IMG/VR virus record: IMGVR_UViG_3300035665_000034
Location: 1 to 61,662 of that record
Strand: one strand, 5' to 3'
Length of the DNA stretch: 61,662 nt
Source of the DNA: a virus
Lineage: Duplodnaviria; Caudoviricetes
Of the stretch, positions 1 through 61,662 are shown piece after piece. How positions within the stretch are numbered: position 1 is the first letter of the stretch; each line of letters starts with the position of its first letter. Both the position numbers and the translations under genes were made by a program. Below the pieces are notes generated by a model. That model saw nothing but the letters and a program-made list of their open reading frames with translations, was not told where the DNA came from and did no database searches.

Positions 1-415
1 GCGTGTTCGCGCCATCGATGGTCCAGCGCTCTTTGGAGAACGCGCGGCGATACCAATTCGACGACAGGATCTTGCGGCGGTCGATGCTCGCCTTGCGCGC
101 GAGGTTGTCGGAGTACGACGCGCACAAGTAGCGAAGTTGCGGGCGGCGAATCCACTCCCACACTGGCCAGACAATCGAGACGAGCGTGGTCTTCGAGTGA
201 CCGGGCGGCACGTTCACGATGAGCCGATGAATCTCGCCGCGCGTGATCGCTTCGAGGTGTTCGCAGATCGCGTCCATGTGCCAGTTCCACACGAGCGGGC
301 GCCCCGGGTTCACGATGGGCCACGCCATGCGCGCGAACGCCGAGAGCTTCCCTTCTGCGACTGCGTTCGCTGCCGAGAGCAGCGCGGCGAGCGCCTTTTC
401 GTCTCGTGTGATCAC
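1..415 (-). CDS. terL: terminase large subunit, N-terminal part (runs off window)
   Basis: Manual translation from GTG at 415: MITRDEK...VWNWHMDAICEHLEAITRGEIHRLIVNVPPGHSKTTLVSIVWPVWEW...YLCASYSDNLA, a TerL ATPase N-terminus with Walker A; not in the ORF track; GTGA overlap with upstream stop. Confidence 0.9.
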   Translation of the reverse strand, partial: MITRDEKALAALLSAANAVAEGKLSAFARMAWPIVNPGRPLVWNWHMDAICEHLEAITRGEIHRLIVNVPPGHSKTTLVSIVWPVWEWIRRPQLRYLCASYSDNLARKASIDRRKILSSNWYRRAFSKERWTIDGANT

Positions 416-1917
416 GCGCCGTCGAGCGTGATCAAAGACGCGGCGCACGTCCCGTCGAGCAAGGGCTCGACGCCTTCGAGCACGAAAAGCTCGCCCTCGA
501 AGTCGAGGTCTTCGTCGGTGACTGCGATGATCGCGCCGGGCGGCAAGTCGAAGAAGCTCTCGTCGACGCCCGCGTATTCGACGCGCGCCCGCAGGACGCC
601 GTTCTTCAACAGCGCGTCGGCGCCGAGCAGGTAGGCGGTCGCGGCGTCGTTGCAGTCGGGCGCGTCGAGCGAGAGCACCGCACTCGGACCCCAACGCGAG
701 AACGCACGCGCGCAAAGTCCGCTCGTCGTCTCGTCGAAGCGCACGATCTCGGTCTGCCCGCCGACGTTGCCGTCGAGCGCGTAGGCGACCTCGATGCGCG
801 AGACGATGTTGTCGACCGACTCCTCGTCGAAGTTCGTTCGCTCGAACGCGTTCACGCCCATGACGATTGACGCCGCAGGGCGCGCGTCGACTTCGTTCGG
901 GAACGTGATCGCGTCCCATCCGAAGCGCCCGTTTGGCGCCCCGAACGAGACGGGAAATTGACCGGCGATTCGCGACGTCGCGAACGACTCGACCGTCTCG
1001 CCCGGTGACTGCTCGTTCGCGAAGAACGACACGGCGAACGCGTTCAGGCGCGGGCGCGCGAACTCGATGCGGCGTCGGTCGAACGTCGTCCATCCCGTTT
1101 GGGCGTAGGTCTTGAACAAGTGCGCGAGCACGTCGCCGAGCAGCGTGATCGAACGCCCGTCGGGGAACGCGTAACCGCTGACGCTCGTGAAGTAGAGCGA
1201 CGAGCCTTCGGTGCCGAAGTCAGCCGCCGCGATCTCTACGTAGGCGTACAGATCGCCGAGCGCGTCGCGGTCGTAGAGCACGGGCGCGGCGGCGTCGATC
1301 ACGCCCGACGAGCCGACGAGTTCGAGCGTCGTCGACGCGACTTCGTGCGACGCGACGACGAGTCGAATCGGGTCGACGGTGACGTCGGTCACGGCGACTG
1401 CGGGAAGGCCCTTGGGCGCCCCGTAGACGACAGGCAGCGCGAAGGCGAGAGAATCAGAAGGGGCGTCGGGGAAACGCGCCTTGGTGAGTCGGCAGGGCGG
1501 GAAGGGCGCGTCTTGCTCGCGACGCGCTGCGCGCAGGACGAACGAGACCTCGCCGCCGTCGACGTCCCACGACACGTCGCGCGGCGAACCGACGAAGACC
1601 TCGTGCGAGTCGGTCAGGATCTCGTCTTCAGGCCACCAGAAGACGCGCCACGTCGACGCCTGCAACGGCGCCGAGATTCGCGCGGCGAACATCGCGCCGA
1701 CGTCGGCCGCGTTCGCCAAAACGACGCGCACTTCGCCTTGCCCTGCGTCGTCGCCGATGAGCGGGAACGTCCGCGCGGGCAGCGCGTCGACCTGCGCCAG
1801 CGGAACGAACGTGTGTCGCTCGCCGAACTCGTCGAGAACGTCGAACGCGCCGACGCTCGCCGAGTAGCGCGCGACGGTCTTCGCGCCCGAGTAGTGGACG
1901 AGAAGGACGCGCCTCAC
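412..1917 (-). CDS. minor tail / hub-like structural protein
   Basis: GTG start at 1917 (GTGA overlap); PFP...LPVVYG motif and beta-rich composition as in tail proteins. Confidence 0.55.
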   Translation of the reverse strand: MRRVLLVHYSGAKTVARYSASVGAFDVLDEFGERHTFVPLAQVDALPARTFPLIGDDAGQGEVRVVLANAADVGAMFAARISAPLQASTWRVFWWPEDEILTDSHEVFVGSPRDVSWDVDGGEVSFVLRAARREQDAPFPPCRLTKARFPDAPSDSLAFALPVVYGAPKGLPAVAVTDVTVDPIRLVVASHEVASTTLELVGSSGVIDAAAPVLYDRDALGDLYAYVEIAAADFGTEGSSLYFTSVSGYAFPDGRSITLLGDVLAHLFKTYAQTGWTTFDRRRIEFARPRLNAFAVSFFANEQSPGETVESFATSRIAGQFPVSFGAPNGRFGWDAITFPNEVDARPAASIVMGVNAFERTNFDEESVDNIVSRIEVAYALDGNVGGQTEIVRFDETTSGLCARAFSRWGPSAVLSLDAPDCNDAATAYLLGADALLKNGVLRARVEYAGVDESFFDLPPGAIIAVTDEDLDFEGELFVLEGVEPLLDGTCAASLITLDGA

Positions 1918-2360
1918 GTTCGCACGACCTCGATTGTCGTCGCGTGCTCGGGCTTCTTCCCGTCGAGCGACTTCAGCGTGACGCCCTGTCGCTCGAAGCC
2001 GACGGCGCGCGACGGGACGAGCATCCCGGCGCGGGCTTCGAGCAGCGTCCGCACGCCCGAGAGCGAGGTGAACACGCGACCCGAGAGGCACTGGACGGCG
2101 AGTTCGAGCGCTTCGTCGCGGAACGCGCAGCCTGACGCGTAGACGCTGACCCTATCGCCTTCGAGCTTGAGCACGTCCCACACGAGCGCGCCGCGCATCG
2201 TGAAGCGCCCGCGAACGAGGACGCGGTTCGCGCGCATCGTGTCGCGCTTCTTCTCGCTCGCCTCGTCGTGCGGTCGAGTCGTGACAGGTCGAGCGCGTGC
2301 GGCGTCGCGTGCGATGGCGACGGCGGTGCGCGGGTCGATCTCGTGCGCGTGCCGGATCAT
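1914..2360 (-). CDS. hypothetical protein
   Basis: Overlapping start/stop with neighbours; start uncertain. Confidence 0.5.
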   Translation of the reverse strand: MIRHAHEIDPRTAVAIARDAARARPVTTRPHDEASEKKRDTMRANRVLVRGRFTMRGALVWDVLKLEGDRVSVYASGCAFRDEALELAVQCLSGRVFTSLSGVRTLLEARAGMLVPSRAVGFERQGVTLKSLDGKKPEHATTIEVVRT

Positions 2361-2746
2361 CGTCGGGGTTCACGCCCGAGCGAGAGCGCGAGAATCCAGC
2401 GCATGACGACCTCGCGCGACTCGTCGTCGGGCGCACGCTTCACGGTGCGGTCGAGGACGGAGACACGGATGTCGGGATCGACGCCTGCCGAAGATGCGAT
2501 CACCCACGCGTGATCCTCGAACGTCGACGAGTCGTCTTCGCCTGCGTCGAGTCGTTCGGCATCGACGGACGCGAACGCTTCAATCGTCGCCGACACGATC
2601 TCGCCGTCTGACGTCGCCCACTTCATGCGCTCGCCGTCCGAGTCGAGAACGAACACGACGTCGGCGCCGTGTCGCCAGAACTCACCGGCCAGCGGGAGAA
2701 GCGCGCGCTGGCGCTCGACGGTCGCCTTCGCGATCTCGGTCTTCAT
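2357..2746 (-). CDS. hypothetical protein (MKTEIAKAT...)
   Basis: ATGA-type overlaps at both ends. Confidence 0.55.
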   Translation of the reverse strand: MKTEIAKATVERQRALLPLAGEFWRHGADVVFVLDSDGERMKWATSDGEIVSATIEAFASVDAERLDAGEDDSSTFEDHAWVIASSAGVDPDIRVSVLDRTVKRAPDDESREVVMRWILALSLGREPRR

Positions 2747-3183
2747 CGTGTGCTCGCCTCCCACAAGCCGACGGGCGAACGCCCCTTGTCGAGTTCGAGC
2801 AGCGCGAGCGCGACGAGCGAGCGCCCGAGGTGGTCTTGCATCTCGCGCGTCTTCCCGATCTCGACGCGCCCGACGTCGAAGAAGCCGCCCGTCCATTCAG
2901 CGCGGCACGCGACTTCGGGTCCGTCTTTCGCGGGACGCTCGACGACCTCGACGACGATGCGCGCGAACAGGCGCCTCACGCTGGCCGGGTCGTATCCCGA
3001 CTCGCAGACGGCCGAGAACGCGCGGTCAATCGTGACGCACGTCGCGTCCTCGTCGAGCGTCGTCTTCGGGTGAAAGACTCGAACGCCGAGCCGTTCAAAC
3101 CCGACGTTGAGCGAGCGGCCGAAGACGTGGATGAAGATGGTTCGCACGCGGCCCATTCTTGGGGGCGAGTGCGAAGAACGCAA
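2743..3183 (-). CDS. hypothetical protein
   Basis: Fills gap in operon; start uncertain. Confidence 0.5.
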   Translation of the reverse strand: MRSSHSPPRMGRVRTIFIHVFGRSLNVGFERLGVRVFHPKTTLDEDATCVTIDRAFSAVCESGYDPASVRRLFARIVVEVVERPAKDGPEVACRAEWTGGFFDVGRVEIGKTREMQDHLGRSLVALALLELDKGRSPVGLWEASTR

Positions 3184-3192
3184 GCGCTCGCG

Positions 3193-4710
3193 TTACGCCT
3201 GCCACGGCGCGGCTTCGACGCCGCGCCCGCCGACTGCGCGCGAGAGTTCGGCGATGAAGTCCTGAACGACCTTCGCCGGGCCTTCGATCACGAAGCCGTA
3301 CCCCAACGCGACTTCGAGCCAGTCGTCGCCGCCCAACGGCCCGATCCAGATCGCGCGCTCGGTCTTCCGCAGAAGCGCGATGGCCTTCTCGAAGACGCGC
3401 AACGTCGCCGCGCCGCCGAGCCCGACGAGCGAGAAGACGATGTGCTGACCGGGGTCGAGCGCGAGCGGTTCGACCTCGGCTTCGGTGATCGCGGCGTCGC
3501 CGAACTTCGCCGCGAACGATCCCGTATCGCCGCCCGCGAGCCGAACGAGTTCGTCGAAGTCGGGCACGACTGTCCCGCCGCTCGGCGGGAGTGAGTCGAG
3601 CAGCTTGTCGAGGTTCTTCTTCGCGGCCTTCGTCGCCTGCTCGATGGCGGCCTCTTGCGCCCGGTGAACCGTGAAGCCGTCGAGCCCGCGAATGTGGGTC
3701 ATCCAGTTGACGTCGTGCGCTCGCAGGTCGTCGCCGCGCACGACCTCGGACGTCGAGAACGTCGGGACGTGCCAGATTTTCCGCGAGTCCGCGAACTCTC
3801 GAATCTGCCCGCTCACGTCGCGTCGATGCCCGATCCAGCGGTCGACTTCGGCATCGTCGCCGCGTGCTCGCGCCCGGTCGATGCGGCGCACGGCGAACGC
3901 CTGTCGCGCTTCGAGATCGGCGAGAACGATCCGCTCTTTGTCGGTCGCGAGGCGCAGCCCGCGCGGCGGCTTCGGCTTCGGTCCCTCGACGCGCTGACGC
4001 ACGCCTCGCCCTCGCTCGCGCTGGATCGCGGTCAGCGGCTTGTCGCGAGCGTAGACGCCGGTCGCCGTCTTGAACTCCAAGAAACATTTGCAGTTCGTTC
4101 GGCACTGACACGAACCCGCGCGAGGCATCGTCGGCAAGGTCTCTTGCGTGTAGGGCGAGTTCGCTGCGAGGAGCGGGCAGTCGACACAATGGCGGGCTGA
4201 TCCGAGTCGCCACCAGATCGTGAAACCGGGCGGCGTCGCGTCGACGACGGCACGCTGGAACGCGCCTTCGAGCCCGCGCGAGAACATCGCGGTCCGCTGC
4301 GCGGGCGACATGTTGCCGGGCTTGAAAACGTGCCCGCTGAACACGTCGCCTGCGAACCGCGTCGCGAACTCTTTCTGCGTTGCGAGCGCCATCGCCGCGC
4401 GGTCGCTCAACGCGTTCGACGGGCGCGCTCCCCAAAAGTCCCGACCCTTCGCGTAAGCCTGCCGATACGACGCGTCGAGCGTCGTGTGGAACGACGTCAA
4501 CAGGTCGCCGCGCGCCTTCGCGACGGCCTCGCGCTTCTCGCCGCGCTTCAACGTGCGCGCAGCTTCGATTGCGGCGAAGTAGCCGTCGAGCGACCCGAGC
4601 CAGAGCGACAGGAACGAGCGCGAGACGTCGCGCACTTCGTTCGCCGCCTTGTTCGTCTTCAGCGCCTCGGTCAGTTGCTCGGCCGTCTTCGCGCGCCGCA
4701 CGTTGCTCAC
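3193..4710 (-). CDS. head morphogenesis protein (MuF/SPP1 gp7-like) with C-terminal extension
   Basis: Directly after portal; WRLGSARHCVDC...P.MPRAGSCQCRTNCKC Cys motif. Confidence 0.7.
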   Translation of the reverse strand: MSNVRRAKTAEQLTEALKTNKAANEVRDVSRSFLSLWLGSLDGYFAAIEAARTLKRGEKREAVAKARGDLLTSFHTTLDASYRQAYAKGRDFWGARPSNALSDRAAMALATQKEFATRFAGDVFSGHVFKPGNMSPAQRTAMFSRGLEGAFQRAVVDATPPGFTIWWRLGSARHCVDCPLLAANSPYTQETLPTMPRAGSCQCRTNCKCFLEFKTATGVYARDKPLTAIQRERGRGVRQRVEGPKPKPPRGLRLATDKERIVLADLEARQAFAVRRIDRARARGDDAEVDRWIGHRRDVSGQIREFADSRKIWHVPTFSTSEVVRGDDLRAHDVNWMTHIRGLDGFTVHRAQEAAIEQATKAAKKNLDKLLDSLPPSGGTVVPDFDELVRLAGGDTGSFAAKFGDAAITEAEVEPLALDPGQHIVFSLVGLGGAATLRVFEKAIALLRKTERAIWIGPLGGDDWLEVALGYGFVIEGPAKVVQDFIAELSRAVGGRGVEAAPWQA

Positions 4711-6227
4711 TCCTCGGTCTTCGGCGGCTGATTCTCTCGGGCGCGAACGCGGTCGCGCGGTTTCGCGACGATGCGAGTAGCCAGCGCCGACAGTCGTTCG
4801 GCCGCGCTGACGGCGAGGTCGATGTTCGATTGCCCCGCGTCGACGGCCGCCACGATGTCGGTGATCGTCGCTTCTTCGAGGTCGGGGAACCCGGTGGCGA
4901 GCGCGAAGCGGAGAGGCACGTTCGCCTCGGTCAACGTCTTCACGACGCGCGACTTGCGTTCGAGGATTTCAGCGCGCAGCGCCTCGTCGAAGACGCTCAC
5001 TTGCGACATCGTGATCGAGTATTCGTCGGGCTCGGGAACGATGCCTTGAACGAGGCACGCGCGGATGAAAACGTCGTTGAGGATCTTCGACGCGTCGCGT
5101 TGCTTGTTCGAGATCGACTTCGAGAAGTGGAGCGCCTGTTGCTCCAGCGTCGCGCGCGAGTTCACGTCGCGCTCGATGCCGACGAGCGCCTTCGGGACGC
5201 CGGTTGCGACGAAGAAACGATCCTGCATGTGGCGCAGAACGTCGACGAGTTGCTTCAGATCAGCGGGCTCCGTCTCGACGACGGTCGGCGTCATGTTGAC
5301 GTCCTTCATCGTGCGAAACGGGAGCACGCGCGGCACGGTGTCGAGCAGCGTCGCGACGCGTCGACGCAACGCGCCTGCCGAGTCGAAGAAGCTCTCGTGC
5401 TCGACGGACTGTCGCGCCTGTCGAATCCAGTTCTCGACCTCGACGTTCGACAGGCCCGAAGGGAACGGCCAGAGCATGAGCACGTCGCCTGCCGCCTTGC
5501 GCAAGGCGAGCATCGTCGTTACGTCGTCGACGCCTTCGTGACGGCGACGAATGCCGCGCGCCGAGTAGAGCAGCCCGCGCCCGTAGCTCGACCCGCGAAC
5601 GGCGCCGGGCGCGTAGTGGATCACCTGAAACGGGGCGAGTTGTCGCGGCTTGCTCGCGCCGTCGAAGACGTATCGGAAGTGGTCGACGTTGCCCCACTCG
5701 TCGACCATGACCGACGTCGCCTGCGGCAACGCGCGCTCGCCGACGAGGCGCGTCGGCGCGTCCGCGAAGACGAGTTCCGTGAACGAGTTGTCGAGCCACA
5801 CGCCCTCGTGAACGACGTCGCGGATGAGCTTGTGCGTGTTCAGTTCTTGCTCGGCCGCTTCGATGGTCCGCACGACTTCGGGGCGCGCGTTCTCGGAGAA
5901 CTTCAACGAGTATGCCTCGTCGGGGTTGCCGAACACGAAGTCGACGAAGACCTCGACGGCCTTCGCGAGTTCGGGAACTTCTTCGGCGATCTCGCGATAG
6001 TCGACGACGCGTTCGGCGCGCGATTGATCGAAGGGCAACGGCCCGAGAGACGCGACGGCTGCGCGCTGACGCGAGGCGCGCGCGACGTTCAGATCGTATG
6101 CCGACGTCTGCGTCATGTCCTGACGCGCCGACGGCCCGAGTTGAACCGCCGCGACGCGTGAGGGCTTCGCGGTGAAGGCGTTGCGCGCTGCCGTCAGCAC
6201 CGCGCCAATGATTCCCTGCTCCGCCAT
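4707..6227 (-). CDS. portal protein
   Basis: 506 aa; YREIAEEVPELAKAVEVFVD, QVIHY...SSYGRGLL, FFVATGVPKALVG motifs; adjacent to MuF-like gene. Confidence 0.8.
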   Translation of the reverse strand: MAEQGIIGAVLTAARNAFTAKPSRVAAVQLGPSARQDMTQTSAYDLNVARASRQRAAVASLGPLPFDQSRAERVVDYREIAEEVPELAKAVEVFVDFVFGNPDEAYSLKFSENARPEVVRTIEAAEQELNTHKLIRDVVHEGVWLDNSFTELVFADAPTRLVGERALPQATSVMVDEWGNVDHFRYVFDGASKPRQLAPFQVIHYAPGAVRGSSYGRGLLYSARGIRRRHEGVDDVTTMLALRKAAGDVLMLWPFPSGLSNVEVENWIRQARQSVEHESFFDSAGALRRRVATLLDTVPRVLPFRTMKDVNMTPTVVETEPADLKQLVDVLRHMQDRFFVATGVPKALVGIERDVNSRATLEQQALHFSKSISNKQRDASKILNDVFIRACLVQGIVPEPDEYSITMSQVSVFDEALRAEILERKSRVVKTLTEANVPLRFALATGFPDLEEATITDIVAAVDAGQSNIDLAVSAAERLSALATRIVAKPRDRVRARENQPPKTEE

Positions 6228-6322
6228 CGCGTCGACCTCCGAGACCTGCGCCCGGCAGTCTATCTGCGCGAGAGCTTCAGGTCTACGCCACGAGGCCCAT
6301 GCTCAACCAGAGCGGCTGCCTG

Positions 6323-7027
6323 TCATGCTTCGTCGGGCGCGTCGCCTTCTGAAGTTTGGAGCCCGTCGGTCAGGTTGGAACTGCCATCTCTCGACTGGGT
6401 GCCGAGCGCATCTACAATGCTTGGCGGGCGTTTCGGGTATGGCATCGCGAGGTGCGCGACGTCAAGCCTCATGGCGGCGTCGAGCGGCATCAGGTATCTA
6501 TGCTTTCCCTCGCAACGGACCATCTTCGAGCCCGGGGGCATCGGCGTTTTCTTCGCGCCGAAGTTCTTCCCGACGTATGCGCGTCGGTGGATGGTGGACC
6601 CGTCAGCCGTAACGACGCGAGTGCTGTCGGCTGACCTGCCCGTATAGATCCACCCGCCCGCCTGATAGATGCCGCCGTGGTGGTCCTGCTCAGGGTCGGC
6701 GAACGAGACGACGAGACGCACGCCGGGCGACGACTTACGCAACAGGCGCAGCGACACCGCGACGATCCTGCTCACTTCGACAGTGTGTTCCTTGAGGGCG
6801 ACGCGCACGAGTTCGACGATCTCGCCCACGTTGAGCCCGTAAGGGCAGCCGATCTTTGGACTTGCGCCGTGCCCGTACACTACAACGCCGATGAAGACGC
6901 CGTCCTCCCAGACGCCGAAGTTCACGGTCTTCGGCATCGGGTATGTCCGCGAGTAGTGCCACGCTTCGCAGCACTTACGCGCGGTCGTCGAGGTCACAGG
7001 CTGGATGTTAAGGGAGCGCTTCGCCAC
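6323..7027 (-). CDS. mom: Mom-family DNA (adenine) modification protein
   Basis: WHYS, ELVRV, VSFADPEQDHHGGIYQAGGWIYTG and KHRY motifs of Mu Mom-like proteins; start could be 7027 or 7051. Confidence 0.8.
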   Translation of the reverse strand: MAKRSLNIQPVTSTTARKCCEAWHYSRTYPMPKTVNFGVWEDGVFIGVVVYGHGASPKIGCPYGLNVGEIVELVRVALKEHTVEVSRIVAVSLRLLRKSSPGVRLVVSFADPEQDHHGGIYQAGGWIYTGRSADSTRVVTADGSTIHRRAYVGKNFGAKKTPMPPGSKMVRCEGKHRYLMPLDAAMRLDVAHLAMPYPKRPPSIVDALGTQSRDGSSNLTDGLQTSEGDAPDEA

Positions 7028-7520
7028 AATGCGGGCACCTTTTCGCCTCATAGCTCAAGTCGGAAGGCGACGGCTCCAGTTCAGGCTCCACGTCGAGGAC
7101 TGCGAGGTCGCTGAAGTGCAACTCCTCGAACGCCGTAGGCATGTCTCGCTTCGCCTCTTCGAGCACGGCTCGCAGTAGGGCCTCGTCCCACTCGCCGCCG
7201 ATCAAGCTATTGTTCAGCGTGATGTTCGCTGCTTTCTCGCTCGCTTCGTCGAGGTCGACGACTCGAACGTCGACTTCTTCAACGCCGAGTTGAACGAGCA
7301 CCTTCACGCGCTGGTGCCCACCGACTAGCCTGTTCGTGCGCTCGTTCCAGACGATCCCGCCCATGTCGCCGAAGCGTGCCAAACTCGCTCGAAGACCTTC
7401 GAGTGCTCGCTCGGAAATCTTGCGCGGGTTGTAGTCGGCAGGCCGCAGCTCGGAGACCTTCATGCGTCGCGTCGTCCACGTCGGGATCTCGCGTTCGTTC
7501 GTCGTCTTTCGCTTCGTCAT
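7008..7520 (-). CDS. ParB/Srx-like N-terminal domain protein with terminal CPHCG knuckle
   Basis: LRPADYNPRKI...IVWNERT.RLVGGHQRVK...NITLNN..IGGEWD. Confidence 0.85.
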   Translation of the reverse strand: MTKRKTTNEREIPTWTTRRMKVSELRPADYNPRKISERALEGLRASLARFGDMGGIVWNERTNRLVGGHQRVKVLVQLGVEEVDVRVVDLDEASEKAANITLNNSLIGGEWDEALLRAVLEEAKRDMPTAFEELHFSDLAVLDVEPELEPSPSDLSYEAKRCPHCGEALP

Positions 7521-7527
7521 GCGCCGA

Positions 7528-7557
7528 CCGTTAGCCGAACCGGCGCCGCCGCGTCAA
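7528..7557 (-). promoter_or_regulatory. sigma70-like promoter TTGACG-N18-TAACGG, 7 nt before ATG
   Basis: Same geometry as the 16670-16699 copy. Confidence 0.5.
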
Positions 7558-7699
7558 GGTTCGCGTTTGAGGCACCATGCAGCCCCATAGAGACACGAGA
7601 CGCGTTATGGGCGCGTTGGGGTCGCGGTTCAGGGCGAGAGCGCCTTAAAAACGCCTTCTAGGCCCCTTTGTGGCGTTCGTGGTGGCAGGCGGGCGCGGT

Positions 7700-7942
7700 T
7701 CATCGACAGACGCAACGCCTCGGGTCGCACGAACCGGGGCGAACGCCCGGTCGACGCGTGATGATCGGCTTGCCGAAGTCGCCGTCGACGAACGACAGAA
7801 CCTCGAACTCGCACTCGGGGGCCAGCGTCTCGGCGCGCGGGCAGCCTGACGCGTGACGCGGACCGGGCGGCCCGATCACTTCCATGTCGCAGCCGCACCC
7901 GTCGCAGAACTGCCCGTCGTCGAAGTCGCCGAGGCCGGTCAC
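7700..7942 (-). CDS. small Cys-rich hypothetical protein
   Basis: GTG start overlapping upstream stop; CDGCGC...H..GC motif. Confidence 0.5.
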   Translation of the reverse strand: MTGLGDFDDGQFCDGCGCDMEVIGPPGPRHASGCPRAETLAPECEFEVLSFVDGDFGKPIITRRPGVRPGSCDPRRCVCR

Positions 7943-8319
7943 GTCGACCTCGCCTTCTTCGCGGGCTCGTTCGGCAGGGCTTCGAGCGTCGCGGCGAAGT
8001 CCACGCGCCTGATCTGGCGAACCGCTTCGAGCGAAAACGGTCGAGAGACCGGCGAGGCCCAAACGCTCGCGAACTTGTAGGCGCGTTGCCCGTTCAGCGA
8101 TTCTCTCCAGAGACGCGAACGCTCGCGCATCGCGGAGAACGTGTCGTCGTGGACTTCTTCGCAAAGCGCCCGCGCGTCGTCGACGGCCTCGTTGTAGTCG
8201 GCTAGCACGGCGTTCAGCGCGTCGAGCGCGGCGTTCACGCCGGGTTCGAGTTCGCGCAGGCGCGCGACGAGCAGCGCCTTTCGGGCGACCTGCTCGGGCG
8301 TGAGCTTGATCGGTTTCAT
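7939..8319 (-). CDS. hypothetical coiled-coil protein (MKPIKLTPEQ...)
   Basis: GGAG RBS; ECF-type promoter upstream. Confidence 0.65.
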   Translation of the reverse strand: MKPIKLTPEQVARKALLVARLRELEPGVNAALDALNAVLADYNEAVDDARALCEEVHDDTFSAMRERSRLWRESLNGQRAYKFASVWASPVSRPFSLEAVRQIRRVDFAATLEALPNEPAKKARST

Positions 8320-8370
8320 GCTCGTTCTCCGTGCGCCGCGATGCGTGGGCGCATTCTTCGTTCGTTGTCT

Positions 8371-8398
8371 GTACGCCCGACCTCGCGATCCGTTTACG
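8371..8398 (-). promoter_or_regulatory. ECF-type promoter CGTAAA-N17-CGTAC (copy 1)
   Basis: One of 8 copies with fixed 17-nt spacer. Confidence 0.7.
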
Positions 8399-8792
8399 GG
8401 ATCGCGGTGACGGCGCAGACGCAAGCCGCGAGCGCCGCAGTCGCCGACCACCGACGCGGCACTTCGCGCTTGAGCGCGTCGGCGACGAGTCGCCGACGCT
8501 TGTCGTGGTTCGGCTCGCTCGCTGCCTTCTCCCATGCGCGAGCGGTGAGGCCCTGCTCGGTGAAGCCGAAGCCTTCATGGTTCACGACGGCGAGCAAGCT
8601 CGCAAGCTCTGCGGCAGCGTCGGCCGGGTCAACGCGAGCCGGGCCGACGTCGCCCCCGCCCTCGATCATGGGCAGGTCTTCCTGCGCGACGGCGCAGGCC
8701 GCGACCGCCTGCTCTCGCGTCGCGACTCTCCCGTGAGGGAACGTCGCGAAACATTCGTTGAAGTGGCTCCAATGCCCGACCTGATAGCTCAT
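8394..8792 (-). CDS. hypothetical protein
   Basis: Downstream of type-B repeat; its TAA lies in the promoter -35 box. Confidence 0.65.
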   Translation of the reverse strand: MSYQVGHWSHFNECFATFPHGRVATREQAVAACAVAQEDLPMIEGGGDVGPARVDPADAAAELASLLAVVNHEGFGFTEQGLTARAWEKAASEPNHDKRRRLVADALKREVPRRWSATAALAACVCAVTAIP

Positions 8793-8883
8793 GTTCTTCT
8801 CGTTTCGTTCGCGGTTTCTTCGAGGCGTTCGCGTTCTGCGGCGAACGTCTCGAACAAGGCGCGAAGCGCGCGGGCTTCGTTCA
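8793..8883. repeat. type-B intergenic hairpin repeat, copy 1
   Basis: Similar to 12073-12156; stem 8816-8832/8841-8857. Confidence 0.75.
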
Positions 8884-9135
8884 GGCGCGAAGGTCTCCGA
8901 GCTTCGCGCGAATCGCGCGGCACTCGGCGAGCACGAGTGCGGTGTCGATGAACCGACACGTCTTGTCGTCCCGAAAGAACGCAGTCACGAGCGCCATGTT
9001 CGCCTTTGAGTAGGGCGCGCCGGCCCGCTCGGGCAGGGCGAAGCACGCGGTCGCCGGGTTGCGGTCGTCGTTGGTGAGTTCAACGGCGACGTGGTAGGCG
9101 ACGTCAAAGTCTTGATTCGAGTATCGAGCCCACAT
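8881..9135 (-). CDS. cassette protein, 84 aa (MWARYSNQ...)
   Basis: ATG directly after type-A repeat RBS. Confidence 0.7.
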   Translation of the reverse strand: MWARYSNQDFDVAYHVAVELTNDDRNPATACFALPERAGAPYSKANMALVTAFFRDDKTCRFIDTALVLAECRAIRAKLGDLRA

Positions 9136-9265
9136 TTTCGTTTCTCCGTTCGTTCGTTTTCGTTTCGCTTCTGAAAATGAAGATAGACGAAGACGCTCTA
9201 GAAGAAAAGAAAAAAGCGCACTAGGCCGGCACTTTGTTCGAGGGCGTTCTGCGCCAACGCCTTCA
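9136..9265 (-). repeat. type-A promoter/RBS cassette repeat A1
   Basis: + strand cores CGCTTCTGAAAA and AGAAGAAAAGAAAAAAG; spans stop to start. Confidence 0.95.
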
Positions 9266-9715
9266 GGCGTCGCAGGGCGAGAAGACCTCGCCGACGTAGC
9301 CGAGGGCAGTTCGCAGGCTCGTCGCGGTGTGCCAGCGTGGGTCGCCCCACGGAAAGAGTTCGAGCATCTGGTCGGCCTGAATCGTCCCGCCTTCGTCGCT
9401 CGCCGCGTAGACCTCGCGGGCGAGGTCTGCCGCGCCGCCGTCGTCCACGCGAACGGCGAGACCCGGGTGAAACTCGACAACCTGCGGGCCTTCGGCCCGG
9501 GCGTCGGCTTCGGTGTCGAGCAGGAGCGCTTGCAACGCCTCGCCGTGGAGCCACGCCCCGGTCTCGTCGAGCGCCAGCGAGTCGTCGGGCTCGTCGAGCG
9601 TGACCTCGAACTCGCCGACGACGACCGCGACGAGGAGGGGTTGCATGTGCTCCAGCCACGCGGAGCACTGACGAGCCGTGCCCTCGAACTCACCCTTGCA
9701 CGTTGAAAGTTTCAT
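9263..9715 (-). CDS. acidic cassette protein, 150 aa
   Basis: Preceded by the RBS/leader part of the repeat. Confidence 0.7.
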   Translation of the reverse strand: MKLSTCKGEFEGTARQCSAWLEHMQPLLVAVVVGEFEVTLDEPDDSLALDETGAWLHGEALQALLLDTEADARAEGPQVVEFHPGLAVRVDDGGAADLAREVYAASDEGGTIQADQMLELFPWGDPRWHTATSLRTALGYVGEVFSPCDA

Positions 9716-9755
9716 CTTCGTTCTCCGTTCTTTCGTTTCGTTCGTTTTCGTTTCA
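9716..9755 (-). repeat. truncated type-A repeat (leader/RBS part only)
   Basis: cttcgttctccgtt...ttcgttttcgtttca, lacking the promoter core. Confidence 0.7.
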
Positions 9756-9953
9756 GGCGACGACGTAGCCGTTGGCGTTCATCGTGCGGATGTAGCCTTC
9801 GAGCGCGTTCAACTGAACCCGCGTCTTCAGCGTCGAATCTGCAATCGTCTGCGCGACCTGCGCCGTGTCCGTCGGGTCGCCGCCCGCCTTGAGCACCGCG
9901 CGGCGGGCTGCGAGGACTGAAAGCTGAATCGTGATCTTCGTCGTGCCGTTCAT
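9753..9953 (-). CDS. cassette protein, 66 aa
   Basis: ATG follows repeat A2. Confidence 0.7.
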   Translation of the reverse strand: MNGTTKITIQLSVLAARRAVLKAGGDPTDTAQVAQTIADSTLKTRVQLNALEGYIRTMNANGYVVA

Positions 9954-10073
9954 TTCGTTTCTCCGTTTCGTTTCGCTTCTGAAAAAGAATGTAGCGCAGG
10001 ACGTTCTAGAAGAAAAGAAAAAAGTTCACTCGTGACGCTCTTTGCTTCAGGTCGTTGCGAGCCAACGCCTTCA
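9954..10073 (-). repeat. type-A repeat A2
   Basis: Both cores present. Confidence 0.95.
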
Positions 10074-10304
10074 AGCGCGGCGCGCGTGCTCGGTCGCGTA
10101 GGTCCGGGCCATCGAGATCGCGAACTCTCGCGAGGCTGCGGGCAGGTCGCGGGCAGTGAAGATCAGGCCGTACTTGGTGCGAAGCTGAACGACGACGAGG
10201 CCCCCGATCTCCGTGGTTTCAAGCGCGTAGCTGCGACGACCGATCTTCACGATCTCGTGGGAGCTTTTCACGGTCTCGTTCGCGTTCTTCTCTGCGTTGC
10301 TCAT
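10071..10304 (-). CDS. cassette protein, 77 aa
   Basis: Bounded by A2 and A3. Confidence 0.7.
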   Translation of the reverse strand: MSNAEKNANETVKSSHEIVKIGRRSYALETTEIGGLVVVQLRTKYGLIFTARDLPAASREFAISMARTYATEHARRA

Positions 10305-10436
10305 CTTCGTTCTCCGTTTCGTTTCGTTTTCGTTTCGCTTCTGAAAATGAAGATAGACGAAGACGTCGCAGAAGAAAAGAAAAAAGTTAACTGTCGTGCG
10401 CTTTTCCTGAACGCGTTGTCTCGCAACGCTTCGCGC
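10305..10436 (-). repeat. type-A repeat A3
   Basis: Both cores; distal ~43 bp identical to A9. Confidence 0.95.
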
Positions 10437-10475
10437 CGACGACGTATCAGCTTCGCCCGTGCGGCGAAGTCTGGA

Positions 10476-10931
10476 TCACCACGCCTTGCCCTCGTCGGTC
10501 AGGCGCACGCCGCCGTTGAAGCTCGGGCGAAGAAGCGCCGCTCGCCAGTAGCCACGGTCGCCGAAGGTCGTCGTGTTCGTTCCGCGCCCCGGTCGGGCGC
10601 GCGACTCGACTCGGCCCGACGATGTTCCGACGTAGAAGAAGTTTGCACTCTCGCCGAGCAGCACTTCGCCCGGTGCGAGGTTCAGTTCGGGCAGCGGCGC
10701 CTCGCGCCCCAACGCGAGCGCGACGAGTCGCGCGCGGGGCATGTCGACGCGTTCGAGCCCGCCGTCGCCACCGTGCGCGCGGGCGAAGACGATGCCCCGC
10801 GCTTCGAGCGCGTCGAGCAGGGCGTCGACTGCGCGAAGCTCGACCTCGCCGAACGCGGGCTCGGCGGCAGGCTCGGGGCGCGGGAACACGATGCGGACGC
10901 TAGACGACTTTTTTCTTGCTCGTTCGGCCAC
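10476..10931 (-). CDS. hypothetical protein
   Basis: GTG start with GGGAG RBS. Confidence 0.6.
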   Translation of the reverse strand: MAERARKKSSSVRIVFPRPEPAAEPAFGEVELRAVDALLDALEARGIVFARAHGGDGGLERVDMPRARLVALALGREAPLPELNLAPGEVLLGESANFFYVGTSSGRVESRARPGRGTNTTTFGDRGYWRAALLRPSFNGGVRLTDEGKAW

Positions 10932-11047
10932 TTTTCGTTCTCCCTTTCAATCCCGAAGGGATTGAAGCTCGTGTTTTTCGCGTCGACTTTGGCCGACTTC
11001 AGCGCTTCGGCTCTGCGCGACGAGTTCGGCGTTTCGTCACTCGTCGT

Positions 11048-11614
11048 TCAGTCGGGCTCGCCTTGTGCGCCCCACCACGCGCGCGGTTCGTTCTTGTTCA
11101 CACGCTTCAGGGCTTCGCTCGGCTCCCACAACGGTGCTGCGACGCCGAGCGCTGCGCTGAACCCGGGCGCGATCATGTCCTCGACCTCGCCGAGCCTCGT
11201 CAGCGGGAAGTCGTCGGCGTTGTAGTGCAGCGCCAACACGCCGACGAACATCATCAGCCGGTGGTAGTTGAGCGCGACGAACTGCGCCTGCGTCCACCAT
11301 CCGACTTCGTTGAACTCGGGCTCGTCGAAGACCTCGTCCGCGCGCACTTCGAGCGCCGAGCACTCAATCGCGAAGCGCCGCGCGATGCGTCGGAACTGCT
11401 CGTGGTCGAGCGTGAGGAGAGCAGCGTGCGCCGGCTCTAGAACGTTCTTCAGGAAGCCCTCGTCGTGCCCTCCGGTGAACAGCGCGATGGCCGACACCAG
11501 CGCGAGCGCCTTGTCTTCGATGTTCTTGCCCTTCGCGATCTCGGCGACGTGTTCAGCGAGCCAAGCATCACGTTCGCGAATCTTCGCAACGATTTCTTCG
11601 ATCTTCTCGTCCAT
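11048..11614 (-). CDS. hypothetical protein (MDEKIEEIVAKI...)
   Basis: Internal ATG with purine-rich RBS; protein-like composition. Confidence 0.65.
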   Translation of the reverse strand: MDEKIEEIVAKIRERDAWLAEHVAEIAKGKNIEDKALALVSAIALFTGGHDEGFLKNVLEPAHAALLTLDHEQFRRIARRFAIECSALEVRADEVFDEPEFNEVGWWTQAQFVALNYHRLMMFVGVLALHYNADDFPLTRLGEVEDMIAPGFSAALGVAAPLWEPSEALKRVNKNEPRAWWGAQGEPD

Positions 11615-11655
11615 TTTCTTCCCCGCTTTCGCGCCTCGTTTTTTGGCGCTTCGTT

Positions 11656-12072
11656 TCAGGTTTCTTCGCCGTCGGCGTTGATCCAGATCGTCGCGCCTGA
11701 CGGGCCGCGCCATCCGCCCGACCACGAGTGCGCGCCGCCTGTCGTTGAGCCTTCGCCTCGCATCCGGCGCGCGTAGCGTCGCGCTGCCTTCTTCGCGGCG
11801 TCCTCCGTCGCGTGCCGCGACCAGACGCAGAGTTCGCCCTCCGGGTCGCTGTTCTGCTCCCACACGCCTGCGACGTAGGGCAACGCGACCTCGCGCGCCT
11901 CGCGCTTCTCGCGGGCGACAAGGCACTTGAAGCGCGCGATGTCGGCCTTCGCGTTGCGAAGCCGCGCCCGAAGCTGCTCGACGGCCGCGTGGTCGCCGCG
12001 AGCCTTCGCGGCCTCCAGCGCGCCGCGCGCGTGTCGAGCGACTGACATGGCGTCCTGATACTTCGTCGGCAT
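11656..12072 (-). CDS. hypothetical protein
   Basis: AGGAG RBS within type-B repeat. Confidence 0.65.
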   Translation of the reverse strand: MPTKYQDAMSVARHARGALEAAKARGDHAAVEQLRARLRNAKADIARFKCLVAREKREAREVALPYVAGVWEQNSDPEGELCVWSRHATEDAAKKAARRYARRMRGEGSTTGGAHSWSGGWRGPSGATIWINADGEET

Positions 12073-12156
12073 CGTTCTTCTCCTCGTTCGTTCTTCGAGG
12101 CGTTCGAGTTCACGCTCGGACGTCTCGAAGAAGGCGCGAAGCTCTCGGGCTGTTCA
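12073..12156. repeat. type-B intergenic hairpin repeat, copy 2
   Basis: Stem 12091-12107/12116-12132. Confidence 0.75.
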
Positions 12157-12351
12157 GACGCGGTTGGCGATCACGAACTCGCCCGTGGTCGCCTTGCGAT
12201 ACGCGAGAGCGACCGCGCCGCGCTTGCCGGTGAGCATGTAGGCGATGCCGTCCCACCCTCGCGCCTTGAGATCCTGCGCCAAGAAAGGCCCGGTCTCCGT
12301 CGCTTCGACCTCGTAAATGCGCCCGTTGATCGTCGTGTTCGTGATGCTCAT
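12154..12351 (-). CDS. cassette protein, 65 aa
   Basis: ATG follows A4. Confidence 0.7.
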   Translation of the reverse strand: MSITNTTINGRIYEVEATETGPFLAQDLKARGWDGIAYMLTGKRGAVALAYRKATTGEFVIANRV

Positions 12352-12482
12352 TTTCGTTTCCTCGTTCGTTCCGTTTCGTTGCGCTTCTGAAAATGAAGAT
12401 AGCGCAGGGCGTCGCAGAAGAAAAGAAAAAAGTCGTTAGCTCGTGCGCTTTGTTCTGCTCGCGTTCTGCGAGAGCGACTTCA
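12352..12482 (-). repeat. type-A repeat A4
   Basis: Both cores. Confidence 0.95.
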
Positions 12483-12716
12483 GGCGTTGCAATCCTCGGA
12501 CGCCCACGCTGCGGCGAGCGCGTCGGCGTAGCACTGATCGACGAGCGCGAGAATCTCGGCGCCTACTTTCGCCGTCTGCGCCTGCTCCCACACCTTGAAC
12601 GCGGCCTCGGCGCGCTCGAAGGCGTCGGCGATGGCGTTCGCGTTCGCGATCTCGCCGAGGTAGTAGGCGGTGCGGGCGGCCATCAGGGCTTTGCGGTCGA
12701 TCTCGATGTAGCTCAT
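12480..12716 (-). CDS. Ala-rich helical cassette protein, 78 aa (MSYIEIDRK...)
   Basis: Bounded by A4 and A5. Confidence 0.7.
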   Translation of the reverse strand: MSYIEIDRKALMAARTAYYLGEIANANAIADAFERAEAAFKVWEQAQTAKVGAEILALVDQCYADALAAAWASEDCNA

Positions 12717-12847
12717 TTTCGTTCTCCGTTTCGTTTTCGTTCGTTGCGCTTCTGAAAAACAAAGTAGCGCAGGACGTTCGAGAATGAAAGAAAAAAGTTC
12801 ACTCGTGACGCGCTTTGTTCGCGTCGCGTTCTGCGAGAGCGTCTTCA
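12717..12847 (-). repeat. type-A repeat A5
   Basis: Cores present (variant AGAATGAAAGAAAAAAG). Confidence 0.95.
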
Positions 12848-13171
12848 GACGCTCACGGCCGCGACGTAGGCGGCGTTCGCGGCAACGTAAGCAGCGTCCC
12901 GGGCAGCGTCGGCGGCAGCGTAGGCGGCAGTGAAGTCCGCATGGGCCTTGTTGAGAATGCCTCGGAGCGCAACGTCGGACGCCTTCTCGAACGCAGTCGT
13001 CCCCGCCCGCTCGGTGAGGATCGCGAGGTTGTAGGCTGCGGAGATTGCGCCGGAACGAACGGCGTCCCAAGCCTTGAAGGCGTCGATTCGGGAGGCGACA
13101 TACTCGTCAGCGGCGACGGCGTAGGCAGCGACGAGTTCGGCGGTGGCGAGTTCAGTGTTCTTCGTGTTCAT
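12845..13171 (-). CDS. Ala-rich helical cassette protein, paralog of 17920-18240
   Basis: Ungapped alignment to 17920-18240. Confidence 0.75.
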   Translation of the reverse strand: MNTKNTELATAELVAAYAVAADEYVASRIDAFKAWDAVRSGAISAAYNLAILTERAGTTAFEKASDVALRGILNKAHADFTAAYAAADAARDAAYVAANAAYVAAVSV

Positions 13172-13302
13172 TTTCGTTCTCCGTTTCGTTTTCGTTCGTT
13201 GCGCTTCTGAAAATGAAGATAGACGAAGACGTTCGAGAAGAAAAGAAAAAAGTTAACTCGCCGTGCGCTTTGTTCGCGTCGCGTTCTGTCGCAACGCGTT
13301 CA
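13172..13302 (-). repeat. type-A repeat A6
   Basis: Both cores. Confidence 0.95.
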
Positions 13303-13644
13303 GTTCGTTTCGAGCGGCTTCGTTGCGCGACGAACTGCGCGGCCGAACGCGATGCCCATGCCCATCTGCGCGCCGCGCCCGCTGAACCTCGCCGCGAACT
13401 TGCGGCCCGCCCTGTCGCGCACCTTGTCGGCCTCGACGGTTACGATCCCGTTGTGCGCGTTGACCCGTGCCACGACGCCCGTCCACTTCACTTCGCCCGT
13501 CGCCTCGTCGAAGACCTCGACGGGCTCGCCCGTCTTCAGCCCGAGCCCGGCGAAGCTCTTGGGCGTCAAGCCCGGGTGCGTGTGTGGCTCGGGCTTCGCG
13601 CCGTCGATCTCGGCCGACGCGTAAGCGCGTGACCTGTTACCCAT
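13300..13644 (-). CDS. hypothetical protein, small beta-barrel-like
   Basis: LKTGEPVEVFD...WTGVVARVN..NGIVTV pattern. Confidence 0.55.
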   Translation of the reverse strand: MGNRSRAYASAEIDGAKPEPHTHPGLTPKSFAGLGLKTGEPVEVFDEATGEVKWTGVVARVNAHNGIVTVEADKVRDRAGRKFAARFSGRGAQMGMGIAFGRAVRRATKPLETN

Positions 13645-14443
13645 TGTCGGTCTCCTCGACGTCGAGTTCGCCTTCGAGTTCAGCGCCGCGTTCGTCGACG
13701 CCGCACGCGAGAGCGATCACGCCTTCGGCCGTCGCCGTGTCCTTCGTGGGATGCATGAGCCGCGTGCGCCCCTGCGCTTTGCGCTCGCGCATGATCCCGG
13801 CAATCGCTTCGAGGTGCCCGAGTTGTTGCGCCTTCATGGCCTCGCCGAGCGGCGTGCGCCACACGGCGTCGCCCTTCGGGTGCGCCTTGTCGACGGCCAG
13901 CACCTCGCGCCTGCGCTCGACGAGTTCGGCGTCCCGGTGCGGCGACGGGAGCACGGCGCAGGGCGCGAACGTCAAGCGACCCTCCCCGAAGCCGTACAAG
14001 GGCGCTTGCAGGGCGCCTGCGCCGTCGGGCGCGCTCATCGTCTGGACGATCACGATGTCGCCCTCTACGAGCCCGCTACGGCCCGGGAAAGCGACCTCCG
14101 CGAAGTGACTGCCGCCGATGCGTGCGCCGTCGATGGCGAGCGGCGAGAAGTTGCGGACGGTCATCTTCGGCAGACTGCGGAGAACGACGAGATCGCGGAG
14201 CGGCCGAAGAACGTCGAGCGCGTTCAGGTCGCGCAAGTATCGCCGCACTTCGCGCAGAGCGCTGGCGGCGCTCGGGTAGGCAATCGTCGACATCGACGTC
14301 CGAACGCCGAGGTCGACGAACTTCGCGAACGCGAAGAAGCCGAGATCGACCTCGAAGACCTCGACCGTGTGTCGCTCGACGCGAACGCGGGCGACGCGTC
14401 GCGCCTTGCCCCATCCGGCGAGTGCTCGTTCGCGCGCGCTCAT
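13637..14443 (-). CDS. hypothetical protein
   Basis: ATGA overlap with upstream gene. Confidence 0.6.
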   Translation of the reverse strand: MSARERALAGWGKARRVARVRVERHTVEVFEVDLGFFAFAKFVDLGVRTSMSTIAYPSAASALREVRRYLRDLNALDVLRPLRDLVVLRSLPKMTVRNFSPLAIDGARIGGSHFAEVAFPGRSGLVEGDIVIVQTMSAPDGAGALQAPLYGFGEGRLTFAPCAVLPSPHRDAELVERRREVLAVDKAHPKGDAVWRTPLGEAMKAQQLGHLEAIAGIMRERKAQGRTRLMHPTKDTATAEGVIALACGVDERGAELEGELDVEETDNG

Positions 14444-15165
14444 CGTCGAGCCAACGCGCCGAGGGCGCGCTCGATGGGGGCGAGGGCGCGCGACAGGCCC
14501 GCGCGTTCGAGGTCGAGCGCTTCGATCTGCGACGTCAACGTCGCGCGCCTGCGGTCGAGTTCGGACTTCACGCGCTGGACGTTCGAGACCTCAGACGCGC
14601 CGATGCGCCCGTCGAGCAGCTTCTCAAGGTCGCCGTGCGTCTCGCGCCACGCGTCGATCATGGCGAGCACGCGATCACGCCGCGCGCTCCAACGCTTCAT
14701 CGCATCGGCGTCGCCGACGAAGTATTTCATGCCCGGTTGCGCGAGCCCGAACAGGCTGTCGGCGCGCGTGAGAACGCGCGTCGTCTCGTCGCTCGCGGTC
14801 GTGCTCTCGTCCCACGACTTCATCGCCGCCGCGATCTGCCGCGCCTCGTCGCGAAGGTGCGGCGGGAGTTGCGTCGAGACCTTCAGCGCCTTCGGGCCGT
14901 CGGCCATCTTGAACTCGTCGGCGAGCCGTTCGAGTTGCCGCGCGACGTAGTGCGCTCGCGCGAGCTTGTGCGTCGGGATGCGTTCGCCGACGGGCTGAAC
15001 ACCGAAGCGAACGACGTCGCCCTCGACGGTCATGTCGCCGAGCAGCGTCTCGAAGGCGAGAAAGGTCGTGTCGGCGTGGAGCGTCTTCTCGCTCTCGATG
15101 GCGGTCGCGATTGCGTTCGCAATCGTCTCCATCGTGAGCCCGTCTTCATCGTCGATGCGCGGCAT
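14440..15165 (-). CDS. hypothetical coiled-coil protein
   Basis: Downstream of ECF-type promoter copy 2. Confidence 0.65.
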   Translation of the reverse strand: MPRIDDEDGLTMETIANAIATAIESEKTLHADTTFLAFETLLGDMTVEGDVVRFGVQPVGERIPTHKLARAHYVARQLERLADEFKMADGPKALKVSTQLPPHLRDEARQIAAAMKSWDESTTASDETTRVLTRADSLFGLAQPGMKYFVGDADAMKRWSARRDRVLAMIDAWRETHGDLEKLLDGRIGASEVSNVQRVKSELDRRRATLTSQIEALDLERAGLSRALAPIERALGALARR

Positions 15166-15200
15166 CGTTGCGGCCCTTTCGTTCTGCGTTCGTGTCTCTG

Positions 15201-15228
15201 ATACGTCGCAGGCGTCGGGAGCTTTACG
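15201..15228 (-). promoter_or_regulatory. ECF-type promoter CGTAAA-N17-CGTAT (copy 2)
   Basis: 17-nt spacer; includes TAA of upstream gene. Confidence 0.75.
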
Positions 15229-16174
15229 TCGCGGCCCAAAAAACCTGCCCGTCGCGCTTCGCGCGCGTGGCGAGCCCGAGCTTGGCGAGTCGGAACAGGA
15301 CAGAAGGCGTGCCGCGATGCCGCCCGACGTCGCCCCACAATGCGCGTGCGAACGCCTGCGCGGTCATCGGCCCGCGTTCGCGGAGGAGCGCGAGTCCGCG
15401 CGCCTCGTCGCGCTCGACGTGTTCGAGCTTCAACGCGACCGCCCCGCCGAGGATGAGCGCGCGGACTGATTCGCTGACCGACTCGCCGTAACGCTTCGCG
15501 CGTTCGTCGACGATGCTCCAGCCGTTCGCGCTCATGCGGAGCGTCGTCGACTTCGAGTTTCGGATCGTCTCGTCGGAGTAGCGGTCCTCGCGCAGCGGCG
15601 GGCCGACGGGCGTCTTGCTCGCTGCAACGATCAACGACTCGCACTCGACGCCGCGAGACGTTCCGTTGACGAGCACGAGCGCGTCTACGAAGCGCAGGAT
15701 CGAAGGTCCGATGGCGACGCCTCGGTCGAGTCTCGGTTCGGCGTCGCGTGCCCGCATGTCGGCCTCGACGCGGCGCACTTCGCGCGCAAACTTCGCGGGC
15801 GTGATCCCGAGCGACTTCAGAACCTCGGAACGCCTGACCGACGCCTCGCGCGCGGCGACCTCGCGGTCGACTTCAGGACGCGCCTTCGCGACGGCTGCGC
15901 CGCGCGCGATGAGCGCGCGAAGAAGCGCGGCGTCTTCGATCTCAGGCGCGACGAACTGCCGCCAGCGTCGAGCAACGTCTTCGACGCGGAGCGCGTCAAT
16001 CGTGAGCGAAGCGCGGCCCTCGACGCGATCAACGGCAGGGATCGGGAGCGGCGGCGAAGTCATGCCGTCCGCGAGGCGCACAAGCGCGATGCACTCGTCT
16101 GCGTTCGTTCGCGTTGCGACGCGCGCAAGCTCGGAGACGCGCGCGTGGAGCCACTTCGGCGCGCTGATTTTCAC
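15224..16174 (-). CDS. putative DNA-binding protein (RHH-like segments plus C-terminal winged HTH)
   Basis: STTLRMSANGWSIVDERAKRYGESVSESVRALI; LLRERGPMTAQAFARAL...LFRLAKLGL. Confidence 0.5.
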   Translation of the reverse strand: MKISAPKWLHARVSELARVATRTNADECIALVRLADGMTSPPLPIPAVDRVEGRASLTIDALRVEDVARRWRQFVAPEIEDAALLRALIARGAAVAKARPEVDREVAAREASVRRSEVLKSLGITPAKFAREVRRVEADMRARDAEPRLDRGVAIGPSILRFVDALVLVNGTSRGVECESLIVAASKTPVGPPLREDRYSDETIRNSKSTTLRMSANGWSIVDERAKRYGESVSESVRALILGGAVALKLEHVERDEARGLALLRERGPMTAQAFARALWGDVGRHRGTPSVLFRLAKLGLATRAKRDGQVFWAAT

Positions 16175-16662
16175 GAGTCGCCCGACGCGAACTGTCGTCG
16201 CAGGTCGTCGGGCACGACGACGCCGACCGACTCAAGAACCGCGATGGCCTGCGTTGCGATCTCGGGGTCGAGCGCGACGCCGGAAGGGTTCGGCGCGGTC
16301 GTGATCGCCTCGGCAGTCGAGCCGAATGCGGCGCGTCTTCGCTTCGCGAGAAGCCATTGATGGGCGCCGACTTGAACGCTGCTCTCGGCGTCGTGGACGA
16401 GCTTCAGCGAACGAATCACGCCGCGCGAATCAGCGCGACGGACTGCCGTTCGGAAGTCTTCGATCTCGTGTTCGGCCTTCGTGACTGCGGGCCGCTCGGG
16501 CTCGCGCAGCCAAGCGCGGAACGTCGCGACGGGCACGCCCGCCGCATAACAGGCGTCGTCGACAGGGGCGCCGAGGCCGATGAAGGCGAGCAGTTCCGCG
16601 CGCTGCGTCTCGCCCAACTTCGTTGGCGACTCGACGTCCTTCTTCGCGCGCTTGGCTCCCAT
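16171..16662 (-). CDS. terminase small subunit-like HTH protein
   Basis: G.PVDDACYAAGVPVATFRAWL...F...V.RA...QWLLAKRRRAAFG pattern. Confidence 0.6.
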   Translation of the reverse strand: MGAKRAKKDVESPTKLGETQRAELLAFIGLGAPVDDACYAAGVPVATFRAWLREPERPAVTKAEHEIEDFRTAVRRADSRGVIRSLKLVHDAESSVQVGAHQWLLAKRRRAAFGSTAEAITTAPNPSGVALDPEIATQAIAVLESVGVVVPDDLRRQFASGDS

Positions 16663-16669
16663 CGGCAGG

Positions 16670-16699
16670 AGCCTAAGCGGCGAACGGTCGGCGCGTCAA
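16670..16699 (-). promoter_or_regulatory. sigma70-like promoter TTGACG-N18-TAGGCT, 7 nt before ATG
   Basis: Close match to -35/-10 consensus; no RBS, so probably leaderless. Confidence 0.6.
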
Positions 16700-16715
16700 T
16701 CGCGCCCGGTCGAGG

Positions 16716-17381
16716 TCAGACCTCGACGATCTTCCTGCCGCGACGCGGCGTCGCGCTGACTACGACGGCGGCCTCGCCGCTCGGCGTGGTCTCGACGTGC
16801 TCGGCGCCGAGCGCCTTGAGCTTCGATGCGTCGAGCGACGTGGCTTCAGCGCGGGCGCGAGCGTGTTCGCGCCCTCGCCGCACGGCGGCCTCGACCTCGC
16901 GGTTGACGGGCTCGGGCGCGGGCTCGGGCGCGCTGGCGAGCGAGGCCTCGAAACTCGCCACGTCTTCGGCGAAGGTCTCCGTCGTCGGCTGGCGCTCGAT
17001 CACCAGCGACGTCGAGATCGAAGCGTCGACGGCGCGCTCGACGGCGGGCTCGTCGCTCGCGGGCGCGGCCTCGGCCTTCGCGAGCGCCTTCGCGAGCCGT
17101 CGCTCCAGCTTCGCGATCTCGGCGGCAGGTCGGCCCTTCTCGCGGGCGACCTCGATTGAGCGCCGGTACCACTTCATCGTCCTGTCGCTCGGCAGCCCAC
17201 GAGGGATGTGCTCGGTGCTCGTCGCGCTGCCCGCGACGCGGGGCGCGCGCCCCGATGCGCCCGCCTCCGCGCTCGCGGCGCGGAGTTCCGCTTCGAGTCG
17301 CCCCATGGCTGCGCGCACGTCGCGCAGCGCGGCGATCTGAATCTCGATGGCGGCGATGAACTCTTTGGCCTGCTCGATCAT
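16716..17381 (-). CDS. hypothetical protein
   Basis: GGAG RBS; Ala/Glu-rich. Confidence 0.6.
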   Translation of the reverse strand: MIEQAKEFIAAIEIQIAALRDVRAAMGRLEAELRAASAEAGASGRAPRVAGSATSTEHIPRGLPSDRTMKWYRRSIEVAREKGRPAAEIAKLERRLAKALAKAEAAPASDEPAVERAVDASISTSLVIERQPTTETFAEDVASFEASLASAPEPAPEPVNREVEAAVRRGREHARARAEATSLDASKLKALGAEHVETTPSGEAAVVVSATPRRGRKIVEV

Positions 17382-17439
17382 GTTCTCTCTCCGTGCCGCA
17401 CGTTTCGGCGGCGTTCATGCCCGGCGTTCGGGCGTTTGT

Positions 17440-17790
17440 TCAGTTCGACGCGCTGCCGGTTTCCCCGGCGATGATGGCCTTCGCAAGCTCGACGTTGAGC
17501 TTGCGGCGGACGAGGTTCTTGATTCGGGCGACCGCGCCGCCCGTCGCGAACTCGCGCCAAGGCTGAACGCCCCGGCTTGAGTTGCACTTGCGGCAGGCCG
17601 TCACGAGGTTGCTCGGCTCGTTCGAGCCGCCTTCGCTTGAGCAGACGAGGTGGTCGAGCCCGATTTCCTCGGGCTTCGCGTTCTTCAACGAGGTGCCGCA
17701 GTAGGCGCAGCAGAAGTCGTCCCGCATGTAGATTGCGAGCCGCTTCTCAACTCGAATCCACTTGCTGCCCTGTCCTGCTTTGCGTGCCAT
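17440..17790 (-). CDS. HNH endonuclease
   Basis: RDDFCCAYCG...LDHL...GGSNEPSNLVTACRKCNSSRG. Confidence 0.9.
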   Translation of the reverse strand: MARKAGQGSKWIRVEKRLAIYMRDDFCCAYCGTSLKNAKPEEIGLDHLVCSSEGGSNEPSNLVTACRKCNSSRGVQPWREFATGGAVARIKNLVRRKLNVELAKAIIAGETGSASN

Positions 17791-17922
17791 CTTCGTTCTC
17801 CGTTTCGTTCGTTGTGTCGTTCGCTTCTGAAAACGAATGTAGACGAAGGCGTTCGAGAAGAAAAGAAAAAAGTTACCTAGCCGTGCTTTTTGTTCTGCGC
17901 CCGTTCTGTCGCAACGCGTTCA
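17791..17922 (-). repeat. type-A repeat A7
   Basis: Both cores. Confidence 0.95.
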
Positions 17923-18240
17923 GGCGCTCATCGCGGCAGCATAAACGGCGTTCGCCTCGTCGATGGCAGCGGCGTAGGCAGCGGCGTAGGCTTCGCAGGC
18001 GGCAGCGAAAACGGCGTGGGCTTCATCGCACGCGGCGTACATCGCTGCGGCGTACTCTCTCTCGAAGGCGACGGTGCCGGGAGCGGCGGCGCGGAACGCG
18101 GCAGCGTAACCGGCACCGGGAGCAGCAGCGCGAGCCGCGACGTAAGCAGCGTGGGCTTCGTCTGCCGAACGGGCGCGAACGTCGGCAGCAAATTCGTAGG
18201 CGGCCCCGAGGTCATTCGCGATCTGCTTTGCGTTCTTCAT
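17920..18240 (-). CDS. Ala-rich helical cassette protein, paralog of 12845-13171
   Basis: Bounded by A7 and A8. Confidence 0.75.
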   Translation of the reverse strand: MKNAKQIANDLGAAYEFAADVRARSADEAHAAYVAARAAAPGAGYAAAFRAAAPGTVAFEREYAAAMYAACDEAHAVFAAACEAYAAAYAAAIDEANAVYAAAMSA

Positions 18241-18367
18241 TTTCGTTCTCCGTTTCGTTTTCGTTTCGCTTCTGAAAATGAATGTAGACGAAGACGTTCG
18301 AGAAGAAAAGAAAAAAGTTCACTGTCGGCGCTTTTTGTTCTGCGCCCGTTCTGTCGCAACGCGTTCA
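18241..18367 (-). repeat. type-A repeat A8
   Basis: Both cores. Confidence 0.95.
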
Positions 18368-18913
18368 GGCGTTTCCGAACCGCTCGGCGAGCGCGACGTT
18401 CGCGCGGTGTGCGTTGAACAGGTCGCCTTGACCTGCGTCGCGCATCGCGGCGAGCACCTTCGCGCGGGCCCGCCCGATGAGAACTGCGCGGGTCGACGTG
18501 CCGTTGCCTGTCGTCGAGAAGGCCCGACGCTCGCCGTCGGTCAGGCGAGCGAAGGCGTCTTCGAGCGCGTGCTCGATCTCGCTCGCGCACTCTCGGGCGC
18601 GAAGCTCGACGTCGGGCGCGAACGTCTCGTCGGCGAAGCGCGCGTCGTCGGCCGCGCTGAAGTCGCCGTCGTCGAGCGTCGACGCGTCCAAGCTCGACTC
18701 GCGCGTGGCCCTTCGCGAGCGACCTCGCAGGTACGAGAGCGCGACGCTTCGAGTCGCCGCCCGAACGTAACCTACGTGCTCGGCGGTCGTGCGGTTCGGG
18801 TCGAGTCGGCCGAGGCACTTGATCAGCGCGTCTTGCGCGACGTCCTGCGCCGCGTCGTCCCGAAGATACTGCCGAGCGGTGCCCTGCGCCGCCTTCACGA
18901 GTTCAGCGTGCAT
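18365..18913 (-). CDS. ECF-like RNA polymerase sigma factor
   Basis: Region 2 AQDVAQDALIKCL..LDP...YV....RSVALSYLR; region 4 remnants ALEDAFARLTDGERRAF and LIGRARAKV. Confidence 0.75.
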   Translation of the reverse strand: MHAELVKAAQGTARQYLRDDAAQDVAQDALIKCLGRLDPNRTTAEHVGYVRAATRSVALSYLRGRSRRATRESSLDASTLDDGDFSAADDARFADETFAPDVELRARECASEIEHALEDAFARLTDGERRAFSTTGNGTSTRAVLIGRARAKVLAAMRDAGQGDLFNAHRANVALAERFGNA

Positions 18914-19328
18914 AGGAATGAAGCTCCTGCTTGACGGCCTCGATCACGGTCGCGTCAAAGTCCTGTTTCAGAATCCAGCGCAGATAGTCGCTCGGAACGT
19001 CGCGGAGCAGCTTGCCCTTGTGCGCGCCGAACCCGATCACGGGGCCGTCTGGCGTCATGTGAATCTTCCCGCCCTTGCCCGGCCTCGGCGCAGTCGTCGG
19101 GCTCGGCGCGGCGGTCGCCGCTGCCTTGCGTTCTTCGGCGATGCGCTTCGCCATGCCGCTGACCGACACGGGCGACGACTCGCGCTCGACGCGTTCTGCT
19201 GCGCCGCCGAACTCCTCGGCGAACGTCGTCGGACGCGGCTCGTCCGCTTGCTTGTAGGTCGCCGTCACCGCGCCCGGTTCGGGCTTCGCGTCGACGCTGA
19301 ACGCCTTAAGGAAGTCCTCGCGCTTCAT
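18903..19328 (-). CDS. protein with C-terminal FG.HKG..L.DVP.DYL.W domain (DUF3820-like)
   Basis: IGFGAHKGKLLRDVPSDYLRWIL. Confidence 0.7.
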   Translation of the reverse strand: MKREDFLKAFSVDAKPEPGAVTATYKQADEPRPTTFAEEFGGAAERVERESSPVSVSGMAKRIAEERKAAATAAPSPTTAPRPGKGGKIHMTPDGPVIGFGAHKGKLLRDVPSDYLRWILKQDFDATVIEAVKQELHSYAR

Positions 19329-21232
19329 CGGGTGCCTCGCTTCTTCAGCAGTTCGCGCAGGATGTGAGTCACCTGCGGGATGATGTCGGCGTCGGTCATG
19401 CAGACGCCGTGGATCGGGTAGAGGTCTTTCACGCCGTTGTGGACGACGCCGAGCCCGGCGACCTCGATCCCGGCCTTGTTCACGAAGTCGACCGCTTCGC
19501 GAAGATGCGGCAGGCCGTTCCGCGAGTCGATGCGCGTCCCGTAGTGCTCGGGGATTCCGTCGCTGACGGTGATCACGATCTTGCGGTTCTCGGGGCGCGC
19601 TGCGACGCGTCGCGCAGCGTGAATCAGCGCGCCGCCGTCGTCATTGTTCGCGCTCCCGGCGAAGCCGTTGAAGTTCGCGGCGCACTTCTCGACGCGCTCG
19701 CCGAACCGGATCATCCGCTTCTCGACCAAGCTCTCGGTGCGCGTCGCGCCGATCAAGTCGCGCGCGTCGACGTGCGTCCTCAAGATGTTCGTGAAGCTGA
19801 CGACCTCGTAAGGCACGCCGCACGCCTCGAAGACGCGACCCATGACGAAGACCGCGCGGAGCGCCATCTCGACGCGCCCGCAAGGACCCATCGAGCCCGA
19901 GTCGTCGAGAAGAATCGTGACGGCCGTCGAGGTCGCCGGGCGCTTCAAGTCGCGCGTAAAGACGCGGCGCTCGCCGCACGAGACGCCTGCAAGCGCGCGC
20001 GAATCGAGCCGCCCCGACTCCTGCTCGCCAACCCGAACTGCGCCTTGAGCGACGAGTAACGAGATCAAGCGCGACGTCGCGCCCTGCGCCGTCGTCTTCG
20101 AGAACGCGAGGGCCCGCGCGACGTGCTCTTTCGGCGCGCTGGACGACTTGATCTCCTCGAACGTGTCGAGCGCCTTCACGCGAGCAGGCGCGACGTCTCC
20201 GCGCCAGCCCGCTCGTCCCGAACGCGCCTTGTCTGCGGCGTCGCCGAGGGCTTCGAGCGCGGCCTCGACCGCACCCTCGAACGTGGGCGCGGAGAGCGCT
20301 TCGTCGAGGGCGATCTTCACCGACTCGCCGTCGGTGCCCGAGTCGCCCTTGACCTTGCCGCCCTTGGCATCTTCGGCCTCTTCGCCCTCTTCGCCGTCGC
20401 TCTCGGCGTCGCCGTCGGCAGCGCCGCCGCCGTCGGCAGCGCCGCCGCCTTCTTCGCCGCCTTCTTCGCCTTCCTCGCCCGAGTCGCCTTCGCTCTCGCC
20501 GTCGGCAGGCTCGCCTTCGCTTTCGCCCTCGCCGGGCTCGGCGGCGTCTTCGGCGTCTTCGCCTTCTTCGCCGTCGTCGCCGGGCTCGCCGTCGTCGCCG
20601 GGCTCGCCGTCGTCGCCCTCGCCTTCAGGGCTGCCGGTCGCGCCCGACAGGGCGAGGATGATGCGTTCGGTGATCTCGACTGCGCCGCGCGGCGTGTCGA
20701 CGGTCGCGACCTCGGCGACGAAGCCGTCGAGCACGCGGTCGATGGCGGCTTGATCCGCCTGCGCCCACGCGGCAGGCACCGCGCGCTTCTGCGCGCGGCT
20801 CATCATGCGGCAGATCGCACGGTGGAGCAGCGGGGCACCGGGCTCGGCTTGCTTGACGGCCCACGCGTGAATGCCGAGAAGGTTCGCGCGCGCCCCGGGC
20901 ATCCGAGCGCAGGCGCGGCGCTCAATACGAACGTCCTCAACCGCGTTCCAGATCGAACGGGCAATCGGCCCGAGCTTGCCGGCGACGTCGCTCGGGCGCT
21001 GGCCCTCGGGCCACATGCGCTCCTCTGCCACATGCGCGCACTCGTGGTCGAGCGCACCCTCGAAGGCGGCCCGCAGTTCGGGCTTGCCCTCGATGTTCCG
21101 CATCGAGGCCGGGATGTAAACCACACCTTGCTTCACGTCAGCGCAGAGTCGCTGCCCGCCGACGACAACCTTCACGCCGCTGTTCAGCGAGAAGGTCTTC
21201 GCGATCCGTTCTGCGTAAGTGTCGAGGTTCAT
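19325..21232 (-). CDS. CobT-like VWA protein with N-terminal HExxH and acidic linker
   Basis: DHECAH...NAVEDVRIE; SGRLD; MIDAS LLDDSGSM; VSDGIP. Confidence 0.85.
   Translation of the reverse strand: MNLDTYAERIAKTFSLNSGVKVVVGGQRLCADVKQGVVYIPASMRNIEGKPELRAAFEGALDHECAHVAEERMWPEGQRPSDVAGKLGPIARSIWNAVEDVRIERRACARMPGARANLLGIHAWAVKQAEPGAPLLHRAICRMMSRAQKRAVPAAWAQADQAAIDRVLDGFVAEVATVDTPRGAVEITERIILALSGATGSPEGEGDDGEPGDDGEPGDDGEEGEDAEDAAEPGEGESEGEPADGESEGDSGEEGEEGGEEGGGAADGGGAADGDAESDGEEGEEAEDAKGGKVKGDSGTDGESVKIALDEALSAPTFEGAVEAALEALGDAADKARSGRAGWRGDVAPARVKALDTFEEIKSSSAPKEHVARALAFSKTTAQGATSRLISLLVAQGAVRVGEQESGRLDSRALAGVSCGERRVFTRDLKRPATSTAVTILLDDSGSMGPCGRVEMALRAVFVMGRVFEACGVPYEVVSFTNILRTHVDARDLIGATRTESLVEKRMIRFGERVEKCAANFNGFAGSANNDDGGALIHAARRVAARPENRKIVITVSDGIPEHYGTRIDSRNGLPHLREAVDFVNKAGIEVAGLGVVHNGVKDLYPIHGVCMTDADIIPQVTHILRELLKKRGTR
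20568..20617. repeat. 18-bp in-frame tandem repeat (GDDGEP) in the VWA linker
   Basis: tcgccgtcgtcgccgggc x~2.8. Confidence 0.8.
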
Positions 21233-21368
21233 TTCGTTTCCCTGTTTTCGTTTCGTCTCGTTCGCTTCTGAAAAACAAAGTAGCGCAGGGCGTTCGAGAA
21301 GAAAAGAAAAAAGTTAACTTTCGTGCGCTTTTCCTGAACGCGTTGTCTCGCAACGCTTCGCGCGTTCA
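21233..21368 (-). repeat. type-A repeat A9
   Basis: Both cores. Confidence 0.95.
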
Positions 21369-22271
21369 GCGCTTGACGTTCCAGCCCGTTACGCGCTGCG
21401 CGACGCCGCCCACATAGGCCCGCTCGGTCTTCCCGAGCTTGTCAGCGACCGCGTAGGCGTAGGCGAGTTCGACGCTGCCCATCGTCTGCGCGAGCGAGGC
21501 CCACGCGAGCAGGCGGCGCGTCGAGAACGTCGCCGAGGTCAGCGGCGATGGCGCGTTGAACGCCTCGCGGATTTCCCCTGCGACCTCGACCATCAGCTTT
21601 GCGCTCTCGGCGGCGATGCCCGTCTTCTCGACGAGCACGTTCGCCTCGACCCGCTTCGTCGGGTAGTCGCACTCCACCGCGACGAAGCGGTCGAGCGTCG
21701 CTTCGTTGAGACGGTTCGTTCCGGCGTAGAGGCCGGACTCGTCGCCCGATCCGATTGTGTTCGCCGTCGCGAAGACGCGGAAGTCGGGATGCGGGCGCAC
21801 GACCTCGCCTCCGTTCGCGGAGAGGGTCAGAACGTGCCCCTTTTCGAGAATCGCCTGAATCGTCAGGGCCAGCGAAGCGGGCGCCGCGTCGAATTCGTCC
21901 AAGATGAGCCACGAGCCCTCACGCATGGCAGCCGTGACTACGCCGTCGCGCCAAGCGACCACGGCGCCCGACTCGCCCTCGATCAAGGTCTGCTCGCCGA
22001 GGAAGTCGGACGACCGGACGTCGCCGTTCAGGTTCATGCGCCGCACGGGGCGGTTCAGAGCGCTCGCAAGCAACATGACGCTCGACGTCTTCCCGCAGCC
22101 CGTCGGGCCGTGGAGCAAGACGGGCAGGTCGAGCTTCACCGCCGCCGCGAGCGCGGCGAGCGTGCCTTTGTCGGGCGCGAAGCCGTCGTCCCACGCGGGG
22201 ACGAGGTGTTCGGTGTCGGCGTTCGTGTCGTGGATGGGCAGCACCACGCTGCCAAACTTGAGGTTCTTCAT
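21366..22271 (-). CDS. MoxR/CobS-like AAA+ ATPase
   Basis: GPTGCGKT, LILDEFD, HPDFRVFATAN, NEATLDRF, STRRL. Confidence 0.9.
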   Translation of the reverse strand: MKNLKFGSVVLPIHDTNADTEHLVPAWDDGFAPDKGTLAALAAAVKLDLPVLLHGPTGCGKTSSVMLLASALNRPVRRMNLNGDVRSSDFLGEQTLIEGESGAVVAWRDGVVTAAMREGSWLILDEFDAAPASLALTIQAILEKGHVLTLSANGGEVVRPHPDFRVFATANTIGSGDESGLYAGTNRLNEATLDRFVAVECDYPTKRVEANVLVEKTGIAAESAKLMVEVAGEIREAFNAPSPLTSATFSTRRLLAWASLAQTMGSVELAYAYAVADKLGKTERAYVGGVAQRVTGWNVKR

Positions 22272-22373
22272 CGTGCGTTCCTTCGTTCGTTCGTCGTCGC
22301 GCTTCTGAAAACGAATGTAGCGCGTGGCGTTTGAGAAGAAAAGAAAAAAGCAACCTACGAACGCGCTTTTTCA
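22272..22373 (-). repeat. type-A repeat A10 (distal part shortened)
   Basis: Both cores; lacks the terminal dyad. Confidence 0.9.
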
Positions 22374-22601
22374 GCGGCGGGGAATCGCGTCGAGGACGTT
22401 CGCCTCGTCGCTCCACGCGGCCTGCGTCTTGACGACGTTCGCGCCGTCGAAGAAGCCGACCGTGGCGGGCTTCGAGCCCTTAACGAAGCGGACGACGTAT
22501 CCGCCGTCCCGGCCTGCCGCCTTGCCCGCCATGTAGATCGAGTCGGTCTCAAGAACCGTTCCGACGCCATCGACACAAGCTGCATAGGAGTAGTGGGCCA
22601 T
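22371..22601 (-). CDS. cassette protein, 76 aa
   Basis: Bounded by A10 and A11. Confidence 0.7.
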   Translation of the reverse strand: MAHYSYAACVDGVGTVLETDSIYMAGKAAGRDGGYVVRFVKGSKPATVGFFDGANVVKTQAAWSDEANVLDAIPRR

Positions 22602-22746
22602 CTTCGTTCTCCGTTTCGTTTTCTGTTTCGGTTCGCTTCTGAAAACGAATGTAGCGCAGGGCGTTTGAGAAGAAAAGAAAAAAGTTTACTCGTCGTGCGT
22701 TTTGTTCGCGGTCGTTCTGCGCCAACGCTTTCAAGCGCTCGAATCA
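22602..22746 (-). repeat. type-A repeat A11
   Basis: Both cores. Confidence 0.95.
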
Positions 22747-22953
22747 GTAGCCCGACCCGATCCAGCGCCCGTCGACCTTGACGTCGAGGGACGAACGGTA
22801 GCCGGGGAAGCACCAGAAATCCCGGCGCCGCCACATGCGCCCGTCCTGCCCGACATACGCCGCGCCGACCCGCGTCGGATACTTGCTCGGCGCACCCGTG
22901 TTGAAGTCGGTCGACTCGATCTCGTGGGCGTCGTCGCGGGTCGTGCTGTTCAT
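22744..22953 (-). CDS. cassette protein, 69 aa
   Basis: Bounded by A11 and A12. Confidence 0.7.
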   Translation of the reverse strand: MNSTTRDDAHEIESTDFNTGAPSKYPTRVGAAYVGQDGRMWRRRDFWCFPGYRSSLDVKVDGRWIGSGY

Positions 22954-23081
22954 CTTCGTTTCTCCGTTTCGTTTTCGTTTCGCTTCTGAAAACGAATGTA
23001 GCGCAGGTCGGTTTAGAAGAAAAGAAAAAAGTTTACTCGTCGTGCGTTTTGTTCGCGTCGCGTTCTGCGAGAGCGCCTTTA
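22954..23081 (-). repeat. type-A repeat A12
   Basis: Both cores. Confidence 0.95.
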
Positions 23082-23312
23082 GGCGCGGCGAGCCTCGTCG
23101 GCAGCGGCGACGGCGGCGTCGAGAGCGGCATAGGCCGCGTCGAGCGCGTCGTTCAGTGCGCGTCGTGCGCCTGCGAAGTTGCGGGTCTGGGCAAGTTCAG
23201 CGGCCGAAGTCGCGCGGTCGTATTCGCGGTGGGCTGCGCGGCAGGCAGCGCCGTGGGCCATGTTCGCGGTTGCGAGTGCGTCGGCGTAGCTGGCGTTCTT
23301 CTCGGTGTTCAT
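23079..23312 (-). CDS. Ala-rich helical cassette protein, 77 aa
   Basis: Bounded by A12 and A13. Confidence 0.7.
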   Translation of the reverse strand: MNTEKNASYADALATANMAHGAACRAAHREYDRATSAAELAQTRNFAGARRALNDALDAAYAALDAAVAAADEARRA

Positions 23313-23438
23313 TTCGTTTCTCCGTTTCGTTTTCGTTTCGCTTCTGAAAACGAATGTAGCGCAGGGCGTTTGAGAAGAAAAGAAAAAAGTTTACTCGTCG
23401 CGTGCTTTTCTTGAAGTCGTTGAGCGCCAACGACTTCA
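23313..23438 (-). repeat. type-A repeat A13
   Basis: Both cores; perfect 11-bp dyad TGAAGTCGTTG/CAACGACTTCA. Confidence 0.95.
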
Positions 23439-24107
23439 GGCCGCGCGCAGCGCGTCGAACGCCTTCAGGCGCTCTCGCCACCCCGCCCATGCGCGAGCGA
23501 TCCCGCCCGAGTTCATCGTGAACTCGGTGCCGCGCTCGTTCGCGTGCGCGAACGTGATCCGCACTTCGTCGACCACGACGCCCGTCAGGTCGAAGATCGC
23601 GCCGACGTATGCAGCGCCCTGAAGTCGGTAGTCTTCGATCCAGTCGGAGCGCTTCGGCCGCGTCGAGGTCTTCCAGTCGTAGAGAACGACGCGCCCCGCG
23701 TCGTCGACGAGCGCATCGAGCGCGCCCGCGTAGTTCCGCTTTCGATGGGCGACGAACTTCTCGACGGCGATCACGTTGTTCGGGCTCGGGAGCAGCGGCC
23801 GAATCGAGCGCCACCACGCGCCTGCCAAGCGTTCGGACGCGGCTTCGTCGCCGGTCTCGAAGTAGGCTTCGATGGCCTCGTGAAGCGTGCGCCCACGGTC
23901 GGCCGCAGCTTCGCCGACTTCGGCGTTGCCGGGCTTCGCGAGCCAGCCGTTCAACGCTTCGCGCTTGTCTGCGGGCATCGTCGCGCGAAGGACCGTCGTT
24001 ACCGAAGGGTGCGCGATGCCTTCAGGCCAGACGTAGGCGCGACCGCCCGGAGAGTCGACGCGTTCGAGCGTCGGCCAGTCGAACGCGCGAAGCGCTGCAA
24101 CGCTCAT
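23436..24107 (-). CDS. PD-(D/E)XK exonuclease
   Basis: PSVTTVL, RG..LH..IE, E...YAGALDAL, DWKTS, YRLQ..AY. Confidence 0.85.
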   Translation of the reverse strand: MSVAALRAFDWPTLERVDSPGGRAYVWPEGIAHPSVTTVLRATMPADKREALNGWLAKPGNAEVGEAAADRGRTLHEAIEAYFETGDEAASERLAGAWWRSIRPLLPSPNNVIAVEKFVAHRKRNYAGALDALVDDAGRVVLYDWKTSTRPKRSDWIEDYRLQGAAYVGAIFDLTGVVVDEVRITFAHANERGTEFTMNSGGIARAWAGWRERLKAFDALRAA

Positions 24108-24517
24108 CGGAGACGCCCTGCCTCGCGAGGCTCCGGTCTCGTGACGAGTTCGCCCGCGAGCGTCGCGTTCGTGCGCGACGCGAACCGAACGACGGCGACC
24201 TCGGGCGCACCGACGATGAAGGCGAGCCGCTCCAGCCACTCGAACCCGACGGGCAGAACGAACTCGGGCACGTTCTTCGCGCTGTCTCGCGGCAGCTTGC
24301 GCGCGACCACGAACACGTCGACCCCTGTCCCGATGAGATAGGCCACCTTCGCGACCTCGGCCGGGTCGCTCGACTCGTCGACGCACGCGAACACGGCGCC
24401 CGCGCGCGAGCCGTCTTCGATCACTTCGCCATGAACGACGCGGTGGCCTGTCGCTTCGAGGCATTCGAGGAGCGTCTCGTCGCGAAGCGATCCCGTGCGA
24501 ACGAAGAACAGGTTCAC
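24104..24517 (-). CDS. hypothetical protein
   Basis: GTGA/ATGA overlaps. Confidence 0.55.
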   Translation of the reverse strand: MNLFFVRTGSLRDETLLECLEATGHRVVHGEVIEDGSRAGAVFACVDESSDPAEVAKVAYLIGTGVDVFVVARKLPRDSAKNVPEFVLPVGFEWLERLAFIVGAPEVAVVRFASRTNATLAGELVTRPEPREAGRLR

Positions 24518-25098
24518 GGCGACACGTCGAGCAGCGTGAACTTCCCGACCTCGTTTCGCTCGCACGCGTCCCACACGAACCACGCGTAGGTGCTCGCGTC
24601 AGTCTTGCCGTTGCCCGTGAAGCTCGGACGCTTCGTCAGGACGTAGACGTCGGGCGTTCCGATTCGCCGCATGAGCGCGTGCCGCCCGTGGCGCCTCCCG
24701 CCGTCCGCGATCCAGTTCATGCGGAGCAGCGCGACGACGACGCCGTCAGGGCCGCACCACTCGAACGCGTGCTCGACGAAGCGCTGCGCGAGGTTCGCCG
24801 AACCGCCGTAGGGCGGGTTCATCACGATGATGCGCGACGTCCCGTCGTTGGGCGCCTTCGCGGCGAGGAAGTCGCCTCGAACGACGTTCAGTTTCTCGTC
24901 GGCGCCGAAGTCGCCGATCTCCATGCCCGAGACGCGTGTCTTCCCGACGAACGGGAGCAGAAGCGCGCCGCCTCCTGCGGCCGGATCGAAGACCTCGAAC
25001 TCGTCGCCGCTCTCAGCGATGTATCGGTCGACGACGGGGACGACGGCGTTCACGGCCCACCCCGGCGTCGGGTAGTGGTCGTTCTCGGCGCGGCTCAC
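24514..25098 (-). CDS. DNA amino-methyltransferase (NPPY)
   Basis: DHYPTP, FDPAAGGG, MNPPY, RPSFTG.GKTD...YAWFVW. Confidence 0.9.
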   Translation of the reverse strand: MSRAENDHYPTPGWAVNAVVPVVDRYIAESGDEFEVFDPAAGGGALLLPFVGKTRVSGMEIGDFGADEKLNVVRGDFLAAKAPNDGTSRIIVMNPPYGGSANLAQRFVEHAFEWCGPDGVVVALLRMNWIADGGRRHGRHALMRRIGTPDVYVLTKRPSFTGNGKTDASTYAWFVWDACERNEVGKFTLLDVSP

Positions 25099-25274
25099 TT
25101 GCAGACCTCGCGCGCACCTTGACGGCACGCCTCGACGAGAAACGAAACGTCGCGTCGGGCGCGTTCTTCGTTGCCCTCGCTCGTCGTTCTGCCGAGCGCG
25201 AAGCCAATCGCGCTGCCGAACGTGAAGAACCCGAACAGCACGATCAATGCTCGAACGCTGCTGAACTCGTTCAC
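25095..25274 (-). CDS. small membrane protein
   Basis: ALIVLFGFFTFGSAIGFALG hydrophobic helix. Confidence 0.55.
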   Translation of the reverse strand: MNEFSSVRALIVLFGFFTFGSAIGFALGRTTSEGNEERARRDVSFLVEACRQGAREVCK

Positions 25275-25558
25275 TGGAACATCCACAACGTCGGTCCTCC
25301 GACGGTCAGCGTGTCGACAGGCACGCGCAGCGCCTTCGCGAAGCGCTCGGTCGTGACCGCGTTCCCGATCATCGGCTCGCGAAGCGTGTCGTCGCCGCGC
25401 TCGATCCACTTCCGAACCGAGCCCGACGAGACGCGCTCGGCGACGCAGAACTCGATCATCGACATCCGCCTGAACCGCAGCGCGTCGCGCAGGCGCTCGC
25501 AGCGCTCCTCCGCTTCCTTCGACGCGTGCTCGCGTTGCTTTCCTCGTTTGCCGCCCAT
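25271..25558 (-). CDS. XRE-like HTH protein
   Basis: LRDALRFRRMSMIEFC...VSSGSVRKW...RFAKALRVPVDTL. Confidence 0.7.
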   Translation of the reverse strand: MGGKRGKQREHASKEAEERCERLRDALRFRRMSMIEFCVAERVSSGSVRKWIERGDDTLREPMIGNAVTTERFAKALRVPVDTLTVGGPTLWMFQ

Positions 25559-25584
25559 CTTGAACCTCCGTCCGTTCTTCCCGT

Positions 25585-25612
25585 GTACGTTCAGCGCGCC
25601 GTGAGCTTTACG
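25585..25612 (-). promoter_or_regulatory. ECF-type promoter CGTAAA-N17-CGTAC (copy 3)
   Basis: 17-nt spacer; upstream of HTH gene. Confidence 0.7.
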
Positions 25613-27594
25613 TCGCCGCTCGCAGAAACTTCGATTGTGGCGACGGCGACGTCTTCGACTGCAACCGAGCCGACGACGAAGACTCGATGAAACCCCGCGA
25701 GGCTCACGGCGCGGACGAGCATCGACGCGTAGCGACCGACGTTCTCGCCGTACAGCGCTGCAGGCGTTTCGTCACGCCAAAGCGTCTCGATTCGCGAGCC
25801 TCGCCCGCGTTCGAGGGCGAAGCAGGCGAGTGCGATGCGCAACGCCTCGTCGACGATCACCTGCTCGCCGCCCGACAACGAACTCAAGTCGCCCGAGCGC
25901 CCGCGCAGCGAATCGTTCACGACTATCGCGAAGTCGTCGGCCTCGCCCTTGCCCGACTTCAGCGCGCGCGTCGTTCGCACGTCGACGCTGAATCGGTCGC
26001 CGTAGCAGGCCGAGAGCAGGTCGTTCGCGAGGTCGGCGACGCGTGGCCCTGCGCTCTCGATTTCGAGCGCCGGGATTCCTGTAGGCGAGAACGCCTTCAC
26101 GATCTTGTCGAGCGACCGAGCGCGCGCGAACGTCGGCCCGAGCAGAGCGCGCTTCTTCGCGATCTCGACGAGTTGCCGGTCGCAGTTCTGAAGGCGCTCG
26201 ATGCACTCCCCGATCCTGCGCGACACGGCACCGGCCGCCCTCGCGTTGTCCGCGAGCAGATCGCGAAGCGTCTCGACGGACTCGCCGCCCTCGGCGGCCT
26301 TCGACGCGTCGACGTCGGCTTGCGCGATGGCGAGTTCTTCGCGCAGCGTGGCGGCGACTTCGAGTTGTCGAGTCTGGACCTCGTAAGCCTTCCCGATCCT
26401 GTCCGCGAGCGCGTCGATCTTCCGCGACGCGACGAGACGATCTTCGGCCGCCTTCAAGTCGGCCTCGGACGAAACGACGATTCGCTCGTAGCTCGCGAGC
26501 TTTTCGATCTGCTCGTCGAGCATTCGCTGAATCTCGACAGTCGTTCGCGCCTGCTCGATTGCGTCGCCGAGCAGCGCGCAGCCCGAGAACTTGCCTTCGC
26601 CTTTGCATGGCACCGATTCGAGCAGACGTTCGGCCTTCTTCGCGCGTTCGAGACTGGACTTCAAACCTTCGATCTCGCGCCGCGCATCCCTCGCCTTGAG
26701 CTTCCACTCGGCGAGGCTTTCGCGCGCCCTCTCGACTTCTCCCTCGTCGGTGTCGGGCGCGATGCCGATGCCGCGCATGTCGTGGCGCGCGGTCTTGATC
26801 TCCGACTTGGCCCACGCGAGGTCTTCTTCGGTCGCGTCGAGCTTCTTCGCGAGCGCGTCGCGCTTCGCGATCCGTGCGTCGAACTCCCGTCGCGCCCTGT
26901 CGCGTTCGTGTGCCGCAGGCGCGCGGGCTTCGAGCTTCACGCGCTCGGCGACGCGCTCGTCGTCCGCGTCGTTGGCCTCGCGCAGTTCGCGAGCGAGCAC
27001 GTCGCGCGACGCCTTCATCGTCGCCTCGGTTGTCTCGATGCCCTCGAACGCGGCGAGGTCGAGCGCTTCGCGCTTCGCTTTCGCTGCGCGGGCGATGTCG
27101 TTCATCCGTCCAAGGTCGAGGTAGTACGCGAACAATTCGCGGCGCTCGGCGACGGGCAGAACGGCGAAGCGCCCCGCGCCGCCCTGCGACGCGAACGCCG
27201 TCGCGTAGAACGACGACGACTCGCCGAAGACGCGAACGACTTCCTCGTCGAACGACTTCAGCTTGCCGTCGGTCTTCACGCCTGCGCGCGACATGACCGC
27301 GCCCTTCAGCGTGGTCGTCCCGTTCTCGACGCGGAGCGTGGTCTTCTCGCCGTCGATCTCGTAGGCGTTCTCGATGAACGCGCCCGGCGCCATCCACGAC
27401 TGGATGTTCGACGGCGTGCGCGTCGGGAGTTCGCGGTACATGACGCCCGGGGCGAGGCATTCGAGCAGCGTGGTCTTCCCCGCGCCGTTCGGTCCCGTGA
27501 TCGCGATCACGCCGGGAGGCAGGGCAGAGAAGTCGAGTTCGACCGTGCGGTCGTACCGCGTCACGCCGCAGAATTTCGAGCGAAGAACCTTCAA
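25591..27594 (-). CDS. sbcC: SbcC/Rad50-like recombination ATPase
   Basis: GPNGAGKT, coiled coil, Cys hook-like segment, LSGGE signature, DE Walker B; TTG start with GGAGG. Confidence 0.9.
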   Translation of the reverse strand: MKVLRSKFCGVTRYDRTVELDFSALPPGVIAITGPNGAGKTTLLECLAPGVMYRELPTRTPSNIQSWMAPGAFIENAYEIDGEKTTLRVENGTTTLKGAVMSRAGVKTDGKLKSFDEEVVRVFGESSSFYATAFASQGGAGRFAVLPVAERRELFAYYLDLGRMNDIARAAKAKREALDLAAFEGIETTEATMKASRDVLARELREANDADDERVAERVKLEARAPAAHERDRARREFDARIAKRDALAKKLDATEEDLAWAKSEIKTARHDMRGIGIAPDTDEGEVERARESLAEWKLKARDARREIEGLKSSLERAKKAERLLESVPCKGEGKFSGCALLGDAIEQARTTVEIQRMLDEQIEKLASYERIVVSSEADLKAAEDRLVASRKIDALADRIGKAYEVQTRQLEVAATLREELAIAQADVDASKAAEGGESVETLRDLLADNARAAGAVSRRIGECIERLQNCDRQLVEIAKKRALLGPTFARARSLDKIVKAFSPTGIPALEIESAGPRVADLANDLLSACYGDRFSVDVRTTRALKSGKGEADDFAIVVNDSLRGRSGDLSSLSGGEQVIVDEALRIALACFALERGRGSRIETLWRDETPAALYGENVGRYASMLVRAVSLAGFHRVFVVGSVAVEDVAVATIEVSASGDVKLTAR

Positions 27595-27623
27595 GACGCA
27601 ACCTCCGTCCGTTCGCGGACCTG

Positions 27624-27651
27624 ATACGCGGAACGGCGTCGGGTCTTTACG
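27624..27651 (-). promoter_or_regulatory. ECF-type promoter (copy 4)
   Basis: CGTAAA-N17-CGTAT. Confidence 0.75.
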
Positions 27652-28084
27652 CTGGAGACGGCTTTTTCAGGTCGCGACGCGCTGCTTCGAGTTGCGCCCG
27701 CAGCATGTCGACTTCGGCTTGAAGCGCATCGCACTTCACGTCGAACGCGTGCGCCTTCTTCAGCGCGGTGTCGGTTTCGACATCGGCGTCTTCGATCTCG
27801 TCTAACGCAGCAGCGAGTTTTTCGCGGGCTTCTTCGAGGTCCGCTCGCGCTTCCTCAAGCTCGTCCGTCAGTTCGGCGTTCTTCTCGTCGAGTTCGGTCT
27901 CGTTCTGCTCCGACCTCTTGCGCGCTTCGAGCGCGTCGAGCAGCGGACGAACGTGCTCGGGAGGGATCGCGATCCCGAGCCCGTCGAACTGCGCGTCCTT
28001 CAGCTTCAGAACGAAGTCGTCGAAGTTGTCGTCGAGCGCGATGTCGCCAGCCAGAAAGAGCGGTTCGTATTCGATGCACTTCAT
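27647..28084 (-). CDS. acidic coiled-coil protein
   Basis: Heptad pattern. Confidence 0.65.
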   Translation of the reverse strand: MKCIEYEPLFLAGDIALDDNFDDFVLKLKDAQFDGLGIAIPPEHVRPLLDALEARKRSEQNETELDEKNAELTDELEEARADLEEAREKLAAALDEIEDADVETDTALKKAHAFDVKCDALQAEVDMLRAQLEAARRDLKKPSPA

Positions 28085-28257
28085 CGCGGGCGCTCCACGA
28101 GCCGGACCTTCTCGGGCTTGTCTTCGGCTTCGGGCGCGAGTTGCGCCCGTCGCAACTCCTCGCGCGCCGCGCCGAGTTCGTCGCGCGCCTTGTCGAACGC
28201 GACGTGCGCCGCTTCGAGTCGCCGGATCGCCTTCTGAAGTTGCGCCTCGGCGTTCAC
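28081..28257 (-). CDS. small coiled-coil protein, 58 aa (not in ORF track)
   Basis: GTG start; overlaps both neighbours. Confidence 0.55.
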   Translation of the reverse strand: MNAEAQLQKAIRRLEAAHVAFDKARDELGAAREELRRAQLAPEAEDKPEKVRLVERPR

Positions 28258-28580
28258 TTCGACGCCTCGGCCGCTTCCTTCGCGAGACGTTCGGCGACGA
28301 ACTCGCGCACGAAGTCGAACGTCTCGTCGATCATCGTCGGCGGGCAGGGCATCGAGAGCGACACGTCGACGCGCGCCGACGTGAAGTTGCCGAGGTTGAT
28401 CGTCACGCCCTGCGCGTAACCGACGACGGCCTTCGGCGCGGGCGTCTTCGACGCAGGCCCGAGAGCTTCGACGGTCGCCGTCTCGGCCTTCGTCGTCTCG
28501 GTGCGGCGACCGGACTTCGCGCCCGACGCCTTCTCGACGGTGACTTCGAGGGTTCCAGATTCGCGATCTTTCGTCGTCAT
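28254..28580 (-). CDS. phage hypothetical protein
   Basis: GVTINLGNFTSARVDV motif. Confidence 0.65.
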   Translation of the reverse strand: MTTKDRESGTLEVTVEKASGAKSGRRTETTKAETATVEALGPASKTPAPKAVVGYAQGVTINLGNFTSARVDVSLSMPCPPTMIDETFDFVREFVAERLAKEAAEASK

Positions 28581-28795
28581 TTTCCGATCCCTTCTTCGAG
28601 TTTCTTCGCGCAGTTCGGGCAGAGGATTTCGTTCACGAAACCGCGCGTCTTCGGTGTCTTGCTCGCGAGCGATCCAAGCTCGGTCGCGTGGATGAAAACG
28701 CGGCACCATCCGGCGACCGAGTGACCGGGGCGAAGCCCTCGGCCGCACTCGGCGCATTCGACGACAGGCGGCGCGCGTGTCTGCGTTGCGCTCAT
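28577..28795 (-). CDS. small zinc-finger protein
   Basis: CAEC...CPNC. Confidence 0.6.
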   Translation of the reverse strand: MSATQTRAPPVVECAECGRGLRPGHSVAGWCRVFIHATELGSLASKTPKTRGFVNEILCPNCAKKLEEGIGK

Positions 28796-29901
28796 CGAGA
28801 GCATGACGTCGCGATCTCCGAGAAGACGTTCACGTCGCCGTCGTCGACTGCGATGTCTGAAGCGTTGCACCACGCCTCGAACTTCTCCGCGAGCGAGGTC
28901 GACTTCGCGATCTCGCTCGATCCCTTGCGCTCGGTGACGACTCGCGCCCGGTTCACCTTCGCGGCGAATGCCGTGTAGCCCGCTGCCATGAGTCGCGTTC
29001 GGGCCTTGCCGATTGCATTCTTGATCTCGGTCTCGTTCTCGTTCGTGACGTCGAGCACGATCTTCGCCGACGAGTGCGGCACGACCTTCGTCGGTTCGCG
29101 GTCGAGCGAGCCCTTCGCGTCGATCACGAACACGTCCTTGCGCGGAGAGTTCAGCGCGTAGAACGTCACTTCGCCCGTCTCCGTGTCGCCGATGCTAAAC
29201 CCGCGCCCGCCCGCCTCGCCGTGTTCGTTGAAGAACAGAGCGCCGCCGTAAGCGACGAGCGCGCCGTGCGACACGTCCAAGTCCTGCGGCTCGTGGTAGT
29301 GCCCGAGCAACGTCACCGGGGCGCGCTGCGCGAAGAAGTCGGCCTCGAAAAGCGGGTCGCTCGTGAGCGTCGCGGGCTGTCCCGAACCGACCTTCGCAGA
29401 CGAGACCGCCGCGTGGGCGAAGATCACGTCGAAGCCCGGGCCGCGCTCGTTGAGCACGCGTTCGTACTCTGCGCGGACGTGCCGCGTGTACGCCGCATCG
29501 TCGAGGGCCTCGCCTGCCGACCTATCGATCCACGGCAGGAGCGCGATGCGCGCCGGGCGAATCGCGCCGACGCCGAGTCGAAGCGGGCTCTCGATGAACG
29601 AGACGTCGCCGAGGAAGTTCAGGAACGCGAACTCCTCGGGCTGGTCGTGATTCCCGCGAAGAACGAAGACCTCGCCGTCTTCTGGCAAGGTGGAGCGCAG
29701 GTCGCTGACGAACGAGCACAAGGCGTTCCGCTCTTTCGCGCTCGGGCGGTGCGGCACTTCGCGCCCGCACAAGTCGCCGCCGATCACCACGAAGTCGACG
29801 CCCGCTTCCTTCACGATTCGCACGACCTCGTCGAGCCCTTCGCGCTGCCATTCGAGGTCGCGTTCGATGAGGTGAAGGTCGGTGACGAATGCATATTTCA
29901 T
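28792..29901 (-). CDS. sbcD: SbcD/Mre11-like nuclease
   Basis: TDLH, GGDL, GNHD, AH, GHYH metallophosphoesterase motifs. Confidence 0.9.
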   Translation of the reverse strand: MKYAFVTDLHLIERDLEWQREGLDEVVRIVKEAGVDFVVIGGDLCGREVPHRPSAKERNALCSFVSDLRSTLPEDGEVFVLRGNHDQPEEFAFLNFLGDVSFIESPLRLGVGAIRPARIALLPWIDRSAGEALDDAAYTRHVRAEYERVLNERGPGFDVIFAHAAVSSAKVGSGQPATLTSDPLFEADFFAQRAPVTLLGHYHEPQDLDVSHGALVAYGGALFFNEHGEAGGRGFSIGDTETGEVTFYALNSPRKDVFVIDAKGSLDREPTKVVPHSSAKIVLDVTNENETEIKNAIGKARTRLMAAGYTAFAAKVNRARVVTERKGSSEIAKSTSLAEKFEAWCNASDIAVDDGDVNVFSEIATSCSR

Positions 29902-29908
29902 GGTCTTG

Positions 29909-29936
29909 ATACGCCTCTCGCCGTCGAGTCTTTACG
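29909..29936 (-). promoter_or_regulatory. ECF-type promoter (copy 5), 7 nt before sbcD ATG
   Basis: CGTAAA-N17-CGTAT. Confidence 0.75.
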
Positions 29937-30108
29937 GCCGCAGGATCAACGCACAACGATTGCAGATCGCGAGCGCCGAGATTCGCCCGGCAGACGAGAC
30001 GACGTGGCCGCCTGCGTCGTTCCGTTCGTGCTCGCATTCGAGCAGCTTGCGCGCGTGCAACTTCTCGCGCGCGGACTCGGAGAGCTTCGGCATTCGATCA
30101 CGAGCCAT
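29932..30108 (-). CDS. small Cys/His protein, 58 aa (not in ORF track)
   Basis: MARDRMPK...CEH...CNRC; TAA lies in promoter -35 box. Confidence 0.5.
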   Translation of the reverse strand: MARDRMPKLSESAREKLHARKLLECEHERNDAGGHVVSSAGRISALAICNRCALILRP

Positions 30109-30616
30109 GACGTGCGCCCCACCACGCGATCAACGCCGCGTCCGCAACGCCGACGTCCGCGACCCGCTTGCCGGGCATGACGAGCGGCAGGTTCGGAATC
30201 AGGCGCGAGCACGCGATCAAGGCGCGCTCTTTGCCCTCGCCGGTCACGCCGACGAACGCCTTCGCCTGCCAGCGTTGCGGCGTCACGACGACGAACGGGA
30301 TCTCCATCGCCGTGAGCAGCCCGATCCAAAGCCCGAACCCGTAGCCCGTCTTCCACGTCGACGACACGCCCTGTCGCGGCATCGCCTGAGAGTGCTCGAT
30401 GAACACCGTCGAGCGCCCGAGTCGGACGCCCTTCAGCGCGTCGCGCATCCCTGCGACGTCGTACTCTCGCCGCGAGCCCGTCGCCTTCGCCGACTTGAAC
30501 GTCGGCGTCTTCATCGCGGTCTCGTCGATGAGCGAGTCGGCGTCGGTCGTGAAGCCGACGACCGCGCCGTCGAGCCCGGGATCGATCCCGAACACGCGGC
30601 GGGACTGCGCGCTCAC
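30098..30616 (-). CDS. RuvC-like Holliday junction resolvase
   Basis: GIDPG, VFIE, QGVSS, PQRW, ADAALIA. Confidence 0.85.
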   Translation of the reverse strand: MSAQSRRVFGIDPGLDGAVVGFTTDADSLIDETAMKTPTFKSAKATGSRREYDVAGMRDALKGVRLGRSTVFIEHSQAMPRQGVSSTWKTGYGFGLWIGLLTAMEIPFVVVTPQRWQAKAFVGVTGEGKERALIACSRLIPNLPLVMPGKRVADVGVADAALIAWWGARHGS

Positions 30617-30801
30617 TTTTCGCCTCGCGCTTCGTGCGCTGCCTGCTTCTCCCAAAACCGGGCGAACAGTTCGTCGAGGTTGGCGCGCAAGTTGTCGATC
30701 TCCCTGCCCGACGCCTCGGCCCGAAGACGCGACGCTTCAGCGTGCGCGCGTTCTTCTGCCGCGACCTCGGCGGCCGTGAGTTCTTTGCGGGCCGCGTTCA
30801 T
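30613..30801 (-). CDS. small coiled-coil protein
   Basis: ATGA/GTGA overlaps. Confidence 0.55.
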   Translation of the reverse strand: MNAARKELTAAEVAAEERAHAEASRLRAEASGREIDNLRANLDELFARFWEKQAAHEARGEK

Positions 30802-31226
30802 TCGCGTTTCCCGCCGTGCTTGTGCGGGCGCGTCGCGTTGAAAGCCATCTTCGCCTCGACCGCTGCCTCGATGTCGATGCCGAGATCGCACGCCATGTCG
30901 AGAACGCGAATGATCACGTCGGCGAGTTCCATCGGGATGCCCTCGAACTTCACGCCGTTGGCAGCGTCGTTGATCGTCCGCTCGTTCGACTCGACGTCGA
31001 GCGGCCCGAGCCGACGCGCGATCTCGACGCCGAAACTGACGAAGTAGATCACGCCGGGATCTCGGCCCGCGCGATGCTCCTCGTACATTTCGGAGACCTC
31101 GGAGTGAATCAGCGCGGCGTATTGAGCGACAGGCACGGGCTTGTCGTGCCAGCCCTTCGAGCACGCGATCTCGCACGCGTCGTTCGCCAGTTCGTTCAGC
31201 GTTCGGCCTCGGGGTTTGTCGCTCAT
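30798..31226 (-). CDS. MazG-like nucleotide pyrophosphohydrolase
   Basis: ALIHSEVSE..E...ELADVIIRVLD...KMAFNATRPHKHG. Confidence 0.85.
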   Translation of the reverse strand: MSDKPRGRTLNELANDACEIACSKGWHDKPVPVAQYAALIHSEVSEMYEEHRAGRDPGVIYFVSFGVEIARRLGPLDVESNERTINDAANGVKFEGIPMELADVIIRVLDMACDLGIDIEAAVEAKMAFNATRPHKHGGKRE

Positions 31227-32347
31227 TCGTCCTCGCCTTCTTCGAGTTCTTCGCCCTCGGCGAAGCCCTCGGCCTCGTGTTTCTCCAGCGTCTCGACGCT
31301 CACCTTGCCGATGCGCTCGCGGATGTTGCGGCGGATCTTCTCGAAGTCGTCGGGGCGCGTCTCGGCGATCTTGCGCATCCCCGAGACGCCCTGAATCGCG
31401 AAGACGGTCTCCTCGTCGAGCGCGACTTCGTACCAGCCCTTTTTGGTCGAGTGCGCGAGGCCGACGGCGAGCGCTGCGTTCAGCGTGTCGCCGCCCGGGT
31501 CGAAGCCCTTGCCGAACAGGATCGGCACACGCGCTACGGTGAACGGGCGTCCGACCTGATTCTTCGCCGTCAGGATCTCGACGTCGTTACCCTCGCGATC
31601 TTCGCCTTCGCGCGCCGACGACTTGCCGACCCTGCCGCGAGGCTTCGACGAACGAAAAAGGAAGATGATCGACGCGTAGAAACTGGCTGACTTGCCGACG
31701 CCGATCTTGCGCTTGCCCTGCCCGGGCCCAGCGCCTCCGACCGTCGCTCGAACCTGCGAGATCCCGAACAGGATCGCCCGCGAGTCCGAGAGCGTCGGAT
31801 TGAACTTCGCCATGCCGCGCGAGTAGGCGCGGGCCTCGGGCGGATAGCCTTCGTCGTCCCACTCCTGCTCACTCGTGCGACGCGCGATGGCACCTTGAAG
31901 CGAGTCCCACACGAAGATCAACGGCGCGTCCTTCGACTGCTCGCGAACGACGGCGCAAGTTCGCTCCATGATCGTGAAGCCCTGCTCGATGTATTTCGGG
32001 TGAACGACGCAGAGTTCGTCAGTGTTCACTCCGATGGCGCGGGCGTAGACGAGATCGAGCTTGCGCTCGAAGTCGAGAAGCACACCGACGCCGCCGAGCT
32101 TCTGAACTTCGGCGATGGCGTGAAGGCCCTGCGTCGTCTTGCCGCCCGCTTCGTCACCGTGCGCGACGATGAACCGGCCCTCGGGGTAGCCGCCGATGCC
32201 CGTCGCGACGTCGATGCCGAGGATGCCCGAAGGGATCACACGCGGCATCGAGCCCGAGCCCGTGTCGCGCAGCGCGCCCTTGAACTCGTCGCCGAGCGTC
32301 GCCTTCACGCCGCGCGCGATTGCGGCCTTGACCGAGCGTTTCGCCAT
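31223..32347 (-). CDS. recA: RecA/UvsX-like recombinase
   Basis: IDVATGIGGYPEGR, GDEAGGKTT, WDS, ISQVR, KNQV. Confidence 0.9.
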   Translation of the reverse strand: MAKRSVKAAIARGVKATLGDEFKGALRDTGSGSMPRVIPSGILGIDVATGIGGYPEGRFIVAHGDEAGGKTTQGLHAIAEVQKLGGVGVLLDFERKLDLVYARAIGVNTDELCVVHPKYIEQGFTIMERTCAVVREQSKDAPLIFVWDSLQGAIARRTSEQEWDDEGYPPEARAYSRGMAKFNPTLSDSRAILFGISQVRATVGGAGPGQGKRKIGVGKSASFYASIIFLFRSSKPRGRVGKSSAREGEDREGNDVEILTAKNQVGRPFTVARVPILFGKGFDPGGDTLNAALAVGLAHSTKKGWYEVALDEETVFAIQGVSGMRKIAETRPDDFEKIRRNIRERIGKVSVETLEKHEAEGFAEGEELEEGEDE

Positions 32348-32348
32348 G

Positions 32349-33530
32349 TCACTTGCCCGCCTTCTTCTTCGCGCGAGCGAGGAGCATCTTCTGGAGTTCG
32401 TCGATCTCGGCCTCGTCCTCGTCGTCGACCTTCTCGGCATCGGCCTCGAACGGCGGGTCGTCCTCGACGACGGGCTCGGGCTTCTTCTCGGGGGCGGCCG
32501 TGCGACCGACGACACGCGAAGGCCCGACGACACGCGAAGGCCCGACGACACGCGACGCGGGCGTGGGGGCGCGCGTCGCGGTCTTCGTCTCGGGCTCCGT
32601 CTTCGCCCTCGGCGCGGGCTTCATCTCGGCCATCGTTGACGACTTGTCGCAGGCGGTCGCGCACGGACCCTTGAACGGGCACTTGACGCACGTCGGGTCC
32701 TTCGCGTCGTGTTCATTCTCGAAGCACGAGGGCGGCGTCGCCGAGGTCGATTCTTCGGCCTCGCTGCTCGTTCCTCCCACCATGTCGGCGAGCGTGTCGA
32801 ACGAACGAACGAACGCGGTCGCGAGCCCGAGAAGGTCGTTCTCGCCCGACTCGATGGCGCGAACTGCGGCGCGCATCGGCTTCGGGATCCTCACGGGCGT
32901 TCGCAGCGTTTCGACGTCGGGGCCGCCCGAGTAACGCGTCGACTTGAAGTCGGTGCCGACGCGAGTGATCCGAACGTAGGTCGCCGCGTCGGGATCGGTG
33001 ATGTCGCCCGCGTCGGAGATCGCGTCGAACACGATCTCGCGCTGCTTGAAGCTGGCGAACCACGGACGGATCACGCGCTCGTGCTCGGCGACCTCGGTGC
33101 GTCGGCCCTTCGGGTCGATGAAGGCAATCGGGATCACGTTGAACAGCCACGATTGCTTGCGGCGCTCGTCGTCGCCTTCCTCGAACGCCGCGCAGACGGG
33201 GCACCCCTCGTCGACGTCGAGTTCGACCGCCCACTCGGGCTTGCCGTTCTCGATGTTGCGTTCGTTGCGCGCGGCGAGCGCGTTCTGCGCGGCGTCGGTG
33301 AAGACGAACGAGTCGCGAGCGATGCACGCGACCATCTTCCGCTCGGGACCGATCCCGTAGTGAAGATCGACCTCGACGCAGGGGTAGTCGCCCATCGCCG
33401 CACTCGGCGGGCAGATGTAGACGATCCACGTCCCCGGCGCGGAGACCTTGAACATGTCGGGTCGCGCGGGTCGTTCGCGCGACGAGGACTCCTCGACGCG
33501 TCGTTCGCGGAACTTGGAGACGTCCATCAC
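32349..33530 (-). CDS. gp32-like single-stranded DNA-binding protein
   Basis: CPVC, ITDP...ITR.G....TRY, acidic C-terminus; next to recA. Confidence 0.7.
   Translation of the reverse strand: MMDVSKFRERRVEESSSRERPARPDMFKVSAPGTWIVYICPPSAAMGDYPCVEVDLHYGIGPERKMVACIARDSFVFTDAAQNALAARNERNIENGKPEWAVELDVDEGCPVCAAFEEGDDERRKQSWLFNVIPIAFIDPKGRRTEVAEHERVIRPWFASFKQREIVFDAISDAGDITDPDAATYVRITRVGTDFKSTRYSGGPDVETLRTPVRIPKPMRAAVRAIESGENDLLGLATAFVRSFDTLADMVGGTSSEAEESTSATPPSCFENEHDAKDPTCVKCPFKGPCATACDKSSTMAEMKPAPRAKTEPETKTATRAPTPASRVVGPSRVVGPSRVVGRTAAPEKKPEPVVEDDPPFEADAEKVDDEDEAEIDELQKMLLARAKKKAGK
32506..32555. repeat. 18-bp in-frame tandem repeat (SRVVGP)
   Basis: ccgacgacacgcgaaggc x~2.8. Confidence 0.85.
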
Positions 33531-34051
33531 TCACCCCTCCCGAGCCGCCCTCGGCGGCTGTCGTTGTCGCTGTTGATCTTGCCCGTCGGGCGCGGTGCGC
33601 GCGTGTCGACGGCGACGGCCTCCGTGTCGAGCTTCGCGCGCGACGCGTCGACGCGGATGCGAAGAAGCTGCGCCTTCAGACGCAGCGCCTCGCGATACTG
33701 CGCGACGAACTCGGCGCGCTCGACGTTCGCCGCGATGTAGTCCTTGAACTCGGCGAACTTGACGTCGGCCTCGACGATGTTCTTCACGCGCCACTCGGGC
33801 AGCTTGTCGCCCGACGTGACGGCGATCTCGGACGCGCGCGCGCGCCACGCGCGGTACTCGGCGTCGAGTCGGTCGCCCTCGGCGGCGAACATCGCCGACA
33901 GTTCGACGACCTGCGAGAACGCGTTGGCGACTTGCTCGGTGTCGGCGTCCAGATCGCCCGTGAGCTTGAGGTCGTCCGTGCCGAGCGTGACCGCACACTC
34001 GACCTCCTCATCGAGCCCTCGGTCCGCAAAATACTTGAAAGTCCGATACAT
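33527..34051 (-). CDS. UvsY-like helical recombination mediator (tentative)
   Basis: All-helical, 174 aa, upstream of SSB and RecA; start MYRTFKYF. Confidence 0.45.
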   Translation of the reverse strand: MYRTFKYFADRGLDEEVECAVTLGTDDLKLTGDLDADTEQVANAFSQVVELSAMFAAEGDRLDAEYRAWRARASEIAVTSGDKLPEWRVKNIVEADVKFAEFKDYIAANVERAEFVAQYREALRLKAQLLRIRVDASRAKLDTEAVAVDTRAPRPTGKINSDNDSRRGRLGRGE

Positions 34052-34092
34052 GTTTCCGTCCTGTCCCTTCGTTCTTCTCGTTCGTGATCCTG

Positions 34093-34120
34093 ATACGCCC
34101 TGCGCCGTCGAGCCTTTACG
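34093..34120 (-). promoter_or_regulatory. ECF-type promoter (copy 6)
   Basis: CGTAAA-N17-CGTAT; contains dnaE TAA. Confidence 0.75.
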
Positions 34121-37100
34121 AGCCCGCGCGCTTTTCACCCGAAATCGTGACGGGCACGTCGGCCACGCAGCACGCTTCACCGTCGAGCTTCTTCAAGCGC
34201 ATCGTGAGCCGCGCGCCGGGCTCGAACAGGCGTGCATCTCGCTTCGACAGGCGCGACGCGAAGCACAACGCCTTCGCGAACGAGCGCCCGCTGGCGAGCG
34301 TGATCGTCGCCATCTTCCCGCCCGAGCGGTCGACGTGCGTTCGCACGCGGACGACGAGTGCGTCGACGAGCGTGGACTGCCCTTCTTCGAGTCGTGAGAT
34401 CGTCTTCGCGAGGTCGCGCGGTTTGAGGTCGCCGGTCTCGAACGAGAGCGCAGCGCCTTCGCAGATCGGCCAGAAGTGTTCGAGCGAACACGCGCCGCGC
34501 TCCGTCGCGCTGACAAGCGCAAGACCGAGCGTGTTCTCTTTCTTCAGCACGTCGCCGAACTCGGCGAGAAGTTCAGCGTCGACACGCGTCTCGACGACGT
34601 TGCCGTCGCCCGAGCAGAGCGACGCGCGGCCCGTCTTCGCCTCGCCGCGTTTGCCCGCGAAGACCTTCAGCTTCGACGTCCTGACAAGTGCGACGCGAAC
34701 GCCCGGCCGAATCAGGTCGTGGTCGCCCGGCGTGAGCACGTCGAACGCGCTCGCCTCCCGGATCTCTTTCAGGCGTGCGTCGAAGTCGGTCAAGCCCTTG
34801 GCGTCGGCGATGAGCGGCCACACGACCGACGCGCGCTTCAGGAACTCGGCGGGCTCGAAGTCTCGGATCTCTGGCGCGATCACGATGCGCGCGCCCTTGC
34901 GATACGCCTCCCACACGAGCGGCGCGTTGACCGCGACGACGCGCGAGTTGACGTGGAGCGATCTGAACGCGCTGACCTGCGCGAGCGCGTCGAACGCTCG
35001 CACGGTGAACGAGCGCCCCGACTTCCGAACGCGCTCGATGAAGTCGCCGAGGTCGTCGTAGGGCGCGCCGTCGATCACCTGTCGCGCAGCCTTGTCGCCG
35101 ACGCCCTTCACGTCGGCGAGCGAGCCGACGATCTGCGACTTGCCGTCGACCTCGCGAAGCGAGAAACCGTGGTGCTTCACGTTCACGTCGGGAGCGACGA
35201 TCTCGATCCCGCGCTTGCGGGCTTCGGCTGCGAGGCGCAGTCGGCCGTCCTGCCTCGGCTCGGTGTCGAGCGCTGCCGCGAAGAACGCGCTCGGGTGATG
35301 TGTCTTCAGCCACGCGCACCAAAACGCGATGGCGGCGTAGGAGTACGAGTGCGCCTTGTTGAAGCCGTATTGGGCGAACCCGGTCAGGTCGGCGAACAGC
35401 TTCTCGGCGCGTTCTTCGGGCATCCCGCGCGCGATTGCGCCCTCGACGAACCGCTCCTGCTCGTCCGAGAGGCCGAGCTTCTTCGAGACCTTCTTTCGGA
35501 ACTTGTCGGCGCTCTCGTCGTCGTATCCGCAGAGGTCTTTGACGAGCGCGACAACCTGTTCTTGGTAGATCGGAACGCCGAACGTCTCGGCGAACACGCG
35601 GTCGTAAATCGGGTGAACGGCGACGACGCTCGTCGGGTCTTTCGCGCGTTCGAGGAACTTCTCGACGAGGCCGGACTTCATCGGGCCGGGGCGGTTGAGC
35701 GCAGTAATCACGGCGACGTCGGCGAACGTCGCGAAGTCGTGCCCGGCGCAGATACGCCGCGCCGACGGCGTGTCGAACTGAAACACGCCCGCGAGGTCGT
35801 TCCGCGTGAAACACGCGAGCGTGTCGACGTCCTCGAAGTCGATGTCGTTCGGCGAACTGCCCGACAGGGCGAACGCTTTCTTGAGCGTCGTCAGCGTGCG
35901 CAGCCCGAGGACGTCGAGCTTCACCAACCCCGAGCCCTCAACGCCGATCATCTCGTAGGCCGTGACTGCGACGCGCCCATGACCGTCCGTTCTCGGGCGC
36001 GATTCGAGCGGCACGATCTCGTCGAGTCGCACGCTCGACATGACGACGCCCGCCGCGTGGATTCCGATGTCGCGGATCTGCCCTTCAAGGCGCGCAGCGA
36101 CCGAGGCGACGTCTGGATAGCGGTCGGCGAACGCGCGCCCCGTAGCGGTCGTTTTCAGCGCTCGTGAGAGCGAGTCGCCGTCGCCTTCTTCGTCGGCGTC
36201 GGGGTTGGTCTCAATCGTCGCGGCGACTGCGGCGACCTCGGCCTCGGGGATCTCGAAGATGCGCCCGAGGTCTCGGATCGCGCGCTTGCCGCCGAGCGTA
36301 TTGTGCGTCGCGATTCGCGACACGCAGTCGGCGCCGTAGGCTTCGCGCAGGTAGTCGATCACGTCCTCGCGCCGGTCGCTCTCGAAGTCCGCGTCGATGT
36401 CGGGAAGGTCGATGCGGCCGGGCGCGAGGAAGCGCTCGAACGAAAGGTCGAAACGGATCGGGTCGATGTCCGTGATCCCGAGGACGTAGCAGACGAGCGA
36501 GCCCGCTGCCGAGCCTCGCCCCGGCCCGCAGAAGATTCCCTCGCGTCGCGCCCACGCGCGAACGTCCGCGACCGCGAGAAAGTACCGCTCGAAGTTCAGC
36601 GCGAAGATCGTCGCGAGTTCGTGCTTCAGGCGCGCGATGTATCGCGCGTCGAGCTTGCCTTCGAGTCGGTCGCAGCCTTCGACGACGAGCGCGCGAAGCC
36701 ACTCGCGGTCGTTCGCGAACTCGCCCGGCCTCGGCGGCGAGACGAGATAGGCGCCCGGCATCGAGGTCGCGACCTTCGCCGAGCAGCGTTCGGCGAACTC
36801 GACTGAGCCGTCGAGGGCGCGCTCGACGATGCGCGTCGGCAACGTCGGGATGTTCTTCGCGAACGCCTCGCGCATCTCGTCGCGCGACTTGAGCCAGTAG
36901 TCCCGCGCGTCGAAGACGAAGCGGTCGGGCGCGCTCATCGTCGAGCGCGTGTGAATGCAGAGCAAAGACTCCTGCGGCGCGGCGTCGCCCTTCTCGGGAT
37001 AGTGCGCGTCCTGCGTTGCGACGAACGAGGCGCCGAACGAGTCGGACAGGCGGACGAGCTTCGACGCGAGCCCGACCATGCTGGCGTCGGCGATGTGCGG

Positions 37101-37703
37101 CATGATCTCGACGAGCAGTCGGTCGCCGAACGTCTCGGCGAGCTTCGTCATTCGTTCAATCGCCGTCGCGTTCTTCCCGCTTCGGAGCGGCGAACTGATT
37201 ACGCCGCCCGGACACCCTGTCGAGACCGCGAGCCCTTCAGCGTGCTCGGCGAGCACGTCGAGGTCGATGCGCGGCTTGAAGTAGAAGCCGTCACGCCACG
37301 ACCACGACGTCAGGCGGTACAGGTTCCGCAGCCCTGCGGCGTTCGTCGCCCAAACGGTGATGTGATCGCGTTCGCGTCGCACTCTTTCGGCTTCGCGCTT
37401 CGCCTCTTTCTGCGCCGCCTTCTCGGGGAACCTGCGAACGATCTCGGCCTTCTCGTCGTCAGTGAGGCCCTGCTTTTTCGCGTCGTCCGCGAGGTACATT
37501 TCGCAACCCGGGATGAGCTTGATCCCGTTCTTCTCGGCCGACTTCGCCGCCGCGTAGAGCGAGCGCATCGTGCCGTGTTCAGTGAACGCGATGGCGGGTT
37601 GCCCGAGCCGCGCTGCCTTCTCGACGAACTCCTCGACCTTGCCGAGCCCGTCGAAGGCCGACGCGTCGGTGTGCGTGTGGAGATTCACGAAGTCGTCTTG
37701 CAT
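34116..37703 (-). CDS. dnaE: DNA polymerase III alpha subunit
   Basis: PHP LHTHT/TEHG/QDAHY, GPGRGSAAGSLV, PDIDAD, HAAGVV, KLDVLGL, FNKAHS; start placed at 37703 from promoter geometry. Confidence 0.95.
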   Translation of the reverse strand: MQDDFVNLHTHTDASAFDGLGKVEEFVEKAARLGQPAIAFTEHGTMRSLYAAAKSAEKNGIKLIPGCEMYLADDAKKQGLTDDEKAEIVRRFPEKAAQKEAKREAERVRRERDHITVWATNAAGLRNLYRLTSWSWRDGFYFKPRIDLDVLAEHAEGLAVSTGCPGGVISSPLRSGKNATAIERMTKLAETFGDRLLVEIMPHIADASMVGLASKLVRLSDSFGASFVATQDAHYPEKGDAAPQESLLCIHTRSTMSAPDRFVFDARDYWLKSRDEMREAFAKNIPTLPTRIVERALDGSVEFAERCSAKVATSMPGAYLVSPPRPGEFANDREWLRALVVEGCDRLEGKLDARYIARLKHELATIFALNFERYFLAVADVRAWARREGIFCGPGRGSAAGSLVCYVLGITDIDPIRFDLSFERFLAPGRIDLPDIDADFESDRREDVIDYLREAYGADCVSRIATHNTLGGKRAIRDLGRIFEIPEAEVAAVAATIETNPDADEEGDGDSLSRALKTTATGRAFADRYPDVASVAARLEGQIRDIGIHAAGVVMSSVRLDEIVPLESRPRTDGHGRVAVTAYEMIGVEGSGLVKLDVLGLRTLTTLKKAFALSGSSPNDIDFEDVDTLACFTRNDLAGVFQFDTPSARRICAGHDFATFADVAVITALNRPGPMKSGLVEKFLERAKDPTSVVAVHPIYDRVFAETFGVPIYQEQVVALVKDLCGYDDESADKFRKKVSKKLGLSDEQERFVEGAIARGMPEERAEKLFADLTGFAQYGFNKAHSYSYAAIAFWCAWLKTHHPSAFFAAALDTEPRQDGRLRLAAEARKRGIEIVAPDVNVKHHGFSLREVDGKSQIVGSLADVKGVGDKAARQVIDGAPYDDLGDFIERVRKSGRSFTVRAFDALAQVSAFRSLHVNSRVVAVNAPLVWEAYRKGARIVIAPEIRDFEPAEFLKRASVVWPLIADAKGLTDFDARLKEIREASAFDVLTPGDHDLIRPGVRVALVRTSKLKVFAGKRGEAKTGRASLCSGDGNVVETRVDAELLAEFGDVLKKENTLGLALVSATERGACSLEHFWPICEGAALSFETGDLKPRDLAKTISRLEEGQSTLVDALVVRVRTHVDRSGGKMATITLASGRSFAKALCFASRLSKRDARLFEPGARLTMRLKKLDGEACCVADVPVTISGEKRAGS

Positions 37704-37710
37704 GGTCCCC

Positions 37711-37738
37711 ATACGCTGAACGTCGCCCTGCCTTTACG
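37711..37738 (-). promoter_or_regulatory. ECF-type promoter (copy 7), 7 nt before dnaE ATG
   Basis: CGTAAA-N17-CGTAT; contains primase TAA. Confidence 0.75.
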
Positions 37739-38636
37739 AGCCCGTGCGCTTCAGCGCGTGCGCGATCTGCTCGGGCGTCGCGCTGCCCGGGTCGACGCCC
37801 GGGTCGAGCTTCGCGACGGACGACGAGATCCCGATCTCTTTCAGCGCAACGCAGAGCGTTCTCGCTTCGCGCGGCGCCTCGGGGTCGAGCATCACGTCGA
37901 CGTGCGAAGGGTCGAGCTTGGCGATTGCGAGGATCTGCCCTGCGTCTGCGACCTTCCCGAACAGGCCGACCGCGAGGACGCCCGCGCGGGCGCAGCCGAG
38001 GACGTCGAAGGCGCCCTCGACGACGGCGAGCCTTCGCCCTGTCCCGATGAGATCGTGACCGAACAGAAGCCCGAAGCGCGAGCCTGAAGGCCCGAGGTAG
38101 CGCGGCTCGCGGTCGTCGACTGCGCGCGCCTGAAAGAACCGAAGCTCGCCGGTCATGTAGCACGGCAAGATCACGCGCTTCGCGTAGCGTCCCGAGTTCG
38201 CGAACCCGAGCCCGAAGCGAGCAGCGATCTTCGGCGACACGTCGCGGCGCGTCAGGTAGGCAGGCACTCGCCAGCGCAGGCCGTCGAAGACGGGCTCGAA
38301 CTCGTCGGGCAGCGTGATCGACCTCGGCTCGACGAACGGTTTGCGGACGCCCTTCTCGATGCGCCCGCGCGCGGTTCGCGCGTCGAACAAGTCGGCCTCT
38401 TGGACGCGCTTCTTCGCCTCGGCAAACGGCACTTCGTCGACTGCCGCGATGAGCGTCGCGAGCGAACCGCGTTCGTCGCAGCGGTAGCAGATCCAGCGCC
38501 CGTTGACCGCCGAGACGTAGAGCTTGCGCTCGGCGTCGCAGAACGGGCAGTCGCACACAATCTGCTCGCCGCTCGAACCTGCGCTCTTGCCGCGAACGTC
38601 GAGACGTTCGGAAACGATCTGCTCGACGTCGATCAT
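37734..38636 (-). CDS. DNA primase (Zn finger plus TOPRIM)
   Basis: CPFC...WICYRC; VVEGAFD; LDPE; DPG. Confidence 0.9.
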   Translation of the reverse strand: MIDVEQIVSERLDVRGKSAGSSGEQIVCDCPFCDAERKLYVSAVNGRWICYRCDERGSLATLIAAVDEVPFAEAKKRVQEADLFDARTARGRIEKGVRKPFVEPRSITLPDEFEPVFDGLRWRVPAYLTRRDVSPKIAARFGLGFANSGRYAKRVILPCYMTGELRFFQARAVDDREPRYLGPSGSRFGLLFGHDLIGTGRRLAVVEGAFDVLGCARAGVLAVGLFGKVADAGQILAIAKLDPSHVDVMLDPEAPREARTLCVALKEIGISSSVAKLDPGVDPGSATPEQIAHALKRTGS

Positions 38637-38890
38637 GCGTGTTCGCTCTCGTGAACAGGCACCGCGCAGCGCGACGCTTTGCGGATCGCCTCGACCTTCG
38701 GGTCGCCCACGCGAACGACGTGGAGCCCGAAGCGCTCGCCGTGGATCGCGATCAACGCGCCGAGCGCCCATTCAGGCGTCGGCGAGCGCATCTTGTAGGG
38801 CGTGCCGAGGACTGACGCGACGAACCTGCTCCCGTCGCGTTCGACGACGACGAGGTGATGCGCGCGGCGGTGCGGTGCCCACTCACTCAT
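38633..38890 (-). CDS. hypothetical protein
   Basis: Overlaps both neighbours. Confidence 0.5.
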   Translation of the reverse strand: MSEWAPHRRAHHLVVVERDGSRFVASVLGTPYKMRSPTPEWALGALIAIHGERFGLHVVRVGDPKVEAIRKASRCAVPVHESEHA

Positions 38891-40211
38891 CGCCCGACGA
38901 CGCCTCCGAAGCCGTCTCGTGGAACTCGCCGGTCGCGAGGTGCGCGTCGACGTAGATCGTGAAGTGCTTCACGCTCCCGAGTCGGTTCTTCATCACGACG
39001 AAGCGAAGCGACTTCGTGCCCGCTTCTTCGTCCGCGTCGCCTTCCATCATGCCGAGCATCGTGTCGGCGATGCGTGCCTTGTCGTAGCTCTCGGCGACGG
39101 CCGCAGACGTCAACGACTTGCCCTCGAACGCCTTCGGCGCCTGCGTCGTCGACCAGACGGTGACAGGCGCCAAGCGCGAATCGACCGCGATGGCCTTGAG
39201 GCCCCAATACACCGCCGACGCGCCGAGCCGGTGCGACTCGACCTTGCCGGGCGGCGAGAGATGATCCGCAGAGTCGACGACGAGAACGATCTCGGCCTTC
39301 GGGTTCGCCTCGCGGATGCGCTGAACGTAGACGCGGAGCGCGCTCGCCTTCGACTGCGGCGGCAGTTCGCGGATGTGCAAGCGCTCGACGATGTGCCCCA
39401 TTTTCTTGAAGCGAGAGCGGAACGTGTCGGCGTCTGCGGCGGTCATGCCCGGCCCGATGCGTTCGCGAGAGATCCCGGTCAGGCGCGCGTCGTAACGCGT
39501 CGACAGTTCGCCGATGGTCTCCTCGGTCGCGACGTGGATCACGATTGCGCCGGGCGACTTCGTGAGCGCGTTCCAGCCGATGTCTACGGCGAACGTGCTC
39601 TTGCCGACGTTCGTCAACGCGACGACGAGATTCACAGTTCCCGAGTTCACGCCGCCGTTTGTGATCCTGTCGAACGTCGGGAGCGGCGTCCGAATCTTGA
39701 CCTTCTTCGCGCCGGGCGACGTGAACTTCGCGAGTCGTTCTTCCCACGCTGACCAATCGACTTCTTCTTCGAGGATCGACGCAGCGCGGGCAGCTTCGAG
39801 CCCTTCGTGAAGCGCGGCGTCGGCTGCTTCGAGGTCGCCGTCTTCGATGCCTTCGAGCGCTGCGCCTGCGGCGCGTCGCATCGCGGCGGTCCTGACGAGA
39901 TCGCGCAGACGCTCCAGACTCGACTTCGGCGACGGCACCTTGCGTCTGCGAAGCTCGACGAGCGAGCGCGCGGCAAGCTCGAAGTCCTCGGCGCGCTTGA
40001 AGTGCGCTTCGAGTTCTTCAGCCCAATGCAGAGGCGACGGAAGCTCGCCCGTGCGCGCGTGATTCTCCGAGAGGATCTTCCAGATCGTCGCGCTCGTCTT
40101 CGACGAGAACGAACGCCCCGCCAGAACGACGGTCGCGCTCGAAGTGAACGACGCGTCGCGCAGCGCTTGAGCGAGGACGTCGCGCTCAAGTTCGACGTCG
40201 TAGTCTTTCAC
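38883..40211 (-). CDS. DnaB-like replicative helicase
   Basis: ALTNVGKS, ATEE, VVDSADHL, TTQ, KNR. Confidence 0.9.
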   Translation of the reverse strand: MKDYDVELERDVLAQALRDASFTSSATVVLAGRSFSSKTSATIWKILSENHARTGELPSPLHWAEELEAHFKRAEDFELAARSLVELRRRKVPSPKSSLERLRDLVRTAAMRRAAGAALEGIEDGDLEAADAALHEGLEAARAASILEEEVDWSAWEERLAKFTSPGAKKVKIRTPLPTFDRITNGGVNSGTVNLVVALTNVGKSTFAVDIGWNALTKSPGAIVIHVATEETIGELSTRYDARLTGISRERIGPGMTAADADTFRSRFKKMGHIVERLHIRELPPQSKASALRVYVQRIREANPKAEIVLVVDSADHLSPPGKVESHRLGASAVYWGLKAIAVDSRLAPVTVWSTTQAPKAFEGKSLTSAAVAESYDKARIADTMLGMMEGDADEEAGTKSLRFVVMKNRLGSVKHFTIYVDAHLATGEFHETASEASSGDE

Positions 40212-41077
40212 GGCTTCGACTCGACGAACCCGATCTCGCGGGCGTGCTCGACGACGAGCGCGACCGCTTCGACGACCTCTTTCGGAACGTCGGGCGGCAG
40301 CGCGCGGCCCTCGTTCACGCGGGCGAAGTTCGCGAGCACTTGATCAACCGATCCCGAGAACCCGCGTTCGCGCAGGAACCGGCGCAGCGACTTCGAGTCG
40401 ATCACCTTCTTCGGGCGCGCGGCGAGGAACGTCGCGACGAAAGTCTCGGACTTCAGGAGCGAGTATGGGGGGAACGTCCCGCCACCGGACATGCGTGCGA
40501 AGGCGTCGGCGACGTGTTCGACGTAGGCGCGAAACGTGTCGGGCTTCACGCCCTGCGACTCGATGAACGCTTGCGTCTTCGCGAGTTCGTTCGACGCGCG
40601 CCGGGTGAGTTCGTACTCGGGTTGCGGGCGGCGTCTGCGCCCGCGATACGCGAGAGCCAGCGCGCACGGTTCGTCGTCGCCTTCAGGTGCACGAGAGCGC
40701 GGCTTCTTCCTGCGCTTGTCGGCCTCGAACACGACGCGCGCAACCTCGCGAACCGACTTCGCGATCATGCTGAACGCGATCACGTCGACCGCGCCCTCGG
40801 GCGAGGCGAAGAAGCAGCCGCTCGGCGGTTGCCCCCGCGTGCTCTCGAAACACGACTCACCTTCAGCGTGTCGGTGGACTTCGGTCGCGAGCACTTCGAC
40901 GCGGTGCCCGCGTCGCTCGACGAGACCCTTCGCTTCGAGCGCGTCGACGAGCGTCTTCGCTCGTTGGACGGACACGCCGAGGCGCGCGGCGACCGTCGTG
41001 ATCGGGCCGCGTGCGCTTTGGACGTGCGAAAGATGCGCGAGAGCATCGCCCTCGCGACGTGTGATCTTGTTCTCCAT
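40208..41077 (-). CDS. winged-HTH protein, candidate replication initiator/loader
   Basis: ITTVAARLGVSVQRAKTLVDALEAKGLVER; directly upstream of helicase. Confidence 0.55.
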   Translation of the reverse strand: MENKITRREGDALAHLSHVQSARGPITTVAARLGVSVQRAKTLVDALEAKGLVERRGHRVEVLATEVHRHAEGESCFESTRGQPPSGCFFASPEGAVDVIAFSMIAKSVREVARVVFEADKRRKKPRSRAPEGDDEPCALALAYRGRRRRPQPEYELTRRASNELAKTQAFIESQGVKPDTFRAYVEHVADAFARMSGGGTFPPYSLLKSETFVATFLAARPKKVIDSKSLRRFLRERGFSGSVDQVLANFARVNEGRALPPDVPKEVVEAVALVVEHAREIGFVESKP

Positions 41078-41100
41078 GTTCTCCCCTTCATCGGCCCGCA

Positions 41101-41177
41101 CTCCCCGTAAAGGGGAGCCCCGGGCGACGCCGTTCCAAAGCGTCGCCCGGGGTTGGAACACGGGCCTGCCGTCAGGC
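41101..41177 (-). ncRNA. structured cis element: hairpins plus potential pseudoknot
   Basis: 13-bp perfect stem 41118-41130/41140-41152; loop GTTCCAA complementary to adjacent TTGGAAC. Confidence 0.55.
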
Positions 41178-41190
41178 GGCGAGTTGCGAA

Positions 41191-42570
41191 TTACCCAATG
41201 GCCCCCGCGATTGCAATCGGGAACTTGAACGACCGATACAGCCGAAGCCGCTCCTCGGTTTGGCGAGCGAAAGCGGGATGATGAACGTCCACGAAGTCGA
41301 CGATCCGCGCTTCGCGTTTCCCTTCGTGCGGCGTCATACAGCGGAGGCGTTGTGTCGCGCTCGCGCTCGCGCCGCCGCCCTCGGCGTTCACGACCGCGCC
41401 GAGTTCGGGGATGTCGACGCCCTCGCCGAGAACCGTCCCGACGACGACTTTCACGACGCCTGCTCGAAGCCCTGCGACGGCGCGGTCTCGATCTTCGACC
41501 GACGTCGAGCCCGTCAGAAGTGCGATCTCTTTCGGCTTCAGTTCGGCACGCAGTTCAGAGACGAGCATCCGAGCGTGCCCGACGCGCGACGTGTCGACGA
41601 GAACCGAGAAGCCGTCGCGCACGAGGCCGAACGTTGCCGAGGCAATCGCCTTGTTCCGCGCGTCGCACTTCACGATCCCGTCCGAGTAGGTCGTCTTTTG
41701 CCAGCGCTCGGGCATCGACGGCGCGTCGTACTTCACGAACGTCACCGACGGCCGAACGAGAACGCCGCGCGCGATAAGGTCGACGAGCCCGACGCGATAG
41801 ACGACCGGGCCGATGGCGCGTTCGAGTAGCAGCGTCGAGCGCAGGTCGTCGGGAACGGTGCCGCTCAACCCGATCTTGAACGCGCACTCAAGCTGACGCA
41901 CGACGTCGGCCCACGCGTCGCCGAAGCCGACAACGTGGTGCGCCTCGTCGACGAAGCACGTCCCGAACGAACTTCGGAACGTCTTCCACCACGCCGTCTC
42001 CGAGCGTGCCGCGAGCGCCTGAATCGACGCGATCACGACGTCGCCCGTGTCGTCGTTCTCGCCTGAGCCGACGACGGTCACGCGAGCGCCCGAGAGCGAA
42101 CGCTCGAACGTCTCGCGAGCCTGCGCGACGAGGAAGTCCGAAGGCGCAACGAACAGGGTGCGAAGACCTGCGCTCCGCGCGATGCGTGCGGCGCACGTCG
42201 TCTTGCCCGAACGAATCGGGAGCGCGAGCACGGCGCGACCGAACGGGGCCTTGAGCGCTTCGAGCACGGCCTGAAGCTGATAGTCGCGAGGCTCGTGCCC
42301 CGTCCAGACCGTATCGATGCCGCGCACCCTTGGCGGGCCGTCCTCGGAGTAGGTGTACGACAACCCGTCGAGCAGCTTCGCGACCCGGGGCATGAGGCCC
42401 CGCTCGAAGTCGAACGCGCCACGGTTGCGCCGGAAGACCTTCGAGCGCCCGTCCCACGTTCCGTTCCGAAACGTAGGCGCGAACTCCGCGCCGGGCACCG
42501 CGAACGAGAGACCCGCCGTGAGGCGCTTCTCGATCTCCGCGAAGTCGTCGTTCGATGGGGTCAGCTTCAT
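41191..42570 (-). CDS. SF2 (DEAH) helicase, UvsW-like
   Basis: PRDYQ, SGKT, VDEAHH, LSGT, GEGVDIP, IVDFVD. Confidence 0.9.
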   Translation of the reverse strand: MKLTPSNDDFAEIEKRLTAGLSFAVPGAEFAPTFRNGTWDGRSKVFRRNRGAFDFERGLMPRVAKLLDGLSYTYSEDGPPRVRGIDTVWTGHEPRDYQLQAVLEALKAPFGRAVLALPIRSGKTTCAARIARSAGLRTLFVAPSDFLVAQARETFERSLSGARVTVVGSGENDDTGDVVIASIQALAARSETAWWKTFRSSFGTCFVDEAHHVVGFGDAWADVVRQLECAFKIGLSGTVPDDLRSTLLLERAIGPVVYRVGLVDLIARGVLVRPSVTFVKYDAPSMPERWQKTTYSDGIVKCDARNKAIASATFGLVRDGFSVLVDTSRVGHARMLVSELRAELKPKEIALLTGSTSVEDRDRAVAGLRAGVVKVVVGTVLGEGVDIPELGAVVNAEGGGASASATQRLRCMTPHEGKREARIVDFVDVHHPAFARQTEERLRLYRSFKFPIAIAGAIG

Positions 42571-42578
42571 GGACCCTG

Positions 42579-42606
42579 ATACGCGAACCGAGGGCGACTC
42601 TTTACG
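42579..42606 (-). promoter_or_regulatory. ECF-type promoter (copy 8), 8 nt before ATG
   Basis: CGTAAA-N17-CGTAT. Confidence 0.75.
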
Positions 42607-42619
42607 CCTGATGCCTCGA

Positions 42620-42870
42620 TAAATTTCAACGAATGCACGTCGCCCTGTAGTTCAACAAAAAAGACATATATGAGAGCATTCGTTTAGATTCGCGTAAGCC
42701 CTCGGAATCATTGAGCATTACTGTAAACTAGCGCGAAAATCCGCTTCGCATTCGTTTAGATTTCTGCAAGCCCTCGGAATCACTAGGGATTTCAGCAAAA
42801 ATGACGCACCTTTGACGCGGTGCATTCGTTTAGATTTCGCTGATGTGTGTCGGTGTAATCGTTGAAATTT
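42620..42870. repeat. AT-rich region with three GCATTCGTTTAGATT direct repeats; candidate replication origin
   Basis: Copies at 42676, 42748 and 42822 (72 and 74 bp apart). Confidence 0.6.
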
Positions 42871-42877
42871 GGAGACG

Positions 42878-43174
42878 TCAGCGCGGCTTGATCTTGGCCT
42901 GCGCCTTCTCGATCTCGACGGCCTGCGCTTGAAGGTCGACGGCGGCAGATTCGAGCGCCTTCACGTCGGGCTCCATGCGCGACGACTGCGCGGCGACAAG
43001 TCGCGCGGCGCTCGGAGCGGGCGCAGGCTCGCGAACTGCTTTCGGCACCGACGCCACGAGTCCGAGCACAACGATCACGAGGAACAGCCCGAGAAGAACA
43101 CCCGCGAAAATGTTCTTCGCGCCGTCGCGATCATCTGCGGCGTTGCGTGCTCCTGAGTTGCTCCAAGAGGTCAT
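42878..43174 (-). CDS. membrane-anchored coiled-coil protein (spanin-like, tentative)
   Basis: Single TM helix followed by coiled coil; start uncertain. Confidence 0.45.
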   Translation of the reverse strand: MTSWSNSGARNAADDRDGAKNIFAGVLLGLFLVIVVLGLVASVPKAVREPAPAPSAARLVAAQSSRMEPDVKALESAAVDLQAQAVEIEKAQAKIKPR

Positions 43175-43427
43175 TGAGTCGTTCCTTCACGGTTGAGATC
43201 GCTTCGTTCACTCGAATCAGCGCCTCGTTCGACGCCTCGTGTTTCTCGGCCAGCTTGTCGACGCGCGCGTGGTCGGTTTCGATGTGCGCGGCGAGCGTCT
43301 GACGCGACGCTTTGATCTCGGCGCCTTGAAGCGCGACCGTCTGCCGCAGATCGACGATCATGATCCCTGCCGGGATCACGGCGACCGACAAGATCCAGCG
43401 AACCCACTCGGCGAGCGGCGTGTTCAC
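43131..43427 (-). CDS. membrane/coiled-coil protein in lysis cluster
   Basis: N-terminal hydrophobic helix plus heptads. Confidence 0.55.
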   Translation of the reverse strand: MNTPLAEWVRWILSVAVIPAGIMIVDLRQTVALQGAEIKASRQTLAAHIETDHARVDKLAEKHEASNEALIRVNEAISTVKERLNDLLEQLRSTQRRR

Positions 43428-43693
43428 TCGGCAGCCTTCGCCGCTGCGAAGGCGACCACGGCGCCGAGCGCGACGCCTGCCGCGAACCAGACAGTTCGCG
43501 TCGGCGGGCCGTCGTTGTCTTCGATCACCTTCACGAGTCGTCGTGTTGTCGCAATCGACGCGTCGAGGTCGCGTTCGCACTCGTCGAGGTCGGCGAGCTT
43601 CGCGACGTTCTCGAATGGGCGCGCGGACTCATCGGCCCACGACGGGACGGGCGAGCAGTTCAGGAGCAGAACGACGAACGTGATCCGTTTCAT
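43424..43693 (-). CDS. signal-peptide protein with C-terminal TM helix
   Basis: MKRITFVVLLL...; WFAAGVALGAVVAFA. Confidence 0.55.
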   Translation of the reverse strand: MKRITFVVLLLNCSPVPSWADESARPFENVAKLADLDECERDLDASIATTRRLVKVIEDNDGPPTRTVWFAAGVALGAVVAFAAAKAAE

Positions 43694-43863
43694 CGGTCTT
43701 CTCTCCGTCGCATCGCGCGGGCTTCGATCTCGTCGGCTTCACGTTTCGCGCGCGCGGCCTCGCGTTCTTCCTGCGCTCGCTCGTCGCGGTCGCGCTGGTC
43801 GAGCTTGTGCGCCCCGAGAACACGCGCGAGAAGGCGCCCCACTGCCTCGTACAGCCACGTCAC
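43690..43863 (-). CDS. small charged protein, 57 aa (not in ORF track)
   Basis: GTGA/ATGA overlaps; MTWLYEAVGRLL... Confidence 0.5.
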   Translation of the reverse strand: MTWLYEAVGRLLARVLGAHKLDQRDRDERAQEEREAARAKREADEIEARAMRRREDR

Positions 43864-44243
43864 GACTTGACCCCTTGTGCCCGACTGAGTTCGACGATGC
43901 GACGCCGCAAAGAGGCGACCTCGGCGCGCAGCTTGAGCGCCTCGTCGGGCTCGGGCGTCGTCTCGATACTCGTGTCGGCCGTCGCGTCGAAGTCGTTCGT
44001 CGGACCCTTCGACAGCGCCGGTCGCGCCTTCGCCTTCGCGGTCATGTCGTTGAGCGCGGAGAATGCGCCGTTCACGATCTGCGTCCCGAACGTGCGCGCC
44101 TCGATTGCGTTGCCCGTCACGAAAGCGGCGTAGACGCTCCCGAGGAAGATCGCGACCGACTCGGAGAACGAGCCGAGAGCCTGAAGCACGGTCGCGCAGA
44201 CGGCAACGACGAGCAGCCCGAGGAGCTTGCGATAGCCCTTCAC
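43860..44243 (-). CDS. holin-like protein
   Basis: Two N-terminal TM helices; directly after endolysin. Confidence 0.6.
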   Translation of the reverse strand: MKGYRKLLGLLVVAVCATVLQALGSFSESVAIFLGSVYAAFVTGNAIEARTFGTQIVNGAFSALNDMTAKAKARPALSKGPTNDFDATADTSIETTPEPDEALKLRAEVASLRRRIVELSRAQGVKS

Positions 44244-44244
44244 G

Positions 44245-44970
44245 TCAGACGCCGAGGTCGATGTCGAGGAAGCGCACGCCGAACATGATGCGGTAGGACT
44301 TCGGCGAAGGCGCGTCGAACGGGCGCGTCCGCGAGATCACGCCCTCGCGCGTGTCGCCATTCGGTCCGCGCCCCTTCGCGTTGCCCTCGATGGTCGGCAC
44401 GACGGCGCCGCCCTTCTCGGCTGCGATGCGCCCCACGACCACGGTGATGTGCGAGCCGTGCGAAGGCGAGCCCGTGCCGACGATGGCGAGGTCGCCCGGG
44501 AGAAGTTGCGACGGCGTGAGGCGTCGCGGCGTGCCGCGCGAGAATTGGTCGAGCCGGTAGCACGACGCGAGGTGCTTACGCCGGATCTCGGGCTTCAGCG
44601 CGCCCCAACAGAACGACGCGAACGCGCCGCACCACTGGAATTGGCCGTTGCGTTTGTAGTCTCGCGCGTCGCCGCTTCCCGCGAGGGCAGCGCTCGGCCA
44701 GCCGAGACCTTCGGCGCTCCGAATGTAGTGGTCGATCCGCTGCCAGTTCTTACCGGGCGGCTCGGCGATGTCCTTCTCGTACTCGTCGAAGGCACGCGCG
44801 ACGGCGAGCGCTCGGACTTGCGTCGAGACGTGTTCGCCGGAAACGACGTCAGCCAGCACTTCGGCGGGCGGTGCGCCCTCGGGCGTCGTCAGGTCGACGA
44901 GTGCGCCGAGAAGATCGCGGCGCAGTCGTCGGACGAGATCGTCGAAGGCGGGGTCGAGCGGGGCGGGCAT
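44245..44970 (-). CDS. CHAP-like endolysin
   Basis: QWCGAFASFCW, PGDLAIV, HIT, TIEGN; AGGAG RBS. Confidence 0.85.
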   Translation of the reverse strand: MPAPLDPAFDDLVRRLRRDLLGALVDLTTPEGAPPAEVLADVVSGEHVSTQVRALAVARAFDEYEKDIAEPPGKNWQRIDHYIRSAEGLGWPSAALAGSGDARDYKRNGQFQWCGAFASFCWGALKPEIRRKHLASCYRLDQFSRGTPRRLTPSQLLPGDLAIVGTGSPSHGSHITVVVGRIAAEKGGAVVPTIEGNAKGRGPNGDTREGVISRTRPFDAPSPKSYRIMFGVRFLDIDLGV

Positions 44971-45012
44971 GTTGGCTCCTCGTCGCGATGTCGAGGCCAT
45001 GCGCGCAGCGCG

Positions 45013-46299
45013 TCAGGCCCCGATGTTGATCCGGCGAATCCGCTTGGGGCGAATCGCGGCCTTGCCGTAGAGGGTCATCGCGCCGAGCTTGGTCTGCGCG
45101 GTCTCCGGGTTGGTCCACATGCCGAGATTCGTGATCGGAATCCACGGCGCGTAGACGTAGGTCGGATCGCGGTCGTTGCGGGCGGTCACGATGAGCGTGT
45201 CGTCGGGCATCCCTTCGAGGAAGCGGTAGACCGAGTACCGGCCCTGCTTCGTGGTGCCGAAGAACGCGGTCATCTCGTCGCCGCGCGCGCTCGACACGTC
45301 GCCGGGCTGCTCGTCGGCGAGTTGCATCGGCACCGCGTCTTCGAGAACGCCGATGCCGTCGACGTCGCCGAGCACGAGGTCGGCCGAGACGCGCCCGCCG
45401 TCGGTCGCCTTCAGGATCTCGCGGTTGGCCTCGCGGATCGTGTTCCAGAGTTCGCGCTTCCACTCGTTCGGGTTCGCCGTCTCGAAGTACGAGTCGACGG
45501 CCGGCGTGCGGTTCCATGTGTGCGTGCCGCCCGCGTTCGCGAGCATGTCCGTGATCACGTCCGCCTGCGTCGCGCGCCGAAGCTCCAGCGTCATGCCCTC
45601 CATGAGCACGTTGCCGAGGTCGCCGCCGTACTGCGACGAGAAGTGGTAGTTCGCGGGCGAGCAGTAGGTGCCCGCGAGACGCCGACAGTCGGCCTCGACG
45701 AGTTCCGCCGTGATCTCGATGTCGATGCCGTTCGCGGCGCCGCACTCGGTCGGGCACTCGGAGTAGCCGGGGTCGAGGCCGTCGGTGAGCGCGCTGTTGG
45801 CGCCGTAGGCGAAGTCGCCCGCGTTGTCCTCGCGCGTGAAGCGCTGACGGTGGATGTACGCGGTCGGCCCGGTCATCACGGCCGTCGTAACGACGTCCTG
45901 CATGATGAACGGCGCGAACACGTCGACCACGAACGCGATCTGCTGCGTGGTGAACGTCGCGATGTCGGCCGAGACCACGGTCTCGGACAGGCCACGGAAC
46001 GCGTTGCGCGCCTCGGCGTTGAGGTTGAGCAGCGCGCCCCGGTTGCCGCTCGCGACGGCCGTCCGGTGATGGGCGACCACGTTCTCGACCATGCCCGCGA
46101 GCAGACGCTGGCGGTTGCGCGGCAGCTTCGTGAGGTCGAAGTCGACGCCCGTGGCTTCGAGGTACGCGGCGCGCGCGACGTCGAGGATCTTCTCGATCTT
46201 CGCCTCGGCCGTGCGGTTGAACGCGAGGCCGGTCGGCTTGAGATTGTCGCCCGAATCCGCGAAGACGGCGGGGGTCGGGCAAAGTGCGGCGAGGTTCAT
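45013..46299 (-). CDS. major capsid protein, T4 gp23-like
   Basis: MTGPTAYI, YVYAPWIPI, GAMTLYG; follows protease. Confidence 0.85.
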   Translation of the reverse strand: MNLAALCPTPAVFADSGDNLKPTGLAFNRTAEAKIEKILDVARAAYLEATGVDFDLTKLPRNRQRLLAGMVENVVAHHRTAVASGNRGALLNLNAEARNAFRGLSETVVSADIATFTTQQIAFVVDVFAPFIMQDVVTTAVMTGPTAYIHRQRFTREDNAGDFAYGANSALTDGLDPGYSECPTECGAANGIDIEITAELVEADCRRLAGTYCSPANYHFSSQYGGDLGNVLMEGMTLELRRATQADVITDMLANAGGTHTWNRTPAVDSYFETANPNEWKRELWNTIREANREILKATDGGRVSADLVLGDVDGIGVLEDAVPMQLADEQPGDVSSARGDEMTAFFGTTKQGRYSVYRFLEGMPDDTLIVTARNDRDPTYVYAPWIPITNLGMWTNPETAQTKLGAMTLYGKAAIRPKRIRRINIGA

Positions 46300-46331
46300 G
46301 TTCTGACCCTTCCTTCGTTCGCTGTCGCGGT

Positions 46332-47462
46332 TCAGATTTCGGAGAGCCGCGTCGCGGCGCTCGAAGTGGTGGGCTTGCTGCCGTTGGGGTCGGTGCTCTC
46401 GACGACCTTCGACGGATCGACGGGCAGCACCTTGGCCGCCTCGACGAGTTCGACGTAGCGCTTCGCGTTCGCGTTCGCCTCGTCGACGTTCTTCACCGAG
46501 CCGCCGTCGAAGTCGGCGAGGACCATCTCGCAGACCTTCGCGCCGCCCGGTCGACCGACGACGAACGCCCTCACGGCGCTCTCGACGGCGACGCGCGTCT
46601 CGGCGCGGTTCTTCTCGGCGCGCATCGTCTCGACGGTCGCGTTGAGTTCGACGATCTTCTCGGCCTGTCCGGCGACGGTGGCCTCGGCGACGCGGAACTT
46701 CTCGCGCAGCGCCGAGCACTCCTCGACCACGGGCTTCGACTCGCCGCGAATCTCGGCGACGAGCGCGGGGAACTTCTCGGCGAGTTCGGCGACGGTCTTC
46801 GGGTCCATGATCTTTCGCTCCTGATTTTCGGCCGCTTCGCGCACCTTTCGGAGCGCTTCTCCGACTTCGCGTTGCGGCGGTTCGATGAATGTTCCAGCAC
46901 TCGGCGTCCGAACCCAATCGTAGCCTTCGAGTTCGTACTCTTGGATCAAGCTGACGCGCTCGCCCGCGCGGTCGGGGTTCATCTTCGCGTAGGGCGACTT
47001 CTCGTCGAGGACGTGCTCGACGACGCGCCCGTAACCGCGCGAACTGACGCCGACGGGTACGCCCGCCTGCCAGCACACGAGCAGATCGCGACCGATGGTC
47101 GTGTTCAGGATCGCGAAGCGCGCCGAAGTCTTGATCGAGCCGTCTTTGAGAACGGCGACCGAACCGTCGACGAGGCGCGTGACGACGTCCCACGTCGGAC
47201 CCGCGTCGGGATGATCGCGCTCGCCGTCGACGAAACGCGAACGCGCCTCGTCGCACAAACGGGCGTGCTCGTTCGCGACTTCCTCGGGGACGTAGATGCG
47301 ATTGTTCCCGTTCGCACGTCCCGCGACGCCGCACTCCCCGGGCACGACGGCAAGAAAGAGGGCGGGGTCGAGCCCGGCCTCTTTGACAGCATCGCCCATG
47401 AGAACGCCGGACGTTCCGGCCTTCGCGAGTTCGACGCTTTCGACGAGGAGTTTGCGATTCAC
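46332..47462 (-). CDS. prohead protease (T4 gp21-like) fused to scaffold-like coiled coil
   Basis: NGNNRIY, GERDHP, GVSSRGYG, DWVRTPS. Confidence 0.85.
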   Translation of the reverse strand: MNRKLLVESVELAKAGTSGVLMGDAVKEAGLDPALFLAVVPGECGVAGRANGNNRIYVPEEVANEHARLCDEARSRFVDGERDHPDAGPTWDVVTRLVDGSVAVLKDGSIKTSARFAILNTTIGRDLLVCWQAGVPVGVSSRGYGRVVEHVLDEKSPYAKMNPDRAGERVSLIQEYELEGYDWVRTPSAGTFIEPPQREVGEALRKVREAAENQERKIMDPKTVAELAEKFPALVAEIRGESKPVVEECSALREKFRVAEATVAGQAEKIVELNATVETMRAEKNRAETRVAVESAVRAFVVGRPGGAKVCEMVLADFDGGSVKNVDEANANAKRYVELVEAAKVLPVDPSKVVESTDPNGSKPTTSSAATRLSEI

Positions 47463-47521
47463 GTCGCAAGGTGTACCGCGAACGCGTTTCGTGCGTGAGA
47501 GTCCGACGGGCGCGTTCGTCG

Positions 47522-47776
47522 CTACGGCGCCGACGGCACGAGCCGAAGAAACGGACCCGCCCCCGAGTTCAGCGCGTAGGTCGGAACGAGTCGGCGCTTG
47601 TTCTTCACGACGCGCGATGCGCCCTTGAGAGCCCGTGTCGCGAGCGCGAGCACTTCACCTTCGGGCCTGCCGATGTCGTCCTGAAACACGACGTCGATGA
47701 GCTTCCCGAACATGGCGAACGCGTCGTCGTCGAGTGCGATCCCGTCGACGCGCGAAGGTGTCGCGGGCTTCGGCAC
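47522..47776 (-). CDS. hypothetical protein
   Basis: Fills operon gap. Confidence 0.45.
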   Translation of the reverse strand: MPKPATPSRVDGIALDDDAFAMFGKLIDVVFQDDIGRPEGEVLALATRALKGASRVVKNKRRLVPTYALNSGAGPFLRLVPSAP

Positions 47777-47778
47777 GT

Positions 47779-48912
47779 TCAGCCGATCCCGTCGATCTTG
47801 TGGCGGCGCTTCAGCCCTTCGAGATCGTTCGCGCGCAGAAGCGAAACGTCGATGGCGAAGGCGACGCCTTCACGCGAGGACGTGTCGACGCCTTCGGCGA
47901 AGGCTTCGAGGTCGTCGAACGTCGCGTCGCCCTTCACGATCTTCGCGACGAGCGCGCGGCCTTCGCGTGCCGAGAACGTCTTCGACTCGTCGACGCGCGA
48001 GAGCAGCGCGGAGAGTTCGTTCGCGAGCGTATCGAGCCCTTCGGTCGTGAGCGCCGCGACGAGCACGCGCGCCGCAGACTTCAGAGCGCCCGCCGCGTCG
48101 TTGTCGCGCTCGATCTTCTTCTGCGCGAGCACCGCTCGCGCGGTTTCTTCCACGTCGCCCGACGCGACGACGAGCGCGTCGGACGCCTTCTCGTCGAGGG
48201 CGTCTTCGTTCTTCTCGATCCACGCTTGGGCGAAGCGCGCGAAGATCGCGATCTTCGAGGCGACGCCCGTGTCGGCGTCCTCGAACACGACGCGACGCGT
48301 CTTCTCGGTCAGCGTGCCGAGCGTGAACATGCCCGACGAGTCGCGCACGAAAGGCGCGTAGAAGAACCACGAAGAACTCGGGCCGTCGTTGTGATGCTCG
48401 TAGGCGCAGAACGTCAACGCACCCTCGAACACGTCGTCGAGATACGAGTAGGCGGTGCCTTCGGGGAAGATCGTGCCCATCTTCGCCGTGATCGACTTGC
48501 GCAGGAGTTCGAGCGCGGCGTCGAGCGTTTCGCCCGGCATGAGCAGCGCTTCGTTCGTGTTCGTCTTCATCGTTTCGTCCTTCCGGTCGGCGCGGTTCAT
48601 TTGCGCGACGAGTGAGATTGCCCAAGACCGACCGGCGTCGCCGCCCCATCCGTTCCACGCTTGGCGGCCCTTGCCCCAATCGCTCCACGTCGAGCCCTTT
48701 TTGTCGATCTCGTGTCGCGAGAAGTAGCGCACCATTCGACGCGCCGTCGACGGCGAAACCTCACGCCCCGACGACAGGTCGCGAGCGCGAGCGATCCCGA
48801 CTGCCGTCATGCCCCGTTGCGACTCGGGCTTTGTCGCGCGCATCGCGAGAGCGCGCCGCGCGTTCTGCCGCACCTTCGCGGGCGGCGTGAAGTCGATCCC
48901 GTCGTAGGCCAT
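47779..48912 (-). CDS. head-associated protein with Trp/Gly-rich N-terminal domain
   Basis: GIARARDL...RM..YFSRH...AWNGWGGDAGRSWA, a domain seen in phage head clusters. Confidence 0.6.
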   Translation of the reverse strand: MAYDGIDFTPPAKVRQNARRALAMRATKPESQRGMTAVGIARARDLSSGREVSPSTARRMVRYFSRHEIDKKGSTWSDWGKGRQAWNGWGGDAGRSWAISLVAQMNRADRKDETMKTNTNEALLMPGETLDAALELLRKSITAKMGTIFPEGTAYSYLDDVFEGALTFCAYEHHNDGPSSSWFFYAPFVRDSSGMFTLGTLTEKTRRVVFEDADTGVASKIAIFARFAQAWIEKNEDALDEKASDALVVASGDVEETARAVLAQKKIERDNDAAGALKSAARVLVAALTTEGLDTLANELSALLSRVDESKTFSAREGRALVAKIVKGDATFDDLEAFAEGVDTSSREGVAFAIDVSLLRANDLEGLKRRHKIDGIG

Positions 48913-48915
48913 GAT

Positions 48916-49302
48916 TCAGGGCGCCGACGGCGGAGCGACCGAGGCTGGCGCCGCAGTCGGGGCGCTTGAGACGGGCAGCGGGGCGGCGTCCGGCGCCTGA
49001 ACGACGACCTCGACCTTCGGCGCAGTCGAAGGCGTGCTCGGCGCGACGGACACGCCTTCGGCCGGGAGCGATGCGGCGACGATCTGCTCGACGCACACGG
49101 CCTCGGCCTCGACGCCGTTGAGCGAGATCGTCGCGCTGATTTTCACGACGCGGACAGGCAGACCCTTCAGTGCGGGCAGCGTGATCGGGATCGACGCGAA
49201 CGGGGTCGCGCACTGATAGACGCTCGGCTCGATTGTCGGCTTCGCGGCGCCTCCGCAGGCCGACACGAACAGCGCGAAACAGAACAGGAAAACGGTCTTC
49301 AT
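48916..49302 (-). CDS. lipoprotein
   Basis: MKTVFLFCFALFVSAC lipobox; Pro-rich tail. Confidence 0.7.
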   Translation of the reverse strand: MKTVFLFCFALFVSACGGAAKPTIEPSVYQCATPFASIPITLPALKGLPVRVVKISATISLNGVEAEAVCVEQIVAASLPAEGVSVAPSTPSTAPKVEVVVQAPDAAPLPVSSAPTAAPASVAPPSAP

Positions 49303-49340
49303 CGTCGAACTCCTCGCGCCACTTTCCGGCGCCCTTGTTT

Positions 49341-51143
49341 TTACGGCGAGCCGCGAAGAAGCCCGCGCAGCGTGTGACTCGGAGGCGCGGCGTTGATCGC
49401 GCCGAACTTGATCTTGAACGACCGAATCTCCGTCACGATGGACGAGCCTGCCGACGCAGTGCCGATGCGGATCTGCCCGGGGTTGTTCGTGTCGGCGACC
49501 GACGTCGAGTAAACATGCGTGTCGATGAGTTGGTCGTTGCACCAGAAACGAACGTAGCCCTGCGTTCGCTGGATCGTCAGGATGTAATACGCACCTGACG
49601 CGATGGCGCGAGCTTCGTCTGCCGTCGTCGTTTCGATCACATGCCCCGACGAACTGGGATAAACGCCGATGCGCTTCGTCCCGTCGCGGATCACGATGTA
49701 GTTCTGGCCGTTCACGCCGAGCGTGCTGGCAAGCATCTCGACGCGCGCCTCCCACTCGGTCTCCGTCGTGAGTTCGGAGAACGTGCGCGACAGATAGCCC
49801 GTGCTCGACGTGCCGGTGACGATGCGGATCGACGTGCCAGTGCCGACCGTCGGGTAGGTTACGGTCGCGGCGTTCGGCGACTCCGTGAGCGCCCATCCCG
49901 AGGGCAACGCGCCGCTCGGGTTCGCCCACTCGTAGGTCCACGAGTCGGCAGCGAACCCCGACAGGAAGTCGGTCGACGCGGCGACAGCCGCAGTCCCGAG
50001 CCCGAGAGTCGTTCGCATCGCTGCCGCGTCGGCGTCGTCGATGAGGTCGCGCCCGGCCTGAGTCAGCGTCGTCACGGCGGCCGTGTTGGTCGCGACGAAA
50101 TAGGGCAGCTTGTTCGTCGAGGACGACACGCCGCCGAGGGCGACGAGATTCGCGTTGAGGACGTTCGTCAACTGCGAGCCGTCGACGGCTGGCAGACGCG
50201 CGGAGCCGTCGAGCACGGGCACGTTGCCTGCGCTCGTGCCCGTGTTCGCAGTCGCCGCAGTTCCAAGGCCGAGCGTCGTGCGGGCAGCGCTCGCGTCGGC
50301 ATCGTCGATGAGACTGCGACCGAACGCCGTGAGCGGCGTCATCGCCGCAGCGCTCGCGGATGTGTAGTACGCGACTCGATCAGCCGCAGCCGTCAAGCTG
50401 TTGACCGCCGAAACCGGCGACTTGAGCAGGAGCGCGCCGTCCGCGTAGTAGAGCGTGGCGCCGCTGGCGAGTTGAAATCGGCCGTTCAGGAACGCCGACG
50501 AAGACGGCGCGCTCGACAGACCGGCGCAGTCAGACATGAGCACGCGTGTCGAGATCGTGCCGTTCGTGAACGTCGCGCCCGCGTTGAACTGGCAACGTTC
50601 GATGAGCAGCAAGCCGGTGAAGCCAGCATTGATGCTGACGTTGCCGAGCGTGCAGCCGACAACGTAGATCGTCGCCGAAATGGCGCCGACGGTCAGGCCG
50701 CCCTCAAGCTGGCAGCGCTCGATGCGATGCACGCCAGCGCCCGAGGTCGACACGGTCGTCAGACCCTCGATTTGCAAGCTCACGACACGAACGCGCGTCG
50801 CGTTGTTGCCGATGGTCAAACCGCGCCCAGACGAGAGCGTCACCACCGTCCCGCCAAAGTCGCCCGCCGTGGGGCCGATGATGGCGACGTTGCTCAAGTT
50901 GCTCGGGATCGTGACCGTCGCGCCAGCGTAGGAGCCCGGGCCGACGAGCACCTGATGAGCCGCCCCGCTCGGGATGGAATCGAGCGCTGTCTGAATGTCG
51001 CGTGTGGGGCTTGCCGCGTTCGTGCCCGCATGGGCGAACACGCTGAAAGTCTGCGCGGGAAGCTCCTCGTAACGGTCCGTGAGGCCGACGACTGTCCCGT
51101 CGCCGCCACCGTTCCCGTTTCCGTTTCCGGGCGTGAAGGTCAT
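49341..51143 (-). CDS. tail fiber/spike protein
   Basis: Beta-helix-like segment, two GR.LIDDADA.A.RTTLGLGTAA repeats, lectin-like C-terminus. Confidence 0.8.
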   Translation of the reverse strand: MTFTPGNGNGNGGGDGTVVGLTDRYEELPAQTFSVFAHAGTNAASPTRDIQTALDSIPSGAAHQVLVGPGSYAGATVTIPSNLSNVAIIGPTAGDFGGTVVTLSSGRGLTIGNNATRVRVVSLQIEGLTTVSTSGAGVHRIERCQLEGGLTVGAISATIYVVGCTLGNVSINAGFTGLLLIERCQFNAGATFTNGTISTRVLMSDCAGLSSAPSSSAFLNGRFQLASGATLYYADGALLLKSPVSAVNSLTAAADRVAYYTSASAAAMTPLTAFGRSLIDDADASAARTTLGLGTAATANTGTSAGNVPVLDGSARLPAVDGSQLTNVLNANLVALGGVSSSTNKLPYFVATNTAAVTTLTQAGRDLIDDADAAAMRTTLGLGTAAVAASTDFLSGFAADSWTYEWANPSGALPSGWALTESPNAATVTYPTVGTGTSIRIVTGTSSTGYLSRTFSELTTETEWEARVEMLASTLGVNGQNYIVIRDGTKRIGVYPSSSGHVIETTTADEARAIASGAYYILTIQRTQGYVRFWCNDQLIDTHVYSTSVADTNNPGQIRIGTASAGSSIVTEIRSFKIKFGAINAAPPSHTLRGLLRGSP

Positions 51144-51595
51144 GTCGAAGTCCGCAGAGGTCGGGGAACGGCGAAGAAGATCCGCACGTTCGCGTTGCCG
51201 GTGTTCGTCGAGGTTCGGATCTGGAACTTGGTGATCTCGGCGCGCGTGTGGAAGTCCCACTCGACGCCGCCGCCGTTGACCATCGCGACGTTGTAGGCGT
51301 CGGCGGGCGACGGCGCAGAGGTCGTGCCGACCGTCGCGCGTCGACTCAATTCGACGCCATCGTCGGCGTCTCGGTTCTGGACGGCGACACGCTTCAGAAC
51401 GGCGCTCGCGATCACGTCGGCCGAGGTCAAGCCGTTGCGCGTCACGAGTTCGTTCACGTCGTCGCGCAGCGCGAACGCCGAAGTCCGAAGGTCGTACTCT
51501 TTCCACGTCGTCGTCAGCGCGGTATTGATCTCGACGCTGAAGATCGCGGGCGGTTCGCTTGCGGGGTTCGTGGTGAAGTTCGCCGGAAGTGCCAT
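51140..51595 (-). CDS. structural protein
   Basis: GGAG RBS; between tail genes. Confidence 0.55.
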   Translation of the reverse strand: MALPANFTTNPASEPPAIFSVEINTALTTTWKEYDLRTSAFALRDDVNELVTRNGLTSADVIASAVLKRVAVQNRDADDGVELSRRATVGTTSAPSPADAYNVAMVNGGGVEWDFHTRAEITKFQIRTSTNTGNANVRIFFAVPRPLRTST

Positions 51596-51597
51596 CG

Positions 51598-54500
51598 TCA
51601 AAGCTCCTCGCGCAGCTTCACGCCGCGAATTTTGCAGTAGGGGACAGGGATCTCGGCGTCGCCCGACGACAGGTTCAGCGTCGCGCTTTTGAACGCGACG
51701 TGCTCGACCGAACCCGCGTCGACGACACGGGCGAGGAAGACTTCTTCGACGTCGCTGGCGACAGGCTCGACCGTCTCGGACGCTTCGGCGTAGGCGCGAT
51801 CTCCAGCCCACACGAACGCGACCTCGGACCCGTCGACTTCAAGACGCCGAACAGCGTCGAGCCAGTGCGCCCACGACGCCGCGTTCGAGTAGCCCTTCTC
51901 GGGCGACAGGTAGTTCTCGACGACCTCGGCAGGCGGGTCGAGCACGCCGAGGTCGAGAGACACTTCACGACGCGTCGCGTGAAGGCGTCGACGCTTCGTC
52001 GCGCCGGTCGAGTAGTCGCTGATCTCGAAGCCGCTCGCCCGCGCACTCGTGAAGCCCCACTCGATCTGCGACTCGCCGAGGTCGATTGCTTGCCCGACGA
52101 TCACGCGCCCGAGACGGTAGAAGTTCTCGTCGGCGTCGCGCATCGTGACCTGACGGATCAAGATCCGCATGTAGCGGTAGCCGTGGACGTTGGCGAGTTC
52201 GTGAAACGACGTCGGGCCGCTCGGGTATTGAGTCGTGCCGAAGTTGTGCTCGAACAAAACGGCGAAGCGGTCAGAGTAGATCGCGAAGTCGAACGGGAAG
52301 ACGTAGGGCGAAGACGGCGTGCCGCCCCCTGTCGCTACGTCGGCCATGCTCGGAGGCGTCTCGAAGATCAACGTCGACTCGTCGTTGTCCTTCACGCGGT
52401 AGACGAACGAGTCGCCGTCGGTCTGCGTAAATACGACGTAGTGGCGCGGGCCTGAAGGTCGGCTCGCGAATTGGTGCGGGCGCCACGGCCCGCGCCCCAT
52501 CGACGCGGGGCCGAATACGGTCAAGCGCGTGCCGTCGATCCAGTAGCTCCACTCGGAGTGACTGACGTCCATCGCCCAGAGGTGCGTGAAGCGATCTTCG
52601 GCCATCGGCGAACCGAAGTAGCCGAGCACATAGGTCGGCACGTCGCCCGGCGTCCAGACCGTCGGACTATCGCTGAACGAGACGGTCGCCCCGGGGAAGT
52701 TGCGCCCGAAGAACGCGATGGCGTCGGGGCGAAACACGCGACCTTGATCGAACTCGTCGGAGTCGAAGATCAACTCGACGCTCACGCCTGCCGAGTCGCT
52801 GCGCCACTCGCGCGCGATGGGCAGGAGCGCGACGTTCTCGGCCTCGAAGTCGTGGCGAACCTCGAAGTCGTAGAGACCGCGCGTCGTCGCTTCGCCGCGC
52901 CACTGGACGAAGACGTCGCGCGACAGGAATTGAGCGGGCTGCGCGAGCAGGTACGGGGCGCGCGGGAAGTTGTCGACGCCGTTGTCGATCTCCGATTCGC
53001 CGCGACCCTGCGTCGCCCAGTCCGTCGAGGTGTCCTCGTCGGGATCGTCGAGCCCGAGTTGAGTGAAGCCGCACTCGATCATCTCGCCGAGCGCGGAGTT
53101 CTGCGTGCGACGGTGAAGATGAACACCCTTCCAGCGCGAAGTCCGCGTCGAAGAAGTCGTCGCCGTGAAGTGCCCGAACGAGACGAACTCAACGGACAGG
53201 CTCGAAGGCGAAGCGCCCGAGACCGTGCCGAGCGAAGTGTAAGGGGCGTCCCAATCGGGATCGTCGTCGCGAACGTACTCCCGCGCGAAGCCCTCGCCGC
53301 TCCACGAGGTCGCCACGCCGTCGGTCGGGAAGGCGAGCAGGACTTCGATCCAACTCGTCGACGTGAACACGACTGCCGCGCCGGCCGCCGCGCCCGAGAC
53401 CGCGTTGAACATGCGCACGTTGACCGAGCCGCCGACCTTCTCGAAGCGAACCGTGATCTCGCCTGCTGCCGAGCCCGTTCGGTTCAGCGCGAACTTGATC
53501 GCGATGTCGTCGGCGAGAAGCGAGCCGCCCGCCGTGACCTGAACGACGACGCGCAGCGCGCCCCAAAACCCGGTTTCGGAGTCGGGCAACGTCTCGTCGG
53601 TGTAATACTTCGACGCGGTGCCAGTGAGTTCGAGATACCCACCTTCATCGCCGCCCGCCGTGATCGACGCAGCGCCCGCGCCTGCGACCGTGAAGCCCCA
53701 CGCGTCGGGCAGCCCGTAGGCGTCCCACGTCCGGTTGTAGACGCGCCCGGCGACGAGCGCGCCGAGACTCGAACTTCGCACGTCGAGCAGCGCATCGCGG
53801 ATCGGCTGCCAGTGGTTGACGCGGTAGACGACGAGCGCGCTTGAGACCTTCGAGCCGGGGCGCTCGGTGTCGGTCGCGAGGTCTTTGTGCGCGACGACGG
53901 CGAGCACGACCTGTCCGCGATGCGTGATCGAATCGACGCCGACGAACCCGTGATAGATGGTCGGCGGCGACTCGCTCGGGACCGCTGCGACCTCGTAGGT
54001 TCCCGACGGCACGCCTTCGTGCGTGTGGAACGCGTAGCTCGTCGCGGTCGTCGTGCCGCCCGGAAACAGGTCAGCGAGTGCGTCGCCGGGGCGCGGGTCG
54101 CGCGTCTTGAAGCGGCGCCCCCAAAGCCAGTCCTTGAACGTCGGCGACGCCTCAATCGTCGCGTGGACGGTCCCGTACAAGTGCGGGAAGCCGTCGGGCG
54201 AAATGCAGATCGAAACGTCGACCGTCGCGTATGCGGGAACGAGCCCGAGCGACGTGAAGTCCTCGCCGTTCGCCGTCATGTAGAGGTTCACGTTCTGCGC
54301 CGGGATCGTGTCGTTGACGCCGTTCCGTTTCGCGACGACGAACAGGGCCGTCCCGTTGCGTGCGAGCGCGCTTGAAACCCCGTGCCCGCAGAACTGATTC
54401 GCCGCCGCGTGCGACAGGATCTCCGTCGCCGTGAACGACGCGCCTCGGTCGTCGCTGACGAGCGAGTAAGTGAACTTCGACGTCGCCATCACGACGACGA

Positions 54501-55263
54501 GTCGGCCGCTCGGGAGCACTTCGGCAGCGAGACCTTCCACGAACGACGTGTCCGAGCCGACGTTGACGTCGGGCACCGCGCCGTCGAGGAACAGGCGCCG
54601 CCGCTCGTCCCACGTCGAGCCGTAGTTCGGCGACGAGAGCACGGTCAGGCGTCGGTCGCCCGTCCCGACGTGCCACCCGATCACGACGACGACTTCGCCC
54701 GTGTCGGGATACGAGACCGCATCCCACGCGTTGACGCGCGCCTCCTGAAAAATCGAGGTTGCAGCGCTCCACTCGTCGTTCGTTTTGTCGAGCTTGCGCC
54801 ACGACAAAACGTAATCGTTGGTCGGCGCTTCGTAGTCGCGATCAATGGGCCAGACGCCGCCCGTCGCGCGAATCATCCCGAGGTCGCCCGACTTGAGCGA
54901 GACGAGCTTCGGTCGCAAGTAACGCGTGTCGTTCGTGTTCGCGTCGTAGTCGAGAACATCGGGGCGGCGCCCGACGATGTGCGGCGACTGTCGGACCTGC
55001 CGGTCGGTGTCTTCGTTGTCCTGCGCGCGCATCCAGCCGTATCGTCCGCGCTCGATCACGCCGACCTTGTTCACCGATAGAGCGCCGTCGAACTCGACCT
55101 CGGGCACGCCTGCGAGGGCGGGGCGCACGTCGCCGCGAACGGGCGAAATCTGGTCGAGCGTGGGCTGCGCGATCTTGCGCCCGGCCTCCTGCGCCTCGCC
55201 CGTCGTAAGCGTTCGGGCCGCGTAGATGGTCGCCCCTTCGAGCACTTCGTCGGGCACGATCAT
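51598..55263 (-). CDS. large tail protein with Asp-box (BNR) repeats
   Basis: SPNYGSTW, SDDRGASF, TANGEDF; ~1220 aa. Confidence 0.65.
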   Translation of the reverse strand: MIVPDEVLEGATIYAARTLTTGEAQEAGRKIAQPTLDQISPVRGDVRPALAGVPEVEFDGALSVNKVGVIERGRYGWMRAQDNEDTDRQVRQSPHIVGRRPDVLDYDANTNDTRYLRPKLVSLKSGDLGMIRATGGVWPIDRDYEAPTNDYVLSWRKLDKTNDEWSAATSIFQEARVNAWDAVSYPDTGEVVVVIGWHVGTGDRRLTVLSSPNYGSTWDERRRLFLDGAVPDVNVGSDTSFVEGLAAEVLPSGRLVVVMATSKFTYSLVSDDRGASFTATEILSHAAANQFCGHGVSSALARNGTALFVVAKRNGVNDTIPAQNVNLYMTANGEDFTSLGLVPAYATVDVSICISPDGFPHLYGTVHATIEASPTFKDWLWGRRFKTRDPRPGDALADLFPGGTTTATSYAFHTHEGVPSGTYEVAAVPSESPPTIYHGFVGVDSITHRGQVVLAVVAHKDLATDTERPGSKVSSALVVYRVNHWQPIRDALLDVRSSSLGALVAGRVYNRTWDAYGLPDAWGFTVAGAGAASITAGGDEGGYLELTGTASKYYTDETLPDSETGFWGALRVVVQVTAGGSLLADDIAIKFALNRTGSAAGEITVRFEKVGGSVNVRMFNAVSGAAAGAAVVFTSTSWIEVLLAFPTDGVATSWSGEGFAREYVRDDDPDWDAPYTSLGTVSGASPSSLSVEFVSFGHFTATTSSTRTSRWKGVHLHRRTQNSALGEMIECGFTQLGLDDPDEDTSTDWATQGRGESEIDNGVDNFPRAPYLLAQPAQFLSRDVFVQWRGEATTRGLYDFEVRHDFEAENVALLPIAREWRSDSAGVSVELIFDSDEFDQGRVFRPDAIAFFGRNFPGATVSFSDSPTVWTPGDVPTYVLGYFGSPMAEDRFTHLWAMDVSHSEWSYWIDGTRLTVFGPASMGRGPWRPHQFASRPSGPRHYVVFTQTDGDSFVYRVKDNDESTLIFETPPSMADVATGGGTPSSPYVFPFDFAIYSDRFAVLFEHNFGTTQYPSGPTSFHELANVHGYRYMRILIRQVTMRDADENFYRLGRVIVGQAIDLGESQIEWGFTSARASGFEISDYSTGATKRRRLHATRREVSLDLGVLDPPAEVVENYLSPEKGYSNAASWAHWLDAVRRLEVDGSEVAFVWAGDRAYAEASETVEPVASDVEEVFLARVVDAGSVEHVAFKSATLNLSSGDAEIPVPYCKIRGVKLREEL

Positions 55264-55369
55264 GTAGCGCCGGGCGCGTGTTCGACAGGTCGCCATGCGG
55301 CGAGTATCGGGTCGGGGCTCCATGTGCGCAAGGCGGCGCGTGTGTGTACCCTCGCGGTCGGAGGTCCGC

Positions 55370-58300
55370 ATGGCCGACGAAAAAGTTTCGCTCTCTCTCT
55401 CCGCGCGCGTTCAGTCCTTCGTCGATGGGATGCAGCGCGCCGCCATCGCCGCCGAGTCGTTGCGCGCGAAGGTCGCCGAGATTCAAGTCGCCATCGACGC
55501 GTCTCTGAAGCGCCTGAACGAGTCGACGCTTGCGACGCAACGCAAGGTCTCGGCGAACTTCAGGAACATCGGCTTCTCGGCCGAGCGCGCAGCCGCCAGC
55601 ATCGAGGAGAGCGCGAAGCGCGCGACGAAGGCGCGCGAGAGCTTCGACGTTACGCCTCGGCGCGTTCAGCGCATCGGCGGAGCACGGTCTGTCGGGCCGT
55701 CAGCGCCGAGCGGGCCGTCGGGAGGTTCGATCAACATCCCGACCTCGAACGTGCTCGAAGCTGGCAAGACCATCGAGCAGGGGTTGAACGGCGTTCGTCA
55801 GCGCGTGACCGACTTCGTATTCGGCACGAACGCGATCCTCGCGACGCTCGGCGCGGGCGCGCTCGCGAAGTCTGCCGTCTCGTTCGCGACCGACTACGAG
55901 TCAGCGCTGGCGCAACTCAACATCGTCTCGGCCGACTCGGGCGCGTCGATCCAGTCGCTTCAGGCGAAGATCGAATCGCTCGCGTCGAAGTCGTCGGTCG
56001 GGATTCTCGACCTGACCGGGGCGTTGACGACCGCCATCGGCACGCTGCCCAAGGGCGCAGATCAAGCGCGGCTCGCGTTCGAGGCGACCGAGGCAGCGTC
56101 GCAGGCCGCCGTCGCGTCGGGCTCGACGACCGAGCAGGCGTTGAAGGGCGTGATCGCGGTCCTGAACACCTACGGGAAGACCGGGATCACGGCAGGCGAG
56201 ATCACCGACAAGCTGTTCGCGACGTTCGACCAAGGCGGCGCGACCGTGCCGCAGTTGAGCCAAGCCCTCGGCGACGTCGTTTCGATCTCGTCGCAGTTCG
56301 GAATCAGCATCGACGAAATCCTCGGGTCGGTCGCCGTGCTGACGCGTTCGGGCCAGACGGCCGAGACCGCGATCACGAACATCCGACAGGCCATCTTGAC
56401 CACGGCGCGAACGCAGGCGACGCCGGAAGGGAAGAAGCTCGCCAAAGACCTCGGGATTCAGTTCGACGACGTGGCGCTGAAGTCGAAGGGTCTCATCGGC
56501 GTTCTCGAAGAAATCGAGGCGAAGGGCGGCGCGGGCGTCCTCAAGGAATTGTTCTCGGACATTCAGGGCTTTGCCGCTGCCGCTGCGCTGACGACGGCCG
56601 GGCTCGGGCAGGTTCGCGAAGACATTCGGCTCATCGGCGAAGCGAACGGGAAGACCGAAGAAGCGCTCGCGAAGACGACGACCACGTTCGCGTCATTCGC
56701 GGGCGTCGTGAAGAACCGCCTGTCGCTCGTGCTGAACGACGTCGGTCGCGAAATCTTCCCGCTTCTCACCGAGCAGTTCGGCAAGTTCGCCACGTTCGTC
56801 GAGGCGAACAAAGAACAGATCGTCAGCTTCGTTCGCGACCTGACGGCCGCAATCGGAACGCTCGCGAACTTCCTCGCGGAGAACGGGCGCGAGTTGATCG
56901 CGTTCTTCGTCACGTTCAAGGCGGCGTCGTTCATCGCCGAGGCCGGTGTCGCCGTCTCAGGCTTCACGGCCTCGCTGAAGGCGCTCGGGTCGACTGCCGC
57001 GACCGCAGGCGCGACGGCCTCGGCGGGCTTCGCGGGGGCGTTCGGCGGCGGGCTGAAGGGCCTCGGCGGGATCGTGTCGTCGCTTCTTCGCTCGCCGACT
57101 GCCGTCGGTTTGATCATCGGCGCTGGCGTGTTTCTCGGAACGCAGTTGGGCGAGGCCATCGGCGAGAGCTTGACGTCGGGCATCCGCGCAGCGGGCGAGG
57201 AAGCGAAGTCGGAGACCGAGCGCCTCGCGATTGCGACGCGCGCTCGCCTGAAGCAGCTCGGCGCAGACTCGATTGCCGACCTCGAAGAAATCAAGGACCG
57301 CGTTCGCAAGGGGCAAGCGGTCGACCTCGGCGGGCAGGGTGCGCCGAAGGACGTCGTTACGCTCGCCGACGCGTTCCGCGAGGGCGGCGTGCGTCAGGGC
57401 GCGACGGTCCTGAACACGGGCCTCGTGAACCTCGCGAACGCGCAGACCGCTGCCGAGAAGCGCCGCGCGACCGCGCTCACGGACTCGGCACGCGCGCAAA
57501 CAGAACTCGACGAAGCGAAGCGCCGCCAACTGTCCGACAAAGAGGTCGCCCGCTATCAGCGCGCGGCAGATGCGGCGCGCGACGCTGCGACGTTCGAGTC
57601 GCTTGAGGTCGTGAAGATCCAGCAAGGGCGCGTCGCGCTCATTCAAGAGTTCGGCAAGGCGTCCGAAGAACTGCGGAAGCAGGAGGCGCAACGAAAGAAG
57701 GCCGACGAGATCGCGAACTCGAAGGGCAAGGGCAGCAGCAGGTCGAGGAGCGCCTCGGAGAAGTCGCCCGAGATCATCTCGCTCGAACAGGAGAACGCGG
57801 CGATCCGCGCGCTGCAAGCCGTCGAGCTTGAAGAACTCGAAGCGATTCAGGCGCAGCGCGTGAAGTTCGCAGACGCGGCGCGCGACGCGATTCTCGGTGC
57901 CGAGCAGAGCGCGTTCGTCGCGCGCTCGAACGCCTACGACGAGGAGACGGCGCGGCTCGTCGAACTGCTCGCGGAGAACAACGCGTCGAGTTCGACGATC
58001 CTCGCTTTGCAGATCGAGCGCTTCGAGAAGCGCGCGGGCCTCGTCGAGCAGGAGATCGGACTCATCCGCAAGCGCGCGGACGTCGAGATCGAACAAGCGA
58101 AGCGCGCCGAGGCCGAACAGCTTGCGGCGTTCGAGGGCCGCTTCATCGAACAGGAGTTGATCGAGAAGGCCGCCGCTGCGCGGCTCGCGCAGATCAAGAT
58201 CGAGGCTGACGCCGATGTCGCGAAGGTCACGCGAAAGAACGCGGAGGAGAGCGCGGCACTCGAACGCGCGCTCTCGAAGGCGACGAACTCCGACAGGCTC

Positions 58301-59434
58301 AAGTTTCTGCGCGACTTGAAAAGCAGCCCGCTCGACCTCATCGCCGACTTGGACATCCCGGGCGTTTCCGAGATCGCGAAGCTGGTTCAGATCGTCGCGG
58401 AGCTACCTGCGATCCTGAACTCGCTCGCGGACTTCCTCACGAACGGGATCGCCGATTTCGTCGACTCGCTCGCGCTCGCTGCCGAGCGCTTCGTCGTCGC
58501 GTTGATCGACGGACTGCCCGACCAGATCGAGCGCCTGTTGAGCGAGACGATCCCGCGCGTGATCGAACGTCTCGTCTCGAATCTCCCGACGATTGTCGCC
58601 GGGCTGACGGCGCTTCTGCCGCGCATCGTGTTCGCGCTCGTGAAGTCGATCCCGTTCATCGTCGCCGGGTTCGTGCGCGGGCTCATCGGCGCTGGCGGGC
58701 AGATCGTCGAAGCGCTCACGACGAAGGCCGTTCAGAACTTCCTCGGTCTCGTCGGCCGCGCGTTCGCCGGCATCTTCTCCGCGATCAAGAACTTCGCGAG
58801 TTTCTTGATCGACAAGATCAAAGAACTCCTCGGCGCAGTCAGCGACGGGATCTCGTCGCTCTTTGCGGGCGGCGACGACGTGGGCGGCGTGATCGGACGC
58901 ACGCTCGGCTTGAGTCTCGTCGGCGACATCGTGACGGGCGACTTCGGCGACATCGGCGCCGAGGACATCCCGATCATCGGCGGCTTCTTCCATCGCGGCG
59001 GCATGATTCGACAGGCGGGCGCGAACGCGAATGCGGCTCTCGCTCTCGCGGGCGCGGGCGCGCAGGCGTTCGCGTCGGGCGGCATGGTCAAGGGCGGCGC
59101 TCGGGCGCGTATCGCTCGGGCGTTGGGCGGCGACGACGTGCCCGCGATTCTTCAGGCGGGCGAAGCGGTGCTCTCGCGTGCGGGCGTTCGCGCTGTCGGC
59201 GGCGAGGCGAACGTCGCCGCGCTGAACCGGGGGCAGTCGTCGTCGGCGGCTGCGGGCGTCGGGTCGTTGTCAGTGTCGCTCGCGGCGTCGGGCTTCGCTC
59301 GGACGATGCTCTCAGCGTTGATCGGGTCGGTCGCAGTCGACATCGGATCGCCCTCGGGCGTGACACGTCGAGCAGTGCAAAGGGCGAGCGCGCGGCCTCC
59401 GATTTCGACGCGCTTCGTTCGTCGGGGCGGTTGA
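55370..59434 (+). CDS. tape measure protein
   Basis: GGAGG RBS; TP901-like core (ITDKLFATFDQGGAT..QL...LG.V), Ala-rich helices, FHRGG/FASGG/DVPAILQAGEAV C-terminus. Confidence 0.9.
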   Translation: MADEKVSLSLSARVQSFVDGMQRAAIAAESLRAKVAEIQVAIDASLKRLNESTLATQRKVSANFRNIGFSAERAAASIEESAKRATKARESFDVTPRRVQRIGGARSVGPSAPSGPSGGSINIPTSNVLEAGKTIEQGLNGVRQRVTDFVFGTNAILATLGAGALAKSAVSFATDYESALAQLNIVSADSGASIQSLQAKIESLASKSSVGILDLTGALTTAIGTLPKGADQARLAFEATEAASQAAVASGSTTEQALKGVIAVLNTYGKTGITAGEITDKLFATFDQGGATVPQLSQALGDVVSISSQFGISIDEILGSVAVLTRSGQTAETAITNIRQAILTTARTQATPEGKKLAKDLGIQFDDVALKSKGLIGVLEEIEAKGGAGVLKELFSDIQGFAAAAALTTAGLGQVREDIRLIGEANGKTEEALAKTTTTFASFAGVVKNRLSLVLNDVGREIFPLLTEQFGKFATFVEANKEQIVSFVRDLTAAIGTLANFLAENGRELIAFFVTFKAASFIAEAGVAVSGFTASLKALGSTAATAGATASAGFAGAFGGGLKGLGGIVSSLLRSPTAVGLIIGAGVFLGTQLGEAIGESLTSGIRAAGEEAKSETERLAIATRARLKQLGADSIADLEEIKDRVRKGQAVDLGGQGAPKDVVTLADAFREGGVRQGATVLNTGLVNLANAQTAAEKRRATALTDSARAQTELDEAKRRQLSDKEVARYQRAADAARDAATFESLEVVKIQQGRVALIQEFGKASEELRKQEAQRKKADEIANSKGKGSSRSRSASEKSPEIISLEQENAAIRALQAVELEELEAIQAQRVKFADAARDAILGAEQSAFVARSNAYDEETARLVELLAENNASSSTILALQIERFEKRAGLVEQEIGLIRKRADVEIEQAKRAEAEQLAAFEGRFIEQELIEKAAAARLAQIKIEADADVAKVTRKNAEESAALERALSKATNSDRLKFLRDLKSSPLDLIADLDIPGVSEIAKLVQIVAELPAILNSLADFLTNGIADFVDSLALAAERFVVALIDGLPDQIERLLSETIPRVIERLVSNLPTIVAGLTALLPRIVFALVKSIPFIVAGFVRGLIGAGGQIVEALTTKAVQNFLGLVGRAFAGIFSAIKNFASFLIDKIKELLGAVSDGISSLFAGGDDVGGVIGRTLGLSLVGDIVTGDFGDIGAEDIPIIGGFFHRGGMIRQAGANANAALALAGAGAQAFASGGMVKGGARARIARALGGDDVPAILQAGEAVLSRAGVRAVGGEANVAALNRGQSSSAAAGVGSLSVSLAASGFARTMLSALIGSVAVDIGSPSGVTRRAVQRASARPPISTRFVRRGG

Positions 59435-59460
59435 CGCGCTCACCTTTGAGGCGCCATCTT
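59431..59460 (+). promoter_or_regulatory. TTGACG-N18-CATCTT promoter with the -10 box in a hairpin loop
   Basis: GAGGCGC-CATCTT-GCGCCTC dyad. Confidence 0.45.
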
Positions 59461-59476
59461 GCGCCTCGGAGGTTCC

Positions 59477-60016
59477 ATGAACACAAGCGCTCTCACGATC
59501 ATGTCCGAGCAAGTCGTCGTCGGCGAAGCTCGACTCACGCTGAAGACCTCGACGCTCGCGCAACAGGCGCGGCTCGGCGAGGCGCTGAAGGCGGTCCAGA
59601 TCGACCGCGTGGTCTCCGCGCTTCGGCCGTTTCTCGTCGGCATCGAGCCCGGCGAGTTCTGGAACCACCTGTCGAGCAACGCGGAGAGTCTGTACGCGCT
59701 CGCCATCGACGTGCTCACGACGAACGGCGCGGCCGGTCTCGCGAAGGCGTGCGGCGCGCTGCTCGACAATCGGGAGAACTTCGTCGCGCTGAAGAACGCC
59801 GCGCTCGTGTCGGAGACCGACGCGGAGTTCGCCGGGTCGCGGTTCATTCGCTGCCCTGCGGTCTCGGCGTTCGTCGAGGCCGAGGTCACGTTCGAGCAGG
59901 CGGTCGAGATCGTGCGGGCTGCGTTCCGCCTGAACCGCTACGGCGAAATGGGAAAAGCCCTGTTCGCGGGACTGAACCCCGCGAAGGCGAACGAGACGGC
60001 GCCGCTGCCGAACTGA
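59477..60016 (+). CDS. tail assembly chaperone (G-like)
   Basis: GGAGG RBS; in-frame slippery heptamer near 3' end. Confidence 0.75.
   Translation: MNTSALTIMSEQVVVGEARLTLKTSTLAQQARLGEALKAVQIDRVVSALRPFLVGIEPGEFWNHLSSNAESLYALAIDVLTTNGAAGLAKACGALLDNRENFVALKNAALVSETDAEFAGSRFIRCPAVSAFVEAEVTFEQAVEIVRAAFRLNRYGEMGKALFAGLNPAKANETAPLPN
59950..59956 (+). other. programmed -1 frameshift site G GGA AAA
   Basis: X XXY YYZ heptamer in frame; -1 frame open to 60471. Confidence 0.8.
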
Positions 60017-60471
60017 CGCCCGAGCCCGATTGGCTCCCCGACGTCGAAGTGCTCGCGGCCTTGTGCGCGCAGCGGTGCGGCATGCTGGTCTACGACTACG
60101 CGCACACCGTCACCGAGGCGCAGTTCGCGCTCGACGTTCGGGCGTGGGCGTCTTCGTGGACGGTGCCTGCGCTCGCGCTTCTGTCGGGAGGCAAGGGCTC
60201 GGGCTCGAAGGGCTCGGGCTCGACGCGTTCGTCGTCGGGGCCTGCGATCACGGATCGGATTCCCGATCACTACTCGTGGGTTCGAGAGTCGCGCGCCGAC
60301 GCCATGCGGTTCGTCGACCTCGACCGACTCGACAAGCCCGAGACTGTCGCGCAGATCGCTTCACTCGTCGGCGCTTCGACGAAGCCCGTGAAGCGCGAAG
60401 CGGTCGAGCGCTTTCGCGAGCGCGTGCTGTCCCGCGCTCGCAAGGTCGACGCGACGAAGGCCCGGCCTTAG
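59956..60471 (+). CDS. tail assembly chaperone GT extension (via -1 frameshift)
   Basis: Open -1 frame without its own RBS/ATG near the junction. Confidence 0.7.
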   Translation, partial: SPVRGTEPREGERDGAAAELTPEPDWLPDVEVLAALCAQRCGMLVYDYAHTVTEAQFALDVRAWASSWTVPALALLSGGKGSGSKGSGSTRSSSGPAITDRIPDHYSWVRESRADAMRFVDLDRLDKPETVAQIASLVGASTKPVKREAVERFRERVLSRARKVDATKARP

Positions 60472-61031
60472 CTCGGGTTGCTCGCCCAAATCCAGCCGAG
60501 CGGGCTGGAGGCCGAGCCGCCGAAGTCGCCGTTCTCGTCGTTCAGCGCGTTGATCTCGATGGGCGTGCCGATCATGTCGTTCGCCGCGCTCCCGATCTCC
60601 ATAGCGCCCGAGGCCCGCGCGCGGTGAATCTGGAACGTGATCATGTTGCCGTCGCAGTTGACACGCTCGCCCCGGAACGTGACGTCGATGTCGCCGAACG
60701 CGCAGCCCGCGCCGGGATAGACGTACTGCGACGCGTCGTCGATACGCGCGTCGCCGACGAGGAAGTGGAGCAGGCCGAAGGTGAGTTCGTGCGCGGTGCC
60801 GGTGAACTGCATCTCGACTGACACGGGCGCGGAGACTTCGAGCTTCTGCGGGAAGGTCGTGCCGAAGAAGCGAAGCTCCTCGCGGGTCGTGCGCAGAACG
60901 CCGCCCTTGACCGCGCCGAGATAGACCTCGGTCGGCGAGGTCGTCGGGTCGGTGATCGCGTAGAGCCGAGGCCATTCGCCCGCGAACAGATCCTCTTTCG
61001 AGGCGACGGAGCGCGTTCCAGAAAGTCCCAT
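60468..61031 (-). CDS. major tail tube protein
   Basis: YLGAVKGGV.....E..., ITFQIHRA; AGGAG RBS. Confidence 0.7.
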   Translation of the reverse strand: MGLSGTRSVASKEDLFAGEWPRLYAITDPTTSPTEVYLGAVKGGVLRTTREELRFFGTTFPQKLEVSAPVSVEMQFTGTAHELTFGLLHFLVGDARIDDASQYVYPGAGCAFGDIDVTFRGERVNCDGNMITFQIHRARASGAMEIGSAANDMIGTPIEINALNDENGDFGGSASSPLGWIWASNPS

Positions 61032-61136
61032 GGGTTTCTCCTGTCGTTCGGGGAACGAAGTTCGACCCGAGACTATCAGCGCGCCCGTCGGCGTCGCGCT
61101 TCACGCGCCCGCCGTTCGTCGCTACGGCGCCGACCG

Positions 61137-61662
61137 TCAGTCCATGTACGCGAGCCCGCCCGGGATCGCGTCGGTGTCGAGGCGCATCGAGAACGTGAGC
61201 GCGATGCGCTGGAACCCGTCGTCGGAGACGATGCGCCTGCGCTCAATCGGGCAGCCCCATCCGCTCGGCGTGCCCGGGTCTTGAACGAACAGGCACGCCT
61301 CGGCGTCGACGGGCGATGCCGGGATCGAGTAGTCGAGGATCGGGATCCACGCGCGAAGCGTCCCGTCGGGGCGAGCGCCCGCGAAGCACGCCTCGATTGC
61401 GTCGGCGATGTCGTCGACGACGACGCCGAACGCGTCGCCGGTCGAGCCGCCCTTCGGCCCGACGCGGTTCCACACGTCGATCTGGACGACGGACAGGCCG
61501 TTGCGCCCCGCCTTCTCGTCGATCCACGTCAACGTGACGAAGGCGTCGGGCGGCTCGGCCTTCGGGTCGGCCATGAGGTCACCGTCACCCCACGCATAGT
61601 CGTAGACCACGGGCACGTTGATCGCGCGCGCTGCGCCGGTCGCCGTGACGGTGTTCACCGGA
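61137..61662 (-). CDS. tail terminator/completion-like protein (5' end may lie outside window)
   Basis: VVQIDVW...VDDIADAI pattern; upstream of tube gene. Confidence 0.5.
   Translation of the reverse strand, partial: PVNTVTATGAARAINVPVVYDYAWGDGDLMADPKAEPPDAFVTLTWIDEKAGRNGLSVVQIDVWNRVGPKGGSTGDAFGVVVDDIADAIEACFAGARPDGTLRAWIPILDYSIPASPVDAEACLFVQDPGTPSGWGCPIERRRIVSDDGFQRIALTFSMRLDTDAIPGGLAYMD

Follow-up and report, generated by a model that had tools for sequence, protein, structure and literature searches.

Along one stretch of a phage genome, gene after gene is preceded by the same intergenic sequence, which raises the question of whether this sequence is a promoter used many times over or a joint at which whole genes are exchanged. 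The phage is an uncultivated one from freshwater (lake). We analysed a window of 61,662 nt (66% GC), which is the whole record and about 49% of the phage genome. Its DNA is matched by none of the GenBank phages, its DnaE is 31–35% identical to the best match and its portal protein has no match. The window contains 13 same-strand intergenic copies of a repeat of ~130 nt, together with one copy reduced to its leader. The full copies fill stop-to-ATG gaps of 99–171 nt, 13 of 13. A sequence-only reading had proposed this number of copies, their common orientation and their position between stop and start; all of this was borne out, each gap starting exactly at the coordinate it had given, and so was the truncated copy at 9716 (leader-only junction 9716–9752). 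No further copy was found in the record, and none outside 9136–23441; the repeat was also absent from the other collections searched. The copies, from upstream to downstream along the coding strand, are:

23313..23438, minus strand: R13, between a PD-(D/E)XK-like gene, whose stop (23436–23438) lies within a hairpin with 11-bp arms, and the 77-aa ORFan 23079–23312
22954..23081, minus strand: R12, precedes the 69-aa ORFan 22744–22953; a 5-bp hairpin carries the upstream stop, TAA, in its loop
22602..22746, minus strand: R11, precedes the 76-aa ORFan 22371–22601; the actual upstream stop is 12 nt ahead of the conserved TGAA position
22272..22373, minus strand: R10, a short copy (99-nt gap, without the 5′ hairpin module), precedes the CobS-like AAA+ gene 21366–22271
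21233..21368, minus strand: R09, heads a three-gene unit (CobT-like 19325–21232, 141-aa 18903–19328, sigma24-like factor 18365–18913)
18241..18367, minus strand: R08, precedes the Ala-rich 106-aa ORFan 17920–18240
17791..17922, minus strand: R07, heads a seven-gene unit, from HNH 17440–17790 through 13300–13644
13172..13302, minus strand: R06, precedes the Ala-rich 108-aa ORFan 12845–13171
12717..12847, minus strand: R05, precedes the 78-aa ORFan 12480–12716; a 7-bp hairpin has the stop in its UGAA loop
12352..12482, minus strand: R04, heads a four-gene unit (12154–12351, 11656–12072, about 11048–11650, 10476–10931)
10305..10478, minus strand: R03, precedes the 77-aa ORFan 10071–10304
9954..10073, minus strand: R02, precedes 9753–9953
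9716..9755, minus strand: leader-only copy (stop, (ACGAA)n, GGAG, then the ATG of 9263–9715), without T tract and without TTTTCAGAAGCG box
9136..9265, minus strand: R01, the last repeat, precedes 8881–9135

Eight of the units headed by repeats contain a single gene and five contain two to seven genes.

An alignment of the 13 copies spans 159 columns, with 74% mean column identity and 51 invariant columns. On the coding (minus) strand, the order from 5′ to 3′ is stop codon and hairpin, pyrimidine tract, TAnnTT, TTTTCAGAAGCG box, T-free leader, GGAG and ATG. The upstream stop codon occupies a fixed position in the repeat, 46–47 nt before the T tract, in nine copies, with the hairpin at or after it. 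The pyrimidine tract is 17 nt long (about −44 to −28), and a GTnAAC box also belongs to the promoter-like core. Little or no variation is seen in the T tract, TAnnTT and the 12-nt box; the intervening 22 nt, by contrast, come in two or three haplotypes. Around the predicted start, a 17-mer and a 12-mer are conserved without mismatch in 12–13 of 13 copies. TTTTCAGAAGCG occurs exactly 13 times, always on the minus strand and within 9166–23350; CTTTTTTCTTTTCTTCT occurs on the same strand 12 times exactly and once with two mismatches, against an expectation from shuffles of 0.06 at up to three mismatches. Two further listed matches to TTTTCAGAAGCG at up to two mismatches are both on the plus strand, as is one further match to CTTTTTTCTTTTCTTCT, with three mismatches, which is unrelated.

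The leader is A-rich, built of ACGAA-like units and 27–39 nt long. The predicted 5′UTR contains no T in any of the 13 copies, and it is exactly at the predicted start that T-rich sequence gives way to T-free. GGAG or a variant stands 5–7 nt ahead of the ATG. Of the elements in the layout first described for the repeat, the −10-like hexamer TAnnnT is present in every copy, as TAnnTT. The SD-like GGA(G) reads GGAG in ten copies and GAGGAA, AGGGAA or AAGGAA in the other three, and the CGTT-N7-AACG dyad holds for nine copies and is missing in R04, R05, R10 and R12. Hairpins are predicted in most copies, in differing registers, and are weak (z-scores +0.5 to −3.5); only two of the 13 were matched by five or fewer of 200 shuffles. 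They are not followed by a U run, and there is no terminator-like site within any repeat. An inverted-repeat search of 22250–23460 yielded only an internal hairpin and a single partial match of 12 nt. Rfam covariance models run over 8500–24500 gave only two chance-level matches well below gathering scores (E 0.11 and 0.53), a minus-strand one outside the repeats and a plus-strand one overlapping only the upstream end of R12.

We consider it likely that the repeat is a promoter plus 5′UTR cassette, reiterated in the early region of the phage, with copies that recombine with each other. The promoter would consist of the GTnAAC box, the pyrimidine tract and TAnnTT as a −10-like hexamer, with transcription probably starting at the A of CAGAAGCG, 7 nt past the hexamer. 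Since each copy combines this putative promoter with a leader, each would start its own transcription unit, the 13 copies heading 13 such units. The last codons and the stop of the upstream gene lie in or just before the short hairpin, which may stabilise or attenuate the 3′ end of the upstream mRNA. The T-free, A-rich leader ending in GGAG would be unstructured and give efficient translation starts. Host RNA polymerase would be the most likely reader of these promoters, early. A scan of 8500–24500 for the sigma-70 consensus, which may not be that of the host, gave 0 sites, and the −35 position reads TTTTCT, without a TTGACA-like −35; reading of a host sigma-70 type is therefore not established. 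The phage was found in no RNA run.

Relatives carry promoters at the same places. In the window, the junctions before CobS and CobT hold R10 and R09. In a distant relative, represented by a 4.4-kb metagenome contig (L178) whose CobS is 46% identical to that of the window, the gaps ahead of CobS and of CobT are filled from stop to start by a 96-nt direct repeat (84% identity) that contains an A tract and TTGACA-N17-GATACT. This repeat is like ours in sitting at the same two junctions, in filling them from stop to start and in being long, extending well past the promoter hexamers; it differs in its unrelated sequence, in its canonical promoter with upstream A tract and in that only two copies are visible. 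Two other relatives (L174 and L177; CobS 49–50% identical) have TTGACT-N17-GATACT before CobS and TTGACC before CobT, promoter matches that over the whole locus are no commoner than chance (2 found, 1.2 expected).

Could the core serve something other than the host polymerase? A promoter for phage-specific machinery, whether an RNA polymerase encoded by the phage or delivered by the virion, or a host polymerase redirected by a tract-binding phage factor, would account for the missing TTGACA-like −35 and for the perfect 17-mer and 12-mer, which one expects at promoters dependent on a phage polymerase or an activator more than at sigma-70 ones. Half of the genome is missing, and with about 49% in hand a phage RNA polymerase is possible. 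We nevertheless regard this reading as rather unlikely, given that the 48 proteins scanned include no RNA polymerase, that TAnnTT is properly spaced from the T-free leader and that the same junctions of relatives have ordinary promoters of the sigma-70 type. Nor does the sigma-like gene of the array help it: since a repeat precedes this gene, the first round cannot depend on its product. It is less probable still that the boxes serve mainly in binding or processing, either as operators for a regulator, like mycobacteriophage stoperators near stop codons, or as RNase sites at which a long polycistronic early transcript is cut into one-gene mRNAs whose 5′ ends are alike. The dyad and the fixed stop position, each in nine of 13 copies, and an invariant box placed where a 5′ end would arise speak for such sites, and the available part of PMC3203893 provides precedents for start- and stop-associated repeats. 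However, the dyad is missing in four copies and the hairpin register varies, and both an AT-rich tract with TAnnTT in a 66%-GC genome and the promoters of relatives at the same places are more simply explained by a promoter, with which binding or processing would in any case be compatible.

The genes around the putative promoters suggest that the array lies in an ORFan-rich early region. PHROG matched none of ten proteins (nine cassette ORFans of 65–108 aa and the 150-aa product of 9263–9715). As neighbours that might act on the repeats, the sequence-only reading had named RecA, SbcCD, a PD-(D/E)XK exonuclease, SSB and a RuvC-like resolvase. Pfam supported RecA, an SbcC-like and an SbcD-like protein, and weakly the PD-(D/E)XK protein (PDDEXK_1, 22.6 bits against a cut-off of 22); SSB and the RuvC-like resolvase were found nowhere among the 48 window proteins scanned. 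Two further features may bear on regulation:

18365..18913, minus strand: probable phage ECF/sigma24-type sigma factor, encoded within the array
15202..15227, minus strand: GTAAAG-N16-CGTA site, one of seven, within the R07 unit

The sigma-like protein matches Pfam Sigma70_r2 below the cut-off (E 7.5e-4) and PHROG 1740, a sigma factor (E 2.7e-6); a 97% homologue is named sigma factor by its source, and there is no sequence match in PDB. The GTAAAG-N16-CGTA motif has seven exact sites, all on the minus strand and each shortly upstream of a gene start (shuffles, 0.6 at up to one mismatch), and precedes replication and recombination genes. Judged by its sequence and placement, it may be a second promoter-like class, which would fit a temporal cascade using the array-encoded sigma-like protein.

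The repeats have exchanged segments, as the sequence-only reading had supposed. Trees of different segments are incongruent, and the PHI test over 62 informative sites gave 0.54 against 0.85 ± 0.03 in permutations, with 0 of 5,000 as low. The nearest neighbour of a copy changes from segment to segment: the 5′ module of R03 is closest to that of R09 (89%), despite unrelated upstream genes, its middle segment to that of R06 (87%; R09 only 48%) and its leader to that of R11 (91%). The cassettes 12845–13171 and 17920–18240 are themselves paralogues, 40% identical across 104 aa (E 2.5e-17 against 26 proteins, with composition correction off). The copies are direct repeats with ~130 nt of shared homology, so that homologous recombination and gene conversion among them would homogenise and reshuffle the modules. 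The same recombination probably deletes, duplicates or swaps the intervening genes, as has been shown for the repeats of T4-type phages discussed below.

Sister strains, represented by contigs 94–98% identical to the window, allowed gene content to be compared, through protein clusters rather than DNA. A 13,499-nt contig has g25271, CobS, g18903, sigma and HNH at 96–98% amino acid identity and no cluster-mates at ≥90% for 23079–23312, 22744–22953, 22371–22601 and 17920–18240. A 10,057-nt contig has six window genes at 88–97% identity and no mate at ≥90% for 13300–13644, 12845–13171, 11656–12072, 10476–10931, 9263–9715, 8881–9135 and 8394–8792. Missing mates at this threshold may reflect divergence instead of absence, and the search for any homologue covered two genes: 17920–18240 and 12845–13171 have no homologue but themselves among 5.8 billion clusters, and their flanking genes on both sides are present in sister contigs. 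Gene content in the array region is not identical between close strains, a point on which the idea of exchangeable genes depended. Mates are missing for five of eight repeat-flanked single-gene cassettes, compared with six of 14 other genes in the spans. In terms of protein clusters there are five variable blocks, two bounded by repeats on both sides (R13 to R10 and R08 to R07) and three on one side only. The repeat itself is present at the R04 junction in a sister strain, visible through a read-through gene call, and leaders vary in length between strains, the R03 leader being 5 nt shorter in run X4 through a deletion at 10315.

Mosaic copies, genes missing in sisters and two homologue-free cassettes together make recombination between repeats plausible, and the differences in content plausibly arose in this way. 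The opposing view is that the repeats are promoters and nothing else, their mosaicism being gene conversion without change of content and the strain differences having a separate origin, for instance illegitimate recombination or divergence. In its favour, a repeat marks just one edge in three of the five variable blocks, and 13300–13644 and 11656–12072, neither separated by a repeat from its neighbour, also lack mates at ≥90%. No joint fell at a repeat among the joints listed in four runs for contigs over the region, a point that says little either way since Logan contigs break inside the repeats. We think this promoters-only view unlikely, if far from negligible, in view of the two blocks bounded on both sides, the paralogous single-gene cassettes at non-adjacent repeat-flanked positions and the R03/R09 module behind unrelated genes. 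Direct repeats of 130 nt are, moreover, good substrates in a phage encoding RecA and SbcCD, and the T4-type precedent, in the available part of PMC2839356, points to shuffling. A selfish, MITE-like non-autonomous element inserted between genes would explain many near-identical copies absent from the other collections, yet is very improbable: no terminal inverted repeats flank the four copies in 22250–23460, no transposase was found, and the copies share one orientation, fill whole gaps and supply a stop-adjacent hairpin, SD and ATG spacing. It is plainer to read the repeats as reiterated early promoters that recombine incidentally, through their 130-nt homology, and this explains everything seen. 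Of the proposal that gene and repeat form an interchangeable unit, stop-to-start expression modules and segment exchange are supported, and a dedicated mechanism of excision and insertion is not.

The likeness to an integron, which that proposal had drawn, is limited to an array of small single-gene units with a one-orientation repeated element between them. No integrase family was found by Pfam among the 48 window proteins scanned, and the array has no attC-type imperfect palindrome, no attI and no shared Pc promoter: each unit has its own AT-rich, promoter-like TAnnTT core, and the dyad is missing in four of 13 copies. Any exchange here would be general homologous recombination.

Stoperators, in Cluster A mycobacteriophages, are tied to stop codons and function in repressor binding. 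The start-associated sequences of Cluster K mycobacteriophages (SAS, which include the SD, and ESAS) are a further parallel (PMC3203893, available part). Like both, our repeats are asymmetric, of one orientation and tied to translation starts or stops in high-GC phages, and the upstream inverted repeat sometimes paired with SAS (ESAS) recalls our hairpin module. As far as the available text goes, those are 13–17-bp sites without a promoter, compared with composite units of 130 nt here; their sequences are unrelated, and their functions (repressor binding; unknown for SAS) are unlike that proposed here.

Closest are the promoter-early stem-loop (PeSL) cassettes of T4-type phages, for which promoter, terminator and mini-circle activities have been shown (Arbiol et al. 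2010, PMC2839356; Comeau et al. 2014, PMC4122927; available parts); the earlier comparison with them was apt. On this partial account, both are reiterated intergenic motifs of ~100 nt running from upstream stop to next start, with an SD, an AT-rich stretch, and a promoter and a stem-loop that in ours are predicted. Both are concentrated in plastic, ORFan-rich regions, mostly before small genes of unknown function, and their copies act as homology for recombination, as would ours. The differences are that our phage belongs to an unrelated lineage (66% GC), that a pyrimidine tract replaces the −35 with no sigma-70 consensus, that the core is more strictly conserved, that the hairpin lies at the stop codon and not inside the promoter, and that the leader is a T-free pentanucleotide repeat. 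The array is best described as PeSL-like; the lineage is a new one for such a system and the putative promoter departs from the consensus, but the principle is not new.

The repeat is a real and striking feature of this phage DNA. The box TTTTCAGAAGCG occurs exactly 13 times, on the minus strand only and confined to 9166-23350, in agreement with the 13 direct copies counted from the sequence alone (R01 at 9136 to R13 at 23313). A second string, CTTTTTTCTTTTCTTCT, gave 12 exact matches and one with two mismatches, where shuffles expect 0.06. Alignment of the 13 copies spans 159 columns, with a mean identity of 74% and 51 invariant columns. The copies fill stop-to-ATG gaps of 99-171 nt, as the sequence-only reading had proposed, with starts exactly matching its coordinates, and the copy it called truncated (9716-9752) has the leader and SD alone. 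Two of its details hold in part: the CGTT-N7-AACG dyad is present in 9/13 copies and is thus not a feature of every copy, while the SD-like GGA(G) takes the form GGAG in ten copies and variant forms in the remaining three. The upstream stop codon occupies a fixed repeat position in 9/13. A second leader-only junction lies at 8793-8830, where the leader-like AACGAAACGAGAAGAAC directly precedes the ATG of 8394-8792 without the promoter part. On the coding strand, the repeat comprises five modules:

Module 1: last codons, stop codon and hairpin
Module 2: AACAAAG-type box, GTnAAC box and an invariant 17-nt pyrimidine tract
Module 3: 22 nt in two or three haplotypes, with an invariant 3′ end, CTA..TT, giving TAnnTT in 13/13 copies
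Module 4: the invariant TTTTCAGAAGCG box
Module 5: 27-39 nt of ACGAA-like units, then GGAG, then ATG

In Module 1, R01, R02, R05, R11 and R12 have a stem of 4-7 bp with a conserved UGAA or UAAA as its loop. This loop carries the actual stop in R01, R02, R05 and R12; the real stop of R11 lies 12 nt upstream. The hairpin is 3′ of the stop in R03, R04, R06, R09 and R13. These hairpins have differing registers and modest stability (z-scores +0.5 to -3.5), and in only 2/13 copies was their strength matched by five or fewer of 200 shuffles. Module 5 is free of T in all 13 copies, with A making up 40-58%. T-rich sequence gives way to T-free sequence at the A of CAGAAGCG, 7 nt 3′ of TAnnTT, and it is at this A that the transcript would be expected to start. 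In one lake-metagenome run, the R03 leader has a 5-nt deletion at 10315 and the R07 leader has small indels (17811-17819), which means that strains vary in how many leader units they have.

The window is linear (61,662 bp; CheckV completeness 49%) and has a GC content of ~66%, with high-GC3 coding frames nearly all on the minus strand. The phage is contained in lake-water metagenomes, and no RNA run was listed among the datasets that contain it. GenBank phages gave no DNA match to the window (megablast, blastn) and no match to its portal (tblastn), and the best GenBank phage identity to its DnaE is ~35% at most (tblastn). No tRNA genes were found in the window. Pfam assigned the following products, together with a DnaB-like helicase, a primase-like protein and a UvsW-like helicase:

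4707-6227: portal, weakly T4-like
6323-7051: Mom
25591-27594: SbcC-like protein
28792-29901: SbcD-like protein
31223-32551: RecA
34116-37712: DnaE-type polymerase
55295-59434: minor tail protein

Upstream of the UvsW-like helicase gene, an AT-richer stretch at 42600-43400 (GC 0.61 in 42-43 kb) has runs such as TATATGTCTTTTTTGTTGAAC and may be an origin or other control region. An HNH endonuclease and a protein with weak PHROG small-terminase-subunit matches lie close together (16171-16662, 17440-17790), while the portal and tail genes are located elsewhere in the window.

Exact-pattern scans for the repeat, in which records near the window may be masked, returned single chance matches in AT-rich contigs of IMG/VR (for example, L197), no matches in JGI metagenome contigs and two chance matches in GTDB genome contigs. 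Searches for the CobS locus in IMG/VR and metagenome contigs found nearest relatives at no more than 50% identity. One of these is L178, a metagenome contig of 4.4 kb with a CobS that shares 46% identity with the window's. Its gaps between stop and start before CobS and CobT are each filled by a copy of a 96-nt direct repeat (84% identity), which contains an A tract followed by TTGACA-N17-GATACT. The TTGACA/GATACT spacer of its second repeat (3505-3525) contains a small GC hairpin (CCCGC ACG CGGGG); the promoter-early stem-loop (PeSL) cassettes of T4-type phages likewise have stem-loops between -35 and -10. In two further contigs (L174 and L177), with CobS at 49-50% identity, CobS is preceded by TTGACT-N17-GATACT and CobT by a TTGACC motif. 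Across the whole of L174, consensus matches are no commoner than chance. In the window, R10 and R09 lie at exactly the CobS and CobT junctions. Long stop-to-start promoter repeats at these junctions thus appear to be a trait of the wider group. Compared with its relatives, the window's version has the pyrimidine tract and TAnnTT instead of canonical hexamers. A sigma-70 consensus scan of the array found no sites.

A second motif class, GTAAAG-N16-CGTA, has seven exact sites in the window, where 0.6 are expected at up to one mismatch. All are on the minus strand, shortly upstream of the starts of genes that include those for replication and recombination:

15202-15227, minus: start of 14440-15165
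25586-25611, minus: start of 25271-25558
27625-27650, minus: SbcC
29910-29935, minus: SbcD
34094-34119, minus: ORF ending at 33527
37712-37737, minus: DnaE
42580-42605, minus: UvsW-like helicase

The motif is absent from L174. Its shape presumably resembles that of ECF-type promoters. Downstream of R09, the array encodes a probable sigma24-type factor (18365-18913). This assignment is favoured by a PHROG 1740 'sigma factor' match (E 2.7e-6), a Pfam Sigma70_r2 match below cut-off (E 7.5e-4) and one source's name for a 97% homologue; a PDB sequence search gave no match, which counts against it. The protein has homologues at 97% and 79% in the protein collection, and no relatives were found in genome and viral contigs. 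GTAAAG-N16-CGTA may be read by this sigma24-like protein, and in the simplest scheme the repeats would be read first and this class later.

The 13 repeats head eight single-gene units and five units of two to seven genes:

R09 unit: CobT-like protein, a 141-aa protein and the sigma-like protein
R07 unit: HNH and six more genes
R04, R02 and R01 units: multi-gene, within the range of two to seven
Single-gene units: 23079-23312, 22744-22953, 22371-22601, 21366-22271 (CobS-like), 17920-18240, 12845-13171, 12480-12716 and 10071-10304

None of ten proteins scanned against PHROG (nine cassette ORFans and the 150-aa product of 9263-9715) gave a match. The products of 12845-13171 and 17920-18240, both from single-gene cassettes, are paralogues (40% identity over 104 aa), with 23079-23312 as a weaker third member. 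This family of small Ala-rich ORFans, distributed over separate repeat-flanked cassettes, is probably helical and perhaps also includes 12480-12716. Elsewhere in the array, the CobT-like gene has 9- and 18-nt tandem periodic repeats (20340-20640) that encode an acidic Gly/Asp/Glu-rich linker, and a 3-nt insertion polymorphism at 20454 in all four runs.

Nearest neighbours among the repeat copies differ by segment. The nearest copy to R03 is R09 for the 5′ module (89%), R06 for the middle (87%, where R09 reaches only 48%) and R11 for the leader (91%). For R05, the closest copies are R12 and R04 in the 5′ module, then R02, then R09 (96%) and then R06 (100%). The pairwise homoplasy index was 0.54, against 0.85 ± 0.03 with permuted site order (0/5000 as low), over 62 informative ungapped sites, a set made noisier by some 5′ columns that are unrelated coding ends. 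R03 and R09 follow unrelated genes (a 151-aa protein and CobS) but have almost the same 5′ module. These comparisons clearly indicate that copies have exchanged sequence, and one cassette or more has been copied into a non-adjacent slot.

Gene content was compared with two sister contigs of close strains at the protein level alone, with proteins placed by equal listed size and assumed to share a contig. The 13,499-nt contig has g25271, CobS, g18903, sigma and HNH at 96-98% identity, and no cluster-mates of at least 90% for the three cassettes from R13 to R10 or for 17920-18240, the gene that separates sigma from HNH in the window. The 10,057-nt contig has 13637-14443, 12480-12716, 12154-12351, 10071-10304, 9753-9953 and the ParB-like gene at 88-97% identity, and no mates for 13300-13644, 12845-13171, 11656-12072, 10476-10931, 9263-9715, 8881-9135 and 8394-8792. 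Among 5.8 billion clusters (58-189 aa searched), 17920-18240 and 12845-13171 had no homologue besides the query. CobT, Mom, 24104-24583 and 24514-25128 had no exact look-up result in this comparison. On the 10,057-nt contig, a gene call reads through the R04 junction, and its 50-residue extension translates the repeat, start box and T tract included, which places the repeat family at the same position in the sister strain. At the C terminus of 12480-12716, the strain difference falls exactly at the repeat boundary. Against a clean cassette model, mates are missing for 5/8 repeat-flanked single-gene units and for 6/14 other genes in the spans, and repeats bound two of the five variable blocks on both sides and the other three on a single side.

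Logan contigs from four lake-water runs cover the region and end inside repeats (at 9182, 10349, 10407, 12404, 13274, 17914, 18342, 22663 or 22695, and 23371), and bridge R02 and R10 in the reference order. Among the 15 joints listed of 35, with a further 1706 pieces beyond those listed, none ends in a repeat and every short side is 20-28 letters, below the trust limit of 30; we therefore treated the listed joints as noise.

Several other roles for the repeat were considered. A terminator at the T tract was rejected: the tract lies 20-89 nt after the stop with no abutting hairpin. No U run follows the Module 1 hairpins, and a consensus terminator scan found no sites in the repeats. The tract might instead mask the SD in read-through RNA, and it does pair with the leader in 11/13 minimum-free-energy folds, with mean SD accessibility falling from 0.71 in the unit's own transcript to 0.40 in read-through RNA. 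This idea was dropped because shuffling the upstream part still gives 0.50 ± 0.13, so that the effect is mostly generic. ECF promoters are not known to accommodate spacers as long as 19-20 nt, the distance from GTnAAC to the nearest conserved CGT, and the position at N16 is the repeat's least conserved part; an ECF-type reading of the repeat was discarded. Rfam gave no credible match, and the terminal inverted repeats that a MITE requires do not flank the four copies in 22250-23460.

On sequence evidence, the preferred reading of the repeat is a reiterated cassette of promoter and leader that would also provide homology for recombination. A broader reading is possible but doubtful: the cassettes would be exchange points of gene shuffling driven by homologous recombination in a previously unsampled freshwater phage lineage. 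Strains that occur together would gain, lose and duplicate self-expressing ORFan units and pass them to one another, each unit bringing a non-consensus promoter, a leader free of T and a hairpin at the stop codon. The array would then be a working, integrase-free counterpart of the integron, and the pyrimidine tract with its start box a new promoter type. If true, PeSL-style modular shuffling would no longer be confined to T4-type phages with low- to mid-GC hosts but would include an unrelated, uncultivated high-GC lake phage, suggesting that large lytic phages in general have converged on reiterated stop-to-start cassettes as a means to keep a fast-changing set of early ORFans. The compact promoter and leader have an unusual design, with a pyrimidine tract where a -35 would be, a start box that does not vary and a pentanucleotide leader lacking T; this could inform on the transcription and translation signals of the host. 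Co-occurring strains in public lake metagenomes offer a ready natural experiment for breakpoint mapping.

Among known systems, the integron was the one to which the sequence-only reading proposed an integrase-free analogue. The integrase, the attC sites and the shared promoter on which an integron depends were not seen here, and the likeness overstates the evidence. The early promoters and CIR of phiC31 are a possible analogue, noted as background. The SAS/ESAS and stoperators of mycobacteriophages differ in being short sites, associated with starts or stops, that carry no promoter (PMC3203893). The comparison with PeSLs proved apt: layout, location and proposed shuffling role are common to both (PMC2839356; PMC4122927). 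Relative to the T4-type cassettes as described there, the window repeat belongs to another phage lineage, lacks a sigma-70 consensus and has a stop-codon hairpin, a stricter core and a T-free leader. The preferred reading of the array is thus a system of the PeSL kind that has an unusual core and belongs to a new lineage.
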